Positions 1 to 64,000 of a DNA stretch of 64,000 nucleotides are shown piece after piece (position 1 is the first letter of the stretch; each line of letters opens with the position of its first letter). A program made the translations under genes and the position numbers. The notes under the pieces were generated by a model, which saw only the letters and a list, made by a program, of their open reading frames with translations, was not told the DNA's origin and did no database searches. This DNA comes from Bdellovibrio sp. (GTDB lineage: Bacteria > Bdellovibrionota > Bdellovibrionia > Bdellovibrionales > Bdellovibrionaceae), in the NCBI GenBank assembly GCA_036676395.1, contig JAKFCY010000002.1, positions 2,208,001 to 2,272,000 on the forward strand, in the 5' to 3' direction.

Positions 1-457
1 GATTTAATCTATAAAGATCGAACTTTTGTTTAAATAAACCCATCGAGCTCAGCGAAAACAACAACGGATAAATTAACAGCACCGGAAATTTATTTTGCTG
101 GGCTAAATATAATAAAATCACTTCACCATGAATCACAGCCAGCGAACTTACCGACAACGTCGATACAAAAAAAAGTCTGATAAATACCGAAGCTTCAAAG
201 GCACGTTCTGGATTTGGAAATAGCAGCACCATCAACAGATAAATTGCCGTAAAGGCTAACGTGTAGAGTGAAATCTTAGCTAGCTGCAACAGCGAAAGCC
301 CCAAATATAAAAAATAAGCGATCGCTCCTACAAATAGTCCACTCATTACCATGGGCTGACTAAAAATAAACAAACTTACTAAAACTAAAAATAAAATTAG
401 TGCGCTTACCGCCGAATGTACTTTTTCTGGATAAATCAGACGATAATCAAGCTTCAT
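1..457 (-). CDS. ECF transporter transmembrane (T) component, YkoC-like; runs off the window start
   Basis: Read manually (not in ORF track): ATG at 457 overlaps the ATPase end; open hydrophobic frame MKLDYRLIYPEKVHSAVSALILFLVLVSLFIF...; third gene after ECF S and ATPase genes. Confidence 0.7.
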   Translation of the reverse strand, partial: MKLDYRLIYPEKVHSAVSALILFLVLVSLFIFSQPMVMSGLFVGAIAYFLYLGLSLLQLAKISLYTLAFTAIYLLMVLLFPNPERAFEASVFIRLFFVSTLSVSSLAVIHGEVILLYLAQQNKFPVLLIYPLLFSLSSMGLFKQKFDLYRLN

Positions 458-1739
458 AAAGCTTCCCGTCTTTTAAAGTGAATACACGATCAGCGATGGC
501 GCTAATAAAGGCGTCATCATGGCTTACTACAATCTGCAAAATATTTTTTTCGCGAAACTTTAACAAACTCTCAGCCACTGAAAATTTATTCTTTTCATCT
601 AAGCCAAACGTAGGCTCGTCATAAAGTATAACTTTTTTATTCGGATTTAAATGCACTAATAGCGAAAGGCGTCTTTTTTCGCCTTCAGATAATGAAAATG
701 GCGACACATTTAAATTTTTATCCTGAAAAAATATATTTACTAAATCTTTATCAGTTTCCTGTAATTCCTCTTTGGCCGTATCACAAATAAAATTATCTTC
801 AGGATTTTGCATCACATAACCGACGTGAGTGGCTTTTAATGTGCCCACTATTAATTTTAATAACGTACTTTTTCCAGAGCCGTTCTCACCTGTGATGGCA
901 ATGATTTCAGGAGCCTTAACCGATAAAGAAATATCACTTAGTATAGGCTCATTTTTTTTATACGCAAAACTCACCTGATTTAAATTGATTTGATAACCCT
1001 CAGAAATAATCGAACCTGGATAACTTTGTTTAAGTTTTGAAAAATCGAGTGCATCGATGGTAAATCGATCTTGATGCGAAATCCTACCCTGCTGATCAAC
1101 AACTATAAAACTATCCACAAGAGGCTTAACCTCATTAATATGATGATCCACCAACAAAACTAAATACTTTTCTTTCAGCTCAGCAAGCATGACGTAAAAC
1201 AATTCTCGCGCTGGCTTATCCATAAAAGCCGTGGGCTCATCTAGCAGCAACACTTTGGGATTTGTTACAAGCAATGAGCCTAGTAACAACCGCTGCGCCT
1301 GCCCCAGAGACAACTCCGAAGTCTTTTTGTTCCACATCTTAGAAAGCCCGAAAGTGTGTTCGATCGAAGTTTTATGTTGCACAAATTGTTCATAAGAAAT
1401 TTTCTGACTTTCAGCGGTGAAGCAAAATTCCAACTGCGAATTTTGATAAATTATCTGATGAAAGGGATTTTGAAATAGATAAACTATTTCATTTTGTTTT
1501 TTATGAACAAAATATTTATCCACTATTTCATTGTTATACTGAATCTGACCAGTAAACTTACCTGGTGTATAATGCGGGCACAAACCTTTAATTAAACTCA
1601 GCAACGTGCTCTTACCTGAACCCGAAGGACCCGTCAGCAAATGCAATCCCTTTTCAGGCAATGCCAAAGGTGTGGCCAAAGCAAGCGTTGCCTCAACCGC
1701 ACCTGGATAGAAAAATTCAAAAGGCGAAATATTTAACAC
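447..1739 (-). CDS. ECF transporter ATPase with two ABC domains (YkoD-like)
   Basis: Two Walker A motifs (GPSGSGKST, GENGSGKST), signatures LSLGQ/LSEGE, LLLDEPT and ILYDEPT, FQNP/MQNP Q-loops. Confidence 0.88.
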   Translation of the reverse strand: MLNISPFEFFYPGAVEATLALATPLALPEKGLHLLTGPSGSGKSTLLSLIKGLCPHYTPGKFTGQIQYNNEIVDKYFVHKKQNEIVYLFQNPFHQIIYQNSQLEFCFTAESQKISYEQFVQHKTSIEHTFGLSKMWNKKTSELSLGQAQRLLLGSLLVTNPKVLLLDEPTAFMDKPARELFYVMLAELKEKYLVLLVDHHINEVKPLVDSFIVVDQQGRISHQDRFTIDALDFSKLKQSYPGSIISEGYQINLNQVSFAYKKNEPILSDISLSVKAPEIIAITGENGSGKSTLLKLIVGTLKATHVGYVMQNPEDNFICDTAKEELQETDKDLVNIFFQDKNLNVSPFSLSEGEKRRLSLLVHLNPNKKVILYDEPTFGLDEKNKFSVAESLLKFREKNILQIVVSHDDAFISAIADRVFTLKDGKLYEA

Positions 1740-2353
1740 TAAACTGACTGAGTTAAAAAGCGATTTAATAAATTAAGTTTTTTTAACCGCTCAACTAGAA
1801 TACAACTTAAAACACCTGCTAACATCGCCGACGACACCACAAAAGATAAATACTGTGTTAACTGTAATTGAGTCGCCATTTGGCTATAACCATAATAGAA
1901 AAAATCTAAAATAAAACTAGCAGTGGCAGACATCATCGCAGCAATAACGGCTATGGTTAAATTCCATTTGCGGTAACCCGTGGCCGCAAAAACCATTTCA
2001 GCACCCAAACCCTGAACCAATCCCCACACTAAAGCCATCGCGCCCCAGTGAGTAATTACGCCTTCTACTCCGGCTGCAATCACTGAGGCAATAATCGCTA
2101 CAAACGGCCGGCGCACGATCATCGGTGTAAACACTGAAGCAAAAATCCAAAATCCCGCAGCTAAATAATTTAAGCCAACTAGTTTTAGCGCAGGTTTTGT
2201 GATTTCATAAGCGAAAGTCCACCCCCAGAAAGCCACACCTAAGGCCACGGATGAAACGCAAATAAAAACCATCTCAAAGATCGTGTAGTTTTTTAAAAGT
2301 TGTTGGATTGTTGATTGGGTGCGCGTATCACGCACGTGTGACGTCGTAGTCAT
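1739..2353 (-). CDS. ECF transporter substrate-binding (S) component, YkoE-like thiamine/HMP family
   Basis: About 6 TM helices, GLVQGLGAE motif; directly downstream of a TPP riboswitch; start moved to ATG 2353 because the longer frame begins inside the riboswitch. Confidence 0.85.
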   Translation of the reverse strand: MTTTSHVRDTRTQSTIQQLLKNYTIFEMVFICVSSVALGVAFWGWTFAYEITKPALKLVGLNYLAAGFWIFASVFTPMIVRRPFVAIIASVIAAGVEGVITHWGAMALVWGLVQGLGAEMVFAATGYRKWNLTIAVIAAMMSATASFILDFFYYGYSQMATQLQLTQYLSFVVSSAMLAGVLSCILVERLKKLNLLNRFLTQSV

Positions 2354-2358
2354 TGTAT

Positions 2359-2442
2359 CTTCCCTTCGCAAGCATTATCTTGACAGGTTCATAGGGTGTA
2401 TTCTCAGGCGGCAAAAGAAATTATTTGCAACCACCCCTAGTA
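2359..2442 (-). ncRNA. TPP (thi-box) riboswitch
   Basis: Minus strand reads CTAGGGGTG...CTGAGAATACACCCTATGAACCTGTCAAGATAATGCTTGCGAAGGGAAG, carrying the CTGAGA, ACCC, GAACCTG, GATAATGC and AGGGA signatures; upstream of a YkoE-like gene. Confidence 0.93.
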
Positions 2443-2507
2443 TTTTTGATACAGTTAACAGAAGTTATTCTTAGACACAAGACGTTTTTTAATAAAGGAT
2501 TAACCCC

Positions 2508-3110
2508 ATGCCCAAAGCTATTATCGTAGGCCCATGTAGCGAACCGAAAAATCGTAAACTAAGCTATGATCGCGACACCTTGATAATCTTTGTTGATGGT
2601 GGCCTTAAATACCGCAAATCACAGTTTAAAAAAGCTCTTCACTGGATGAGCATCGGGGATCAAGATTCGGGACAGCATAGCCCCAAGATAAAACTTAAAA
2701 AAAATAAAAATGAATCTGATCTTTATCACGCCTTAAAACTTTTACCGAAAAACATTCACTGGGTTGAAACTTACGGGCTATTTCCAAAAATTAAAGATGA
2801 AAAACGACTGGATCACCGACTTTTTAATTTAGGTGAAATCTACCGCGCAAGCCAAAAAACCGGTTTAACATTTGTGTTAAATGATTTTGAAATCCTGTTA
2901 GCTGCCGGAGACCATGAACTTGATTTTTCAGGAGAGTTTTCTTTAGTCACTTTTGTAAAAACAAAAATTAAACTTACCGGCAAAGTGAAATACCCGCTTA
3001 GAACACCAACTACGATTGACCTCTTATCTTCACGCACATTATCAAATGTGGGCTCAGGCGTAATAAAAGTAAAATGTGAACATCCAGTTCTACTTTGCAA
3101 TATTGACTAA
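2508..3110 (+). CDS. thiN: Thiamine pyrophosphokinase
   Basis: VDGG, IGDQDS, KNESDL, RLDH and C-terminal TLSN motifs; divergent from the thiamine transporter. Confidence 0.8.
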   Translation: MPKAIIVGPCSEPKNRKLSYDRDTLIIFVDGGLKYRKSQFKKALHWMSIGDQDSGQHSPKIKLKKNKNESDLYHALKLLPKNIHWVETYGLFPKIKDEKRLDHRLFNLGEIYRASQKTGLTFVLNDFEILLAAGDHELDFSGEFSLVTFVKTKIKLTGKVKYPLRTPTTIDLLSSRTLSNVGSGVIKVKCEHPVLLCNID

Positions 3111-3136
3111 CTTTGTAATTCGGCTAGGCTAAAAGT

Positions 3137-3463
3137 ATGAAAAAATTAATCCTAGCAACTTTTTTATTATTAGTTACGCAAACTGCATCATCGACAACTC
3201 TAACTTGCGTTGAAAAAATGGCCAACGCCATTACGCAAAAAATAACTGTCGATTTAGATCTTGGCCAACGGGTTTCATTATTTTCTGGCGATGGCAATTC
3301 AAGCTACATCACAGAAAAAAAATCTGGTTTTTTCTCGATGGAGCTTTTCATGGGAAACCGCGAACAGCGTCTTTATTCTGAAGGCCCGATCAGCGAGGCT
3401 ACTCCATTAATTCTTGCAATCTGGACACGCGATGAATTAATCGAAATCGAATGTTCTAAATAA
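3137..3463 (+). CDS. Hypothetical exported protein
   Basis: Signal peptide MKKLILATFLLLVTQTA; two Cys; no family recognised. Confidence 0.65.
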   Translation: MKKLILATFLLLVTQTASSTTLTCVEKMANAITQKITVDLDLGQRVSLFSGDGNSSYITEKKSGFFSMELFMGNREQRLYSEGPISEATPLILAIWTRDELIEIECSK

Positions 3464-4020
3464 GCTTCGCTAATGACATCATAAGCTGTTTTTAAATATA
3501 AAGCAGCGATAGCAAACCCGATGATCACATCGGGCATTCCTGATCCTGTTAAAGCCACTAAACCGGCAGAGATTAACACGCCGATATTTGCAAAAATATC
3601 GTTGCGTGAACACAACCAGGTCGAACGCATGTTGATATCGGTTTCACGGTATTTAAATAAAAACAGCATGCAAATCGCATTGGCGAACAAAGCCATAAGC
3701 CCAATACCTGTCACTGTTAATGAAAATGGAACTGTTCCAGAGATTGCGCGATACACGGCTTGGCCTAAAACAAAAAAACCAAACATTGCCATCACTAAAC
3801 CTTTAAAAAAACCGGCACGCACATTCCACAAAGGCCCTTGAGTCAGCGCATACCAACTGATCCCGTAGATTGCGGCATCGCCCAATAAATCTAATGAATC
3901 GGCCATTAGCGCCGTTGATTTAGAATAATAACCACAGATAAATTCGATAAAAAAAACCGAATAATTGATCCACATCACTTGTTTAAGAATTTTTGCGGTT
4001 TCATATTTAGCTGCTTGCAT
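3373..4020 (-). CDS. Cation diffusion facilitator (CDF) family metal transporter, short form
   Basis: STALMADSLDLLGD and WLCSRND motifs, multiple TM helices. Confidence 0.85.
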   Translation of the reverse strand: MQAAKYETAKILKQVMWINYSVFFIEFICGYYSKSTALMADSLDLLGDAAIYGISWYALTQGPLWNVRAGFFKGLVMAMFGFFVLGQAVYRAISGTVPFSLTVTGIGLMALFANAICMLFLFKYRETDINMRSTWLCSRNDIFANIGVLISAGLVALTGSGMPDVIIGFAIAALYLKTAYDVISEAYLEHSISINSSRVQIARINGVASLIGPSE

Positions 4021-4116
4021 AGCGAGTAAAACCCTATGTCACAAGCAAAAGTAAAGTCATGATTGGAATAATATTTCCAGCCAATTGAAAACTAGGTGCA
4101 AGCCAAATGTTCACCT

Positions 4117-4157
4117 AAAAAAACACCGATAGTCCAAGGCCCCTCATGACTATCGGT
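4117..4157 (-). terminator. Intrinsic terminator after the CsbD-family gene
   Basis: Stem ACCGATAGTC/GACTATCGGT followed by GTTTTTTT on the minus strand. Confidence 0.7.
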
Positions 4158-4178
4158 ATCATTAAGTTTAAACAATTC

Positions 4179-4439
4179 TTAATTCAAGCGATCACGCTCA
4201 TTGGATTCACGTAATTTATCTTTAGCGTCTTCAGCCGTGTTTTCAAACTTACTGTAAACTCTATTTAATCTTTCTGAAGCTTGCTCTTTAGTTAAACCGA
4301 ATTTTTGCTGGATCAATCCAGAGATGGATTCCATGTTACCTTTTGTTTGTTCGATTTCATCATCTGTTAAATTACCCCAGGCTTTTCTGATTTCGCCTTT
4401 AATTTCTTTCCATTTTCCGGCTATTTGAGATTGGTTCAT
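4179..4439 (-). CDS. CsbD/YjbJ family stress protein
   Basis: MNQSQIAGKWKEIKGEIRKAWGNLTDDE is the typical CsbD pattern; GAGGAG RBS. Confidence 0.9.
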   Translation of the reverse strand: MNQSQIAGKWKEIKGEIRKAWGNLTDDEIEQTKGNMESISGLIQQKFGLTKEQASERLNRVYSKFENTAEDAKDKLRESNERDRLN

Positions 4440-4457
4440 AAAATACTCCTCTTGTTG

Positions 4458-5063
4458 TTAAAAACTTATCGGAAAACTTACACTGGCCACTAAGCCAGAT
4501 TCAGTTAACTCGATACTGTCTTGTGCATTTACATTGTTAAAAGGTCCTACCTGCTCTAATTCGGTCGATTTGTATTTCACATCTTGATATTCAATATTCA
4601 CACTAAACATCGCCACGTGAATACCGGCCCCGAGCCGATAACCTTGGGCTTTGGTAAACTTTAAATCTACGCTTTGATCTTCTTTAGGATCTAGATTTCC
4701 GTCGACAATATATGATCCCCACAGACGCAAACCCGCAATCGGCATTTGTAAGCCCAACACCACACCGTAATTTTGGGCTTTTGCGTCAGCTTCAAAGTTA
4801 CTGTCTTGATATTTCGGCTGAGAATATCGCAGATCGGCTGCCAGAAAAACTGTGTCTAACACATGCCCTCCGGCGCGAAGCCCCAAGCCCGTGCCTTTAA
4901 TCTCGCCTGATGAATCACTTAAAAAAGTATTCGGATATTCGATATCTGCTTTCATATTTTGATAAGTAATCATCGGTTCAAGAAAAAATCCACTTTGGGC
5001 ATGTATTGTCGGAGTTAAAAAAAATCCTCCTAAAAAAATCATAAATGTTAAAAAATGTTTCAT
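4458..5063 (-). CDS. Outer-membrane beta-barrel protein
   Basis: Signal peptide, amphipathic beta strands, C-terminal Phe. Confidence 0.75.
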   Translation of the reverse strand: MKHFLTFMIFLGGFFLTPTIHAQSGFFLEPMITYQNMKADIEYPNTFLSDSSGEIKGTGLGLRAGGHVLDTVFLAADLRYSQPKYQDSNFEADAKAQNYGVVLGLQMPIAGLRLWGSYIVDGNLDPKEDQSVDLKFTKAQGYRLGAGIHVAMFSVNIEYQDVKYKSTELEQVGPFNNVNAQDSIELTESGLVASVSFPISF

Positions 5064-5097
5064 ATAAACCTCGATGAATAATTCTGTTTATGACAAA

Positions 5098-5113
5098 AGC
5101 AACCATCACGCCA
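5098..5113 (-). promoter_or_regulatory. Sigma-54 (-24/-12) promoter for the beta-barrel/CsbD operon
   Basis: TGGCGTGATGGTTGCT: GG-N10-GC with TTGC, about 35 nt upstream of the ATG. Confidence 0.7.
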
Positions 5114-5187
5114 TAATGATAAAGCTTTAAAGCGCTATAGAATAATTTGAAATTTAAGTTTTGGGGTATATTAGAACGTAAACAAGG

Positions 5188-5907
5188 TTAAGCTTTTGAA
5201 CGTTTGGCTTTGATCTTTTTTAATTCGTCATAGATCTCGGTGTAGTTTTTTATCACCTTGTGATAGTAAGGATGCGCTGATACATCTTCTGCCGGTGTGC
5301 GCGCTAGCTTTCCAATTCCCATATTATAGGCGTTCACATAACGATTTGATTTTGAGTTTAAAGTCTTTTTTAAATATTTAAAATACAGCGCGCTGATTTT
5401 TACGTTATATTCAGGGTTTTTTAAAGCTTGCGCACCTTTCCATTTAACGCCTTTTTTCTTACAAATCCATGCAGCGGTATCTGGTTTAATTTGCATCAGA
5501 CCAATCTCGCCGGCAGTGCCAATGGCTTTTTCGTTAAACTGACTTTCGGTTTTAATCACGGCCATTAAAAAAATAGGATCATATTCGTATTGTTTACTTT
5601 CAGCGATCACGGCTTTTATAAAACGATCAGAACTTAATTTCGGGTTAGCGGCTTGCAGATAGGATTTCATATACACGGCAAATTCTTTATCGCCAGAAAA
5701 CTCTTTAAAGTTAGCTGCATTGTATTTTGATTTTAATAATTCTTTAGCATGCTTTTCGCGAATTTTTTCTGAGATCTGCATATCTGGATCTATAGCCTTG
5801 TGGTTACAGCTCACAGAAAAGTTAGAACAGTAAATAACTAAAAGTAAAGAAAGTAATTTCTTTGAGTTTCTTAAAATAAAGCAATGCCTGATTTTTGTAA
5901 AATCCAT
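5188..5907 (-). CDS. Lytic transglycosylase (SLT domain)
   Basis: IKTESQFN catalytic Glu motif, GEIGLMQI, AYNMG. Confidence 0.9.
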   Translation of the reverse strand: MDFTKIRHCFILRNSKKLLSLLLVIYCSNFSVSCNHKAIDPDMQISEKIREKHAKELLKSKYNAANFKEFSGDKEFAVYMKSYLQAANPKLSSDRFIKAVIAESKQYEYDPIFLMAVIKTESQFNEKAIGTAGEIGLMQIKPDTAAWICKKKGVKWKGAQALKNPEYNVKISALYFKYLKKTLNSKSNRYVNAYNMGIGKLARTPAEDVSAHPYYHKVIKNYTEIYDELKKIKAKRSKA

Positions 5908-6017
5908 AGTAGAAATAGGTTCAATTTGAAGACCAAAACACCCCTCTTTGTAACCTGTGGTAATGACAGGGTTCTTAGAATGAGATTTCTATATTGCAGC
6001 TGAAAAAGCCTACGTAA

Positions 6018-6049
6018 TATCAGTGTCTAAAAGTTTTTAGACACTGATA
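6018..6049. repeat. 32-bp inverted repeat (15-bp arms, 2-nt spacer) in a divergent intergenic region
   Basis: TATCAGTGTCTAAAA-GT-TTTTAGACACTGATA. Confidence 0.85.
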
Positions 6050-6215
6050 AAAAGTTCGTCATTCACAGTGAAACGAATAATTTTTCGTCAAGAATTTGTG
6101 TATTTTTTGAAAGTTAGAACTGCGCTTCAAAATAGAGCGACCGGGGCACATTGCCCAGCAACACCTATGCCCCAATTTTGCATCTCATAAATACTCTAGT
6201 GTAAGGGAGGCTTTT

Positions 6216-6425
6216 ATGCGCCATTCATCAACCTACGGCAATCTTCGAAAAGAACGCAAATTCGCGCGCCAATTGTATTTCGGGATTGTGTTAACCGTAC
6301 TTGCGGCGATGGTCTTAGTGTATGTCGTAAGCCAAATGAAAGCGCTCTATCCTTACTTACCCGGCACAACTCCAGCCAACGTAGAAGAAACCCAACCAGC
6401 TCGACCAATGGAACCTACTCAATAA
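6216..6425 (+). CDS. Small hypothetical single-pass membrane protein
   Basis: GGGAGG RBS, one TM helix, ends 11 nt before the S8 protease. Confidence 0.6.
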   Translation: MRHSSTYGNLRKERKFARQLYFGIVLTVLAAMVLVYVVSQMKALYPYLPGTTPANVEETQPARPMEPTQ

Positions 6426-6436
6426 GCGGAGCCAAT

Positions 6437-8113
6437 ATGCACAAATTAGTTTTTATGTTCATGGTGACCTGCCTAATCACCGCCTGCAGCAAAGAAGAAA
6501 CACCCCAGCCAAAGCCCAGCGATTTAGACCCGCGCGGCGTCTTGCGCCCGTTAGACAACGAAACTGATCCCAATAAAATTGAAAACTGGTTCACGAAAGG
6601 CCCCAAAGATAACGTTGAAGGTGTTGATATTGAACGCGCTTTAAAAAATTTAAATTTAAATGCAAAAGCTAAGCAAATTCTTGTCGCGGTAATTGATGGA
6701 GGTTTTGATTTAAATCATCCCGATCTGCAAGGCCGCATGTGGGTCAATGAAAAAGAAGCCCAAGGCCTTGCTGGCGTTGACGACGATCAAAATGGTTACA
6801 TCGATGATCTCAATGGCTGGAATTTTTTAGGCGGCCACGATGAACACGGCCGCGCCGTGCATGTGAATCACGAACGCTTAGAAAGCACACGCGAATTAGT
6901 GCGCCTTAAAAGATTGAAAGCAAATCTTATTATAACAGGCGCTCTGCTTTCAAAATTTGACCAGGCTTATTACGAAAAATTAAATTATGAAGTCACTGGC
7001 GATCGCACCGTTATGCGCATCCAGCTTAAATACACCCAAGCTGCCATTGACCGTTTATTAGAATATTACAATAAAATTGGGGCGCGCATTAATATTCCTT
7101 TCGAACATTTAACTTTAGAAGCCGTCGAAGCCTTCAAAGCGGCCGACGAATCTGAACAGCAGGCCAAAGAAGAACTCCTCATCGAATTTAATTCTTCATT
7201 TGCAAAATCTGTAGAACGTCTGCAAACCCGCGTAAATACATTTAAGGTCGCGCTTGAAACAGCTTTAAATGAAAGTTTTGACCCGCGCGCACAAATTATC
7301 AAGGATGACCCAAATGATTTCACCAATGGCAATTATGGCAATAACGATGTTATCGGCCCCGATGCACTCCATGGCACGCATGTGGCCGGAATTATCGGCG
7401 CCCTTCGCAATAATGGCCAAGGTATTAACGGCGTTTCGCCGTACGCAAAAATTATGGCCTTACGAGCCATACCAAATGGTGATGAGTACGATAAAGATAT
7501 TTATTTCGCGGTCAAATATGCCGTCGATAACGGCGCAAAAATTATTAACATGAGCTTTGGCAAAAGATATTCTCCACATAAATCAAAACTAGATGAAATT
7601 TTTAAATACGCCGCCGACCGTGACGTAATTTTAGTTCACGCCTCGGGAAATTTTGCACACAACAACGATAAAGGACAACATTTTCCGAACCGTTATTTTG
7701 CAAGCCCTCATAGTGAAGCTGAAATAAAAAATTGGATCGAAGTCGGAGCATCTTCAAAATACAATACCCAGGCCTTAGTCGCCACTTTTTCAAATTACGG
7801 AAAAAAAAGCGTCGATATTTTCGCACCAGGAAATGAAATCACATCGACTTCACCGAATAACACTTATTCAATTTTAAGCGGCACGAGCATGGCTGCCCCC
7901 ATGGTGAGCGGAGTTTTATCAGTGCTCTGGGCCCAAAATCCACGCCTTTCGGCGCATGAAGTTCGTCAAATTTTATTACGCAATGGTCGCCATAAAAGTT
8001 CATTGCAAGTGCTAAAACCTGGATTTGGAGAATTAGTTAACTTAGATCAACTTTGCCGAACAGGATCAGTTGTCGATAATTATAAAGCTTTAGTAAAGAT
8101 TTTAAGCTTATAG
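6437..8113 (+). CDS. S8 (subtilisin-like) serine protease, lipoprotein
   Basis: Lipobox ITAC; triad motifs VAVIDGG, HGTHVAG, GTSMAAP; helical insertion between Asp and His. Confidence 0.93.
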   Translation: MHKLVFMFMVTCLITACSKEETPQPKPSDLDPRGVLRPLDNETDPNKIENWFTKGPKDNVEGVDIERALKNLNLNAKAKQILVAVIDGGFDLNHPDLQGRMWVNEKEAQGLAGVDDDQNGYIDDLNGWNFLGGHDEHGRAVHVNHERLESTRELVRLKRLKANLIITGALLSKFDQAYYEKLNYEVTGDRTVMRIQLKYTQAAIDRLLEYYNKIGARINIPFEHLTLEAVEAFKAADESEQQAKEELLIEFNSSFAKSVERLQTRVNTFKVALETALNESFDPRAQIIKDDPNDFTNGNYGNNDVIGPDALHGTHVAGIIGALRNNGQGINGVSPYAKIMALRAIPNGDEYDKDIYFAVKYAVDNGAKIINMSFGKRYSPHKSKLDEIFKYAADRDVILVHASGNFAHNNDKGQHFPNRYFASPHSEAEIKNWIEVGASSKYNTQALVATFSNYGKKSVDIFAPGNEITSTSPNNTYSILSGTSMAAPMVSGVLSVLWAQNPRLSAHEVRQILLRNGRHKSSLQVLKPGFGELVNLDQLCRTGSVVDNYKALVKILSL

Positions 8114-8983
8114 CTAAGCTTGCAATAGATCAGACAAAATCTGATCTCGACAATTTAACAAAATTGAATAATGGCCTTCAGCTTCAAAGTAATTTAAAGT
8201 CGCTTGCGGTAAATAGCCTTGCATATCTTGCGCAAAACGCAAGTGCACCACATCATCAACTCCGCCATGCCATAAAGTAACCGGGCAAGTGACTTCGTGA
8301 ATCGGAAATCCCCAGTTTTTAGCTAAAATTTTAATATCATGTAACACACCTGCTGGCCCTTGTTTTAAAGCCATGTGCGTAGATTCTAATAATACGGGCT
8401 GAATTTCAGGATCCATAAATACTTTACGATCGGGCTCAGAAAAATCGGCAGTAAATAGCGTCTCATCTAATTTATCTAAGCCCTGGGCCCACACACGATT
8501 CATACCAAAGTGCAATACACGATCTGGAATAAACTGCTGTGCAAACCAAGTTTTCTTTTGCACACGATTCATGTACTTAAAATTTTTGAAAGTTAACGGA
8601 GCTATCCCACCTACCGAAGTCAGTTTTAAAACCTGCTCTTTCATTACGTAAGCTAAAGCTAAAGCATAGGGTGCACCACCGCTGACTGAAATGATTGAAA
8701 ATTTATCAATATTTTGTTCTTGAAAAAGGTTTCTGATTTGGCTGGCAAATTTTAAAAACGTTAAGTTTTTTTGCACTGTTGATTCACCGTAGCCGGGACG
8801 ATCTACAGCAATAAGGCGAAAGGATTTCCATAATGGAGACGTTGAAACAAGTTTGCCATGTTCGGAACAGCCGGGAAACCCATGCACTAAAAAAAGTACG
8901 GGCTTATCCAGTGCGCCCCATTCTTTAACAAGCATTTCATAACCAGGCTCACCGAAAAAATAACTGCGATCACATTGTCTCAT
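8114..8983 (-). CDS. Alpha/beta fold hydrolase
   Basis: HGFPG, DRPGYG, SVSGG nucleophile elbow, EGH; real start may be downstream of 8983. Confidence 0.85.
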   Translation of the reverse strand: MRQCDRSYFFGEPGYEMLVKEWGALDKPVLFLVHGFPGCSEHGKLVSTSPLWKSFRLIAVDRPGYGESTVQKNLTFLKFASQIRNLFQEQNIDKFSIISVSGGAPYALALAYVMKEQVLKLTSVGGIAPLTFKNFKYMNRVQKKTWFAQQFIPDRVLHFGMNRVWAQGLDKLDETLFTADFSEPDRKVFMDPEIQPVLLESTHMALKQGPAGVLHDIKILAKNWGFPIHEVTCPVTLWHGGVDDVVHLRFAQDMQGYLPQATLNYFEAEGHYSILLNCRDQILSDLLQA

Positions 8984-9037
8984 AGAAGGGCTATCTTAGC
9001 TTCGAAACCAGATAGCCGTCTACGGCAATCTTAAATA

Positions 9038-9496
9038 TTACTGGCAATCGTCAATATGACGCTTCGGTAGTTCGATTGAACGATCATGAATGAATTTAAA
9101 TCCACGTACAGTTGTTGCAACGGTCTCAACTAAGTAAACAGCGCACGTGTTATCAGTCGTATTCGGGTAAAGCAGTTTCTTTTGCACGATTTCAAAATCA
9201 TGAATTTCTTTTGCTGGATTACCTTTAACGACATCTTCAACAGCAAAAGTCTCGTAAGTAGCTAAGCATGGCGCACTTTCGCCTTCGTTGCGGTGGTTTA
9301 ACATAGTTTCTTTAGCTAAACCTGGAACCAAAATCTTAACAAAAAATGTATCGCCGTAACCTAAGTTACTAGAGCGGATGCCCGTTGTTGAAAGATCAAC
9401 TTCTAGCTGAACCGTTTTTTTAGAGATGATTGTCTCGCCTTGTGCGTAAACTGTTGTTGCAGCTGATAAAACCGCAGCTAAAATAAATTTTTTCAT
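9038..9496 (-). CDS. Hypothetical exported protein
   Basis: Signal peptide, AGGAG RBS, downstream of the dioxygenase. Confidence 0.7.
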   Translation of the reverse strand: MKKFILAAVLSAATTVYAQGETIISKKTVQLEVDLSTTGIRSSNLGYGDTFFVKILVPGLAKETMLNHRNEGESAPCLATYETFAVEDVVKGNPAKEIHDFEIVQKKLLYPNTTDNTCAVYLVETVATTVRGFKFIHDRSIELPKRHIDDCQ

Positions 9497-9512
9497 ATAA
9501 AACTCCTTTTTT

Positions 9513-10184
9513 TTATTTTGTTAATTTTCTGATTTGAATATTAAACTGACCAACGGGATGTAGCTGATCAGTGCGCTCTTTAAAATCTACAATCACTTTT
9601 TCTTGGTCTGCCGCACTTAAATCCTGAAGAATTAAATCTTTGCTATTTAAGTCATGTCCGGCAAAATACATCTGCGTGATTAATTCACGGTGACGTAACG
9701 CTGAAATCTTAAAATGTATATGCGGCGGACGATCCCAACCTGTATCTGCAGGATAAGCCCCCGGAATAATTGTTCTAAAACGATAAAACCCTTTTTCATC
9801 AGTAATGGCTTTACCCCAGTATTGAAAATTTGGGTCAAGCTCTGCTGTATTTGGATCGGCAGCATGATTGTATCGTCCGGTATGACAAGCTTGCCAAATT
9901 TCAACCAGGGCATTTTTTACCGGCGTGCAGTGTTGATCGGTCACAATACCTTCAACAATCACGATTTCACCAAGAGCCTGAGCAGAACTTCCTTTAATGT
10001 AAACTAAATCGCCGTCTTTATCGACCTGATCCACAGTGGGATAAAATGGTCCTTCAACTTGTTTTGGTGTTAATCCATTAACGCACATCACATCCTCCGC
10101 TTTAACAACGCGAGCGAATGCAAATACTGATAAAGAAGATAACAGGCCATTTCTAATAAGTTCACGTCTTTTCATTTTGAACAC
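9513..10184 (-). CDS. Intradiol ring-cleavage dioxygenase family protein with Tat-like signal
   Basis: EGPFYP, VEIWQA, GRY, PGAYP and RPPHIH (Tyr/Tyr/His/His Fe ligands); KRRELI twin-arginine. Confidence 0.88.
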   Translation of the reverse strand: MFKMKRRELIRNGLLSSLSVFAFARVVKAEDVMCVNGLTPKQVEGPFYPTVDQVDKDGDLVYIKGSSAQALGEIVIVEGIVTDQHCTPVKNALVEIWQACHTGRYNHAADPNTAELDPNFQYWGKAITDEKGFYRFRTIIPGAYPADTGWDRPPHIHFKISALRHRELITQMYFAGHDLNSKDLILQDLSAADQEKVIVDFKERTDQLHPVGQFNIQIRKLTK

Positions 10185-10264
10185 TTCCTTCTTAAAATTA
10201 GAAGTACTGAAAAAACAATAATAAATATAATGAAAGTTATGTTTAGATATGATAACTAATATTA

Positions 10265-11107
10265 ATGATTAACCAAACCGACCTTAAATACTTTTTAGAA
10301 CTGTCACAAACCCTGCACTTAACCAGAGCCTCTGAGCGCTTGGGCATTACCCAGCCAGCATTAAGCCACTGTGTAAAACGTTTAGAGTCAGATTTAAACT
10401 GCCAGCTTTTTTTACGTTCTAAAAAAGGCGTGCAGCTTACTCCTGCCGGCACAAAGTTAAAACAATCGGCTAACTCGATGATTCAACAATGGGAAAATCT
10501 CAAACAAAATATCTCGGATGATATCGAAACTCCACAGGGAGTTATTAAACTTGGGGTTCATTCAGCGGTCGCGCAATATTCGCTGAGTTTTCTGGGCTCT
10601 TTCTTGAAAAAAAATCCGGCGATTGAAGTGCAACTGACTCACGGCTTATCGCGCTATATGACCGAACAAGTGGTCAGTTCGGTATTAGATACCGCATTTG
10701 CGGTGAATCCGGCGCCCCACCCCGATTTGATTATTAAAGAGATTTGTCGCGATGAAGTTTGTTTATGGAAAGCCAAGAACTGCCAAAATGATGATGTGTT
10801 GATCATCGAACCGAGTCTTTTACAAACCCAGGATATTTTGCAAAAATTAAATAAAAAGGGTTTCAACTTTAAACGCGTTATCGAATCGTCTAGTTTAGAG
10901 GTTATTGCCAATCTTGTGGCTCATGGCGTTGGTTGCGGCATCGTTCCAGAACGGGTTTTACAAATTTATGAACAGCAAAGCTACGAAAAAGTTAAAGGCG
11001 CACCGCAGTTCTCTGATAAGATCTGTTTGGTTTACAAACAAGAGTTTCGTAAAGTCAAACGCGGCCAGATTTTTATCGAGAGCATTTTACACAGTCTAAA
11101 GGAATAA
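10265..11107 (+). CDS. LysR family transcriptional regulator
   Basis: HTH TRASERLGITQPALS...LFLRSKKGVQLTPAG; divergent from the dioxygenase. Confidence 0.93.
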   Translation: MINQTDLKYFLELSQTLHLTRASERLGITQPALSHCVKRLESDLNCQLFLRSKKGVQLTPAGTKLKQSANSMIQQWENLKQNISDDIETPQGVIKLGVHSAVAQYSLSFLGSFLKKNPAIEVQLTHGLSRYMTEQVVSSVLDTAFAVNPAPHPDLIIKEICRDEVCLWKAKNCQNDDVLIIEPSLLQTQDILQKLNKKGFNFKRVIESSSLEVIANLVAHGVGCGIVPERVLQIYEQQSYEKVKGAPQFSDKICLVYKQEFRKVKRGQIFIESILHSLKE

Positions 11108-11110
11108 CCC

Positions 11111-11917
11111 ATGTCACAAAAATATATTCACGGTTTTGAAAAAAAAGAGCAGGATCGCTTAATTCATCAGGCTGATTTTTTAGAACCCTATATATATCAA
11201 GGTGTTGATTTAGAATTTACTAAAAACCTATTAGAAGTCGGTTGCGGTGTCGGCGCGCAAACCCAAATTCTTTGTCGTCGGTTTCCGAAATTACAAATCG
11301 ATGGCATTGATTTATCACAAGCACAGTTAAAAACAGCCAGTAAATACCTAGCCAAAGAAATTAAATCAGGCCGTGTTACCCTACAACAGCAAGACGCACA
11401 AAAAATGAAACTCAGCAAAACTGATTACGATGCAGCTTTTGTCTGTTGGTTCTTAGAACATGTTCCTGATCCATTATTGGTTTTAAAAAATGTCTATAAA
11501 AATTTAAAACCGGACGGCAAAGTTTATATCTCTGAAGTTTTTAACCACAGTCTATTTATGGAGCCCTATTCACCGGCGTATTTAAAATATTGGTTTGAAT
11601 TTAATGATTACCAATGGGAAATCAAGGGCCACCCGTTTGTCGGCGCCCAATTAGGCAATTTATTAAAAGCTTCTGGTTTCAAAAATATTAATGTTGAAAT
11701 TCGGCCATTTCATTTCGATGCCCGCGAACCTGAAAAACGAGCGGCCTTTATCGATTTTTTCTTTGATATTCTATTAAGTGCTGAGCAAACACTTATCGAA
11801 AAAAAGCGCGTAAGCCCGCAATTAATCAAGCAAATGAAATCTGAAGTAGAAACTGTAAAAAAATCTAAAAATTCAGTCTTCTTTTATTCTTATGTGCGAG
11901 CTACTGCGACAAAATAA
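11111..11917 (+). CDS. Class I SAM-dependent methyltransferase
   Basis: LLEVGCGVG, LEHVPDP, LKPDG. Confidence 0.88.
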   Translation: MSQKYIHGFEKKEQDRLIHQADFLEPYIYQGVDLEFTKNLLEVGCGVGAQTQILCRRFPKLQIDGIDLSQAQLKTASKYLAKEIKSGRVTLQQQDAQKMKLSKTDYDAAFVCWFLEHVPDPLLVLKNVYKNLKPDGKVYISEVFNHSLFMEPYSPAYLKYWFEFNDYQWEIKGHPFVGAQLGNLLKASGFKNINVEIRPFHFDAREPEKRAAFIDFFFDILLSAEQTLIEKKRVSPQLIKQMKSEVETVKKSKNSVFFYSYVRATATK

Positions 11918-12004
11918 GCCGTAGCGTTTCGCCTCAAAATTCAGGAATTTCACCACAACTAGTTTTGTGAAGTACACCTCTTGCGCTTTAAGCGGCAAAG
12001 GCTT

Positions 12005-12020
12005 TGGTTGCGCACTTGCA
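12005..12020 (+). promoter_or_regulatory. Sigma-54 promoter for DUF1328-OmpA-Hpt genes
   Basis: TGGTTGCGCACTTGCA: GG-N10-GC, 45 nt upstream of ATG 12066. Confidence 0.65.
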
Positions 12021-12065
12021 ATCACATAAGAGACCGTTCAACTAAAAATCTATTGGAGGTACCTT

Positions 12066-12248
12066 ATGTTAAGAGCCGCAATCACATTCTTTGTGTTGGC
12101 TTTAGTGGCCATTCTTTTTGGAGCTACTGGTTTTGCCGGGGTTTCTATGGAAATCGGACGCGTATTACTGGCTGTTTTCCTAATTCTTGCTGCAATCAGC
12201 TTTGTTGCGAGTCTCATCGGCGGAAGACGTCAGGATTACCTTCCTTAA
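12066..12248 (+). CDS. DUF1328 (YtjA-like) small membrane protein
   Basis: MLRAAITFFVLALVAILFGATGFAG pattern; GGAGG RBS. Confidence 0.88.
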   Translation: MLRAAITFFVLALVAILFGATGFAGVSMEIGRVLLAVFLILAAISFVASLIGGRRQDYLP

Positions 12249-12335
12249 TATCCACTTCCCCACAGGGATATGATTCATGCAACCTCTCTTGTATGGATCA
12301 TATCCCTGTCATTTACTCTCTATAAGGAGACCGCT

Positions 12336-13325
12336 ATGCGTTCTTTAAATGATCATATCAATTTAAATTTTACTGTAATTGCTTTGTTCTACGTGCTGAT
12401 TAGTTTTTCAGGGTGTGCGAATAAAGCTCATCGTGTTCAATTTCCTGAAGGCACAAACCCAAGTGTTGAACTGAGTCGCTTAGAAGCTGATATTCAGCAA
12501 GGTGAATTAAATCAAGTTGATATCAGCTCACCAAACTATTTCGCAGTGGCTAAAAGAAAATTAGCCGAAGCCCGTAAAATGGAGACTGAAGGTAAATCAG
12601 AAAAGAAAATCCTTGAAACTGTTGGCGATGCGCGCGGAAATCTAGAGTACGCCCTTAGCCAACAACAAGAAGCACGCGGTGAAATCAGTGGTATTCTAGA
12701 TGCCCGCAAAATGGCGTTAAAAGCCGGCGCTCTTGAAAATTCTCCGAGCGAGTTTCAACGTATTGACTGGGAACTCAAAGAAGCCATTAAAGATCATAAA
12801 CCAAATAAAGAGTATTTCTCTTTTAGTGAAAACCAAGCTTTTAAAAACAAATACTACAGTCTGCAAAGCCGTGCTATGGCCGCGCGGCAAAATACTGACC
12901 CGACAGCGGCAGCCCTTGCAGAACTTAATTTCGATCCAAAAATGGCTGAAGTCATGCGCGACGGTGAAAAAATCGTGGTGCGCTTAATCGGCAGCAACTT
13001 TGCTCCGGGCCAAGCTAAAATTTCTGACGAAGTCATGCCTGCTTTAGACAAAGTAAAACAGATTTTAACTTCGATGAATCAAGAGCAAGTTAAAATCGAG
13101 GGCTTTACAGATTCAACAGGCAATGCCGAGCTAAATCAAAAAATTTCTGAGGCCCGCGCTGAAGCGGTCGCAGATTATTTACTTTCAGGCGAAGCCATCA
13201 CGCAGGATCAGATTGAATATCAAGGTTTAGGTGCCACCAATCCAGTGACCTCTAATTTAACCAAAGAAGGCCGCGCGGCGAATCGTCGTGTTGATATTAT
13301 TATTACTCCAACAAGAGTGGAATAA
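12336..13325 (+). CDS. OmpA-family peptidoglycan-binding lipoprotein
   Basis: IEGFTDSTG, NQKISEARA, NRRVDI; lipobox FSGC; AAGGAG precedes ATG 12336. Confidence 0.88.
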   Translation: MRSLNDHINLNFTVIALFYVLISFSGCANKAHRVQFPEGTNPSVELSRLEADIQQGELNQVDISSPNYFAVAKRKLAEARKMETEGKSEKKILETVGDARGNLEYALSQQQEARGEISGILDARKMALKAGALENSPSEFQRIDWELKEAIKDHKPNKEYFSFSENQAFKNKYYSLQSRAMAARQNTDPTAAALAELNFDPKMAEVMRDGEKIVVRLIGSNFAPGQAKISDEVMPALDKVKQILTSMNQEQVKIEGFTDSTGNAELNQKISEARAEAVADYLLSGEAITQDQIEYQGLGATNPVTSNLTKEGRAANRRVDIIITPTRVE

Positions 13326-13327
13326 AC

Positions 13328-13612
13328 ATGAAAACTGAAATGGATATTCCGAAAGAAGCTATCCTTAAATATTTAGAGCGTCGCTTTACCGACATCGAAA
13401 ATTGCCGGATAGCTTTACAGCGAGGCGACTTATCAGTTTGTGAAACGGTCGGCCACCAACTTAAAGGCAACGGGTCAACATTCGGTTTTCCTGAAATTTC
13501 AACGGTTGGAAAATCTTTAGAACTTGCGGCGAAAGCCCATGATAGCGATTCGGCTTCGCACTTGGTTGATGAATTAGAAAGCATTGTCAAAAAAACCACG
13601 CTACATCATTAA
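13328..13612 (+). CDS. Stand-alone Hpt (histidine phosphotransfer) protein
   Basis: GHQLKGNGSTFG motif. Confidence 0.88.
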   Translation: MKTEMDIPKEAILKYLERRFTDIENCRIALQRGDLSVCETVGHQLKGNGSTFGFPEISTVGKSLELAAKAHDSDSASHLVDELESIVKKTTLHH

Positions 13613-13696
13613 AGTCCAAATTCTCTCTATAACGGGGAATTTTTACTGCTTAAATTCATTTAAACTCATAACTGCAAAGGTAAACTTTCTTACGGC

Positions 13697-13712
13697 TGGC
13701 TCGGCCTTTGCT
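13697..13712 (+). promoter_or_regulatory. Sigma-54 promoter for the single-domain response regulator
   Basis: TGGCTCGGCCTTTGCT: GG-N10-GC, about 40 nt upstream of ATG 13752. Confidence 0.7.
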
Positions 13713-13751
13713 TATTCTAGTGGGTACCAGAATTTTCAGAGGGGTGAAAAA

Positions 13752-14228
13752 ATGAATCAGTTAACGCACGTGAATGCGACTAAGATAGTCCATCCACGTC
13801 AAGGAAGAGTCTTAATCGTCGAAGACGATCGCGATCTAGCAGAAGTATTAGCAGACAAATTTGCATTCGATGGTGCCTATGTCGAAGTCGCCAACGACCC
13901 ATACGAAGCCTTAAATCAAATGTCTGAACATCATTTTGATTTAGTCATTATGGATTGGGAATTACCTGATATGACCGGCGGTGAAACGCTCAAACAAGCC
14001 GACCGCAACGCGATGATTGATCCGTTAGCTTCAGAGCAATGGAACATGAAAAAAACGCCAGTGGTCATTTTATCTGCTCACAAAGCACGTGAATGCAGAA
14101 CCAATAAAAATAATACTTATCGTGTGGTTTCATACATCAGTAAACGACAGCCATTTGCGAATATCTTGAAAAGCCTTAGAGACGTTCTACAATCAGCAAT
14201 TAGCCCGGCTTTAGTCAAAGCCGTCTAA
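13752..14228 (+). CDS. Single-domain response regulator (receiver only)
   Basis: VLIVEDD, LVIMDWELP, VVILSA; GAGGGG RBS before ATG 13752. Confidence 0.85.
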   Translation: MNQLTHVNATKIVHPRQGRVLIVEDDRDLAEVLADKFAFDGAYVEVANDPYEALNQMSEHHFDLVIMDWELPDMTGGETLKQADRNAMIDPLASEQWNMKKTPVVILSAHKARECRTNKNNTYRVVSYISKRQPFANILKSLRDVLQSAISPALVKAV

Positions 14229-14248
14229 TACAATTGTTAACCACTAAT

Positions 14249-14281
14249 AAAAAAAGCATCGCTAATAACGATGCTTTTTTT
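14249..14281. terminator. Bidirectional intrinsic terminator
   Basis: AAAAAAAGCATCG-CTAATAA-CGATGCTTTTTTT between convergent genes. Confidence 0.85.
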
Positions 14282-14302
14282 ATTTCAGCAGTAGTTTTAA
14301 AA

Positions 14303-15760
14303 CTACTGCTGTAACATATTTTCTGTTTTTTGCATAGCTGCCAGTTTTCGGTACAACGTTTTGCGGTCGATACCTAATTCTTTAGCTGTCTTTTCTTTTG
14401 ATTCATTATTTTTACGTAAAACTTTTAAGATATAGATCTGACATAATTCTTCAAGTTTCAGCGTACGTTCATTCATGACGATTTTTTCTAAGGTCATCTC
14501 GGTGGTTAACTTCGGCGGAGCCGAAACCACTGGAAGAGCCGCATCCACGACATCTTCTGTGCTCACCTTTTCAAAGTCCACTAAGTCTTTACACTCAATG
14601 ACAGGGCCCGTGGCTAAGACCACGGCCCGTTCTACAGTGTTTTCCAACTCGCGCACATTTCCACGCCACGTATTGTTTAATAAATGGTCGGTCGCTTCAC
14701 GCGAAAAACCACTTAAAGATATGCCGTTGAGTGCTGAATATTTTTTTAGAAAATATTCAGCTAAGGGAAGGATATCTTCTTTACGTTGGCGTAATGGCGG
14801 AATACGAATCGGAATAACATTTAAACGAAAGTATAAATCTTCGCGAAAACGGCGTTCTTGCACTTCAAAGCGCAAATCTTTATGAGTCGCTGCAACGATG
14901 CGTACATCGATATTGCGCTGCTGGTTTTCACCAATACGACGAATCTTTTTTTCTTGCAGCACGCGAAGTAATTTGGCTTGTAACTGCAAGGTCATATCCC
15001 CGATTTCATCTAAGAATAGAGTTCCGCCTTCAGCTTCTTCAAATAGACCCACCTTTTTATCAATGGCGCCGGTAAAAGACCCCTTGGCATGACCAAAAAG
15101 TTCTGACTCTAATAATGTTTCAGGAATCGCCGAGCAATTGATCGTCACAAACGGTTCTTTACTGCGAGGACCCATTTGGTGTACAGCTTTTGCGATCACT
15201 TCTTTACCCGCACCAGATTCTCCGGTGATCAGGATATGCGCTTGGCTTGACGCTACTTTTTTCGCTAAATCCAGCGCCTGGCGAAAGCCTGCAGATTTAC
15301 CGATGATACCTGTTACACCGGTACCTTCTTTGTTTTGAATCACTGCTTTTAGAACTTTGTTTTCACCACTGACTTTACGGTAATGCATTGCTCTTTGAAC
15401 AGAGGTTAATAAATTAGGAAATGGAATTGGTTTTAAAATAAAATCATAGGCACCGACTTCAACTGTTTGCACAGCTAAATCAACATCGTTATGCCCAGTC
15501 ACTAAGATCACGGGAATATCTATGTCTTCATCATGTAACCTTTGCGTGAATTCGATTCCAGAAAGTTCGGGCATCATTAAATCGGTAATGATAACATCGA
15601 AATTTTCTTGGTTTTTTTTTAAGCTCGCTAAAGCATCGAGCGGTGTGGAAAATGTCGTTACGTCAAAACCGCGTGGTTTAAAAAACGCTTCAATCACTTC
15701 TGACATATCTTGGTCATCTTCGACTACGGCTAAACGCCCAGTTGCATTCAATGATTTCAT
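14303..15760 (-). CDS. NtrC/AtoC-type sigma-54-dependent response regulator (receiver-AAA+-Fis HTH)
   Basis: Receiver, [51 protein letters not shown]. Confidence 0.95.
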
Positions 15761-16209
15761 TATACAGCTCCTGTTGCAGCATCTCTGGTATGATGCGCGT
15801 GATGTTCGTGTTTTTCTCTTCTGTTGTTCACAAAATCTGTAATTAATACCGCTAATGCGTCTTCAATCGGCGAGTGCGCTCCGTGAATAACTTCAGACGG
15901 TTTTACGGCGTGCTCTTTTCTTAAATTTGCGACCACCAAAAATACAATTCCTAGAACACAAATTCCCAAGCCACCAGCTGCTACCGCAGATAACAAGAAG
16001 TAACCTTTTAAATCATAAGTAGATAAAGTATTAAAAAATGAAACTAAAAAACCAGTCAGCAGTAAGATAATTCCTACTAAACTCAGAGCTGCAGATTGGG
16101 CCATCACTTTGACCCGAGCTAAAGCATAGTCAACAATCACTTCATATGGAATCTGCAACATGCGCTTACCAAATAAAAATGATCCAATAAAACGAAGAAT
16201 TTTAAACAT
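15760..16209 (-). CDS. Two-TM membrane protein, YqjE/holin-X-like
   Basis: Two TM helices, position downstream of a DUF883 gene; family assignment is from context. Confidence 0.55.
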   Translation of the reverse strand: MFKILRFIGSFLFGKRMLQIPYEVIVDYALARVKVMAQSAALSLVGIILLLTGFLVSFFNTLSTYDLKGYFLLSAVAAGGLGICVLGIVFLVVANLRKEHAVKPSEVIHGAHSPIEDALAVLITDFVNNRREKHEHHAHHTRDAATGAV

Positions 16210-16226
16210 AGCTCTGGCCCCCAAAG

Positions 16227-16253
16227 AAAAAAGGCCCTGGTAAGTCAGAGCCT
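16227..16253 (-). terminator. Intrinsic terminator after the DUF883 gene
   Basis: AGGCTCTG-ACTTAC-CAGGGCCT-TTTTT on the minus strand. Confidence 0.6.
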
Positions 16254-16266
16254 GTTTTTAAAAAAA

Positions 16267-16587
16267 TTAACTTGAACGACGACGGCCAAATAGCAGGCCG
16301 GCGATTACGCCCACACCAACTGCGGCACCTAACCAGGCTGCCGGATTACGGCGAACCGCTGAGATTGATGTATCGTAGGCTTCGACTGATCTAGTTCTTA
16401 AACCAGAAAGTGCTTCAGACATACGTTCTGCAATTGGAGTTTCTAAAAACTCTTCACCGGCACGACGTGCGCGATCTACTGCATGAGATGCTTTATCACT
16501 GATTTTTTCAGCTGCGTGAGACGCTTTATCACTGTATTTATCAGCTTTTGAATTAAATTGATTTTTGATATCAGAAGTCGTTTCCAT
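16267..16587 (-). CDS. DUF883 (ElaB/YqjD) family tail-anchored protein
   Basis: C-terminal VRRNPAAWLGAAVGVGVIAGLLFGRR; AAGGAG before ATG 16587. Confidence 0.85.
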   Translation of the reverse strand: METTSDIKNQFNSKADKYSDKASHAAEKISDKASHAVDRARRAGEEFLETPIAERMSEALSGLRTRSVEAYDTSISAVRRNPAAWLGAAVGVGVIAGLLFGRRRSS

Positions 16588-16680
16588 TTTTTCTCCTTGG
16601 CGTTTCAAACACCTTATTTGTTTTGATTAATCGATCCAAATGCAGACCGGGTTCGTGAATTATTTTAAACTTGTCGTTAA

Positions 16681-17232
16681 CTACTTTTTTGTGAAAATCA
16701 TCAATACTGCTTTAGAAGCCTGCCCCTTTTCACCAAATAAGCCAGTTTCAGAATCTTGCACCGGAGCAGCCCCCGCCACTTCAGTCGTTTTTTTAACGCG
16801 CGCATCTTTTGTATTTAAAAATTCTTTTAATGCTCCAGGGCGCTTGGCCATGTTAAATCCTGAAACGTCTTTAATCTTTAAATCACTTTTTAAAAAAGCT
16901 TTTACAGTTTCGATTCTTCGTTTAGCTAAAGTTACATTAGCTTTACTTTGTGAAGTTTTACTGGCTGGATATTCTTGGTCTGACCAAGCTAAGACATTTA
17001 TATAATCGAGCTCACCTTTTTGGCGGGCTTCATCAACGACATTGCGAATTTCTGCCCGACTCTGATCAGTTAAGGCATCAGAACCAGCGACAAATTCAAT
17101 TTCACCTAAGTTTGCAGCACCTAAACTAGTAGCTGCTTGGCGAGTTTGCTCTGAGATCATTGCCAATGCTTCAATGGCAAACAATGAGCCCACTAACGAA
17201 ATAACGACAAGACAACGCAAAAACAATTTCAT
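16681..17232 (-). CDS. Exported protein with degenerate OmpA-C-like fold
   Basis: Signal peptide; IEFVAGSDALT...VLAWSD...NVTLAKRRIETV resembles the OmpA-C pattern. Confidence 0.55.
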   Translation of the reverse strand: MKLFLRCLVVISLVGSLFAIEALAMISEQTRQAATSLGAANLGEIEFVAGSDALTDQSRAEIRNVVDEARQKGELDYINVLAWSDQEYPASKTSQSKANVTLAKRRIETVKAFLKSDLKIKDVSGFNMAKRPGALKEFLNTKDARVKKTTEVAGAAPVQDSETGLFGEKGQASKAVLMIFTKK

Positions 17233-17266
17233 ACCATTCCCCTAATCCTGTGATTTGTTTGATGTT

Positions 17267-17282
17267 TGCAATGACTGCGCCA
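17267..17282 (-). promoter_or_regulatory. Sigma-54 promoter for the OmpA-like/DUF883 operon
   Basis: TGGCGCAGTCATTGCA: close match to TGGCAC-N5-TTGCA. Confidence 0.75.
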
Positions 17283-17348
17283 CCAAAAATACAGAGTTAA
17301 GTCGTATGTGTTTATTCTTGCAATATCACTGAGGGGCGTTTCGCCACG

Positions 17349-18029
17349 CTAAAGAGCAAAATGTCCCATCATGATGTCTTCAAAAAATGACCCGCGCTGT
17401 TTTTGATCGTCGACAATATGAATTTCTAAAACCCAAATATTTTTAACAGGACTTTGTTCGTACTCAAAAAGTTTATGTTTTGAATAAAGTTGATGCGGAA
17501 AATCACCAAGGCGGTGCCCGGCCATTCGGTGATCTAAACGATAACCAAGTTCACTGGTTTTATTCTGGGCAAATTCAAATAATTTAATTCCGGTAGCACC
17601 CGTTTGTTGCCAGTGCTTTTCTGTTTCACGAAAAATCAATTCACTCGCGTTAGCTAGCTTTACATAATTTGTATCTAACTGAGCACCTGCTTTATTTAAA
17701 ACTACAGTTCGTCCAAAATCTGCTTCGTGATTATCTATGATTGGGCCTATATCAATAAAAACTAAATCTTGATCTTGGCATTTTAAATTCTCATCAGGTA
17801 AGTCACGAAAAGTTTTTGTCGTGTCGCTACACATGCGAAATTTTGTCGGATGCCAGAACTTAAGTACACCTAAGTCTTTAAACACATCTTTAACAAGAAT
17901 CTGCCCGTCTTTTTCAGTCATTCCAATTTCGATACGCGAAATGATTTCATCAGCTGCTTTTTGACAAATCATGCGCGCATTTAAAAAAGTTTCTAAATTA
18001 AATTCAGGTCCTAACTGTTCATGATTCAT
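17349..18029 (-). CDS. M24 family metallopeptidase
   Basis: DIGP...EADFGRT, GHRLG, LEIH, FFED metal-ligand motifs. Confidence 0.82.
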   Translation of the reverse strand: MNHEQLGPEFNLETFLNARMICQKAADEIISRIEIGMTEKDGQILVKDVFKDLGVLKFWHPTKFRMCSDTTKTFRDLPDENLKCQDQDLVFIDIGPIIDNHEADFGRTVVLNKAGAQLDTNYVKLANASELIFRETEKHWQQTGATGIKLFEFAQNKTSELGYRLDHRMAGHRLGDFPHQLYSKHKLFEYEQSPVKNIWVLEIHIVDDQKQRGSFFEDIMMGHFAL

Positions 18030-18867
18030 AAGAACTTCCTACACAGGCGGCAATAACTAAGGCCATGGCTGTAAATTGAATTATATCTAAAGTTTCATGT
18101 AAAAATACAAATCCGACTAACGTAGCCACCACGGGCTCAAAACTCATTAGAATCCCAAAAGTTTTCTCTGGAATCTTTTGCATCGCTTTTAATTCTAAGC
18201 TGTACGGTAAAGCACTTGATAAAACGGCTACACCTAAGCCTGCTAACCAATAATTTGGATTTATGACTTGGGTTGTATTTATATATAAACCTAAAGGCAA
18301 AGCCAAGACGGCGGCAAAACACATTCCCAGACTAGAAACAATTAAACTGGCATGGCCGCTACGAACCGCTTTTTTACCAAAGATAATATACAATCCCCAA
18401 AAAAATGCAGCCACTAAGGCTAAAAACATGCCGAAGTAATCAATTTTCGCTTCACCACTGTGATAGAATAAAATTCCAATCCCGGCGGCAGCTAAGATCA
18501 CCCATAAAATATCACGCCATTTACGCGAATATAAAACAGATACGGCTAGTGGCCCCGTAAATTCTAAAGTTACAGCTAAACCTAAGGGAATTTTCTGTAT
18601 CGAAAAGTAAAAAAATATATTCATTAACCCCAACGATAATCCATAAACTGCGATCAACCCCAGTTGTGCACGGTCAGCAATAATGCTTTTGAAGATGGAT
18701 TTGTTTTTAATGGGGTTAGCAATCGCTACTAATATAAGGGCTGCGAAAAATACGCGTAACGCTGTCGTCCCTGCAGGGCCTAAATCAGTAAATAAACCCT
18801 TGGCCACTGAAGCACCGAATTGAATTGAAAGCATCGCAATGACTAAGGCTAAATATGAAGAAAAAAT
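18019..18867 (-). CDS. EamA/RhtA-like amino-acid exporter
   Basis: AMLSIQFGASVAK, LEFTGPLAV, SSALPYSLE, FGILMSFEP; start uncertain (ATG 18834, or ATT 18867, see findings). Confidence 0.85.
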   Translation of the reverse strand: MFSSYLALVIAMLSIQFGASVAKGLFTDLGPAGTTALRVFFAALILVAIANPIKNKSIFKSIIADRAQLGLIAVYGLSLGLMNIFFYFSIQKIPLGLAVTLEFTGPLAVSVLYSRKWRDILWVILAAAGIGILFYHSGEAKIDYFGMFLALVAAFFWGLYIIFGKKAVRSGHASLIVSSLGMCFAAVLALPLGLYINTTQVINPNYWLAGLGVAVLSSALPYSLELKAMQKIPEKTFGILMSFEPVVATLVGFVFLHETLDIIQFTAMALVIAACVGSSYES

Positions 18868-18999
18868 TAAGGCGCTCCTTGGTTGAAAAAATTTGTCTAT
18901 TTTTTTTACTCTATTTTAAAACTAACTATCTAACATTTAGTCAAAAAAATGCACCTTTGTAAACCCCTGTATTAAGTGGAGATTTTAAGGTTTTAAATG

Positions 19000-19026
19000 T
19001 GTAGTTTTCACAGAATTCGCCGAAAC
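19000..19026 (+). promoter_or_regulatory. Candidate sigma-28 (FliA) promoter
   Basis: TGTAGTTT-N11-GCCGAAAC versus consensus TAAAGTTT-N11-GCCGATAA. Confidence 0.55.
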
Positions 19027-19053
19027 TGAACCTAGATTGACAAGGAGTCAAAA

Positions 19054-22047
19054 ATGACTGTTTTTAACAAAATCGCCCTAATTGCATTACTTGCAGTAAG
19101 TATTTCAAGCTGTAGCCCTAAGAGTGGCGGTCCAGCACCTGCTTCGGTAACTGATGCGAATCGTGATTTCTCAAACACTAGCTTTGCCGTAAGTGGCCCA
19201 GATATTCCATCTGATTACGCCAACTGTTCATTCAACGGCCAAACAGTCTTACATGGCTCATCTGTAACTGGCTATCAAAACTCTACAGTACTTTACGGTT
19301 CAACCTGCGTTTCGCAGATTAGACGCTGTAATGATGGTGTGTTAGCAGGAAGCTATCAATATGCATCATGTACTGTCGCAGGCCCGGCAAGTTGTTTATT
19401 CAACGGTCAAACAATTGCCCACGCCTCTTCAGTAGAAGCATTTCAAAATTCAACTGTAGCTTACGGCTCATCGTGTGTCTCTGAACAGCGTACTTGTAAT
19501 AATGGTTCATTATCAGGTTCAAATTCGTACGGATCATGTGCTGTAGATGCAGCGGCAAGTTGTTTATTCAACGGTCAAACTGTAGCACACGGGTCTAACG
19601 TAAGCGCCTTTGCAAATTCAACTGTAGCTTACGGCGAAACTTGTACAGCTGAACAACGTTCTTGTAATAACGGAGTGTTATCAGGTTCAAATTCTTTCGG
19701 CTCTTGCACCGTAGATGCAGCGGCAAGTTGTTTATTCAACGGTCAAACTGTAGCACACGGGTCTAACGTCAACGCCTTTGCAAATTCAACTGTAGCTTAC
19801 GGTGAAACTTGTACTGCTGAACAACGCTCTTGTAATAACGGAGTGTTATCAGGTTCAAGTGCCTATGCTTCTTGTAACGTTGATGCGGCAGCAAGTTGTT
19901 TATTCAACGGTCAAACTGTAGCGCATGGATCTCAAGTTAATGGTTTTGCGAATTCAAGTGTACCTTACGGTCAAACGTGTACTGCAGAAACAAGAACTTG
20001 TGATAACGGAATTTTATCAGGTTCAAGTGCTTATGCATCTTGTAATGTTGATGTACCACAAAGCTGTTTATTTAACGGCGAAACAATTGCTCACGGTCAA
20101 TTAATCACAGCATTTCAAAACTCGACGGCTGCTTACGGCGGATCATGCGTATCTGAACAACGTTCTTGTGAAAACGGCGTAATGTCTGGAAGCTTTCAAT
20201 ACGGTTCATGTAATGTTGATTCAGCGAAAAGCTGTCTATTCAACGGTCAAACTGTAGCGCACGGTCAAAGTGTTGAAGCTTTTCCATCTTCAACAGTAAA
20301 TTTCGGTGATATGTGTATCTCTGATACTAGAACTTGTGATAACGGAATTTTATCAGGTTCAAATCAATACGCTTCTTGTAGCACAACTCAGGCCGCAAGC
20401 TGTTTATTCAACGGTCAAACCATTGCTCACAATCAAACGATTCAGGCTTTTGCTACATCGACAGTTGGTTTTGGTGAATCATGTGTGGCCGAAGAAAGAT
20501 CTTGTTATAACGGAGTATTAGATGGTTCAAGCCAATACGCTTCTTGTACTGTAGCGCAACCAGCGAGCTGTTTAATTAACGGTTTAACAATTGCCCACGG
20601 TCAAAGTACGATTTTATTCAAAGAATCTAATGTAGGTATCGGCCAAACTTGTGAATCAGAATCTAGAACTTGTGCCAACGGTACATTATCAGGTTCATAC
20701 ACAAACGGATCATGTGAAGTTGAACAAGCAAAAACATGTTCTTTCAACGGCCAGACTTTAAAAGATGGCGAATCAGTTCAAGCTTACTCGTCTTCTTCAG
20801 TCGGTTACGGTCAAATTTGTAAATCAGAAACTCGCACATGTTCTAACGGCGTGTTATCTGGTTCAAACACTGTAGCAACATGTTCTGTAGAAGAAGCTAA
20901 AACTTGTTCTTTCAATGGTGCAGTTGTAGCTCACGGGGCAAGTGTACTAGCTTTCACAACTAATTCAGTGGCTTACGGTCAAACTTGTAAATCAGAATCT
21001 AGAACTTGTGATAATGGTGTCTTATCTGGTTCAAACACTTATAGTTCATGTTCAATTGAGTCTGCTAAATCATGTTCTTTCAACGGTTCAGCTGTACCTC
21101 ACGGCGGAAGCGTTCAAGCTTGGGCCACCAACTCTGTGGCTTACGGTCAGTCATGTAAATCTGAAATCAGATCTTGTTCTAACGGAGTATTATCTGGTTC
21201 AAACACTTATAACTCTTGTTCTGTAGAACCTGCTAAGTCTTGTACTTTCAACGGTCAAGTTGTAGCCAACGGGGCAACAGTTAAAGCTTACTCGTCAAGC
21301 CAAGTGCCTTACGGTCAAACTTGCCAATCTGAAAATCGCACTTGTTCTAATGGTGTGTTATCAGGTTCAAATACGATTGCATCATGTACTGTAGCTCCTC
21401 CAGTAATAGTAACTCCGCCGAAGTCTTGTACTTTCAACGGTAAAACGATTGCCAGTGGAGCAAGCGTACAAGCTTTCAAATCATCAAGTGTTGGTTATGG
21501 CCAATCTTGCCAATCAGAAACTAGAACTTGTAACAATGGTATATTATCAGGTTCAAACACTGCAGCAACTTGTGTTGTTGAAGGCCCTAAATCTTGTAAG
21601 ATTTTATTCGGTCTAATCACGATTCCGCACGGGTTCACTCTATGGGCGGCTGCACACACTACGGCGGGTGCAGGTTCACGTTGTGAAGCTGAAATCACAT
21701 TATGTAATAACGGTAAATTTGTGATTGATCCAAGTTTAACTTGCCAACACGGCACGAAACCTCCGGTTACAATTCCGCCGCCAAAACCTGGAGAAGAACA
21801 ATGTGAAATCGATGTTAAATCTAACAACGGTAAACATTTAGGAGTAAACCACGACGGTAAACATGTAGACTCTGGTTTACACTTAGGTTGGTACAAAGAT
21901 AAAAAGCCTTGTAAGCCAAAAGATCCGGTGAAACCACCGACTCCACCGAAACCTGATCCAAAACACCCTTGCGAACATAAGGACAAACACAGAAGTTCAA
22001 AAGACAAAGACGATTGTGATAAAAAGAAAAAAAATAAGAAAAAATAA
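19054..22047 (+). CDS. Large cysteine-rich tandem-repeat lipoprotein
   Basis: Lipobox ISSC; 14 full plus 1 degenerate 56-aa repeats with 4 Cys each; Pro/His/Lys-rich tail; AAGGAG RBS and downstream terminator. Confidence 0.9.
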   Translation: MTVFNKIALIALLAVSISSCSPKSGGPAPASVTDANRDFSNTSFAVSGPDIPSDYANCSFNGQTVLHGSSVTGYQNSTVLYGSTCVSQIRRCNDGVLAGSYQYASCTVAGPASCLFNGQTIAHASSVEAFQNSTVAYGSSCVSEQRTCNNGSLSGSNSYGSCAVDAAASCLFNGQTVAHGSNVSAFANSTVAYGETCTAEQRSCNNGVLSGSNSFGSCTVDAAASCLFNGQTVAHGSNVNAFANSTVAYGETCTAEQRSCNNGVLSGSSAYASCNVDAAASCLFNGQTVAHGSQVNGFANSSVPYGQTCTAETRTCDNGILSGSSAYASCNVDVPQSCLFNGETIAHGQLITAFQNSTAAYGGSCVSEQRSCENGVMSGSFQYGSCNVDSAKSCLFNGQTVAHGQSVEAFPSSTVNFGDMCISDTRTCDNGILSGSNQYASCSTTQAASCLFNGQTIAHNQTIQAFATSTVGFGESCVAEERSCYNGVLDGSSQYASCTVAQPASCLINGLTIAHGQSTILFKESNVGIGQTCESESRTCANGTLSGSYTNGSCEVEQAKTCSFNGQTLKDGESVQAYSSSSVGYGQICKSETRTCSNGVLSGSNTVATCSVEEAKTCSFNGAVVAHGASVLAFTTNSVAYGQTCKSESRTCDNGVLSGSNTYSSCSIESAKSCSFNGSAVPHGGSVQAWATNSVAYGQSCKSEIRSCSNGVLSGSNTYNSCSVEPAKSCTFNGQVVANGATVKAYSSSQVPYGQTCQSENRTCSNGVLSGSNTIASCTVAPPVIVTPPKSCTFNGKTIASGASVQAFKSSSVGYGQSCQSETRTCNNGILSGSNTAATCVVEGPKSCKILFGLITIPHGFTLWAAAHTTAGAGSRCEAEITLCNNGKFVIDPSLTCQHGTKPPVTIPPPKPGEEQCEIDVKSNNGKHLGVNHDGKHVDSGLHLGWYKDKKPCKPKDPVKPPTPPKPDPKHPCEHKDKHRSSKDKDDCDKKKKNKKK
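19219..21750 (+). repeat. Intragenic 168-bp (56-codon) tandem repeat array
   Basis: Unit about SCxFNGQTVAHGxSVxAFxxSTVxYGxxCxSExRTCxNGVLSGSxxYxSCxVxxA; near-identical DNA at 19543 and 19711 (168 bp apart). Confidence 0.92.
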
Positions 22048-22049
22048 AA

Positions 22050-22082
22050 AAAGGGAGCTTAAAAAGCTCCCTTTCTCTTTTT
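22050..22082. terminator. Bidirectional intrinsic terminator
   Basis: AAAGGGAGCTT-AA-AAAGCTCCCTTT flanked by A and T tracts. Confidence 0.85.
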
Positions 22083-22097
22083 TACGGCTTCGATTAA

Positions 22098-22853
22098 TTA
22101 CTGAACCGGATTAATCGTTTGCACTGGCACAGTTTTTTTGCGTAAGCGCATATTTAAAAGTTCTACGGCTAACGAGAATGCCATGGCGAAATAGATGTAA
22201 CCTTTAGCAACATGGCCGCCCATGCCTTCTACTGTTAACATCACCCCGATCAATAATAAGAACGATAAAGCTAAGATTTTAATTGTTGGATGACGTTCCA
22301 CGAAACTACTGATCGAAGCTGCTGAAACAAGCATAATCACCATTGAAATTAACATCGCTACAACCATAATAGAAATTTGATCAGCCATACCCACTGCGGT
22401 AATAACTGAATCTAAAGAAAACACGATATCTAACATTAGAATCTGAATTAAAATTGAAGTCGCATTAGCATAGATCTTTTTCATATTGCTGCTGCCTTCT
22501 GTCGATGGACCGGCGTCATCACCTTCAACTTTATGATGAATTTCATAAGTCGCTTTGGCCATCAAGAATAATCCCCCGCCCAGCATAATTAAATCGCGAC
22601 CTGAAAAAGATTTTTCCATAATAGAGAACAATGGATCTTTTAGGCCCATGATCCAACTTAATGAAAATAACAACCCGATACGAATAACGAAAGCCAACAT
22701 CAAACCGGCATTTCTAAGTTTAGCCTGTTTTTCTGGAGCCACTTTAGCGACAAGGATTGCGATAAAAATAATATTATCGATTCCTAATACGGTCTCCATA
22801 GCAGTCAGTGTAAATAATGCGATTAAAGCTTCGGTTGTTAAAAACGATTCCAT
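22098..22853 (-). CDS. TerC family membrane protein
   Basis: ETVLGIDNIIFI and LDIVFSLDSVITAVG. Confidence 0.93.
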   Translation of the reverse strand: MESFLTTEALIALFTLTAMETVLGIDNIIFIAILVAKVAPEKQAKLRNAGLMLAFVIRIGLLFSLSWIMGLKDPLFSIMEKSFSGRDLIMLGGGLFLMAKATYEIHHKVEGDDAGPSTEGSSNMKKIYANATSILIQILMLDIVFSLDSVITAVGMADQISIMVVAMLISMVIMLVSAASISSFVERHPTIKILALSFLLLIGVMLTVEGMGGHVAKGYIYFAMAFSLAVELLNMRLRKKTVPVQTINPVQ

Positions 22854-22871
22854 GATTGGTGTTTTCCTTTT

Positions 22872-23423
22872 TTATTTATTTAATGATTGGCAAAGACTTA
22901 AAAAACTAGCTTGCGCTGCAGCCAGATTTTTTTTCCAGTCTTTTAAAGTATTTAAGTCTGAAGAATCAGTGATGAATTTAAAACTATGAAATGGAATTCC
23001 TAAGGTCTCACTCACTTGGGCAAATGCTAAAACTTCCATGTCCATGATTTGATATAAATTATTTGGCGACTTTTCAACTTCAACAAAATCTGCTGTTCCG
23101 CAGATCGCTTTAGGAAGTTCAGAAAATGTAGTGATTTTTTTTCGCTGGCGCATAAAAGAAACAACACTTCCGCGTTGGATCACGCCGTCCACTTCAACCA
23201 TAGTGCCAGGCTCTAAAGTGAAACTTCCTGCAGTGCCTAAATTAATAATACGATCTGGTTTTAGCTTAACGCCAATTTCGGTCAATTTTGAGGCGGCATT
23301 GACCATTCCGAGCCCGCTGTAATGGACCTGAAAGCCATGCTGTTCAAGCACTCCGCCTGACTCTTCCCGAAGTGCCATTACGATAAGCACTTGTTCATTA
23401 GGAAATCGATTAAATTGATTCAT
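22872..23423 (-). CDS. MTA/SAH nucleosidase-like protein (PNP/UDP phosphorylase fold)
   Basis: SGLGMVNAA, INLGTAG, MDME, KFITD. Confidence 0.78.
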   Translation of the reverse strand: MNQFNRFPNEQVLIVMALREESGGVLEQHGFQVHYSGLGMVNAASKLTEIGVKLKPDRIINLGTAGSFTLEPGTMVEVDGVIQRGSVVSFMRQRKKITTFSELPKAICGTADFVEVEKSPNNLYQIMDMEVLAFAQVSETLGIPFHSFKFITDSSDLNTLKDWKKNLAAAQASFLSLCQSLNK

Positions 23424-23465
23424 CAAAGTTGCCACTGGCAATGATTATCGCTATGAAATGTCTGT

Positions 23466-24140
23466 ATGACAAGCTCGAATGAATTGTTAAATCGATACCC
23501 CCAAGAATGTGCGCATATTCTTGAGATCTGTAAACGCCTGCATGACCGCAATATGCTCTCGGCTGCTGACGGAAACATCAGTTTGCGGGTTGAACCCAAC
23601 ATCGTTTTATTTACGCCATCCGGCATAGCAAAAGCTTTTATGAAGGCTTCAGATATGGCCGCGGTCACATTAGACAACCAAATCATCTGCGGAAACCCTT
23701 CATCAGAGCGTTTAATGCATTTAGAAGTTTTTCGCCAATGCCCTGAGGCCAAGGCTGTCGTGCATGCGCACCCGACCACGGCCATTGCTTGGTCGATCGC
23801 CCGTCCACATCTTAAAAAATTACCGTCAGATTGTTTATCAGAAGTGATCTTAGCCACCGGAGATATTCCGTTTGCTGATTACGCCCGCCCCGGTACACAA
23901 GCTATGGGCGATGTTTTAAAGCCGTTTTTACCTCACCACCGGGCGATGATTTTAAAACGTCACGGCGCTTTAACTTGGGGTTTAGATCTTGAAGAAGCTT
24001 ACCGCGGCATGGAACGTATCGAAAATTCAGCGCAGATATTAGCGCAAGCTCAGGCTCTAGGTGGATTAAATCCATTACCACCAGAAGAAGTGGCTTATCT
24101 TTATGAACTACGATCTAAAATCGGAAATATTTTATTATGA
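23466..24140 (+). CDS. Class II aldolase/adducin family protein (FucA/Ald2-like)
   Basis: DGNIS, TPSG, PSSE, VHAHP, RHG Zn motifs; in operon with mtnA and mtnP. Confidence 0.85.
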   Translation: MTSSNELLNRYPQECAHILEICKRLHDRNMLSAADGNISLRVEPNIVLFTPSGIAKAFMKASDMAAVTLDNQIICGNPSSERLMHLEVFRQCPEAKAVVHAHPTTAIAWSIARPHLKKLPSDCLSEVILATGDIPFADYARPGTQAMGDVLKPFLPHHRAMILKRHGALTWGLDLEEAYRGMERIENSAQILAQAQALGGLNPLPPEEVAYLYELRSKIGNILL

Positions 24141-25132
24141 TTTCTTGTATCTCATTACCACTTCGATTCACAGAAACAAAATTTGAAATTCTAGATCAAA
24201 CACTACTTCCACACGTCGAAAAATGGATTGTCATTGAATCAACTGAACAAATGATTGAAGCCATTAAAATGTTACGCGTACGTGGCGCTCCGTTAATTGG
24301 CGTCGCAGCGGCATTACAAGTGGCGCAAGCCGCCCTGCAAGGTTTTACAAAAACTGAATTACTACAAAAAGCGCAGGCACTTTATGAAGCCCGCCCGACG
24401 GCTGTGAATTTAATGAACTGCATTGATCGCATGAAAACTGTGATTGAAGCTGGCAGCGATAAAAATCAAATTTTACAGGCAGCTGTTGAAATTTTTAATG
24501 AAGATGTAAAACTTTGCGATCGTATCGCAAGCTTTGGCGCAGAATTAATTCAAGACGGCGACCAAATTCTTACTCACTGTAACACTGGCGGTCTTGCGAC
24601 GGTTGGCGTGGGCACGGCCTTAGGAGTCATTCTAAAGGCCCATCAACAAGGTAAAAAAATTCATGTCTGGGTCGATGAAACACGCCCGCTTTTACAAGGT
24701 GGAAGGCTTACGACTTGGGAATTACAAAAACATAAAATCCCAATGACTTTAATCACTGACAACATGGCCGCTCACTTAATGAGCGAAGGCAAAATCACTA
24801 AAGCCATCGTTGGCTCTGATCGTATTGCCCAAAACGGAGATTTCGCGAACAAAATTGGAACTTATTCTGTAGCCGTGAACTGTAAATTTCATAATATTCC
24901 ATTTTATGTGGCAGCGCCTTTTACAACAGTTGATTTTAATTGCGTCTCGGGAAAAAACATTCCTATCGAGCAGCGTGCGGCTTCAGAAGTTATTAGCACG
25001 TGGGCACCAGCGCAAAGTAATGTGTACAACCCGTCATTCGATGTGACTCCGGCAAATTTAACTACCGGCTGGATCATGGACACTGGCGTTTACACGCAAA
25101 AAGATATTGAACTAGGCATTTTTAAAAAATAG
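24137..25132 (+). CDS. mtnA: S-methyl-5-thioribose-1-phosphate isomerase
   Basis: LDQTLLP, VRGAPLIG, ARPTAVNL, THCNTGGLAT, ETRPLLQG, ANKIGTY. Confidence 0.95.
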   Translation: MISCISLPLRFTETKFEILDQTLLPHVEKWIVIESTEQMIEAIKMLRVRGAPLIGVAAALQVAQAALQGFTKTELLQKAQALYEARPTAVNLMNCIDRMKTVIEAGSDKNQILQAAVEIFNEDVKLCDRIASFGAELIQDGDQILTHCNTGGLATVGVGTALGVILKAHQQGKKIHVWVDETRPLLQGGRLTTWELQKHKIPMTLITDNMAAHLMSEGKITKAIVGSDRIAQNGDFANKIGTYSVAVNCKFHNIPFYVAAPFTTVDFNCVSGKNIPIEQRAASEVISTWAPAQSNVYNPSFDVTPANLTTGWIMDTGVYTQKDIELGIFKK

Positions 25133-25142
25133 GAGATAGCGT

Positions 25143-25985
25143 ATGATCGCAGTTATTGGCGGATCAGGTTTTGAAAAATTTGACGAATTCACAACGGTAG
25201 AAAAAATTTCGATCGAAACACCTTTTGGCCCACACTCTTCGGGCCTGAAAAAAGTTAAAGTCGATGGCACAGAATTTTTATTTTTATCTCGCCATGGTGA
25301 ACACCATGAACTTTTACCTTCAGAAATTAATTACCGCGCTAACATCTATGCTTTTAAAAAATTAGGCGCTTCAGCGGTTGTTTCATTCAGCGCCGTGGGC
25401 TCATTACAAAAAGATTTAGCTCCGGGTGATATGGTTGTGCCCTTTCAATATATCGATCGCACTAAAGCGCGAGTACACACGTTTTTAGGCGGAGGCTTAA
25501 TTGGCCATGTTTCATTAGCAAAACCAATCTGTGAAACTATGGCAAAACGTTTACAAGAATTAGTAAAACCCTTAGAGCACACTTCATTTTTTGGCCAAAC
25601 ATATGTTTGTATCGAAGGTCCTTATTTTTCGACAAAAGCTGAATCGCACACTTACCGCCAAATGGGCGCTAATATCATCGGGATGTCGAACTTTCCTGAA
25701 TACGCGTTAGCGCGTGAAGCGGGCCTTCCGTATTTACCATGTTGTTTTGTAACTGATTACGACTGCTGGGATGATTCAATTCCACACGTAACTGTTGAAG
25801 AAGTTATTAAGGTGATGAAAAACAACAATCAAAAAGCATTTAACGTTTTAAAAACAATCTTAAAAGCCGGCGATCTTGCCGAAGGCAGCTATGCTTATGA
25901 TGGTGGATTAAAAACAGGTTTATTCATGCCTAAAGAAGCTATCCCTAACGATAAACTTTCTTGGGTGAATGTTTTATTAAACTAA
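25143..25985 (+). CDS. mtnP: S-methyl-5'-thioadenosine phosphorylase
   Basis: IGGSG, LSRHG, NYRANI, EGPYFST, TDYDCW. Confidence 0.9.
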   Translation: MIAVIGGSGFEKFDEFTTVEKISIETPFGPHSSGLKKVKVDGTEFLFLSRHGEHHELLPSEINYRANIYAFKKLGASAVVSFSAVGSLQKDLAPGDMVVPFQYIDRTKARVHTFLGGGLIGHVSLAKPICETMAKRLQELVKPLEHTSFFGQTYVCIEGPYFSTKAESHTYRQMGANIIGMSNFPEYALAREAGLPYLPCCFVTDYDCWDDSIPHVTVEEVIKVMKNNNQKAFNVLKTILKAGDLAEGSYAYDGGLKTGLFMPKEAIPNDKLSWVNVLLN

Positions 25986-26675
25986 ATTTTTGATCGCGTA
26001 ATGATTCATTAAATCTTCAACGATACTGTTGATACGGGATTTATGACTTTTTTGCAATTGCGTGAACTCTAAGCCAAGCACCGTTGTGCCATTGGGTTTA
26101 CGCATGATAAAACGAACAATTGCATCACAGACAACATCTGCACGTTTAAAAATTTGATACTGAATACGAATTTGATCACCCTTATTAATACTTAGGGTTA
26201 ATTTGGGAACTTCAAAACGACAACCGTTATATGAAATATCAGTCACTTTTGCCGGGTTTTTAATTTTCAATTCTATCGACCAAACTGCGGCTGTTTGATT
26301 CCATTTTTCAGGAATATTATAGCGCGGCTCTTTACGACGTCGCAGCTGAACTATCTTGGCACTTTGATCAAAACAAATCTGATCATCAAGAACTTCTAAA
26401 GTGGTTTTAATAAAGTACACTTCAGTGCCAATAAAAAATTTAATTGAGGTTAAACCAAGATAGGTCGCAAGCTTATCAGTTTGAGTCGTTTCTAAAAATA
26501 TTTTCTTATCGGCAAAAAAACCGATCTTTGCAGATATTGGATGAGTTGGATCCGCTTCATTTTTTAGAATTAAATCAGAATTTAAAGTAAAACAATTATG
26601 CAACGCTAAGAAGGCATCTTTTTCTTCTAGCTCAATTAAAAATTCACCTGCATTTGCTGTATTGGCTGCCGACAT
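25977..26675 (-). CDS. PilZ-domain c-di-GMP receptor (YcgR-like architecture)
   Basis: RRRKEPR (RxxxR) and DISYNG (DxSxxG). Confidence 0.85.
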   Translation of the reverse strand: MSAANTANAGEFLIELEEKDAFLALHNCFTLNSDLILKNEADPTHPISAKIGFFADKKIFLETTQTDKLATYLGLTSIKFFIGTEVYFIKTTLEVLDDQICFDQSAKIVQLRRRKEPRYNIPEKWNQTAAVWSIELKIKNPAKVTDISYNGCRFEVPKLTLSINKGDQIRIQYQIFKRADVVCDAIVRFIMRKPNGTTVLGLEFTQLQKSHKSRINSIVEDLMNHYAIKNLV

Positions 26676-26734
26676 TTATCTATCTATTTAACCAATGATT
26701 AGGATTTTTAACAATCAGCCTATATAGACTTAGA

Positions 26735-27721
26735 CTAAGGTTGATATGAATCGATAGCTAACAAGACCTTATGAAGGTAATCATCTAACCAGCGTCTGCC
26801 GAACGGGCCGCTCTTATGTTTCGAAATGTATCCCATATGCCCACCGTGATCGATAAAGGTTGTGTGCGTCTTATCGTTCCAACTCGCCGCTTTATAATCA
26901 TCAAAGGCAATAAAAGGGTCATCTTTGCTGGTTAAAACAAAAGTAGGTACAGCAATGCGATCAAGGTACTTGTAGGTACTGCACTGGGTATAATAATCAG
27001 CGCTATCAACAAAGCCAGATTTTATCGAAGTAAATAAGTCATCGATCAAACGTGTGTTCGACACAATAGGTAGACCAATTTGTGGCTCTGTTTTACGAAT
27101 TAATTTGCGCAGCATAAAATAAAATCGCAAATCATACAGACGTGAAAAACCATTGATTAAATGATCACTCGCTTTTTGCAGGTTAATCGGCGCATTCACA
27201 ACAACCGCATAATCTGGTAAATGCTGACCGTAACGTTGGGTCACTAAATTTAAAACCACACTGCCACTTAATGAAAAGCCGATAAAAATTTGTTTTTCAT
27301 TAGGAAAAATTTCGCGAAGTTTAAGGCTGACTTCTGAAGCATCTTCACCGCGGCCTGAATGGTATGGTTTTTTGGCCATGCCTTCAGCTAAACCTGCACC
27401 CCTGTGATCAACTGTCACAACTGAATAACCTAAATCAAAAGCCACCTGAGCTGTGCGTTGCACGTAATCTGAAGTGTGGTCTCCGGCTAAACCATGAAAT
27501 ACGGTGACGACAGCGCTTTTTTTGTTGGCTGATTTATTTTCAAAAATTTTAAGACTCATTTGGTCGCCATCCGGCAGAGTCAAAAACATCTGCCGATGTG
27601 GTTCATTAAAGTTTTTAGATTTAATCACATGACCTAGAATAGTTTGTGAGTGTGCCGTTTCGATTTTTAGAATCGGCACAAAAGGGCGTAAATCTAATTT
27701 AACTTGCGATAGGTTTACCAA
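26735..27721 (-). CDS. YheT-family alpha/beta hydrolase
   Basis: HGLAG, GFSLSG, SKDDPF, GGHMG. Confidence 0.85.
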   Translation of the reverse strand: MVNLSQVKLDLRPFVPILKIETAHSQTILGHVIKSKNFNEPHRQMFLTLPDGDQMSLKIFENKSANKKSAVVTVFHGLAGDHTSDYVQRTAQVAFDLGYSVVTVDHRGAGLAEGMAKKPYHSGRGEDASEVSLKLREIFPNEKQIFIGFSLSGSVVLNLVTQRYGQHLPDYAVVVNAPINLQKASDHLINGFSRLYDLRFYFMLRKLIRKTEPQIGLPIVSNTRLIDDLFTSIKSGFVDSADYYTQCSTYKYLDRIAVPTFVLTSKDDPFIAFDDYKAASWNDKTHTTFIDHGGHMGYISKHKSGPFGRRWLDDYLHKVLLAIDSYQP

Positions 27722-29739
27722 ATTTGGATTCTTTCTTTCTCGGATAAGAACAATTTATTATTCGATTTACAGGCAAAAGCTTCAGTAAAACCAGGTTGAT
27801 GTTTTACCTGCTCATTAATACGCGCATAACCTAAAGCGTGCGGATCAGTTTTTAATAACATTTCTTTCATTTTATCGCGGGCGACACCACACCATAAACG
27901 ACCGTAAGCGACGAAGAATTTCTTTTTATCTTCGATTGAGCCTTCGCCTTTTGGAAAAGCCGCTCTGTAAGCGAATGTTAACCCCACTAAGTCAGCTGTG
28001 TTTTCACCTAAAGTTAGCTCACCGTTGTGACCAATTTTATTAAATTGATCTGTCATACGCTGGCCACGCTCTTTAAATGTCTTCACATCTTCATCAGTCA
28101 TCCACTGTTTAAGACGACCTTTATCATCAAATTTCGAACCTTCGTCATCAATTGCATGCCCTAATTCATGAGCTACGACTGCACCAACGGCCCCAAGATT
28201 TTCGATCACATCACCTTCTGGAACAAAAAATGGATACTGCAAAATACCGATCGGCATTACAAATTTGTTTTTATCCGCAGAATAGTAAGCATTCACTGTT
28301 AAAGGGCCCATTCCCCAAGCTTCTTGGTTTACGCCTTCTTTAAATTTTTTCAAACTTCTTTTAATTCCCTGTGTCGCCAAAAGTTTACCGTTATGATAAG
28401 GCTTTTTGTCAGAGTATTTTTGAATAGGTTTAAAATCCCATTCTTTGTCGGTGTACGGCTGAATCAACTGTAATTTGGCTTGATCGATTTTGGCAATCGC
28501 TCCCGATTTACCTTGTGCGGATAACCAAGTATTCGATTTTAAACCATCAATAATTGATTGACGTACACGTTCTGCAACGACTTTCATTTTCTCTTTCGGA
28601 AAATGCGGAAACAAACGCGGTAACATTTCTAAATCAAGCTCGCGGTTGAATGAGCCCATCACAGAAGTTGTGCAACGCTCTTGGCGATCCGGACGCGATG
28701 GCGCTCCGCCTAAGTATTTATGGCTGAATTCCATGCGCTTTTTAAATAATTCAGGGTATGCATCATCCATAAACCCGCGGGCCGAACGAAAGAAATACGT
28801 GTCTTTTAAAACTTGTAAGTTTTCATTTTTAAGTTCTTTTTGCACAAATTCAAAACTTTCCGGAATAAAATCACGAATCAAAGTTTTTGCCGGAATATTC
28901 TTTTTGATAAAATCATCTAAGCCAATAGCTGAGGTGCGTTTTAAAAATTCTTCACGCGTTACGTAACGAGGCTCTGTCCAACGTTTTCTAAATTCTGCTG
29001 GCATCGGGTAAGTGGCTTTGAAACGAGCTTCAAAATCAATCATGTTTTGAGCACGTTTTTTAAAATCGTCTTTATTACCTTCTGGATATACAGCCATAAA
29101 AAACTCAACAACTAGATCACGGTAAGCCGACATTAATTCTTTGTTATCATAATAGCTGTGCTCGGGTAAAAACATTAAGCCCACGTCAAACATCAGATCA
29201 TAAATTTTTGGATTATCGATATTTGGACCCATGTCATAATTAACAAAAGACCATTTTTCGGTGACCATATTTTCTTTATTGAATTTAACGAAATCCTCAA
29301 TTGATTTCAGTTTATCAATATCCGTGCGTAATGCGGCAACCAGCTCATGCTCTTCAGCTATGGCCCCAGCTTCATTCATACAGGCTTTGTAATACTGTTT
29401 CATTTGCAATGAACGCGGGTTTAATTTTTTCTCGCTATCAATGTTTTTAAAAAAAGTTTTTTTCTTTTCTAATAAGCGCTCATCTGAGTCTTCAAAGGCG
29501 AAAAAGTGGGCACTGCGATCTTCACGTAATTTAAATGAAGCTTCGACATTGCTACAGACGTACTTATGAAAATCATCACAAGGATTTGCTTTGTCATTGA
29601 GCGGGTATTCACGTTTTTCTGGAATTTCAGAAGACGGTGCAACGTTAGATTGTGCAGTTTGTGCGGCGTAAGTGATGGGAATAATGGTTAAAGCCGATAA
29701 AATTACACCAATTCCTATAGTCGAAGACTTAATCTTCAT
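27715..29739 (-). CDS. M13 family (neprilysin/PepO-like) exported metallopeptidase
   Basis: PCDDFHKYVC, VNAYY, HELGH, GENTAD; signal peptide; GGAGG before ATG 29739. Confidence 0.92.
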   Translation of the reverse strand: MKIKSSTIGIGVILSALTIIPITYAAQTAQSNVAPSSEIPEKREYPLNDKANPCDDFHKYVCSNVEASFKLREDRSAHFFAFEDSDERLLEKKKTFFKNIDSEKKLNPRSLQMKQYYKACMNEAGAIAEEHELVAALRTDIDKLKSIEDFVKFNKENMVTEKWSFVNYDMGPNIDNPKIYDLMFDVGLMFLPEHSYYDNKELMSAYRDLVVEFFMAVYPEGNKDDFKKRAQNMIDFEARFKATYPMPAEFRKRWTEPRYVTREEFLKRTSAIGLDDFIKKNIPAKTLIRDFIPESFEFVQKELKNENLQVLKDTYFFRSARGFMDDAYPELFKKRMEFSHKYLGGAPSRPDRQERCTTSVMGSFNRELDLEMLPRLFPHFPKEKMKVVAERVRQSIIDGLKSNTWLSAQGKSGAIAKIDQAKLQLIQPYTDKEWDFKPIQKYSDKKPYHNGKLLATQGIKRSLKKFKEGVNQEAWGMGPLTVNAYYSADKNKFVMPIGILQYPFFVPEGDVIENLGAVGAVVAHELGHAIDDEGSKFDDKGRLKQWMTDEDVKTFKERGQRMTDQFNKIGHNGELTLGENTADLVGLTFAYRAAFPKGEGSIEDKKKFFVAYGRLWCGVARDKMKEMLLKTDPHALGYARINEQVKHQPGFTEAFACKSNNKLFLSEKERIQIW

Positions 29740-29880
29740 GAAACCCTCCATGGTCCAGTTAAGAAGATACTATTTTGACAGTATTTACCTCTTGCGTGAA
29801 GCTTTTTTTCCACATCGTGACATGAGTCCAACTTCTGGTGCATAATATCGATTATCGTTTCACTCTAGCAGGAGGCTATT

Positions 29881-31011
29881 ATGTCTGTTCCATTTATCGA
29901 CTTAAAATCTCAATACAACGCATTGAAAACTTCAATCGATGCACGCATCCAAAAAGTTTTAGACAGCGGTGCCTATATCAATGGTCCTGAAGTCGCAGAA
30001 TTAGAACAAAAACTAGCAGCGCACACTGGATCAAAGTACTGTTTAGCCGTAGCCAGCGGCACTGATGCCTTAGTTATCCCGTTAATGGCTTTAGGTGTCG
30101 GCCAAGGCGACGAAGTGATTACCACTGCGTTTTCATTTATCGCAACAGCTGAAACAATTGTTTTAGCCGGCGCCACACCAATTTATGTAGATATTGATCC
30201 TAAAACTTTCAATATCGATCCTAAAAAAATTGAAGCAGCGATCACACCTAAAACAAAAGCCATCATGCCCGTTTCTTTATACGGCCAAGTTGCAGACTTA
30301 GATGAAATCAACGCGATTGCAAAAAAGCATAACTTGTTTGTTATCGAAGATACGGCGCAATCTTATGGCGCAAAATACAAAGATAAAAAAAGTGGTTCAA
30401 TGACAACGGCTGCAGGAACTTCATTCTACCCCGCTAAACCTCTTGGTTGTTACGGTGACGGCGGAGCAATTTTCACAAACGATGAAGCTCTATTAAAAAT
30501 CATGAAAGAAATTCGCGAGCATGGTTCTGAAAAACGCTACTACCACACGCGTCTTGGCGTGAATGGCCGCTTAGATACAATTCAATGTGCGATTTTATTA
30601 TCAAAACTTGAAAGATACGACTGGGAAGTTGAAGCACGTAACAAAATCGCTCACAACTTTTCAACTTCATTCGCTGGTTTAGAAAAACATGATCCATTGT
30701 TTTCTACTCCATTAGTAAAAGCAGGTAATGAAAGCGTTTGGGCCCAATACACAGTAACTGTGACAAACCGTGATGTTTTCCAAAAGAAATGCCAAGAGCT
30801 TGGTGTACCAACGACAGTTCACTACCCGATGACAATGGCTGATCAACCTTGGTATGCTAAAAACACGCCGCAACGCCATGATATCACGCACTCTCGTTGG
30901 GCGGCTCAACACGTGATTTCGTTGCCGATGTTTCCAGATATGACTGCAGAACAACAAACAAAAGTAATTGCAGCAGTTAAAACCGCTGTCGAATTCTCAG
31001 TGAAGGCCTAA
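29881..31011 (+). CDS. DegT/DnrJ/EryC1/StrS sugar aminotransferase (WbpE-like)
   Basis: SGTDAL, IEDTAQS, SFYPAKPLGCYGDGG. Confidence 0.92.
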   Translation: MSVPFIDLKSQYNALKTSIDARIQKVLDSGAYINGPEVAELEQKLAAHTGSKYCLAVASGTDALVIPLMALGVGQGDEVITTAFSFIATAETIVLAGATPIYVDIDPKTFNIDPKKIEAAITPKTKAIMPVSLYGQVADLDEINAIAKKHNLFVIEDTAQSYGAKYKDKKSGSMTTAAGTSFYPAKPLGCYGDGGAIFTNDEALLKIMKEIREHGSEKRYYHTRLGVNGRLDTIQCAILLSKLERYDWEVEARNKIAHNFSTSFAGLEKHDPLFSTPLVKAGNESVWAQYTVTVTNRDVFQKKCQELGVPTTVHYPMTMADQPWYAKNTPQRHDITHSRWAAQHVISLPMFPDMTAEQQTKVIAAVKTAVEFSVKA

Positions 31012-31012
31012 C

Positions 31013-31876
31013 ATGATTAATTTAGTAAATGAATTTAAACCCTTAACAAAAACTGTTACGCTTGAATCAAAATACGGAAACATCACCTGGGGTGATGGCA
31101 AAAGTTTCGTGCTATTTGCTGGCCCTGATATTATCGAAGACGAAGGCATGGTGATTGAAACCGCAAAAGAAATTAAGCGCGTAACAACTGCATTAGGTAT
31201 TCCTTGGATTTTAAAATGTTCATTTGATAAGGCCAACCGTCAAAGTTTAAAAAGCTTTCGCGGCCCAGGCATGAAAGAAGCCTTAGCTTCTTTAGAAAAA
31301 ATCAAAGTGTCTGTAGGTTGTAATTTTATCACTGACGTTCACGAAACGATTCAAGTTGAAGAAACAGCTCAGTACGCTGAAGTTATTCAAATTCCTGCGT
31401 TCTTGTCTCGCCAAACCGACTTAATGGTGGCCGCAGCAAAAACTGGCCGCGTGCTTCATATTAAAAAAGGGCAATTTTTAGCTCCTTGGGATATGAAAGC
31501 TATTGCGCAGAAGGCCGTACAAACTGGCAACGATAAACTTTTACTTTGCGACCGCGGAACAACATTTGGTTACAATCGTTTAATCAACGATATGACGGGT
31601 TTAGTAGAAATGCGTCGTTTGGGCTTTCCGGTGATCATGGATTGCACACACTCAACGCAATTGCCTGGCGCAACTGGCGAATCTAGTGGCGGTCGTGGCG
31701 ATATGGTGTGGCCATTAGGTCGAGCAGCTGTTGCTGTCGGCGTTGATGGGATCTTTTTAGAGACTCATCCAGATCCAGAAAAAGCGCTTTGTGATGGGCC
31801 GACGTCATTGCCACTTCACAACTTAGAAGCTGTGCTTAAAAACCTTAAAAATATTTTTGATACTCACCAAAAATAG
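31013..31876 (+). CDS. kdsA: 3-deoxy-8-phosphooctulonate (KDO8P) synthase
   Basis: SFDKANR, IQIPAFLSRQTDL, KKGQF, RGTTFGY, ETHPDP. Confidence 0.93.
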   Translation: MINLVNEFKPLTKTVTLESKYGNITWGDGKSFVLFAGPDIIEDEGMVIETAKEIKRVTTALGIPWILKCSFDKANRQSLKSFRGPGMKEALASLEKIKVSVGCNFITDVHETIQVEETAQYAEVIQIPAFLSRQTDLMVAAAKTGRVLHIKKGQFLAPWDMKAIAQKAVQTGNDKLLLCDRGTTFGYNRLINDMTGLVEMRRLGFPVIMDCTHSTQLPGATGESSGGRGDMVWPLGRAAVAVGVDGIFLETHPDPEKALCDGPTSLPLHNLEAVLKNLKNIFDTHQK

Positions 31877-31891
31877 TGGCAACGTAGGGGG

Positions 31892-32866
31892 ATGCGAATC
31901 ATCCCTGCAAGCCTGAAGAATTATCTTCGCCCAGTTATAGCTTTTATACTGTTATTACTAGTTTTAAAATTGGGGCTTATTGATTTAGAACAGCTAAAAC
32001 TCAGCTTTAAAAATCCAATTATCTTAGCCGCAGGTTTAGGTTTTTTCACGCTGCACACACTTTCTTTAGCCCTTCGCTGGAATCTTTTAGTTAATTTGGA
32101 AATCGAATATCCCTATAAAACGGCCGCTAAACAAACGCTGATCGGAAACTTTTTTAATTTCTTTATTCCAAGTGGTGTTGGGGGCGATATCTTTAAAGCG
32201 TTAGCTATTTCTGAATCGCATAAAGTTCCAAAAAGAATGAGCTTTTCTTTGGTCACGATCGATCGTGTCCTGGGATTGTTTTGTTTAATATTTTTTTCGT
32301 CTTCATTTTTATTTGTCGAATACTTTTTTGGCATGTCAGAGCCCCTCGTCAAACTTTTAAAAATCAGCTTAATCTTATTGGTGGTAGCTTGCTTAGGATT
32401 AATGTTTTTGTATCACTCGCATAAAATTATTCCGCGCTTTAAAAATAAATTTAAATTCTTTTTATTTCAGAAGTTATTTTCATTCGCAGAACAAGTGCAA
32501 GTTAACATCTCTAAAGCCATGCAAAGCCCGTTCATGTTAAAATTTATTGGGGTAAGTTTTCTTATCCAATGTATGTCGATTGGCTTCTTATATGTGGTCA
32601 CAATAAACTTAACCCAAGAACCAATTTCAGTTTTTGTCTTCTTACCGCTGGCTTGTTTTGCTTTTATGGCATCAGCAATACCACTTACTCCAGCAGGTAT
32701 TGGTGTTGGCCAAGCTGCGTTTTATTTTATTTTTTCTTTAATAAATATTCCAACGGCTACGGCGATCACAACAGGTGTAAGTCTAATGCAATTTTTTACT
32801 CTGTTAGTTAGTCTTCCAGGGGGATATTTTTTCGCAACATCACGCAAAGGCACACAAGAAAGGTGA
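31892..32866 (+). CDS. UPF0104 / lysylphosphatidylglycerol-synthase TM (flippase-like) protein
   Basis: RW, FFNFFIPSGVGGD, DR, IPLTPAGIGV motifs. Confidence 0.85.
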   Translation: MRIIPASLKNYLRPVIAFILLLLVLKLGLIDLEQLKLSFKNPIILAAGLGFFTLHTLSLALRWNLLVNLEIEYPYKTAAKQTLIGNFFNFFIPSGVGGDIFKALAISESHKVPKRMSFSLVTIDRVLGLFCLIFFSSSFLFVEYFFGMSEPLVKLLKISLILLVVACLGLMFLYHSHKIIPRFKNKFKFFLFQKLFSFAEQVQVNISKAMQSPFMLKFIGVSFLIQCMSIGFLYVVTINLTQEPISVFVFLPLACFAFMASAIPLTPAGIGVGQAAFYFIFSLINIPTATAITTGVSLMQFFTLLVSLPGGYFFATSRKGTQER

Positions 32867-32870
32867 CTTT

Positions 32871-33398
32871 ATGACAATACTGATTAAGCAGCTTCTGAAT
32901 CTGATTAAGATGTTACATTCAGAAAATGGGACCACACAAATCGCCTGGGGTTTAACCTTAGGGGCCTTTCTGGGTTTTTCTCCGTTTTTCTCGCTGCAAA
33001 CTTTTTTAATTTTATTTATTCTTTTCTTTTTTCGCGTGCAATTTGGCGCAGCGTTTTTATCAGCTTTCGTTTTTAAATTCGTGGCTTTCTTAATCGATCC
33101 ATTAGCCAACTCTTTAGGTCAATGGGCCCTCGAAGAACCCTCACTTCGCCCGATCTGGACAAAGCTTTATAATATCCCAATCATCCCGTACACGCGCTTT
33201 AACAACTCGATCGTGATGGGAAGTTTTCTAGCTGCTTTGGTTTTAAGCCCATTTCTGTATTTCATGTTCATCTACTTGGTGAAAAAATATCGCACGACTA
33301 TTGCTGTACGTTTTGAAAACAGCAAATCATTCAAAGCCATCAAAGGTAGTAAGTTCTATCTTTGGTACACTAAATATAACGATCTTTACGGCAACTAA
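32871..33398 (+). CDS. TIGR03546 family membrane protein
   Basis: QIAWG...LGFSP...RFNNSIVMGS; paired with the downstream gene. Confidence 0.8.
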   Translation: MTILIKQLLNLIKMLHSENGTTQIAWGLTLGAFLGFSPFFSLQTFLILFILFFFRVQFGAAFLSAFVFKFVAFLIDPLANSLGQWALEEPSLRPIWTKLYNIPIIPYTRFNNSIVMGSFLAALVLSPFLYFMFIYLVKKYRTTIAVRFENSKSFKAIKGSKFYLWYTKYNDLYGN

Positions 33399-33415
33399 TT
33401 TTAGAAGGATCAAAA

Positions 33416-35455
33416 ATGACTGACACAAATCAACCTCAAAATGACTCTAAAAATAATGCTAAAAAAGAAAAAGTTTATAAAGACGGTGGTCTAATCCGCT
33501 GGAGTGCTGTGATCCCCTTCGTCATTGTGATGGCGTTAGGCGCAGCCTACTTTAAATTATTTTTCGATGCGCACATGAAAGCTGGTCTTGAATGGGCTGG
33601 ATACAAAGCTTTAGGCAGCGAAGTAAATATTGGTATTTTTGAAACTTCATTTATCAAAGGCAATGTGGCCATCACAGGTTTACAAATCACCAGTGCTGAG
33701 CAACCTGATTTTAATAGCATTGAACTTGGCTCAATCCGCTTTGATGTGAATTGGGATGCCCTACTTCGTTTAAAATTCGTCGTTGAAGAAATGGCCGTTG
33801 AAAACGTGCAATTCATGTCAAAAAGAAAGTACCGCGGTAAAGTTGCTCCCCCACCACCACCATCTGAAGAAAAACCAGGTTTAGCTTCAGAAGTAAAAGA
33901 TAAAGCTATTGGTAAAATCGACGAAAAAGGCAAAGGCAATCTTTTAGGAGACCTTTCAGCGTTTTTACAAACTGGCGATTACAAAGCGCAATTAGCAGAT
34001 ATCGAATCAACGTTAATATCAAAAAAAATGGCGAATGATCTAAAGGCTAAATGGGCGACTAAGCAAACCGATTGGGATGCAAAATTAAAAGCACTTCCAA
34101 AAGAATCAGATTTCAAAGCTTACAAAACTAAATTTGATGCCATCAAAGTTAAAGATTTTAAAACTCCGCAAGAACTAGATGCTTCGGTTAAACAGTTCAA
34201 TGCTTTAAAATCAGAAGTTGATGCTTCATTGAAATTAGTGAACGACACAAAAAACGAATTTAACGCTGATCTGGTAAATATCAAAAAAGATTACCAAGCT
34301 TTAGATGATCAAATCAAAGCTGACGTAGCCTCGATCAAAGATCGTTTAAAAATTCCAAAAATCGATTCAAAACAAATCGCAAAATCAATTTTCATGGATT
34401 ACTTAAATCCGTACTTACGCAAACTTGATAAAGTGAATGAACTAGCTGAAAAGTACTTACCACCAAAATATTCAAAAATGGTGAATGAAAAATTAGATTC
34501 TAAAGCTATTCTAGCGGGCGGCAAAAAGAAAGCTCCAGTTGAAAAAGCAGAAGATGACACCATTCAACCGCACCCTCGCGCAGATGGTGTGACCTATGAA
34601 TTTCCGGTAACAAATGGTTACCCGTTATTCTGGATTCAAAACGTTAAAGTAAGTTCTAAATCAAATGCCCAAGCTGATTTCGGTGATATTTCTGGCGTCA
34701 TTCAAAATATCGTGTCGAATCAGCGTCAAATCGGCAAACAAACCGAAATGCACATCGCCGGTGATTTTAAATCAAAAAATATTCACGGTTTAAAAGTCGA
34801 TGCGTATTTAAATAATTTAAAAGAAGAACCAGCTGCCGGAATGGATTTCGCAGTCGCCAGCTACCCACTACAAGCGATTGAACTGATGAAAAATAACGAC
34901 GGTCAAATTGCGATGAAAGATTCATCAATCAACATCGCAGCCCATGCCGCGACGGTGGGTTTTAAAACCTACAACATCGGCTTAACGAATGTCTTCAACA
35001 ACGTGCAATTCAACTTAGCGGCAAAAGAAAAAGTCGTCGAAGAGATTCTAAAGAATGCATTTAGCCAGCTAACAACATTTGATCTTAAAGCCGATGTAAA
35101 AGGCGAATTATCAAACTTAGATATCGATGTATCGTCATCATTAGGTGATAAGCTACAAGACGCTCTAAGTGCCAGCATCAAGCAAAAAGTTGACGAGTTA
35201 AATAAAGAGATCAAACTTAAAATCGACAACGAAATCGGCAAAGTTAAAGGCGAAATCGAAAAACAAATCAGCACGCTTACAAAAGGTTACGTCGGTAATG
35301 CCAACGACACTCAAGCAAAGCTGGATGCACAAAAAAATATTGCTGACGAAAAAATTGCCCAAGCCAAAAAAGATCTGGAAAATAAAGCCAAAAGCCAAGT
35401 TCAGGATCAAGGCAAAAAAGCTTTAGACGCTTTAAAAAAGAAGTTAAAGTTCTAA
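33416..35455 (+). CDS. TIGR03545 family protein (membrane-anchored, AsmA-like N-terminus, long helical insertion)
   Basis: IRW followed by TM helix, beta-rich ends, coiled-coil centre; follows TIGR03546. Confidence 0.75.
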   Translation: MTDTNQPQNDSKNNAKKEKVYKDGGLIRWSAVIPFVIVMALGAAYFKLFFDAHMKAGLEWAGYKALGSEVNIGIFETSFIKGNVAITGLQITSAEQPDFNSIELGSIRFDVNWDALLRLKFVVEEMAVENVQFMSKRKYRGKVAPPPPPSEEKPGLASEVKDKAIGKIDEKGKGNLLGDLSAFLQTGDYKAQLADIESTLISKKMANDLKAKWATKQTDWDAKLKALPKESDFKAYKTKFDAIKVKDFKTPQELDASVKQFNALKSEVDASLKLVNDTKNEFNADLVNIKKDYQALDDQIKADVASIKDRLKIPKIDSKQIAKSIFMDYLNPYLRKLDKVNELAEKYLPPKYSKMVNEKLDSKAILAGGKKKAPVEKAEDDTIQPHPRADGVTYEFPVTNGYPLFWIQNVKVSSKSNAQADFGDISGVIQNIVSNQRQIGKQTEMHIAGDFKSKNIHGLKVDAYLNNLKEEPAAGMDFAVASYPLQAIELMKNNDGQIAMKDSSINIAAHAATVGFKTYNIGLTNVFNNVQFNLAAKEKVVEEILKNAFSQLTTFDLKADVKGELSNLDIDVSSSLGDKLQDALSASIKQKVDELNKEIKLKIDNEIGKVKGEIEKQISTLTKGYVGNANDTQAKLDAQKNIADEKIAQAKKDLENKAKSQVQDQGKKALDALKKKLKF

Positions 35456-35595
35456 CTAACCTAAGCTTTTTTCGCTATTTCAGTTCCAATTTGGGTGTAT
35501 GTTTACGGTACTTTACACAAATTTACACCCAAACAAAATCCTGACATTCAATTCCGCTCTCCTGTGTTAGAACTAGAAAAAAACAGGAGATCTCA

Positions 35596-35949
35596 ATGAA
35601 AACTATTTTATTAACATTCGCTCTTTTAATCAGTACTTCTGCTCACGCAGTCATCGCAAATTCAGAGTACGATTCTCGCCATCAAACAATGCTTGAACAA
35701 GCCAGCTTAAAAGCTTGTGGCGTTGAAGGTGGCAAACTGGTTCAGGCATCAAGTTCTGTAGTTAAACACGTCGTTGACCAAGGCATCATCGATTTATATT
35801 ACACAACTGAATTAGAACTAACGGTGAAAACCGAAATTAACGTTTACCACTTTTACCAAGTATCGGTAAAATCATTGTTTGCTTCTGCTTACGACCACAC
35901 AGCTCAAGACTGGGGTATCTACTCAGTTGAATCTATTATTTGTAAATAA
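35596..35949 (+). CDS. Hypothetical exported protein
   Basis: Signal peptide ending SAHA; AGGAG RBS; two Cys. Confidence 0.7.
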   Translation: MKTILLTFALLISTSAHAVIANSEYDSRHQTMLEQASLKACGVEGGKLVQASSSVVKHVVDQGIIDLYYTTELELTVKTEINVYHFYQVSVKSLFASAYDHTAQDWGIYSVESIICK

Positions 35950-35986
35950 TAGATTCTCGTCAAAATTCTAAACGACCACACATTAC

Positions 35987-37816
35987 CTAGGCCATAGCGC
36001 TAGGTAATTGTGTTGATCTGTTCTTTTTAAAACGCGGTTGATTCATTGTATGATATTTTCTGCGTGTGTGCTCTGCTCTTCGTTCTGCGCTGAACGATGT
36101 TACCCGTTTTAAATAACCAATTACGCGGGTTGCATGATCTATGTTTTCTGAGCCACATTTTGCACAACTATGCTTAGTTTTTTTATCAATATGATTGCAT
36201 TCGTTGCAGATAGTGATCTTCACGTTTGTACAAAAATAATTGCAGCCTGTGACTGTAGCCAATTCTATGATTTTTTCATATTGAGCTGGTGTCAGGTGTT
36301 CTTCTAAATTTAAATGCAAAGCAGAGCCGCCGTCTAGATACTGAGTCATCTCTGAGCCGTGCATCGAGAATTTTTCAAGCGGATTCGTCATTTCATCTTC
36401 GACAATGTAAAAGTAAGAATTATAACAATCGCGTGGAACGAAATAGCCATCCTTTCTGTCCCATTCGGCATTTTTAACACCTAAGTTTTCGGCCGGTACA
36501 AATTCGGTATTAAATTTGTAACCAGTTTGGGCCGAACGTTCACGGTTAAGATCGTAAATAACTTTAAGATTTTCTGAGACGAATTTTTTATATTCGGCGT
36601 TGTCACTGACTTCATAACCAAGGTATTCAGCCGCTTCAACCATTCCGTTGATTCCAATCGTTAAATACTGTTTATTCATAGAAATAAAACCCGCATCATA
36701 TGTAGTTAGCATTTTCGCATCCATAAAATCTTCCATTACTTTACGATAAGCTATTTGATAGTTTTGAATTTTTGACACCTCTAAACCAAGATCACGCTTA
36801 TCTTGAATAAGGCGATTCATATTTAGAGTAATCACATTAATGCTGCCTGTGGCTACCCCACCGGCTCCAAGCGTGTAAGAAAATTCTTTTGTGTTCACTT
36901 CGTTTCTAAGTCTGCAGCAGCTGGCTAAACTATCTGCACTTTCAGATAAATACATAAAAAAAGAATTTCCCTGTGATAACTCGTGCGCAGACATTTTTAC
37001 ATAGTCACTATCTTTTGGTTTTTTGCCATCAGTTAACATAGCTACGGTAACTACAGGAAATGTAAGTACCGCTTTTTTACGCTCTAAATTAAACCACTGC
37101 ATAAAATATTTTTGTAAAGTATCTACTGTCTTCCATTTTGGTTTTTCGCCATTTGGGAATACAAAGTTTTCAAACAAGGCATCAAAGTAAAATCGGTCAT
37201 ACACAGAAATATTCCAGAAAACAGATTGATAACCGCGCGCAGCCGCTGGTTGATTAATTGAATATACCACCTGCTGCAGGTATGAACTGACTTCTGTTGT
37301 GTGTGTTGTTAAATAGTCATCGCCATATTCTTTGCGTGCGAAATAATCAAAATATGTTAAAAATTCAACTGTAGCGACAGCTCCTGCGAACTGAGAGCTT
37401 ACTGCAAATACAAAATTAACGAATGTTCCGCAAAACGAGGCTAAATGTTTAGGAGCTTTTGATTCGCCCCCCATTTTAATTAAACCGTCGATTAGCATAG
37501 GATACATACTGACAGATACACAATAAGGCTTAAGTGACGTCTCATCGTGCACGTAAATTTCATGTGATTCAATTTGTCGAATGTATTCGCGGGCTAATTC
37601 AGGTGAAAATAATTTTTCTATTTTGCGTGAGATGATAGCGCGATTAATTTGAATGTTTATATCTTTATTTACCTCAGCTTCAAGTGTTGCGATGTTTTTC
37701 ATTGTGACATTCGCATTGGCATCAAGTTTTGAGCCATCGGCGGCATTAATTGCGCTCAAGTAGCTGTCAATGTAGTTAATTTTTTTTTCGATTTGAGTGT
37801 TGTCTAGACGAATCAT
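35987..37816 (-). CDS. nrdD: Anaerobic (class III) ribonucleoside-triphosphate reductase, no ATP cone
   Basis: YVHD, PYC, ASCCRL finger loop, CNEC/CAKC Zn site, glycyl-radical motif RVIGYL. Confidence 0.95.
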   Translation of the reverse strand: MIRLDNTQIEKKINYIDSYLSAINAADGSKLDANANVTMKNIATLEAEVNKDINIQINRAIISRKIEKLFSPELAREYIRQIESHEIYVHDETSLKPYCVSVSMYPMLIDGLIKMGGESKAPKHLASFCGTFVNFVFAVSSQFAGAVATVEFLTYFDYFARKEYGDDYLTTHTTEVSSYLQQVVYSINQPAAARGYQSVFWNISVYDRFYFDALFENFVFPNGEKPKWKTVDTLQKYFMQWFNLERKKAVLTFPVVTVAMLTDGKKPKDSDYVKMSAHELSQGNSFFMYLSESADSLASCCRLRNEVNTKEFSYTLGAGGVATGSINVITLNMNRLIQDKRDLGLEVSKIQNYQIAYRKVMEDFMDAKMLTTYDAGFISMNKQYLTIGINGMVEAAEYLGYEVSDNAEYKKFVSENLKVIYDLNRERSAQTGYKFNTEFVPAENLGVKNAEWDRKDGYFVPRDCYNSYFYIVEDEMTNPLEKFSMHGSEMTQYLDGGSALHLNLEEHLTPAQYEKIIELATVTGCNYFCTNVKITICNECNHIDKKTKHSCAKCGSENIDHATRVIGYLKRVTSFSAERRAEHTRRKYHTMNQPRFKKNRSTQLPSAMA

Positions 37817-37817
37817 A

Positions 37818-38276
37818 TTATACCCCTTCCGTAAAGTAATGATTCAGGTTTTCACCTGTACGTAAATTGATTAGTTTTTGATTTGTTGTCGGCGAACTGA
37901 GTCCGCCTTTTTCCGCGATATAGGGGCCGTATTTGACATAATCAAGCATATCAAGAAGTGGCTTTGGAATGTCTTCTAATGAATGGCCAGAATAAAGCGC
38001 TGTTTTAAGTTCGTGTTGTTTGCTGGTAATAATTAATTGTTGTAATTCGTGAGCTTGCCATTCGCCTCCTAAGAAAAGCACGCAGCTAATATATTTTTTA
38101 TGTTTTGTGATGAGTTCTGTTAAAGTCTGCTGGTTAAGGTCTGCACCAAGGTCTGGGCGCCATAAATCACTTGAATGACAACCGGGACAACGCAAGGGGC
38201 AGCCGACGACATGTATCCCGAGAGAAACTTCAGTTGGTATTTCTTGAAATGTAACCTGTAGACCACTATATCTCAT
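37818..38276 (-). CDS. nrdG: Class III RNR activating radical-SAM protein
   Basis: GCPLRCPGCHS, FLGGEW, GPY...TTNQ. Confidence 0.93.
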   Translation of the reverse strand: MRYSGLQVTFQEIPTEVSLGIHVVGCPLRCPGCHSSDLWRPDLGADLNQQTLTELITKHKKYISCVLFLGGEWQAHELQQLIITSKQHELKTALYSGHSLEDIPKPLLDMLDYVKYGPYIAEKGGLSSPTTNQKLINLRTGENLNHYFTEGV

Positions 38277-38310
38277 GTCTTGATTACATTTGAGATACTA
38301 TATCTAGTCA
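38263..38310. promoter_or_regulatory. Tandem NrdR boxes
   Basis: CCACTATATCTCATGT (38263-38278) and ATACTATATCTAGTCA (38295-38310), 32 bp apart, matching the NrdR consensus and usual tandem spacing. Confidence 0.75.
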
Positions 38311-38337
38311 AAGTAATGAAATATGAAATTTTTTTAT

Positions 38338-38351
38338 ATGATGGTTATCAT
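38338..38351. promoter_or_regulatory. Fnr/Dnr-type box for nrdGD
   Basis: ATGAT-GGTT-ATCAT; -10 TACTTT (38315-38310) at class II spacing. Confidence 0.75.
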
Positions 38352-38352
38352 A

Positions 38353-39387
38353 TTACTTATTCTGCAAAACATGGCCTTTAGTCGTAAAAATAATGTGCGT
38401 GGCAATAATCAAAAGAGCCAAACCAATAACGGCGATAATAAATTGCAACGGTCTAAAATATTGCCATGAATAATCAAGAAAAGTAATCGCAATACACATA
38501 GCTATTCCTAAATTAGCAAATAAAAAACTGTATCTGTATTTTAAATACAATTCAAAATAGTAGATGGGAAAAATCGTTAAGAAACAAAAATGCAAAGAAG
38601 CAATTTGCAAATTATATCCTAATTGGCGTGGCCATATCCCACTGAAAATGATACCTGCCCCCAGAAGTGTAAAGTAAAAATTAACATTACGTAAAAATGA
38701 AAAATTAATTTTTATAAATGTTAGGCTATACACCAGTATAATACTACCCAAGATGATTAAGCCGATATTCACTGGTAAAAAATGAAGAATTTGAATTTCA
38801 AATAAATAATTTAAAACCACAGAAGCAGACCATAGTAGGATTGGAAATTTTTTATATAAATCAAACAGAATTGTCGGCAGAACAATAAATAATATTATAT
38901 TAGAAATAAAACCATGCACAAAATTAATTTTGGGTGTTGCTGGAAGAAGTTTCTGGCCGACAATAACAAAGACTAACGAAGCCAGTGCTAGAACAGAACT
39001 TAGTTGCATATATTTCTGAAACGCAGGAGCTAGTTTTTTTAACTTAAAACTTTGATATATCCAGGTCGCAAATACAACAGCAGACAAGACATGTGATAAC
39101 CAGTTATAACCAAATACTAAAAACGATACAAATGCCATGAATGTGGCGACAAAATACACAAGAAGAACAGTCGGCTGTCGCTTTTCTTCGAAACTTATTT
39201 GATTGATAACCCAAGTCAGCGGAATCAAAAAACCATAAAAGCCTAAATGACTATGGGCTTGTCGTAAATCGAAATGTTCTAAAATGGATAGACTAAAGCC
39301 TGCGAATTGTAACCGCATTAAAATGCCTATAGTCATAACTAGCAAAAGCGAAGTAAGTGAAAATAATGTGACCTGGCGATCAGTCAC
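38353..39387 (-). CDS. Uncharacterised polytopic membrane protein with HSH motif
   Basis: Roughly 11-12 TM helices, LRQAHSHLGFYG; GTG at 39387 with GGAG overlaps the regulator stop. Confidence 0.7.
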   Translation of the reverse strand: MTDRQVTLFSLTSLLLVMTIGILMRLQFAGFSLSILEHFDLRQAHSHLGFYGFLIPLTWVINQISFEEKRQPTVLLVYFVATFMAFVSFLVFGYNWLSHVLSAVVFATWIYQSFKLKKLAPAFQKYMQLSSVLALASLVFVIVGQKLLPATPKINFVHGFISNIILFIVLPTILFDLYKKFPILLWSASVVLNYLFEIQILHFLPVNIGLIILGSIILVYSLTFIKINFSFLRNVNFYFTLLGAGIIFSGIWPRQLGYNLQIASLHFCFLTIFPIYYFELYLKYRYSFLFANLGIAMCIAITFLDYSWQYFRPLQFIIAVIGLALLIIATHIIFTTKGHVLQNK

Positions 39388-40081
39388 ATTGCTCCATTTG
39401 ATGAATAAGCCATTCAGGCTGAAGAATTTTAATGTGATGATCTGTTGTGCTGATGTAACCGTGCTTGGCCCAGTCACTCATTACGCGAATGACTGATTCA
39501 ACAGTGACTCCCAGTGAATCTGCAATTTCTTTACGAGTAAGCGGAAGTGGAACTTCAAGTTGTCCTTCTGTTTTGGTATCATCAGCGGCTAGCTGCAATA
39601 ACAATGAGGCGACCTTTGAAGCCATTGGAGCTCGTTGCATGACTTTATGATTTTGTAATCTCGCCATGCGAGTTGAAAAAAGGCTCTGAATTTTAATAAT
39701 TAACATTGGATTTTTAATCCAGTAATTAAGATAGGTATCCTGGGGAATAACTAACATTCGCGCTGGCCCCATGGATTTTACTGTCACTGGATAGGGAGTA
39801 TTTTTTTTGGTCATCACTAAAGCCGCAACGACATCGCCAGGTGATGAGAAGTGAATGACAGATTCTTCGCCGACAGGTGAAATACGAGTCAGTTTATAGG
39901 CTCCTGACAATACTACTCCAAAATGTGTTGCAGGTTCGCCAAGGGTAAAAACGATTTGTTTGTGTGCGTGAACTTTAATATTGGCATTTTCACATAATTG
40001 CTGAACCGTAGATTCGTCAAAGTCTTTAAATAACTCAAATTTTTTGATTTCAACCAAGGCCGATTTTAATGCGCTATTCAT
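39380..40081 (-). CDS. Crp/Fnr family regulator 1 (Dnr-like, no Fnr Cys cluster)
   Basis: cNMP-like domain, LTRKEIADSLGVTVESVIRVM HTH. Confidence 0.92.
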   Translation of the reverse strand: MNSALKSALVEIKKFELFKDFDESTVQQLCENANIKVHAHKQIVFTLGEPATHFGVVLSGAYKLTRISPVGEESVIHFSSPGDVVAALVMTKKNTPYPVTVKSMGPARMLVIPQDTYLNYWIKNPMLIIKIQSLFSTRMARLQNHKVMQRAPMASKVASLLLQLAADDTKTEGQLEVPLPLTRKEIADSLGVTVESVIRVMSDWAKHGYISTTDHHIKILQPEWLIHQMEQCD

Positions 40082-40098
40082 AAGACTCCTAGGACGAA

Positions 40099-40127
40099 AG
40101 TATACATTAAGTCGTCTGAATGGGCAA
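40099..40127 (-). promoter_or_regulatory. Sigma-70-type promoter of regulator 1
   Basis: TTGCCC-17 nt-TATACT on the minus strand; AGGAG RBS downstream. Confidence 0.55.
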
Positions 40128-40149
40128 TTTTGAAAAAAAACGCCAATCT

Positions 40150-40163
40150 ATGATTTAAATCAT
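40150..40163. promoter_or_regulatory. Fnr/Dnr-type box for the HiPIP gene
   Basis: ATGAT-TTAA-ATCAT; -10 TAGTAT at 40186-40191. Confidence 0.8.
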
Positions 40164-40223
40164 CGAAATCGGTCTTCTAATTGAATAGTATATGATAAAA
40201 CCCAAAAACCAAGAGGTGATTGT

Positions 40224-40562
40224 ATGAACAGAAGACAGTTTATTTTAAATAGCGGAGTGTTAGCGAGCGGAATGCTTTTTTTATTGAGTGGAAAAGCCCT
40301 TGCCGAAGGTGGTCGTCGCGGAAAAGGAAATGCCGGCGGAGATCCTGAATTAGTAAGTCCAAAAGATAGTGTTGCTAAGGCAGTAGGCTACATTGAAGAC
40401 TTCAAAAAATCAGGAAAGCAAGCTGCAAATAAATGTTCAAATTGCACCCTATACGTTAAAGGCAAAGACCAAAATGGTAAAGAAGTTGGCGCGTGCGCTC
40501 TTTTTCCAAAAAAATTGGTCTTAGGAGATGCCTACTGTAATTCTTGGGCGAAAAAAGCTTAG
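40224..40562 (+). CDS. High-potential iron-sulfur protein (HiPIP), Tat-exported
   Basis: NRRQFI Tat motif; CSNCTLY...CALFP...YCNSW four-Cys HiPIP pattern. Confidence 0.88.
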   Translation: MNRRQFILNSGVLASGMLFLLSGKALAEGGRRGKGNAGGDPELVSPKDSVAKAVGYIEDFKKSGKQAANKCSNCTLYVKGKDQNGKEVGACALFPKKLVLGDAYCNSWAKKA

Positions 40563-40591
40563 CCGGGATTTAATGTCGAAAGACCCACGAA

Positions 40592-41998
40592 TTATTGTGC
40601 GGTCTTTCTTGCGCGTGTTTGGATAAAAAACCAAACAGTACCCAGTGATAAAAGTAACGAACCTAAATATTTAATCCAGCGACCAGGATCAAGATTTACC
40701 GACAAAACTGAGGCTGTTGGCTCACCGGTCTTATCGTCTTGATTAAAGCTGGCTTGATAAAATGTGTACCCTGCGTATTTCATCGGTTCATTCATTGCAA
40801 TTACCCCAGAAACAGGTGATGTACCTTCAGGCGGAACGATTTCGACAGAACTTGAGTAAGTTCTGGCTTTTTGAGTTCCATTATAATGGGTCATTTCAAA
40901 CTTTTTCAAATAAACTGGAAATCCAATATCAATGCGGCGGTTTTGAAAACTGAATAAAAACGCTTTGTTTTCACCGAAAAGTTTAATCACATCATTTAAT
41001 AAGGTCCATTGTGTTTTTTCGCCAAACTGAATTAATAAAGCCGGGCTTGTTAGTGGTGTTGGTCGTTTAATTTCAACCGCATCCCATTCTTCAGTGGCTT
41101 GCGGAAGATAGTCTAATACACGAATTTCTAAACCCATCCAGCCTGTGACAATCATGTCGCCGATTTTTATTACGCCTGTTTTAAACGGTTTCACTTCTTC
41201 TTTATGATAAAGTTCGTAAAAAAGTTCTGAATCGTTTTTAACATTAAAATACATTTCATTTGTTGAACGGTCTTTGCGGCCATTGTCTTTAATGCTATGG
41301 CCAAGAACTACTTTTAAAGGACCAAAATTCACATCAGCTGAGTTAGTTTTACTTGGTTGAGTTAACGTTTCAACTTGCTGAACATTGGCGTTTTGCAATT
41401 GGAATTTGACTGAAGCGCCGACATTTACATCTGTCGACTTTTTCAATTTTTTACTAACCTGGGCATATTTAAGATATTTTTTTATCGTGATTTCATCGCT
41501 TCCCAATTGAACTTTGAAAGGCTTTTCTTCCGTCGGCGGATGCATGAAAAAATCCACTTCGTTTTCATAAACTTTTGTGTAGCGATCACCGCCAAAAGTA
41601 GCGTAAACGACAACATCGGTTTGCGCCACAGACACATAATTATTTTTTCCATTAATCGGAAGCACCAATGAACCGTCAAGACCATACTTTTGTGTGACAT
41701 AGCCACCCACAATGATGAGAATAATTCCGATGTGCACGACCAGAAACGGCGCATGCCGCTTCTTCCACGGCATACGATCAACCATCACTATCGTCAGATT
41801 GTAAACCAACAAACCCATGGTCAAATACATCATCCAGCTATGGTAAACTAACTTTCCAGCAGCGAAAGCATCATATTGTGACTCAACGATTGTGCCCCAC
41901 GTGATTAAACAAGTGAGTGTCACTAGAACGGGAATACCTAATTGAAATGATGTAGAAAATCTCCAGAACTTCTGCATCAAAGGGTTTTTAAATCTCAT
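40592..41998 (-). CDS. resB: ResB/Ccs1 cytochrome c biogenesis (system II) protein
   Basis: N-terminal TMs with HIGII, C-terminal MNEPMKYAGYTFYQASF and DPG. Confidence 0.85.
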   Translation of the reverse strand: MRFKNPLMQKFWRFSTSFQLGIPVLVTLTCLITWGTIVESQYDAFAAGKLVYHSWMMYLTMGLLVYNLTIVMVDRMPWKKRHAPFLVVHIGIILIIVGGYVTQKYGLDGSLVLPINGKNNYVSVAQTDVVVYATFGGDRYTKVYENEVDFFMHPPTEEKPFKVQLGSDEITIKKYLKYAQVSKKLKKSTDVNVGASVKFQLQNANVQQVETLTQPSKTNSADVNFGPLKVVLGHSIKDNGRKDRSTNEMYFNVKNDSELFYELYHKEEVKPFKTGVIKIGDMIVTGWMGLEIRVLDYLPQATEEWDAVEIKRPTPLTSPALLIQFGEKTQWTLLNDVIKLFGENKAFLFSFQNRRIDIGFPVYLKKFEMTHYNGTQKARTYSSSVEIVPPEGTSPVSGVIAMNEPMKYAGYTFYQASFNQDDKTGEPTASVLSVNLDPGRWIKYLGSLLLSLGTVWFFIQTRARKTAQ

Positions 41999-42006
41999 AC
42001 GTACTT

Positions 42007-43734
42007 CTATCTCTCCATTAATAGTGAAATTTGCCTAATAAATTCATCAATAAAGTTTACATTTGTGTTAACCGAATTAAAAAAAGGATTCATTGTTGTT
42101 AGGCGTATCAAAGTCAGTTCTTTTTGATCGACAGAAATATTAAAACTTTTATTAAAGTGATCTAACACGCTTTCATGGCTTTCTGATATCAACGTTTTAG
42201 AAATGTAAAAAACATCTTTGTCTTCAGCAAGTATTTTGTCTTGAAATTTTTTAATCACGTTTTTTGTTTGTTCATTGATCTCGCTCAGGCATTGCCCGCG
42301 CTGGCCAATGGCGAAGCACAAAATATTTGTCATTTCACTTTCAATGATCAAAACTGGCAAACCACTATTTATAAGTTTTTCTTTTAAAAGATGACAGGTC
42401 TTAATTGTGCGAAGAATAATCTGACCATACCCCTGCTCATCAAAACCAATACATGACGAGGTCATATAGGTTGCCACCGCACCAGCGGCCGATCTGGAAC
42501 CTTCTAACGTATATGGACCGCGATCTTTTTGATTTTGAAAATCAACATAAGGAGCTTGTGTTTCTTGGATAAAGTAATCTTCAGCCGTTCGGCAAATAAA
42601 TGCCCCTGAAGAATATGGCACATAGCCAAGTTTATGCGGGTCAACAGTAATTGAAGTGCTATGGGCTAGTGCTGCTAAAGCTAATTTAATGTTTTCACCA
42701 ATTTCTTTGTCGTTCACAGATTTAATCGTGGCGAAAAAACCACCGTAAGCTGCATCAACGTGATGCCAAAACTGATAACCATATTCTTTTTTGAAATGAT
42801 CTAATATTGCTTGTGTTTCATGAATAGGATCAATGGTGCCAAACTCTGTCGAACCACATACACTATTCACAGAGACAATTGGAATTTGTTCTTGCAAACA
42901 TTTTTCTATTGCAGACTTCAACACTTTTATATCAATCTGCCCCCATTTATTCAGCGGAATTTGCCGAAGACCTTCTACACCAAAGCCAAAGTATTTAGCC
43001 GCTTTTGTCCAAGAATAGTGTTTACTGGCCGGTACAAACATAACCGCGCCGTTAAATTCGCTTTTAAACTGCTTTTCAATCCACCTTGCTAGCTGAATAT
43101 CAGAAAGCTCTGATATTTTTGTTTGTCCTTGCAACGACGTCAGTGACCGAACATAACTAGCGTCGTTAATACTTTTTTTTGAACCTGTATGTGATTGTAA
43201 ATTTAGAATCCATTTGCGTTTGGCTCGAACAACACTTTCAAAATTAGCCACTGTCCCGCCACTGGTAAAATGCCCGATAGCCTCACTGCTGTATCCGAAC
43301 ATTTTAACTAAAGCCTGAATGGCTTCATTTTCAATTTCGACACCAACACGTGAAGATTCTTTTGATACATTGTTTGGATTATGCAACAGACAAATTAAAT
43401 GACCAAGTAACGCAGGTAGCGATAATTCAGAAAACATGTGACCAATATATCGCGGAGAAAATTTTGGAATTTCATCAGAAAATCGCTGTGACAAGATATT
43501 GATCTGAGTACGAAAAAGTTCAATTTTTCTTTGAAACTCCGGGGCTGATTGATCTGGCTGCGAAATCGCGCCGCCGTCTAATGGAAAACGCTCTTTACGC
43601 CAGTTAATCCACGTTGAAAGTATATTATCGACTTCTTGTTTGAAAAAATTTGCGTTTTCAGCTTGAGGTCCTAAAAAAAAACTCTTTAACGCAATTTCAT
43701 CTGAAGAGCATGGTTTTATTAAATTTCTATTCAT
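42007..43734 (-). CDS. Group II PLP-dependent amino-acid decarboxylase (tyrosine-decarboxylase-like)
   Basis: RYIGHM, TSGGTVAN, HYSW, HVDAAYGG, VDPHKLGYVPY, LEGSR. Confidence 0.88.
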   Translation of the reverse strand: MNRNLIKPCSSDEIALKSFFLGPQAENANFFKQEVDNILSTWINWRKERFPLDGGAISQPDQSAPEFQRKIELFRTQINILSQRFSDEIPKFSPRYIGHMFSELSLPALLGHLICLLHNPNNVSKESSRVGVEIENEAIQALVKMFGYSSEAIGHFTSGGTVANFESVVRAKRKWILNLQSHTGSKKSINDASYVRSLTSLQGQTKISELSDIQLARWIEKQFKSEFNGAVMFVPASKHYSWTKAAKYFGFGVEGLRQIPLNKWGQIDIKVLKSAIEKCLQEQIPIVSVNSVCGSTEFGTIDPIHETQAILDHFKKEYGYQFWHHVDAAYGGFFATIKSVNDKEIGENIKLALAALAHSTSITVDPHKLGYVPYSSGAFICRTAEDYFIQETQAPYVDFQNQKDRGPYTLEGSRSAAGAVATYMTSSCIGFDEQGYGQIILRTIKTCHLLKEKLINSGLPVLIIESEMTNILCFAIGQRGQCLSEINEQTKNVIKKFQDKILAEDKDVFYISKTLISESHESVLDHFNKSFNISVDQKELTLIRLTTMNPFFNSVNTNVNFIDEFIRQISLLMER

Positions 43735-43768
43735 ACAGTGATTTTAGACTTTGCAAATCACAGATTCA

Positions 43769-43782
43769 CTGATCTATATCAT
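43769..43782. promoter_or_regulatory. Fnr/Dnr-type box for the decarboxylase-resB operon
   Basis: CTGAT-CTAT-ATCAT centred 41.5 bp from the ATG; TAAAAT lies 6 nt before the ATG. Confidence 0.78.
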
Positions 43783-43802
43783 ATTCGAGCACTATTATCC
43801 CT

Positions 43803-45020
43803 CTACCCATAATGTAATTTAAGTTTTTTCGCTAAAGCGATGTTTTGATCATAGATTTTGCTTAAACCAATTTTACCTAAGTAATTTCCTGCAAGATAAA
43901 TATTTTCTTTCGCTAAAGCCTCTGCGGTTTCTGGATAAGTCTCTAAAAAGTCTTGTAAGTGCTGATTATAGGCCGGAATGGCTTTCGGCCAACGCGTAAT
44001 ATGGCACTCTAATGGTTGTCCCTGCTGCGAAAAAAAACGCTGACGATCCATTAGAACATGTTGTTTTATCTGCTCATCACTAAACTGTTCTAAACTATGG
44101 CTAATTATCCAAGTCTCAGAAGGATTTGGCCCACAACTAGAAAAAATACAGGCATTGATCAAAACCCCCGCTGTAAAAAAATGTTCTTTCGGCGGAAACA
44201 AACAACCAAATCCTTGCAGCAACGGCTCTTCTTTAGCCCACACCAACGTAGCCTTGGTTACTGGCACTGCTTCAATCAGATTGAAGGTTTGAATATGAGG
44301 CACAAGTTTACATGCATCCCAAGCCGATGTAGCAATGACCACGATATCTTCTGGGGCTAAATTTAAATCTTTTAAATCCAGAATTTCTTGAAATTTAATT
44401 GCTACATTTTTTTCAGCTAGTCGTTGTTTTAACGCTAAAATTAATTCGCCCATTCCATTTCTAGGGGCATACGTTCCTGGTTTAAATTTTTTAGCTTTTT
44501 TGAATTCGTTCACTGCTTTAAAAGATTCGAGAACGGCTTTGGCATTTAAATATTTAGGTGCTAAGGCAAAAATACCCTGTACTGCCGCGCTTAAAATTAT
44601 ATCAGAAAAAGACTTTCCGAAAGACCGAACTCCCCATTGTTCTAAAGTTAAATCACGTGAAATCTTCTTATTTGAAAAAACTATTCTGCTAAGAAATTTA
44701 AAACTAGCAATTAACGATTGCATCGTTTCAAGAAAACTTAATGGCCAGCGACGAGGTTTATGATTGTGAAAAATAAATCGTTTTTTAGCCACGGATTCTG
44801 ACGGCTGAAATTCAACACTTAATTCTTTGGCCAAAGTTTCAAAACGAGGATTCCATAAAACGCTACTCGCAGCAGTTTCTCGTAAATGGGTCGAGGTGCG
44901 ATGTGACTGAATCAAGCCACCAACTTGGTTCTTTTCATAAACCATAATCTCGAACCCGGCTTTTTTCAATTCCCAAGCTAAAGTTAAACCTGAAAAGCCT
45001 GCACCTATTATATGAATCAT
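43803..45020 (-). CDS. HemY-type (proto/coproporphyrinogen) FAD oxidase
   Basis: IIGAGFSGL, VGGLI, GFGCL, RWPKAIPAY, LAGNY; coupled to hemN. Confidence 0.8.
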   Translation of the reverse strand: MIHIIGAGFSGLTLAWELKKAGFEIMVYEKNQVGGLIQSHRTSTHLRETAASSVLWNPRFETLAKELSVEFQPSESVAKKRFIFHNHKPRRWPLSFLETMQSLIASFKFLSRIVFSNKKISRDLTLEQWGVRSFGKSFSDIILSAAVQGIFALAPKYLNAKAVLESFKAVNEFKKAKKFKPGTYAPRNGMGELILALKQRLAEKNVAIKFQEILDLKDLNLAPEDIVVIATSAWDACKLVPHIQTFNLIEAVPVTKATLVWAKEEPLLQGFGCLFPPKEHFFTAGVLINACIFSSCGPNPSETWIISHSLEQFSDEQIKQHVLMDRQRFFSQQGQPLECHITRWPKAIPAYNQHLQDFLETYPETAEALAKENIYLAGNYLGKIGLSKIYDQNIALAKKLKLHYG

Positions 45021-46363
45021 AGCGATTGTGAAAAAATACGCGTTTGCGGTTTACTGCGCTTCAAATGCTCGTCAAAAAAAATGCAAATATTGCGTAAGAA
45101 TGGTTTTCCATTTTCAGTTACTTTTACTTTATCACCTACTACAGTAACTAAATTATCCGAAATCATTTCTTTCAAAAAATTTGAAACCTGTTGTTTTTGT
45201 TCAGTTGTCATGACCACTTCATAAGTTGTCATTAAAGAAAGTATTTGCTGTCTGCGAATTACATCTTCATCATTTAAAACATGGCCACGTGTTGTAGGAA
45301 TCTGACCGGCCTCCAAAAGCTCTTGATATTTGGGCAGAATTTTTTCATTTTGATGAAAACTTTGAGGCGATTCAGATATTGAACTTACTCCTAAACCTAA
45401 CATGACATCTGACTTTTGATCGGTGTAACCCATAAAATTACGGTGCAACTGACCGTTCTTCATAGCAATAGCCAAAGCATCTTCAGGCAAAGCAAAATGA
45501 TCCATTCCCACCTCAACGTAACCAAAATTTAATAATTCTGTACGGGCATATTCATAAAGATCACGTTTATCTTTTCCGACCGGTAAGTCTTCGTCTTTAA
45601 ATAAACGCTGTGCCGGTTTAATCCATGGCACCAAAGCAAAACTGTATAAGGCAATACGATCCGGACGAAGTCTTTTCGTCTGTTCAACCGTATATTTCAT
45701 AGTTTCTAACGTTTGTTTTGCCAGCCCATAAATTAAATCATAATTCACCGAGGTATAGCCGATTTCTCGTGCAAAGCGTGTGATATTTTCTGTTTCTTCA
45801 ACAGTTTGCCGACGATTTACTAAACGTTGAATTTCTGGATTAAAATCTTGCACACCTAAACTGACACGGCGAAAGCCAAGGTTGTACAAAACTTCTAACT
45901 GTTCACGATTGGTCCTTCTTGGATCAACTTCGATTGAACCTTCAAAATATTCACCTCTATGACTGAATTCTAAAATCGGCGTTAATAATTCTTTCAAATG
46001 TTGCGCGGATAAAAAAGTAGGTGTTCCTCCACCTAAGTGAATACCCTGCAGCTGCGCCTTAGAGAATTCAGGTACATGTTTGCGATACAACTCCCATTCT
46101 TTAAGAACTGACTGCACATAAGGATCTTCTCTTTTATGATCTTTCGTAATGATATTATTACATCCGCAAAACGTGCACAGACTTTCACAGTATGGAACAT
46201 GAATGTACATCGACCATTGCTTTCCACTTTCATCTAAGCTGTTTCTTAGGTGTGAAAGCCATTGCTCTTGCGATGGTGATCCTGTCCAGTACGGGACTGT
46301 TGGGTAACTCGTGTATCGAGGTGCCGGAATATCGTACTTAGCAAAAAGTTGTGAATCATTCAT
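45017..46363 (-). CDS. hemN: Oxygen-independent coproporphyrinogen III oxidase
   Basis: PRYTSYP, CESLCTFCGC, GGGTPT, MDHFA, LHRNFMGY; GAGG before ATG 46363. Confidence 0.95.
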   Translation of the reverse strand: MNDSQLFAKYDIPAPRYTSYPTVPYWTGSPSQEQWLSHLRNSLDESGKQWSMYIHVPYCESLCTFCGCNNIITKDHKREDPYVQSVLKEWELYRKHVPEFSKAQLQGIHLGGGTPTFLSAQHLKELLTPILEFSHRGEYFEGSIEVDPRRTNREQLEVLYNLGFRRVSLGVQDFNPEIQRLVNRRQTVEETENITRFAREIGYTSVNYDLIYGLAKQTLETMKYTVEQTKRLRPDRIALYSFALVPWIKPAQRLFKDEDLPVGKDKRDLYEYARTELLNFGYVEVGMDHFALPEDALAIAMKNGQLHRNFMGYTDQKSDVMLGLGVSSISESPQSFHQNEKILPKYQELLEAGQIPTTRGHVLNDEDVIRRQQILSLMTTYEVVMTTEQKQQVSNFLKEMISDNLVTVVGDKVKVTENGKPFLRNICIFFDEHLKRSKPQTRIFSQSL

Positions 46364-46483
46364 GAAATACCTCATCTCTGATTTGTTAGCATGTTTGCAA
46401 CATAGCAAAGATTTTCAGTGAGTATGTCACAAGTTTGTCACCGCTCGAAAAAAAAGTTTTTATTTTTTGTATCGTAGCTTTTT

Positions 46484-47059
46484 TTAAATTAGCTCAGGTA
46501 ATGGCACCCAGTGTTCTAGAATTTCTTCGATTTCATGAGGAAGAAGCAAAGTCTGACAAATCATGAAAAAGCACTTTTCTTCTTTCTCATGATGTTTCTT
46601 AAATAAATCCTGCAAAACAACTAATCCCACCTGCCCAGTTAATTCCTCGTTTGATTTTAATAAAAAGGCATCTAACATCGTATTTAAAGAGGCATGCTCT
46701 TCTAACGGAATATCTAACGGAGATTTTTTTGCCTTAATATCTAACTGATGACGACAATACGTTAAATCCTTTTTAGCGTACTTTTTTGCGATTTCAGCGG
46801 GTGGATTGACAATATGTTCATCGAAGAAAAGTACACAAAATGGACCACCTTCTTTTAATCGTTCTTTATTAAGTAGTTTCTTATGAATAAGCAATTCTTC
46901 GTTGTATTGATGTTTTAAAATCGCATTATCTTTTAACCAACGCAGCTGAATAAGTGGTTGTGAAGATTGTAACAGCTCATTTAAACAAGTGTTAATAACC
47001 TGATGTTCGCGAAAAATTAATGCTCTTAGTAGGTCTATACTTAAACTGTCTTTTGACAT
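46484..47059 (-). CDS. Hemerythrin/HHE-like domain protein
   Basis: REH, HQYNEE, EEH and HHEKEE motifs. Confidence 0.6.
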   Translation of the reverse strand: MSKDSLSIDLLRALIFREHQVINTCLNELLQSSQPLIQLRWLKDNAILKHQYNEELLIHKKLLNKERLKEGGPFCVLFFDEHIVNPPAEIAKKYAKKDLTYCRHQLDIKAKKSPLDIPLEEHASLNTMLDAFLLKSNEELTGQVGLVVLQDLFKKHHEKEEKCFFMICQTLLLPHEIEEILEHWVPLPELI

Positions 47060-47715
47060 AATAAATATGAATGTAGTTTTTCTGTTATGATTGTTTTTTT
47101 CTTTTTTTTGATTATATAACCCATGTTTACAAAATCACTTAATGTTCGAATTACAGACTCTGTCGTCGTATTTAAAATTTCGCCCATTAATTTTCGCGTG
47201 ACGAAATCATGCTCTAACAAATGCTGCTTCGTTATTAAAAAATGTGCTACGCGTACCGCCACTGGCATTTTAGCTATCACACTAATTGTTTGTAAAAAAA
47301 ACATCCGTTTTTGAATTTGAGTAAAAAAGTACAAATTCAAATCTGGAAATTTCTGCAGCACATCTACCAAGGCACTGACCCTAATTTTAAGAACCTCACA
47401 TGGTGTAATCGTCGTTGCTGAAACTGGATATTTGGCTTTCGCCATGTCTGCTTGCAAAAGCCCTGCTCCCAAAGATTCACTTGGCTCGATGATATCTATA
47501 GTCTTTGAAGACTTTTGCAACAATGTGTATCCATCAAGGATTAAGTACGCGTCGGTTACAGTTTCACCTTCAGTGCAAACTTGGTAACGTGGTGGTAAGT
47601 TTTGCACTTGCCCGACTCGACATAGCTCATTCCAGGCCTTTGGAAGAATTCCTAGCGGTGGGACCTGTAAAGATAGACAACCTTTTGATAATTTAATTTG
47701 CTCACGTTGTTCCAT
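47041..47715 (-). CDS. Crp/Fnr family regulator 2
   Basis: cNMP-like domain, YPVSA, VTRKLMGEILNTTTESVIRTL HTH. Confidence 0.85.
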   Translation of the reverse strand: MEQREQIKLSKGCLSLQVPPLGILPKAWNELCRVGQVQNLPPRYQVCTEGETVTDAYLILDGYTLLQKSSKTIDIIEPSESLGAGLLQADMAKAKYPVSATTITPCEVLKIRVSALVDVLQKFPDLNLYFFTQIQKRMFFLQTISVIAKMPVAVRVAHFLITKQHLLEHDFVTRKLMGEILNTTTESVIRTLSDFVNMGYIIKKKKKTIITEKLHSYLLCQKTV

Positions 47716-47749
47716 ATCATCACGCTAACCCATTAACATCGCACCCTTT

Positions 47750-47763
47750 ATGATTTAAATCAT
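47750..47763. promoter_or_regulatory. Fnr/Dnr-type box shared by the nor operon and regulator 2
   Basis: ATGAT-TTAA-ATCAT; -10 TAAGCT (47786-47791, +) and TAGCGT (47727-47722, -) placed symmetrically. Confidence 0.82.
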
Positions 47764-47817
47764 ACGCGCCTTAGATAGATTCATTTAAGCTGCAATCAAT
47801 TAGCACTAGGAGGAACA

Positions 47818-48111
47818 ATGTCACAGAACGTAATTTACGTTCCAACAATTATGGACGAATATAAAACAGGTCTTATTTTTGCCTTAATTGAAAGTCTAAA
47901 ATCGGGAAAATCACTCAAACTGGTTTGCGATAATCATCCATATGATTTCGAAGAGTTACTTAAAGAATCAGAGATCCCCAACATTAACTGGAGTACTGAA
48001 AAAACAGAGGCAAACTCTTGGCAGTTATCCATATCTAAACAACAAGACATCAATTCTGAAAAAGTTGGTTGCTGTGGCATGTGCGGTGGGCACGCAGATT
48101 CGAAAGGATAG
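47818..48111 (+). CDS. DUF2249-like small protein with C-terminal CCGMC motif
   Basis: LKLVCDNHP pattern, GCCGMCGG tail, AGGAGG RBS. Confidence 0.6.
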   Translation: MSQNVIYVPTIMDEYKTGLIFALIESLKSGKSLKLVCDNHPYDFEELLKESEIPNINWSTEKTEANSWQLSISKQQDINSEKVGCCGMCGGHADSKG

Positions 48112-48114
48112 TAA

Positions 48115-48819
48115 ATGCTTTCAAAATCACAAGCAAAAGCATTTTTCTTAGTTGGTACAATTGGCTTTTCGGTTATTTTTGTCGGCTTAACAGTTGATAC
48201 TTTTAATCGTATTCCTGATCAAACTAAACAAAATGAACTAACTGAAAGTGCAATTAAAGGTAAACATCTATTCGATAAAAAGAATTGCATGGGCTGCCAT
48301 ACAATTATGGGTGAAGGAGCCTACTACGCTCCCGAATTAACCAAAGTTTTTGAACGTCGTGGTGAAGCATTCATTCGTTCTATGCTTAAAAACCCAGAGC
48401 TAATGTATCCAGGTCAGCGCAAGATGACTAACTACAACTTTACCAATGAAGAAATTGATCATTTAGTTGCTTTCTTAAAATGGATTGGCGGAATGGATCT
48501 AAATGGTTTTCCGCCGAAACCAGACTTAGCAACAACTGCTGAACCACAATCACAAGCAGCCATCGAATCTGCCGTAAAAAAGCCCGCCATTTTTGACCAA
48601 ATGTGCGTGGCATGCCATGCCTTAGGAGGAAAAGGTGGTGTCGTTGGGCCCGCGCTTGATGGTGTTGGTAGTAGACGCGATTCTGAATTTTTAACAAAGT
48701 GGTTACATGATCCGTTACAAATTAAGGCTGATTCTAAGATGCCTAAACTACCTCTCTCAGAACAAGAAATTGCAGATTTAACTGCGTTTCTTGCTAGCCA
48801 AAAAGGAGCTGGCAAATGA
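48115..48819 (+). CDS. norC: Nitric oxide reductase subunit C with an extra C-terminal cytochrome c domain
   Basis: N-terminal TM, CMGCH...GEGAYYAPELT; second heme motif CVACH...KMP. Confidence 0.9.
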   Translation: MLSKSQAKAFFLVGTIGFSVIFVGLTVDTFNRIPDQTKQNELTESAIKGKHLFDKKNCMGCHTIMGEGAYYAPELTKVFERRGEAFIRSMLKNPELMYPGQRKMTNYNFTNEEIDHLVAFLKWIGGMDLNGFPPKPDLATTAEPQSQAAIESAVKKPAIFDQMCVACHALGGKGGVVGPALDGVGSRRDSEFLTKWLHDPLQIKADSKMPKLPLSEQEIADLTAFLASQKGAGK

Positions 48820-50144
48820 AATATCAATCACAAAAAATCGCTTACTGGTTTTTTGCCGTCTGTATGCTGTTGTTTAGTTTACAGTTAGTTTACGGTTTTA
48901 TTATGGGTTTTGCACATATGGGTATGGATGGCCTACACAGCATCATACCTTTCAACGTGGCCAGAGCAGTGCACACGAATTTATTAGTCATGTGGTTATT
49001 ATCGGGATTTATGGGTGCTGCGTACTACATTATACCTGAAGAAGTCGAACTCGACATTCTCTCGGTTAAATGGGCTTACGTACAACTGATTGCTTTTGTG
49101 GTAGTTGGCGTTACAGCTATTATCGGCTTTCACTTTCAATGGTGGGAAGGTCGAAAATTTTTAGAAATACCTCGTCCACTTGATTATTTAGTTGTCGTCG
49201 ATGTGTTACTTTTTGTCGGTCTAATTGGCGGCACGATCTGGCGTGGAAAAAAACAGACCACAACAAGTCTTGTGTTGTTCTTTGGATTACTTACTGCTGC
49301 GCTATTATATCTTCCGGGACTTATCGAAACAGACAATCAAACTCATGATTCTTACTGGCGCTGGTGGGTTGTGCATCTTTGGGTCGAAGGCGTTTGGGAA
49401 CTTATCATGGGAGCCATTCTATCGTTCTTGTTGATTAAAATCACAGGCGTAGACAGAGAAGTTATCGAAAAATGGCTGTACATCATAGTGGGCTTTACTT
49501 TTCTAAGTGGTATTTTAGGTACAGGCCATCACTACTACTATATCGGAACACCTCGTTATTGGCTGATGATTGGTGGAATATTTGGTGCGCTTGAACCGTT
49601 AGCCTTTTTGGGTATGGCCATCTACGCCATAGCCATGGCACGCAAAGGTAAAAAAGTGGTCGATAATAAAGCGGCTTTGATGTGGACGCTTGGCACAGCT
49701 ATTATGTCATTTGTTGGAGCTGGTTTTCTCGGTTTCGCTCACACCCTACCGCAAGTGAATATGTACACACACGGTACTTTAGTGACCGCAATGCATGGGC
49801 ACCTGGCTTTCTGGGGCGCTTACGCCTGTTTAATCTTGGGTATCATTACATATACAATGCCTTATCTGACTGGACGAAAATTACAAGACACGAAAACAAA
49901 TCATTTCGCTTTCTGGACATCGAATATCGGCATGACAGCCATGACAGTCGCCTTTGGTGTAGCTGGTGTAGCCCAGGTATATCTCGAACGCAAAGTAGGA
50001 TTAGACTTTTTGATGGTGCAAAAAGAAATCGAAATTCACTTTTTAGGTTTAGTGCTTGCAGCGACGTTATTTACAGCTGGAATAATCGCTTTCATCTGGA
50101 ATTTCATTAGATTTGGTAAACCAGTTGGCGAAGTAGAAGGTTAA
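48816..50144 (+). CDS. norB: Nitric oxide reductase subunit B (cNOR)
   Basis: HTN, WWVVHLWVEGVWE, GTGHHYY, LEP, HGHLAF. Confidence 0.95.
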   Translation: MKYQSQKIAYWFFAVCMLLFSLQLVYGFIMGFAHMGMDGLHSIIPFNVARAVHTNLLVMWLLSGFMGAAYYIIPEEVELDILSVKWAYVQLIAFVVVGVTAIIGFHFQWWEGRKFLEIPRPLDYLVVVDVLLFVGLIGGTIWRGKKQTTTSLVLFFGLLTAALLYLPGLIETDNQTHDSYWRWWVVHLWVEGVWELIMGAILSFLLIKITGVDREVIEKWLYIIVGFTFLSGILGTGHHYYYIGTPRYWLMIGGIFGALEPLAFLGMAIYAIAMARKGKKVVDNKAALMWTLGTAIMSFVGAGFLGFAHTLPQVNMYTHGTLVTAMHGHLAFWGAYACLILGIITYTMPYLTGRKLQDTKTNHFAFWTSNIGMTAMTVAFGVAGVAQVYLERKVGLDFLMVQKEIEIHFLGLVLAATLFTAGIIAFIWNFIRFGKPVGEVEG

Positions 50145-50149
50145 TACAA

Positions 50150-50923
50150 ATGAATTTTGATCTATTTATTTCAACTAAAAATGAAGAAAGTATTTTTACT
50201 TCATGTTTTGCAACACAGTTGCCCTTACTGATCAAAGGGCCAACCGGTTGCGGAAAATCTCAGTTAGTTGAATATATGGCGAGAAAACTCAATCGCCCAT
50301 TAATTAAAGTCTCTTGTAATGAAGATACCAATGCGGCAGACTTGCTTGGTCGTTTTTTATTAAAATCAGGAGAAACTGTGTGGCAGGATGGCCCTGTCAC
50401 ACAGGCATTGCGTACCAACAGCATTCTATATCTTGATGAAATCGCTGAAGCTCGTGAAGATGTCATCGTTGCCCTACATCCGTTAACCGATCATCGCCGT
50501 GAAGTTCATATCGATAAAATCAATGAAACTCTTCAGGCCAAAAAAGATTTTATGGTTGTCGCAAGTTACAATCCTGGCTATCAAAAAGGTCTTAAAGAAC
50601 TTAAGCCTTCAACAAAACAACGATTTGTCTGCCTTTCAATGAATTACTTAAATAAAGAAGATGAATCTCGACTAATTAGCGAATTAACTCAGATCAGTAA
50701 AAAAATATGTGATCAGCTTGCAGATCTTGGGCACAAAATAAGAACCAAAGAAGGGCTGATGCTTAAAGAAACTGTATCTTCGCGTTTACTGATTAATGCT
50801 GCCACACTTATAAAACAAGGTTTAAATACACGTCTGGCCTGCCATATTGCGATTGCTGAAGTTCTTTCAGATGACCGTGATATCGTTCACGCGCTAAAAG
50901 ATTATATCAATTTATTAATTTAA
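50150..50923 (+). CDS. norQ: CbbQ/NirQ/NorQ AAA+ chaperone
   Basis: KGPTGCGKS, YLDEI, SYNPGYQ, LKPSTKQRF. Confidence 0.92.
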   Translation: MNFDLFISTKNEESIFTSCFATQLPLLIKGPTGCGKSQLVEYMARKLNRPLIKVSCNEDTNAADLLGRFLLKSGETVWQDGPVTQALRTNSILYLDEIAEAREDVIVALHPLTDHRREVHIDKINETLQAKKDFMVVASYNPGYQKGLKELKPSTKQRFVCLSMNYLNKEDESRLISELTQISKKICDQLADLGHKIRTKEGLMLKETVSSRLLINAATLIKQGLNTRLACHIAIAEVLSDDRDIVHALKDYINLLI

Positions 50924-50926
50924 CTG

Positions 50927-52744
50927 ATGGAAAAGCTATTTGGTTACTTTTATAAAAACCGGCTTGTCAGATCTTCAAAAAAAGATGGATACATTGATTT
51001 ATCTGAATCCATAGTCCAATTAACAACTTTTGCCAATCTTGTCTCGTTTTCTGAAACTCCTGTTGAAGTTGGCTTAAGTCTTTGGGCATGTGGTTTTGTA
51101 GATAACGAACTTCTTTTACCTCTGCAATTACGTTGGACTGAAGACAAAGAATTGAATTTTGATTTACTCAAACTGTTAATTCTTAAATCAACTGCGATCA
51201 AAGAATTAGACATTGCGTTTTCTTTTAAAGATAAATCAAGAAACTTTCCTCGCGTACAAATGCTGGCGTATATGCCCATAATTAACACATGGCTAGATAC
51301 ACATTTTTCGAATTATTCAAGCCTTGAAAATGATACCTTTAAGAAATACTTTAGTGAAATTAAGAAGAAGCATTTAAAAACTAACAAAATTCTGGACTAC
51401 TGGAAAAATCAAATCACCTGTCGAAGTAGCGATCAGTTAATGCCCTTAATGCAAGATAAAACTAATGACGAAGCCTTGGATTATTTGTTGGCGACCGTTC
51501 CGCTTCCCTTACGCTTTACCAAATTGAATCGATCAGGTGAAACTGAACAAACTTCTTCTTCATCGTCATCATCTAAATCAAAAACGCGAAACAGAAAAGA
51601 ATACGTATTAAATTCTGACGAAGAAAAAAAATCTGAAGTTAATCCGGTTACTCACAGCTTTGAAAAAATGGAAACATTAGATGACTACTCGGGCGGTCGA
51701 CGAATGACTTCAGGAGACGACGATCTGGATGATCACAGCAATGCTTTAGACGAAGTCGAAATGAATCAATTTACCAATCAAGGTAAAGCCAGTAGTGTAT
51801 TTCGACAAGACATGCAACTCGCTAAAAACACAGAAGCCGATATTTCTTCTGCGGTTTTAGATACCCAGGCAAAATATTATGCCGAGTGGAACTACCGAAA
51901 TAATTCATACACCAAAGATCATTGTCAGGTTTTTGAAGTTGCTATTACCCCCCAAGACAATTCACTACTACGCAACGAAATCATTACTCAATACGCCAAA
52001 GAAATTTCTTATTTTAAAAATTATTATTCTGCAATGTGGAATAAACCTTTATGGCAATCTCGAAAAGTTGAGGGGCCAGAATTAGATTTAGACAGCCTCA
52101 TTCGTTTGGCCCCAGAATTCAGAACAGTTTCAGGTAGCCCACGCATTTATCAACGAAAAATAAATCAAGATTTTGAGATGCATATTTCAATTGTCGTTGA
52201 TATTTCATATTCAACCGATACCTGGATAAATGGACAAAAAATTATTCACATTATCAGAAACTCTCTTGTTGTCTTCGGCGAAGCCATCCATGCACTGGCT
52301 CCACAGCTAAGTTTAAATTTATCATTTAGTCAAACTCGCAAAAACATTTCATATTTACCGTTGTTAGACTTCGCCACAAGTTGGCAATTAATTTACCCAA
52401 AACTTCATGAGTTTTCGCCACGGCAATACACCCGATTAGGCCCATCAATTCGCCATGCAACTCAAAAACTGCATCGACAACAAAGTAAAAATCCCCTCCT
52501 GATTGTTGTAACTGACGGCAAGCCCACTGATTTAGATCCTTATGAGGGAAAATACGGTCAAGAGGATGTAAAAAAATCAATAGATGAAGCAATTGCACTA
52601 GGACTTTCACCTCTTGTCGTAGGCATAACCGATCTGGCCCCGGACATTTTAGCAAAAATCACACAAAACTGTGTAAACGTGCAACAACCATACGATTTTT
52701 GTCTCGAAGTGGGAAAATTTATCCATAAATCGACCTTAAAATAA
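50927..52744 (+). CDS. norD: NorD (VWA domain) NOR assembly protein
   Basis: YAEWNY, DISYST MIDAS, YTRLGPSIRHA, TDGKPTDLDPYEG. Confidence 0.88.
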   Translation: MEKLFGYFYKNRLVRSSKKDGYIDLSESIVQLTTFANLVSFSETPVEVGLSLWACGFVDNELLLPLQLRWTEDKELNFDLLKLLILKSTAIKELDIAFSFKDKSRNFPRVQMLAYMPIINTWLDTHFSNYSSLENDTFKKYFSEIKKKHLKTNKILDYWKNQITCRSSDQLMPLMQDKTNDEALDYLLATVPLPLRFTKLNRSGETEQTSSSSSSSKSKTRNRKEYVLNSDEEKKSEVNPVTHSFEKMETLDDYSGGRRMTSGDDDLDDHSNALDEVEMNQFTNQGKASSVFRQDMQLAKNTEADISSAVLDTQAKYYAEWNYRNNSYTKDHCQVFEVAITPQDNSLLRNEIITQYAKEISYFKNYYSAMWNKPLWQSRKVEGPELDLDSLIRLAPEFRTVSGSPRIYQRKINQDFEMHISIVVDISYSTDTWINGQKIIHIIRNSLVVFGEAIHALAPQLSLNLSFSQTRKNISYLPLLDFATSWQLIYPKLHEFSPRQYTRLGPSIRHATQKLHRQQSKNPLLIVVTDGKPTDLDPYEGKYGQEDVKKSIDEAIALGLSPLVVGITDLAPDILAKITQNCVNVQQPYDFCLEVGKFIHKSTLK

Positions 52745-52754
52745 TTCGTCTAGC

Positions 52755-52768
52755 ATGATCTAAATCAT
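52755..52768. promoter_or_regulatory. Fnr/Dnr-type box for the nirK operon
   Basis: ATGAT-CTAA-ATCAT; TAACCT/TATAAC -10 candidates within 1 nt of class II spacing. Confidence 0.8.
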
Positions 52769-52821
52769 GTTTTAATTCTTCATAACTCGTATAACCTATA
52801 GTCATCTCGAAGGGAGAGATT

Positions 52822-54243
52822 ATGATAAAGTTAAAGTTCAAAATAATAATACTGCTTATGCTTGCTGGTAATATGGCATTAGCTAGTAGCAAGGATAGCG
52901 AAGTTGCAGTATTGACAGCTCCACCGCACGTACCACCACAAATTACACGTAGTAAATCAGTAAAACTCGTGGTGCATCTTGAAGTGATCGAAAAGAAGAT
53001 GAAAATTTCAGACGGGGTTGATTACACATTTTGGACTTTCGGTGGCACTGTACCCGGCAGCTTTATCCGAATTCGTGAAGGTGATGACGTTGAGTTTCAC
53101 TTAAAAAATCACCCCAGCTCTAAAATGCCACATAATATCGACTTACACGCCGTAACTGGGCAAGGTGGCGGTGCTGCGGCTTCGTTTACTTCACCAGGGC
53201 ATGAAAGCGTTTTCTCATTTAAAGCCATAAATCCGGGCCTATATGTGTATCACTGCGCAACTGCACCGGTTGGTATGCATATCGCTAACGGTATGTATGG
53301 TTTAATTTTAGTCGAACCAAAAAAAGGAATGCCTAAAGTTGATCGCGAATACTATGTCATGCAAGGTGACTTCTACACTAAAGGAAAATTTGGCGTTCAA
53401 GGCTATCAACCCTTTGATATGGCTAAAGCTGTTGATGAAAAGCCGACATATGTCGTATTTAATGGATCAACAAGCTCACTATCTGGTGATAACGCGATCA
53501 AAGCTAACGTGGGTGAAACTGTACGTCTATTTGTTGGTAACGGTGGCCCTAACTTAGTTTCTTCTTTTCACATCATCGGCGAAATATTTGATAAGGTCTA
53601 TAAAGAAGGCGCATCAGAGTATAATACTAATATTCAAACGACTCTAGTTCCTGCCGGTGGTTCAGCTATTGTTGAGTTTAAGGTTGAAGTGCCTAGTAAT
53701 CTTGTTCTGGTAGATCACTCAATTTTCAGAGCTTTCAATAAAGGTGCCTTAGGAATCATGAAAGTTGAAGGAGCTGAAAATAAAGAAATTTTCACAGGAA
53801 AAACTGCAGACAATATCTATCTACCTGAAGGTGGAGCAATTCAAAAAATTGCTGACAAAGAAAAAATTGCAACGGCAGCCAATATTGAAGATCAAATTAA
53901 ACTTGGTAAAACAGTGTATGCAAACAACTGTGCAGCCTGCCACCAACCTGATGGTAAAGGCATCACAGGTGCGTTTCCTCCTCTGGCGAACTCTGATTAC
54001 TTCAATGCTGATCACAAAAGAGCAATTAGCGTAGTTAAAAATGGTCTTACTGGAAAAATCACAGTTAATCGTCAACAATTTAATGCTGTTATGCCATCTT
54101 TAGGTTTATCAGATGCTGATATCGCAAATGTTCTAACTTATGTATCAAACAACTGGGGTAATAAAAAACGCAAATACACTAAAGAAGAAGCTGCAGCTGT
54201 TCCTAAAACTAACGGGCAACAAACTGGCGAAGGAGAACACTAG
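52822..54243 (+). CDS. nirK: Copper-containing nitrite reductase with fused C-terminal cytochrome c
   Basis: HNIDLH, YHCA...HIANGM, SSFHIIG, VDH copper motifs; CAACH heme motif. Confidence 0.96.
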
Positions 54244-54245
54244 TC

Positions 54246-55019
54246 ATGAAACAACTATGGCGCTTACTTTTTATATTTAATTTAGCTTTGGTAACACAGG
54301 CTAGCGCCATAGAATTAATCGCGGTACCAGCTGGCCAACTTGAAGCCATCTGGTTATCGCCGATGTCTGTTAAAACAAAAAACGAAACAAAAACTACACG
54401 TACGTTCATTCGTGTTAATAAATTTCAACTCATGCCAAAGGCTGTGACTGTTAAACAATATCAAGATTTTCTGAACAAAAACACTCAATGGCAGAAAATT
54501 ACAGCAAGTTCGCTTTTTACTGATGGCAATTATTTAAATAATCTTGAAAAATCACCAGACTCATCACCAGTTACAAATGTCAGCTGGTTTTCGGCACGTG
54601 CATTTTGCAAGTCACATGGTTTAAGACTACCCACTCTTAGCGAATGGGAATATGCCGCGGCCGCATCAGAAAACAAAAAAGATGCTAATAAAGATGAAAA
54701 ATTCTTAAGTCGTATCTTGGCTTGGTACGGAGAACCACAAACTGAGCAAATTAAATCGGTCGGTTCTGTTTATAAAAATCTTTATGGTGTATATGATATG
54801 CACGGCCTTGTCTGGGAATGGGTTGAAGATTTCAACACAACATTTGTCACCGGCGAAAGTCGTGAAGACAGTTCATTTAATAAAGATATGTTTTGTGGTG
54901 CTGGCGCATTAGCATCCAACGACAAAGAAAACTATGCTGCATTTATGCGTTTTGCTTTTAGATCTAGTTTAAAAGGAAAAAACTCAATCTGGAATTTAGG
55001 ATTTCGCTGCGCACTTTAG
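54246..55019 (+). CDS. FGE-sulfatase domain protein (NirV-like)
   Basis: RLPTLSEWEYAA, YDMHGLVWEWV, GFRCA; directly follows nirK. Confidence 0.85.
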   Translation: MKQLWRLLFIFNLALVTQASAIELIAVPAGQLEAIWLSPMSVKTKNETKTTRTFIRVNKFQLMPKAVTVKQYQDFLNKNTQWQKITASSLFTDGNYLNNLEKSPDSSPVTNVSWFSARAFCKSHGLRLPTLSEWEYAAAASENKKDANKDEKFLSRILAWYGEPQTEQIKSVGSVYKNLYGVYDMHGLVWEWVEDFNTTFVTGESREDSSFNKDMFCGAGALASNDKENYAAFMRFAFRSSLKGKNSIWNLGFRCAL

Positions 55020-55031
55020 AAGGAGCCCATT

Positions 55032-55592
55032 ATGAAACAAAAACTAAAACTTTTTTTAGCAATTTTTACTTTCACACAAATTAGTCTAGCTGCAAGCTTG
55101 GCAGATATTGAATCTTTCTGGTTAACGACAGAAAATAAAAAAGTTACGATTGCATCTACCGTCGGATCAACTTATTCACTTATTGCTATGGTCTATACAG
55201 GCTGCGCCCATGCATGCCCTTTGACGATTGCCAAAATGCAAAAAATACTTAAAGACTTTAAAGCCAAAAATGTAACTGACGTGCAGGTTATTCTTTCGTC
55301 GTTCGATGTGAAAGGAGATCGACCTGATAAACTAAAAAAATATCAGGCTGATAAAAAACTTGATGTCAAAAAATGGCATTTTTTGGCAGCAGAATCCGAA
55401 GCAGACGCACGTGAGTTAGCCGTTACGTTAGGAATTAGTTATAAAGATCTTGGCGATGGCGATTTTTCGCACAGCAATCTCATTACACTATTAGGACCAG
55501 GTGGCGAAGTTTTATCTTCAATCGATAACTTAAATGCTGATTCAGATAAATTAGTCGAGGCTCTACAAGCTCACAGAAAACTAAAAAAATAG
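55032..55592 (+). CDS. SCO family copper chaperone
   Basis: YTGCAHACP (CxxxC) and conserved His in FSHS. Confidence 0.88.
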   Translation: MKQKLKLFLAIFTFTQISLAASLADIESFWLTTENKKVTIASTVGSTYSLIAMVYTGCAHACPLTIAKMQKILKDFKAKNVTDVQVILSSFDVKGDRPDKLKKYQADKKLDVKKWHFLAAESEADARELAVTLGISYKDLGDGDFSHSNLITLLGPGGEVLSSIDNLNADSDKLVEALQAHRKLKK

Positions 55593-55598
55593 GTACTT

Positions 55599-56726
55599 AT
55601 GAATTCAGAACAAAGTAACAAGTCAGACTCTTTTGATGTAGAACCTTACAGAATTCTTTTTCCAATCGGAATTCTATGCTCATTCGTCGGCATTTTACTT
55701 TGGATCTTTGTTCAATTTCGCATGATTAGCTTTTATCCTAATTTTGCACACGGAAATCTAATGTACTTTGGCTTTATGTGGGCTTTTATTGCTGGTTTTT
55801 TAATGACCGCTATTCCAAAAATGACCTCAACATTTACGGCGACAATTGCTGAAGTTTCTATTGCGATATTACTTTGTATGTTGCAGTTAACTCTCAACCT
55901 TCGTAACGAAATACTGCCATCGTCTTATTTAGTTATTTTTCAGCAGCTTTTTCTTATCTATTTTATCACACGGCGTTTTACTAAAGCTAAAAAAATGCCC
56001 TTCGCCAGTATTCTATTTATCCCGGCGGCACTCCTGATATCGCTTGCGGGCTCTTTGATTTATAGTTTTAACGCTGATCGATCTATCTTACTTTTGTTAA
56101 GTGGAGAAGCCTTCATACTGAATCTTATTCTTGGGCTTGGAAGCCGGCTCATCCCTGTGATCTCACGTTTACCAAATGCTTTAATGCCAAATCAGGCTTC
56201 TCAAGATTCACCGCAGTTTTTTAATACACTTGTTTTGATTGTCATGTTTAATTTAACATTCATCACCCAGCTTTTAGGTTTTGAAAATTTCAGCCTTATT
56301 TCGCGTACCTTAATCATCACATACGTACTCTTTAAAAACTTCAGTATTCTCACCAAACCCGTCAAATGGACAGCCGTGGGTGTTGGTTTGAAAATCTCAA
56401 CGGCGCTACTGCCGCTTGGTACACTTCTTTCAGCTCCGTATTTTGGCAGCCCCTTAGCTGGTCTTCATGTTTTGTATATTGGTGGTTTTGTTCTGGTTAC
56501 GTTACTTATTTCTACACGAGTAGTTTTAGCCCACGGTGGAGAATCACTCGATTATGAAGTTTCATCAAAACGAGTTATGACTTTCACTGCATGTCTTGTC
56601 AGTGCCAGCATACTCAGATACAGCGCAGGTTATCAAGTGACGTCATTATCCGTGCAAATCGCCATAGTGTTATTCATTGTTTCAATCGGTGCGTGGTCTG
56701 TTAAAATGCTAAACAGTGCGAAGTGA
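55599..56726 (+). CDS. nnrS: NnrS family membrane protein
   Basis: EPYRILFP, HGNLMYFGF, GFLMTA, RVVLAHGG. Confidence 0.82.
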   Translation: MNSEQSNKSDSFDVEPYRILFPIGILCSFVGILLWIFVQFRMISFYPNFAHGNLMYFGFMWAFIAGFLMTAIPKMTSTFTATIAEVSIAILLCMLQLTLNLRNEILPSSYLVIFQQLFLIYFITRRFTKAKKMPFASILFIPAALLISLAGSLIYSFNADRSILLLLSGEAFILNLILGLGSRLIPVISRLPNALMPNQASQDSPQFFNTLVLIVMFNLTFITQLLGFENFSLISRTLIITYVLFKNFSILTKPVKWTAVGVGLKISTALLPLGTLLSAPYFGSPLAGLHVLYIGGFVLVTLLISTRVVLAHGGESLDYEVSSKRVMTFTACLVSASILRYSAGYQVTSLSVQIAIVLFIVSIGAWSVKMLNSAK

Positions 56727-56749
56727 GGTTACGCCTTTTTTCGCAGCCC

Positions 56750-57676
56750 TCAAGCTGAAACCTCGACTACTTTTACACATTGATCTGAGTTTACTAAAAT
56801 TTTCTTAATCATTTTACGCCAGTTGAGGGGAAATGGATCTGTAGGTTTATCATCAAAAGCAAAGGCTTCACCCGGAGCATAATAGACATCAATAATTTTT
56901 CCCGTAGATAAACGCCGAAATCGAAAGGCCCCGCTGGGAACTTGTTGATTTTCAAATTCAAGTAAATTTCTTCGGCGAAATTGTCCTGATAAACCACCAA
57001 AACCACTGGCTCCCCATGACCCAAAAATCATCGAAAAAACATTACAGATAGGTCCCGTTGCACCGGATTCAACTGAATTTACTGTTGCTATTTGCACATC
57101 ACCGCGAAGCACGACTTCATCTGAAAACAAATATCGGGTCGCCACTTTGGCTATCAGGAAAGCCCCAATCATCGATGGGCAGGCATGCCCTGAAAATCGA
57201 ACAACGTCTAATAATGTAATTGCAAAACTGGATTCAGACTCGGTCGCTTTTAAATATTCCGCGAATGGTTCGCGGATCAAAAGTTTATTCTCCAGTAAAT
57301 CTTGTTCAGTCATATAATCAGGCTTTAACAATTCAGTGACTTTTTCATAAACGTTTTCAGCTTCTTGCGGATCAAAATCTTGATGAATACGTTTTACAAC
57401 TCCCAAATCAGATAAAACAATATGATGATTCGGCTTAATACCGTGCCGAGCTAAAATGTTTTGCGTACATTTAAGCTGACATCCATCAAGAGCAATTATC
57501 GTTTCAGCAGTTTTAGCAACACGTACTAAGCTTGGAACGTCACCTCCAACGCCTGCGATACAACTCATTTCAGCGATCTTATCGCGATCCAGCTTTATCG
57601 CAATCTGATTCGCCATTTGCGCCGCCGTCGAACAGCCCGAACACGAATACACAATCGGTAATTTGTTTTTTCCCAT
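56750..57676 (-). CDS. Fusion of a DGC putative zinc-binding domain and an FmdE-like domain
   Basis: N-terminal YSCSGCS...CIAGVG...DGCQLKC; C-terminal FSGHACPSMIGA. Confidence 0.7.
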   Translation of the reverse strand: MGKNKLPIVYSCSGCSTAAQMANQIAIKLDRDKIAEMSCIAGVGGDVPSLVRVAKTAETIIALDGCQLKCTQNILARHGIKPNHHIVLSDLGVVKRIHQDFDPQEAENVYEKVTELLKPDYMTEQDLLENKLLIREPFAEYLKATESESSFAITLLDVVRFSGHACPSMIGAFLIAKVATRYLFSDEVVLRGDVQIATVNSVESGATGPICNVFSMIFGSWGASGFGGLSGQFRRRNLLEFENQQVPSGAFRFRRLSTGKIIDVYYAPGEAFAFDDKPTDPFPLNWRKMIKKILVNSDQCVKVVEVSA

Positions 57677-57684
57677 ATGGGCTC

Positions 57685-58851
57685 CTATCTGTACGCCGGT
57701 ATACCGGTGATATATTCGCCAATAATCAATCTATGTATATCTTCAGTGCCTTCGTACGTATTCACGCTCTCTAAATTTAACAGATGACGGCCACACTGAT
57801 ATTCGTAAGTAATGCCGCTGGCTCCAAGAATGTCTCGAGTCACTCTGGCGCAATCCAGTGCCATTGATACGTTATTCATTTTAGCCATCGAAATTTGAAC
57901 AGGTAAGGCTTTACCTGCATCTTTCAAACGCCCAAGTTGCACTGCCAAAAGCTGCGCCTTGGTTATTTCTGTAATCATATTAGCAAGTTTTGCCTGTACT
58001 AATTGATAACCCGCAATAGGTTTGTCAAACTGAACTCTGGTCTTTGCGTAACTCAAGCCTTCGTCATAACAAGCCATAGCAGCGCCGATTGCACCCCATG
58101 AAATTCCAAAACGGGCATTATTCAAACAGGCAAATGGACCTTTTAAACCCTGAACTTCAAGAACTTGTGATGCTGGAACTCGCACATTATCAAAAATTAA
58201 TTCAGATGTGACCGAAGCTTTGAGTGAAAATTTTTTTTGAATATCACGAACTGAAAAACCGGGTGTTTCACGGTCGACGATAAAACCACGAATCTTTTTA
58301 TCATCATCCTTCGCCCAGACAATGGCCAGATCAGAAAACCCGCCGTTTGTGATCCACATTTTTGCACCATTAATAATATAATCATTACCATCTTTTGTCG
58401 CACGGGTGATCATGCCGCCAGGATTTGAACCGTAGTCAGGTTCGGTCAATCCAAAACAGCCTATCAGCTCCCCCTTCGCCATCTTCGGCAAATATTTTTT
58501 CTTTTGTTCTTCCGTGCCGAATGCATAAATTGGAAACATACACAGTGCACCTTGAACACTGACAAATGAACGTATACCTGAATCACCACGCTCAAGTTCT
58601 TGCATAATAACACCGTAAGAGGTGTAACTCAGCCCGGCGCAACCGTATCCTTTAATAGTTGCTCCCAGCGTTCCCATCTCGGCCAGTTGCGAAATAAGCT
58701 TCATCGGAAAGCGGCCCGCTTCGTAATCTTCAGCTATAGTTGGAAGTATCTCTTTTGAAACAAAGTGTCGCACTGATTTCTGAATATCTCTTTCTTCATC
58801 GCTAAGTAAATTTTCAATATTAAAAATATCGCCTGGATTAAAGTTTTTCAT
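57685..58851 (-). CDS. gcdH: Acyl-CoA dehydrogenase, glutaryl-CoA dehydrogenase type
   Basis: ELERGDSG, GCFGLTEPDYGS, KMWITNG, CLNNARFGISWG, NTYEGT. Confidence 0.85.
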   Translation of the reverse strand: MKNFNPGDIFNIENLLSDEERDIQKSVRHFVSKEILPTIAEDYEAGRFPMKLISQLAEMGTLGATIKGYGCAGLSYTSYGVIMQELERGDSGIRSFVSVQGALCMFPIYAFGTEEQKKKYLPKMAKGELIGCFGLTEPDYGSNPGGMITRATKDGNDYIINGAKMWITNGGFSDLAIVWAKDDDKKIRGFIVDRETPGFSVRDIQKKFSLKASVTSELIFDNVRVPASQVLEVQGLKGPFACLNNARFGISWGAIGAAMACYDEGLSYAKTRVQFDKPIAGYQLVQAKLANMITEITKAQLLAVQLGRLKDAGKALPVQISMAKMNNVSMALDCARVTRDILGASGITYEYQCGRHLLNLESVNTYEGTEDIHRLIIGEYITGIPAYR

Positions 58852-58862
58852 ATATTCCTTTG

Positions 58863-59780
58863 TTATGTGAATGATTGAATAAGTTTCTGTAAATCTGTGA
58901 TTGACGGCCGTAGCTGTTGTTCATTGAGTTCACGCAGCGGCGTAGCTGTTAAATTTGTATATTGATGAAATGGCTCTGTATTTTCATTCCTATAAATGAG
59001 CCCTGTCAGAATTTTTTCTTTCTCTTTAGCTTCGGCCAAAAGACGCACCGCCAACCTTTTATCTTTGGCATCATATGCAGGTAAACTATGTATTACTTCT
59101 ACTAGCGGCAGACTTTGCTCTTTAAGATAATCGTAACTTTTTGTTGAACCCTCGTGATTGTTAAAAGTAATACACGGCGAAACAATATCAATGATAGCAG
59201 TGCCCGCATGTTGAATTGCTTGTTTTAAAATATTCACAGTCAACTTTGTATTCGACGACCCTGTGCGTGCGACAAAATCACAACCCATTTCAAGTGCAAA
59301 AGAACATATATCAATGCCTTCATAAAAGTTTCTTCGACCCGATTTTAAAATCGATTTTTTATCTGCAGTTGGTGAAAATTGCCCTTTGGTTAATCCGTAA
59401 ACACCGTTATTAGCTACGATGTAAATCATTTTCACATTACGACGAATTAAATGGGCAAATCCCCCCAAACCAATACTGGCTGAATCACCGTCGCCACTAA
59501 TGCCGATATAGATTAAATTTGTGTTAGCAACATGGGCTCCCGTTGCTATTGGCGCCATACGACCGTGCATTGAGTTTATGCCCTGCGATTTTGACATGAA
59601 GTATCCTGGAAGTTTTGACGAACACCCAATGCCCGAAGTCTTAATAACATCGTAAGGGTCAATGCCAAGTTCAAAAAAAGCTGAAATAATATTTTGTGTG
59701 ATTTGATCATGGCCGCACCCCGTGCAAAGCGTTGACTTTCCGCCAGTGTAATCAGCGCGAGTCAGAGAAGAATTACTCAT
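58863..59780 (-). CDS. 2-oxoacid:ferredoxin oxidoreductase beta subunit
   Basis: CTGCG, SGIGCSS, MHGR, GDGD...NN TPP motif, YGLTKGQ, SPC. Confidence 0.92.
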   Translation of the reverse strand: MSNSSLTRADYTGGKSTLCTGCGHDQITQNIISAFFELGIDPYDVIKTSGIGCSSKLPGYFMSKSQGINSMHGRMAPIATGAHVANTNLIYIGISGDGDSASIGLGGFAHLIRRNVKMIYIVANNGVYGLTKGQFSPTADKKSILKSGRRNFYEGIDICSFALEMGCDFVARTGSSNTKLTVNILKQAIQHAGTAIIDIVSPCITFNNHEGSTKSYDYLKEQSLPLVEVIHSLPAYDAKDKRLAVRLLAEAKEKEKILTGLIYRNENTEPFHQYTNLTATPLRELNEQQLRPSITDLQKLIQSFT

Positions 59781-61596
59781 TATCTGCTCCCTTATTTTTA
59801 TTTTCACTTTCGGCAATGCGGTTCGCTAATTCTATAGCCTGCATGGGTATCCCAGAATAATGCTTAACAGAATTAAATCTTTGCCAATACTCTGGATAAT
59901 GTACCTTCAGTAGATCAAACACCTGACTGCTTTGATTCAAGTCTAAAACATAAACCATTTTTTTTCGCTGGATGTACTCTTTAACCTTGCTATGAAATGG
60001 CAATGACCGAATCCGTAAATAATCACAATGAATATTTTTTTCCGCAAGTAGCTGAATAGTTTCAAGCAGAATTTCAGCAGCTGATCCATAACAGACTATT
60101 CCTACATCAAAGCCTTGATCTTGAATGACTGGTTCTGGTAAAACTAACACCGACTGCTGCCATTTTTTTTCTAAACGATCAACGACCTCGATATATTCAT
60201 TTTCTTTTTCTGTATAGACACCTTTGATATTATGACCAGATCCACGGGTTAAATAAGCCGCGTCAGGGTGTCTTGTTCCTGGCAATGCTCGTGCTGCGAC
60301 GCCATCACTCTCTGCGCTAAAGTAGCGTTGGTAACGCTGACCTTGAAGTGCCATTTGTTCCAAGTTTTCGGATGTTAAAACTTTACCCCGGTTAAATCGT
60401 TGATCAGAAAACCGAAATTGATTAGTTCTCCAGATATTCATTCCTATATCTAAATCAGACAACACATAAACTAGTGTCTGCAAACCTTCAGCAATATCCA
60501 ATGCCAACTGTGCAAATTCAAAACACTCTTCTGGATGACCAGGCAATAAAAGTGGAAAATGCGTATCTCCATGTGACGAATAGTAAGCTGCAGAAATGTC
60601 TCCCTGCGCACTTCGCGTCGGCATGCCTGTCGAAGGACCTGCGCGTTGTACATTCCAAATTACACAAGGGATTTCTGCGTAATAAGCATACCCAGCTGCT
60701 TCGTGCATCAAACTAAGTCCCGGACCAGACGTGGCTGTGAAAGACCTTGCCCCATTCCAACCGGCGCCCAAGGTCATGCAAATACTTGATAGTTCATCTT
60801 CAGCCTGTATCACCGAAAAATTATTTTTTCCATCATCTGAAACTCGATACTTCTGACAGAATTTTTCAAAACTTTCCATCAGAGACGTCGACGGAGTTAT
60901 CGGATACCACGATGCAAATGTAGCCCCTCCATAGAGCATGCCTAGCGCTGCCGCTGTATTGCCGTCAATTAACATTTGATTTGAATTTTTCTGTGTCGGC
61001 ACAATTTTGATAGGAAGTTGAATGTCCGAAAGTTTTTCTCTAACGAATTTAACACCAAGACTAAATGCATTACGATTTTGGCGTAGCACGTTTTCATTCT
61101 TTAAAAAGAATTCTGTTAACGTTTCCTCCACAAGATTAGACGGCAGTCTCAATAACTCAGAGACAACACCGACGTAAACAGAATTAACTAAATATTTTTT
61201 GTATTTAACTTGTTCAGACGCCTGCCCCGCCAACTCATAAAAAGGAACTGAAATATAAAACAAATCATCGCGACTTGCAGCGAATGTATTTTTACTTTTG
61301 CTATCAAAAATAAAAACACTGCCTGCCTGAGCATTCTGATGATCGTCGATCAATGTTTGATCATTCAAAGCCACTGTAATATCGGCTTTAAGCTGTAGCC
61401 CGGTATACCCCGCTTCAGAAGCTCGCAAATAATACCACGTTGGCATACCTTGAATATTAGAAGGAAAAATATTTTTTGCGCCTACAGGTATTCCTGTTCG
61501 AAATAAAGATTTAAGCAAAATTTGATTCGAAGTTTGTGAGCCGCTGCCATTAACAGTCGCTATTTTTATTGAAAAGTTATTTACACTAACAGACAT
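59773..61596 (-). CDS. 2-oxoacid:ferredoxin oxidoreductase alpha subunit (gamma-alpha fusion)
   Basis: YPITP, QAEDE, TSGPG, QRAGPSTG, SHGD. Confidence 0.92.
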   Translation of the reverse strand: MSVSVNNFSIKIATVNGSGSQTSNQILLKSLFRTGIPVGAKNIFPSNIQGMPTWYYLRASEAGYTGLQLKADITVALNDQTLIDDHQNAQAGSVFIFDSKSKNTFAASRDDLFYISVPFYELAGQASEQVKYKKYLVNSVYVGVVSELLRLPSNLVEETLTEFFLKNENVLRQNRNAFSLGVKFVREKLSDIQLPIKIVPTQKNSNQMLIDGNTAAALGMLYGGATFASWYPITPSTSLMESFEKFCQKYRVSDDGKNNFSVIQAEDELSSICMTLGAGWNGARSFTATSGPGLSLMHEAAGYAYYAEIPCVIWNVQRAGPSTGMPTRSAQGDISAAYYSSHGDTHFPLLLPGHPEECFEFAQLALDIAEGLQTLVYVLSDLDIGMNIWRTNQFRFSDQRFNRGKVLTSENLEQMALQGQRYQRYFSAESDGVAARALPGTRHPDAAYLTRGSGHNIKGVYTEKENEYIEVVDRLEKKWQQSVLVLPEPVIQDQGFDVGIVCYGSAAEILLETIQLLAEKNIHCDYLRIRSLPFHSKVKEYIQRKKMVYVLDLNQSSQVFDLLKVHYPEYWQRFNSVKHYSGIPMQAIELANRIAESENKNKGADNE

Positions 61597-61630
61597 GCTT
61601 CTATTTTTGTCGACCTATGATGATTTAGAT

Positions 61631-61644
61631 ATGACATAAGTCAT
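61631..61644. promoter_or_regulatory. Fnr/Dnr-type box for the OFOR-gcdH operon
   Basis: ATGAC-ATAA-GTCAT, palindromic arms centred 41.5 bp from the ATG. Confidence 0.72.
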
Positions 61645-61751
61645 ACTAACAGCAGAATAAATCTGTGATATTGCAGATATAACAAAGCATATAGATATAC
61701 CAAAACCACTATTTAAATTCGGGCCTCAGGGCGCACCTAATGCGATTTGAA

Positions 61752-62351
61752 CTAAGGCATCTGCTTCCAATTTACGACCGCCATATAACGCTCAACAAGC
61801 TTGCCTTTTCCATCAATCGGATTTTTATGCACGATAATAGTTGAAGGTAATCTATCGATATTAAAACTTTTTTGCAGATACCCTTCCGGATCCCAGAGCT
61901 GCAAATACATCGGCGCATTCAAATCAGGAAAGCTCTTTAAAAACTTATCAATAGCCCCAACCTCGTAATCAACCGATACAAGGACGACTTTCATAGAGCC
62001 TGACTTAATCGCCTCACTATGCCGCTTTAAATACGAAAGTAGGTCAGGAATTTCATTGATACAGGGATCGCACCAAGAAGCCCAAAAATGCAGGATCAAT
62101 TTATCGGTCTTTGTTGTATCTGGCATTAAAGGTAAACGCTCTGCCGAGATCACTTTACCTTCGTAAGTTTGAAACTTCTCACGCTCTTCAGAAATCAAAC
62201 CGATGGTTTGATCAATCGTCACTTGCGTATCTTCAATTTTTTCAGCCGTGGTCGTATAGAAGTAATAGTTCTTAAGATAGAACACGCCACCAATACCAAT
62301 GATCGCTAACACAAAAAATAAAATTAACAATTTAGCTTTCACTGTAATCAC
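61752..62351 (-). CDS. TlpA/ResA-like membrane-anchored thioredoxin
   Basis: N-terminal TM, HFWASWCDPC, cis-Pro LPST. Confidence 0.87.
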   Translation of the reverse strand: MITVKAKLLILFFVLAIIGIGGVFYLKNYYFYTTTAEKIEDTQVTIDQTIGLISEEREKFQTYEGKVISAERLPLMPDTTKTDKLILHFWASWCDPCINEIPDLLSYLKRHSEAIKSGSMKVVLVSVDYEVGAIDKFLKSFPDLNAPMYLQLWDPEGYLQKSFNIDRLPSTIIVHKNPIDGKGKLVERYMAVVNWKQMP

Positions 62352-62410
62352 CTCGTGGAGACTTAATGCTTACTCGCCTTCAGCGAGATAAGGCTACCAA
62401 GGTTTTTGGT

Positions 62411-62443
62411 AAAAAAAAAGCCCCGGATTTCTCCAGGGCTTTT
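62411..62443 (-). terminator. Terminator of the alpha operon
   Basis: GC-rich stem followed by a 9-T run on the minus strand, downstream of rplQ. Confidence 0.8.
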
Positions 62444-62504
62444 ATTAGCTTTGAAACTATTTTGTTCTATTGCGACAAAACTACCGAGCTGTTTAGCTAC
62501 TAAC

Positions 62505-63071
62505 CTAGCGGTTAAGAGCTTGAGAAGCTTGACGAGATTTGTTTTGCATTTTGCGCACTGATTTTTTCAGTGTTTTAACTGCAATTGCAGAAGCTTTTTT
62601 AGCTTTGCTTGCCGCTTTTTCTACTGTTTTATCAGCAGCTTTAGCGCCTTTAGCAGCTTTTGTAGCTTTCGTTGCTTTTGCAGCTGGTGCTGCAGCTTTA
62701 GCAGTCTTGAAATCGTAATCTACGAATTCTAAGAAAGCCATCTCAGCAGTGTCACCAGGACGACGACCGATTTTGATAACGCGAGTGTAACCGCCATCAC
62801 GATCTTTAAAGCGTGGAGCGATGTTTTTCACGATAGCAAGAGCTGCGTCTTGGCTAGCTAAGCGAGAGATCAAAAGACGAATTGAATTTAAGTTATCTTT
62901 TTTACCAAGAGTAACTGCTTTTTCAATGTGTCTTCTAACTTCTTTAGCGCGAGTAACAGTAGTTTTGATACGACCGTGCTCAACTAAAGAATTCATAAGG
63001 CCTCTGATTAAAGCCTTACGAGGACCAGATTTACGACTAAAATGTTTTACTAAACGACGATGTGATGCCAT
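62505..63071 (-). CDS. rplQ: 50S ribosomal protein L17 with Ala/Lys-rich C-terminal extension
   Basis: [32 protein letters not shown]; follows rpoA. Confidence 0.97.
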
Positions 63072-63090
63072 TTTTTTATTCCCTTACTAA

Positions 63091-64000
63091 TTACGATTCA
63101 CGTTTTGCAGGAGGTGGAACATTTGGATCCCATCCTGGAGGTGGCCATCCCTCGATTTTCATCCCTAAACCTAAGCCCATTTCAACCAAGATCTCTTTAA
63201 TTTCATTTAAAGATTTACGGCCGAAGTTTTTAGTTTTAAGCATTTCCGCCTCTGAACGAACAACTAATTCACCGATGTAACGGATGTTAGCGTTTTTCAG
63301 ACAGTTTGCAGAACGAACACTTAACTCAAGATCATCAACTGATCTAAATAAGTTTTCGTTCAACGAAGAAGAACCCATTGATTTAATTTCATCAGATGGC
63401 TCTAAAGATTCATCGAAAGTTAAGAAGATTTGTAATTGTTCTTTTAAGATTTTTGAAGCTAAAGAAACTGCTTCATCTGCCTTAATAGAACCATCAGTCC
63501 ATACTTCTAAAGTTAATGCATCGTAATCAGTACGTTGACCAACACGAGCATTTGAAACTGCGTAGTTAACTTTACGGATTGGAGAGTGAAGAGCATCTAC
63601 GGCGATGTAGCCAACTGCCATTTGTTCACTTCTGTTTTCAACTGGAGAATAACCGCGGCCGTAAGCCACAACTAATTCAGCAGAGAAAGATCCGTTATTA
63701 CCCAGAGTAGCAATGTGCTGATATGGATTCAAAACTTCGATTTTATCGTTAGTTACGATATCCGCAGCCGTTACAACGCCTGGACCTTTTTTGTTAATAC
63801 GTAGCGTGTAAGTTTCAGCAGTGTGCTGTCTGAAACGAACTTGTTTAAGGTTCAAGATGATGTCTGAAACATCTTCTAAAACATCTGGCATCGTAGAGAA
63901 CTCATGTAAAACTCCATCAAGTTTTACAGCAGTTACAGCCGATCCCATCATAGAGCTTAATAAAATTCTTCTTAAAGAATTTCCAAGAGTAACACCAAAG
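63091..64000 (-). CDS. rpoA: RNA polymerase alpha subunit (5' end beyond the window)
   Basis: [51 protein letters not shown]. Confidence 0.98.

Follow-up and report, generated by a model that had tools for sequence, protein, structure and literature searches.

The window, the whole 64,000-nt stretch of DNA that was analysed, comes from a predatory Pseudobdellovibrio-like bacterium and carries six intergenic palindromes (Boxes 1–6) among genes for nitrite and NO reduction, two Crp-family regulators and several anaerobic functions. The features are as follows.

35987..38276, minus strand: nrdG-nrdD operon, anaerobic ribonucleotide reductase activase and reductase
38338..38351, unstranded: Box 1, ATGATGGTTATCAT; matrix score 14.5; centre 68.5 nt from the nrdG ATG (38276, minus strand); -10 TACTTT 38315-38310
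39380..40081, minus strand: crp1 (P0001), Crp/Fnr-family regulator; recognition helix T-V-E-S-V-I-R; only 2 Cys
40150..40163, unstranded: Box 2, ATGATTTAAATCAT; matrix score 16.7; at -41.5 for HiPIP (-10 TAGTAT 40186-40191)
40224..40562, plus strand: HiPIP, high-potential iron-sulfur protein
40592..43734, minus strand: PLP-decarboxylase/ResB-like operon (decarboxylase 42007-43734, ResB-like 40592-41998)
43769..43782, unstranded: Box 3, CTGATCTATATCAT; matrix score 15.3; centre exactly 41.5 nt from the PLP-decarboxylase ATG; -10 TAAAAT 43746-43741, 6 nt before the ATG
43803..47059, minus strand: orf191, hemN (45017-46408) and a protoporphyrinogen-oxidase-like gene (43803-45020), downstream of crp2
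47041..47715, minus strand: crp2 (P0002), second Crp-family regulator; helix T-T-E-S-V-I-R; lineage-restricted
47750..47763, unstranded: Box 4, ATGATTTAAATCAT; matrix score 20.8, best in genome; common to two divergent promoters, with plus-side -10 TAAGCT 47786-47791 (orf97-norCBQD) and minus-side -10 TAGCGT 47727-47722 (crp2; ATG 41.5 nt from the centre)
47818..52744, plus strand: orf97, di-haem cytochrome c, NorB, NorQ, NorD
52755..52768, unstranded: Box 5, ATGATCTAAATCAT, before nirK; matrix score 20.4; -10 TAACCT 52792-52797, one nt further out than at the other promoters
52822..56726, plus strand: nirK operon (nirK fused to cytochrome c, FGE-sulfatase-like gene, SCO1/SenC, NnrS)
56750..61596, minus strand: oxidoreductase operon (2-oxoacid:ferredoxin oxidoreductase alpha and beta, acyl-CoA dehydrogenase, DGC-domain protein)
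61631..61644, unstranded: Box 6, ATGACATAAGTCAT; matrix score 19.9, third-best in genome; centre 41.5 nt from the oxidoreductase alpha ATG; weak -10 AAAAAT 61608-61603, 6 nt before the ATG

Family profiles bear out the gene identities given in the first-pass annotation. The nrdG-nrdD operon matches TIGR02826 (171.6, cut-off 151.7) and TIGR02827 (RNR_anaer_Bdell; 955, cut-off 568), HiPIP matches PF01355 (E = 2.7e-13), hemN TIGR00538 (423.5, cut-off 325) and nirK TIGR02376 (372, cut-off 296), with further matches to PF03781, PF02630 and PF05940 in the nirK operon. The decarboxylase belongs to PF00282 (TIGR03811 gives 220 bits where its cut-off is 905), and the match of the ResB-like protein to PF05140 is partial. 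In the orf97-nor operon, NorB matches 3o0r_B (E = 1.2e-111), CbbQ_C and VWA domains are found, and orf97 has a weak DUF2249 match. The oxidoreductase operon matches TIGR03710 (493.9, cut-off 482.75), PF02771/PF00441 and PF08859, and scores 209.3 with TIGR02177, below the cut-off of 261.9. The absence of nitrate and N2O reductases, earlier asserted for the window, extends to the whole genome, where nothing exceeds the family cut-offs for NapA, NarG or NosZ; a cbb3 oxidase is encoded and lacks a box.

All six palindromes lie where they had been reported and are far from chance expectation in both shuffles and matrix scans. A pattern search of the window finds perfect ATGAT-N4-ATCAT at 38338, 40150, 47750 and 52755. 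A single mismatch (CTGAT...) sets the 43769 site apart from this pattern, and the 61631 site has two, yet matches the family motif ATGAY-N4-RTCAT. Allowing up to one mismatch to ATGAT-N4-ATCAT, 12 matches occur in the window where shuffled sequence gives 3.81 +/- 2.00, and none of 100 shuffles reaches 12. The whole genome has 190 NTGAT-N4-ATCAN sites, and in 11 the outer bases are A..T; by our own crude ORF-based gene calls, under which 9.55% of the genome counts as intergenic, 21 of the 190 lie between genes, and all four intergenic A..T sites fall inside this cluster. For a matrix scan, we used a matrix built only from 25 sites adjoining regulators in other genomes. Scanning the 3.4-Mb genome gave 18 matches scoring at least 15. 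Eight of these lie between genes (p = 1.3e-4), and five fall inside the 23.3-kb span of the cluster (p = 1.2e-7). The sites at 47750, 52755 and 61631 rank first to third in the genome, so that a relatives-only matrix places three of the six at the top, and outside this cluster the only intergenic matches scoring at least 15 are at a second locus, which carries two hemerythrin genes.

The promoters share a fixed geometry. TAnnnT lies exactly 29.5 nt from the box centre in five of eight promoter directions (nrdG, HiPIP, PLP-decarboxylase, crp2 and orf97/nor), where the background frequency at a fixed position is 0.0236 (p = 4e-7); at nirK the spacing differs by 1 nt, and the oxidoreductase promoter reads AAAAAT, much as anticipated for sites centred at -41.5. 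Among relatives, 49 sites read in 98 directions have TAnnnT at 29.5 nt in 22 cases and at 30.5 nt in 12, with about 2–3 at each other offset (peak p = 1e-15), and all five crp2 orthologue loci have the order box, 22–24 nt, TAnnnT, 6–7 nt, ATG. The view of the boxes as a real cis-element of class II geometry that ties the cluster together is supported. On ORF-based start calls, three genes with ATG at 41.5 nt lack a Shine-Dalgarno sequence (PLP-decarboxylase, crp2 and oxidoreductase alpha), nirK, orf97 and HiPIP have strong ones, and a start codon lies at 40.5–43.5 nt in seven of 35 promoter directions of relatives. From this geometry three to five targets look leaderless; the apparent cases are the mRNAs of crp2, the PLP-decarboxylase, the oxidoreductase and the two hemerythrin genes. 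The sole RNA run consists of short contigs, 92–97% alike, from a relative, and reveals neither transcript starts nor induction.

The reach of the boxes beyond nirK and nor, to the nrdDG, PLP-decarboxylase/ResB-like and 2-oxoacid:ferredoxin oxidoreductase operons, holds up, and each link recurs in relatives. The 36 scanned proteins downstream of relatives' boxes comprise 11 NirK-like, five NrdG, five hemerythrin, two NnrS, two HiPIP, two alginate-export porins, one DUF2249, one PLP-decarboxylase and one Crp-family protein, and six without a family. The box precedes NirK-like genes in 11 relatives' loci and nrdG in five; its position before crp1/HiPIP is conserved, a PLP-decarboxylase lies downstream of a box in L072, a genome from another family, and oxidoreductase homologues have an upstream box in two of three relatives (G098 and G012, not G218). 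hemN itself lacks a box, none being present in the 75-nt gap before it; its tie to the regulon is possible read-through from the crp2 promoter, and orf191, hemN and the protoporphyrinogen-oxidase-like gene would then be co-transcribed with crp2.

Orthologues of crp1 occur in 46 of 301 genomes of the order, and crp2 in eight of 301. Neither regulator, judged from its sequence and orthologues, has an Fnr cysteine cluster: one of the two Cys of crp1 is semi-conserved (24/29), and those of crp2 are not conserved. Only three full-length Crp-family proteins are encoded in the genome, none with Fnr cysteines, and tblastn of this 99.3%-complete assembly found no Fe-S Fnr orthologue. The best match is a 214-aa paralogue (helix S-T-V-I-K, 30% identical) that aligns only from query residue 46 and therefore lacks the Cys region. 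We conclude that crp1 and crp2 are Dnr/NnrR-like rather than Fnr-like sensors.

One alternative is a strict anoxia regulon in which an Fnr-type sensor carrying an oxygen-labile [4Fe-4S] cluster recognises the boxes. Relatives do have a true Fnr type, with N-terminal C-x2-C-x7/8-C and helix E-T-V-[IM]-R, beside the same ATGA boxes; a search of 401 genomes of the phylum (E <= 1e-20) detected it in 179, a count that includes G000, whose single match (4e-21) is the Cys-less paralogue. Moreover, nrdDG and hemN, both among the cluster genes, are classical Fnr/Anr targets. Given the cysteine content of crp1 and crp2 and the lack of an Fe-S Fnr orthologue in the tblastn search, we regard this reading as improbable.

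A second alternative is that the boxes are operators of a repressor, such as an NsrR/Rrf2-type nitrite or NO repressor or another factor, with the Crp genes as bystanders. Points in its favour are that the palindromes are rich in AT, that their central TA is partly conserved (36 of 50 half-site reads have T or A) and that NsrR often controls NO regulons in other phyla (PMC1274295). However, the sharp -10 peak at 29.5–30.5 nt is the mark of an activator substituting for the -35 element, not of an operator, and the box accompanies Crp-family genes of four diverged clades, making a repressor very unlikely. Chance palindromes in AT-rich intergenic DNA, conceivable in a genome of ~40% G+C with 34 ATGAY-N4-RTCAT sites, mostly within genes, are refuted by the shuffle and matrix statistics, clustering, intergenic enrichment, fixed promoter geometry and cross-genome conservation, including 98 occurrences of the box 16-mer against 17 of a reversed control in 41 genomes of the genus.

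The box differs from that of known regulators at its outer base, and the proposal that this is systematically A...T is upheld. At non-redundant crp1-orthologue loci in other genomes, 22 of 28 have TGAN-N4-NTCA (outer base free) within 130 bp and six have no adjacent site; among 25 sites adjoining crp1 orthologues in Bdellovibrionales, 18 are A..T and none is T..A. The helix V-E-S-[VI]-I-R is retained among orthologues down to 43% identity, whereas the nearest solved homologues, DNR (3dkw; E = 8e-14) and 3fx3, have E-x-x-S-R where crp1 and crp2 have E-S-V-I-R. Three other diverged clades combine Ile or Met at this position with ATGA boxes: crp2, the G009 regulator and the Cys-cluster Fnr type, whose helices are PETVIR (21 loci), PETVMR (7), TETVIR (1) and SETVIR (1) and whose adjoining sites are A..T in 18 of 20 cases. 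Outer A for T thus correlates, in these sequence comparisons, with Ile (Met in some Fnr-type relatives) for the Ser of E-x-x-S-R, and we infer that this residue causes the base change. L099 and L100, from another genus, have VESVIR orthologues with no ATGA box within 1.5 kb; the one site near them is a canonical TTGAT-N4-ATCAA at a distance of about 750 bp. In the same genus a SETVIR-type regulator has hybrid sites (ATGAT...ATCAA and TTGAT...ATCAT), so Ile is no strict bar to T; in the G009 regulator Ala replaces the helix Glu and the ATGAT boxes are still there.

DNR and NnrR are NO-responsive Crp/Fnr regulators of nir and nor. Like DNR of P. aeruginosa and P. stutzeri and NnrR of alpha-proteobacteria, crp1 and crp2 lack the Fnr cysteine cluster, lie beside nirK and nor, and are associated with a 14-bp palindrome of N4 spacing in class II position before nirK, nor, nnrS and genes for di-iron hemerythrin-type proteins. 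Unlike theirs, the half-site is ATGAY rather than TTGAT (the DNR site is CTTGAT-N4-ATCAAG; PMC1274295), the helix is E-x-x-I-R, and the regulon adds nrdDG, the PLP-decarboxylase and the 2-oxoacid:ferredoxin oxidoreductase. Sequence identity to DNR is low, and no score attains the cut-off of an NCBIfam equivalog (best FixK, 60.6 bits against 300). With E. coli FNR and Pseudomonas ANR the system shares the 5-N4-5 palindrome at -41.5 and the target classes nrdDG and hemN, but crp1 and crp2 have no [4Fe-4S] cysteine motif, A replaces T as the outer base, and Ile occupies the place of FNR Ser212. In FNR this Ser has a role in reading the outer T. Two paralogous Crp-family regulators with one box type, and a box-dependent promoter for the second, recall the Anr-Dnr and FixK2-NnrR cascades, although here both regulators are without known sensor motifs and this genome yielded no upstream oxygen sensor of the Fnr type or FixLJ.

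We therefore favour, with good but not full confidence, a class II nitrite/anoxia regulon dependent on crp1/crp2 and a recoded site, as read from sequence. The six boxes (consensus tATGAY-N4-RTCATa) would be predicted sites for crp1 and/or crp2, from which the regulator, at -41.5, would activate sigma-70-type promoters. The order-wide crp1 would be the ancestral regulator; because Box 2, centred 75.5 nt from its ATG, is not in class II geometry for crp1, crp1 is probably made first. The lineage-restricted paralogue crp2, with the same recognition helix and a strictly box-dependent promoter, would then follow in a two-step cascade of the Anr-Dnr or FixK-NnrR type. We predict that the regulon comprises nrdGD, HiPIP, PLP-decarboxylase/ResB-like, crp2 (perhaps with hemN by read-through), orf97-norCBQD, nirK-...-nnrS, the oxidoreductase/acyl-CoA-dehydrogenase operon and the two hemerythrin genes outside the window, and its products would together supply a respiratory chain from nitrite to N2O along with housekeeping functions independent of oxygen. 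The regulators probably respond to NO, nitrite or low oxygen by a mechanism that uses no Fe-S cluster; since there are no Fnr-type cysteines or orthologue, anoxia can only be inferred as the signal, and the target set looks Dnr/NnrR-like, i.e. responsive to NO or nitrite.

The first-pass description of an anaerobic module in a lineage regarded as aerobic was overstated, as a 2026 preprint already states that Bdellovibrio-like predators have nitrite and NO reductases and that HD100 preys anoxically with nitrate. The nitrite/anoxia module is accessory, its crp1 regulator being present in seven of 25 searched genomes of this genus. The regulon itself is of an ordinary kind; its recognition code, one base per half off the classical Fnr box, is apparently undescribed and lineage-wide.

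The six palindromes reported in the first-pass annotation are all present, and its gene content proved correct by family profile matches, supplemented for NorB by a structure match. Boxes and genes of the cluster are listed by window position.

nrdD and nrdG: anaerobic ribonucleotide reductase, nrdD matching the model RNR_anaer_Bdell; box 1 at 38338 (nrdG)
39380–40081, minus strand: crp1 (P0001), a Crp-family regulator
HiPIP gene; box 2 at 40150 (HiPIP/crp1)
PLP-decarboxylase gene, then a ResB-like gene after a gap of 8 bp; box 3 at 43769 (PLP-decarboxylase)
hemN, a protoporphyrinogen-oxidase-like gene and orf191
47041–47715, minus strand: crp2 (P0002), a second Crp-family regulator
orf97 (weak DUF2249 match), di-haem cytochrome c, NorB (against 3o0r_B, 1e-111), NorQ and NorD; box 4 at 47750 (crp2 and orf97/nor)
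nirK-cytochrome c fusion gene, FGE-sulfatase-like gene, SCO1 and NnrS; box 5 at 52755 (nirK)
Four-gene operon: 2-oxoacid:ferredoxin oxidoreductase alpha and beta, acyl-CoA dehydrogenase and a DGC-domain protein; box 6 at 61631 (oxidoreductase)

Rfam searches found no RNA family anywhere in the window. An ORF of about 341 aa without a family lies between crp1 and nrdG (38353–39378, minus strand); compared with a 98% twin genome it is only 83% identical, against 98–99% for the flanking genes, and it is missing at that position in G016, a genome in which nrdG directly follows crp1. The host genome is 3.40 Mb in 14 contigs with about 40% G+C and 99.3% completeness, and the window is C2:2208001–2272000 of it. 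Because the nearest named records to its NrdD are from Pseudobdellovibrio sp. (86% identity), we regard the host as a Pseudobdellovibrio-like predator. Near-identical copies of the window stretch occur in soil and groundwater metagenomes.

The boxes are markedly overrepresented. The strict pattern, allowing one mismatch, is found 12 times in the window against 3.8 expected, a number reached by none of 100 shuffles. Genome-wide there are only 11 ATGAT-N4-ATCAT sites, and the four that are intergenic by our own crude gene calls are all in the cluster, as are all three genomic copies of the 16-mer TATGAY-N4-RTCATA. To avoid circularity, the matrix scan of the genome suggested in the first-pass annotation was performed not with the six boxes but with a matrix trained solely on 25 sites beside crp1 orthologues of other genomes, leaving the outer base free. 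The top three sites in 3.4 Mb are those at 47750, 52755 and 61631; the last looks degenerate, but it ranks third in the genome and, judged by the family motif ATGAY-N4-RTCAT, is a strong site. Eighteen hits score at least 15 genome-wide, of which eight are intergenic (p = 1.3e-4) and five fall inside the 23.3-kb span of the cluster (p = 1.2e-7). The other three intergenic hits lie together outside the window, before two hemerythrin genes (2376099–2377283 of the same contig, C2).

That hemerythrin region (C2:2375568–2377283; positions 5568–7283 of extracted locus L075) encodes a hemerythrin-PAS_10 fusion of 319 aa, preceded by tandem boxes 44 bp apart, and a neighbouring plain hemerythrin of 164 aa; both start codons are 42.5–43.5 nt from a box centre. 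Weaker candidates, some in class II geometry, were set aside as possible chance matches because they score low or are inside called genes; among them are sites preceding an IS200-like transposase, a Mur ligase, a porin and a phosphopantetheinyl transferase, as well as a cation-efflux gene (window 4059) and unnamed ORFs. The cation-efflux candidate, ATGATTGGAATAAT at 4059–4072, is 45.5 nt upstream of its gene (3373–4020, minus strand), and a TAGGGT hexamer stands precisely at the class II distance from it; given the low matrix score, it may be a chance occurrence. The outer pair is G..C in four of 21 intergenic sites with a perfect core. One of these, GTGATTTTTATCAC at C2:2063864, is situated just after a fused ccoNO gene and 57 nt upstream of ccoP, and there may be a separate regulon for the cbb3 oxidase here.

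Class II promoter geometry, also proposed from the sequence, is borne out. For nrdG, HiPIP, the decarboxylase, crp2 and orf97/nor, the distance from the box centre to the start of a TAnnnT hexamer is precisely 29.5 nt. The two exceptions are those already recognized: the nirK hexamer is 1 nt further out and the oxidoreductase has AAAAAT. With a chance of 0.0236 for TAnnnT at a fixed intergenic position, the five exact matches in eight directions give p = 4e-7. In relatives, 49 high-scoring sites (98 directions) have hexamer starts at 29.5 nt in 22 instances and at 30.5 nt in 12, with about two or three at each other offset (p = 1e-15). Such a peak is characteristic of an activator occupying -41.5 or -42.5 relative to predicted starts, and a -10 element starting 29.5 nt from the centre is the arrangement of class II activator-dependent promoters, the transcript starts being predictions only. 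In a soil contig 98% alike, one nucleotide is deleted between the nirK box and the -10, so that nirK would there have the spacing of the other promoters. Between box 3 and the ATG of the decarboxylase (43735–43768), a 7-bp inverted repeat, GTGATTT-N10-AAATCAC, overlaps the predicted -10 and might be a second operator.

For crp2, the decarboxylase and the oxidoreductase, the ATG is 41.5 nt from the box centre without a Shine-Dalgarno sequence, and their mRNAs are predicted, from geometry alone, to be leaderless. This layout (a -10, 6–7 nt, then ATG, with no Shine-Dalgarno) is conserved among crp2 orthologues; the same ATG geometry is seen in seven of 35 box-driven promoter directions in relatives, and the two hemerythrin genes fit a start-at-A geometry within 1–2 nt. 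Strong Shine-Dalgarno sequences precede nirK, orf97 and HiPIP. Short contigs 92–97% alike in a metatranscriptome (X19) cover crp2, orf97, norB and nirK; they are silent on starts and induction, and could include DNA carry-over. Absence of RNA coverage over other parts of the stretch is uninformative.

We then considered which regulators read these boxes. Both crp1 and crp2 score above the gathering thresholds of PF00027 (cNMP-binding-like sensor domain) and PF13545 (C-terminal Crp-type helix-turn-helix), placing them in the Crp/Fnr superfamily, and they are two of only three full-length Crp-family proteins that a profile search of our gene calls found in the genome. The remaining one (C2:2032640–2033284) has the helix S-T-V-I-K and no Cys cluster. 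Of 301 genomes sampled from the order, 46, spread over six families, have a crp1 orthologue, and a site lies within 130 bp of it in 22 of 28 non-redundant loci, a set that leaves out the host's own locus, one 98% twin and two near-duplicates. Its presence in seven of 25 genomes searched in the host genus shows that the module is accessory within the genus. When crp1 was used as the query for related loci, only distant actinobacterial cNMP-domain matches were returned. The recognition helix V-E-S-[VI]-I-R is retained in orthologues down to 43% identity, and the outer base departs from the Fnr consensus as originally described: 18 of the 25 sites beside crp1 orthologues have A..T and none has T..A. 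Matches to crp1 in four genomes (G218, G233, G157 and G289; 64–66% identical) are reported with one in-frame TGA within the match, which may be a natural stop that is read through.

The second regulator, crp2, has the same recognition helix and was found in only eight of the 301 genomes. The order of box, 22–24 nt, TAnnnT, 6–7 nt and ATG is kept in all five orthologue loci, and crp2 is therefore probably box-dependent and downstream of crp1. The crp1 box is 75.5 nt from its ATG here, and in relatives the distance is 64–100 nt; neither fits class II geometry. These features suggest a two-member, Cys-less cascade in which crp1 would activate crp2 to drive the regulon.

Assignment of these proteins as Fnr-like, the view taken in the first-pass annotation, fails on two grounds. 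Neither has the N-terminal Cys cluster and central Cys of an Fe-S Fnr: crp1 has two cysteines, one of them conserved (24 of 29 orthologues), and the cysteines of crp2 are not conserved in 36%-identical orthologues. Moreover, the helix is E-S-V-I-R with boxes ATGAY-N4-RTCAT, not E-x-x-S-R reading TTGAT-N4-ATCAA. The host genome has no Fe-S Fnr-type orthologue. FixK fares no better, with 60.6 bits on the NCBIfam equivalog NF050806 against a cut-off of 300. The closest resemblance is to the NO-responsive Dnr/NnrR regulators, which likewise have no Fe-S cysteines, are encoded by genes linked to nir/nor, have a palindrome at about -41.5 of nir/nor promoters, and have the same target set (nirK, nor, nnrS and hemerythrins). 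However, the nearest solved homologues, DNR (3dkw) and 3fx3, have E-x-x-S-R where crp1 has E-x-x-I-R, the E-value of 3dkw (8e-14) is on a par with those of unrelated Crp members, and no NCBIfam model scores above its cut-off. Conservation of His40 (28 of 29 crp1 orthologues) and His77 (23 of 29) proves nothing about haem. We interpret the regulon as putatively Dnr/NnrR-like with an altered, lineage-wide half-site.

That the half-site extends beyond crp1 emerged from a control that failed. Genomes of the genus without a crp1 match were expected to lack boxes, but four (G005, G023, G251 and G297) have six to eight copies of the 16-mer and two (G004 and G118) have four each. In G003, G023 and G251 the boxes flank a paralogue 22–25% identical, with an N-terminal C-x2-C-x8-C and the helix T-E-T-V-I-R, which by these features is a true Fnr type; consequently, the control cannot separate crp1 from other E-x-x-I-R regulators. 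Across the phylum, 179 of 401 genomes have a match to the Fnr type (E <= 1e-20), a count that includes the host, whose sole match (4e-21) is a Cys-less paralogue, and all 26 genomes of the largest sister genus. Its helix at 30 loci is PETVIR (21), PETVMR (7), TETVIR (1) or SETVIR (1), and 18 of these loci have an adjacent site; 18 of the 20 sites are A..T and one is T..A. In G003 (L102, 4215–6485), which has neither nirK nor crp1, a box comes after the Fnr-type regulator, together with a gene for a heavy-metal P-type ATPase. This ATPase scores 344.4 on TIGR01525, just under the cut-off of 346.25, which suggests a CcoI/FixI-like link to cbb3 assembly.

Ser212 of FNR reads the outer T, as older mutagenesis literature describes. 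In at least four diverged clades, the T-to-A switch is accompanied by Ile or Met at the helix position otherwise taken by Ser. Co-variation of helix and base as a general principle is described in PMC1274295. There are exceptions: two VESVIR orthologues lack an ATGA box within 1.5 kb and have a canonical TTGAT box about 750 bp off, the G009 regulator has Ala for the helix Glu, and one SETVIR-type regulator has hybrid ATGAT/ATCAA sites. About 40–100 bp upstream of the latter (L096–L098, from G070, G200 and G126), the hybrids ATGATCGGGATCAA and TTGATCCGGATCAT are paired 36 bp apart as mirror images, each with one A-type and one T-type half-site.

The regulon was proposed to reach beyond denitrification, and in part it does. 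Among 36 proteins scanned 3' of relatives' boxes are 11 NirK-like, five NrdG, five hemerythrin, two NnrS, two HiPIP, two alginate-export porins, and one each of DUF2249, PLP-decarboxylase and Crp-family; six have no family. Strong boxes are upstream of oxidoreductase homologues in G098 and G012, with none in G218. This recurrence supports the extension to nrdDG, the decarboxylase and the oxidoreductase. It offers no such support for hemN, whose 75-nt upstream gap contains no box; any link would depend on read-through from crp2. The genome encodes a cbb3 oxidase, at which we looked for a box and found none. NapA, NarG and NosZ are below family cut-offs in the whole genome, in agreement with the lack of nitrate and N2O reductases reported for the window, and the predicted respiratory chain runs from nitrite to N2O. 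Anaerobic ribonucleotide reductase (nrdDG) and 2-oxoacid oxidoreductase are typical low-oxygen functions; the inducing signal of the regulon is probably NO, nitrite or low oxygen.

The first-pass interpretation was right about the cis-element and about how far the regulon reaches, was wrong about the type of sensor, and overstated the novelty of the lifestyle. A 2026 preprint (10.64898/2026.07.03.736386) reports genes for nitrite and NO reductases in several Bdellovibrio-like genomes and cites anoxic predation by HD100 with nitrate, which already weakens the surprise of finding these genes in a lineage regarded as aerobic. Titles, abstract openings and main-text terms yielded no paper on this regulator or its box, and papers that mention both Bdellovibrio and Fnr do not, by their titles and abstract openings, treat such a regulon. 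The strings 'ATGA', 'TTGA' and 'Bdellovibrio' are absent from the main texts of PMC3590769 and PMC8510549, and the main text of PMC11870529, on Pseudobdellovibrionaceae, does not mention anaerobic growth, nitrite or Fnr.

A joint reading is offered tentatively, and we would sooner expect it to fail in some part than to hold throughout. All Bdellovibrionales would have recoded the Fnr box, every Crp/Fnr clade examined (Fe-S Fnr type, Dnr-like crp1, crp2 and a fourth type) having E-x-x-[I/M]-R beside ATGAY-N4-RTCAT through one Ser-to-Ile/Met change that flips the outer pair from T:A to A:T. This Pseudobdellovibrio lineage would have lost the Fe-S Fnr, with a Cys-less cascade driving a leaderless-rich regulon, and a supposedly aerobic obligate predator would thereby respire with nitrite, yielding N2O, and oxidise 2-oxoacids from amino acids via ferredoxin under anoxia.

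The rule tATGAY-N4-RTCATa with helix E-x-x-I-R is usable for annotating low-oxygen/NO regulons of Bdellovibrio-like predators, whose sites standard TTGAT-box scans would miss, and for the Crp/Fnr recognition code it is a naturally occurring example of one residue paired with one base. Strains of the genus that carry the module can be compared directly with those that lack it, since it is accessory. The genes that a predator's nitrite-dependent anoxic life would require (NirK, cNOR, class III ribonucleotide reductase, HemN, 2-oxoacid oxidoreductase and hemerythrins) bear on the current debate over the activity of these predators in anoxic niches of soil, groundwater and the gut.
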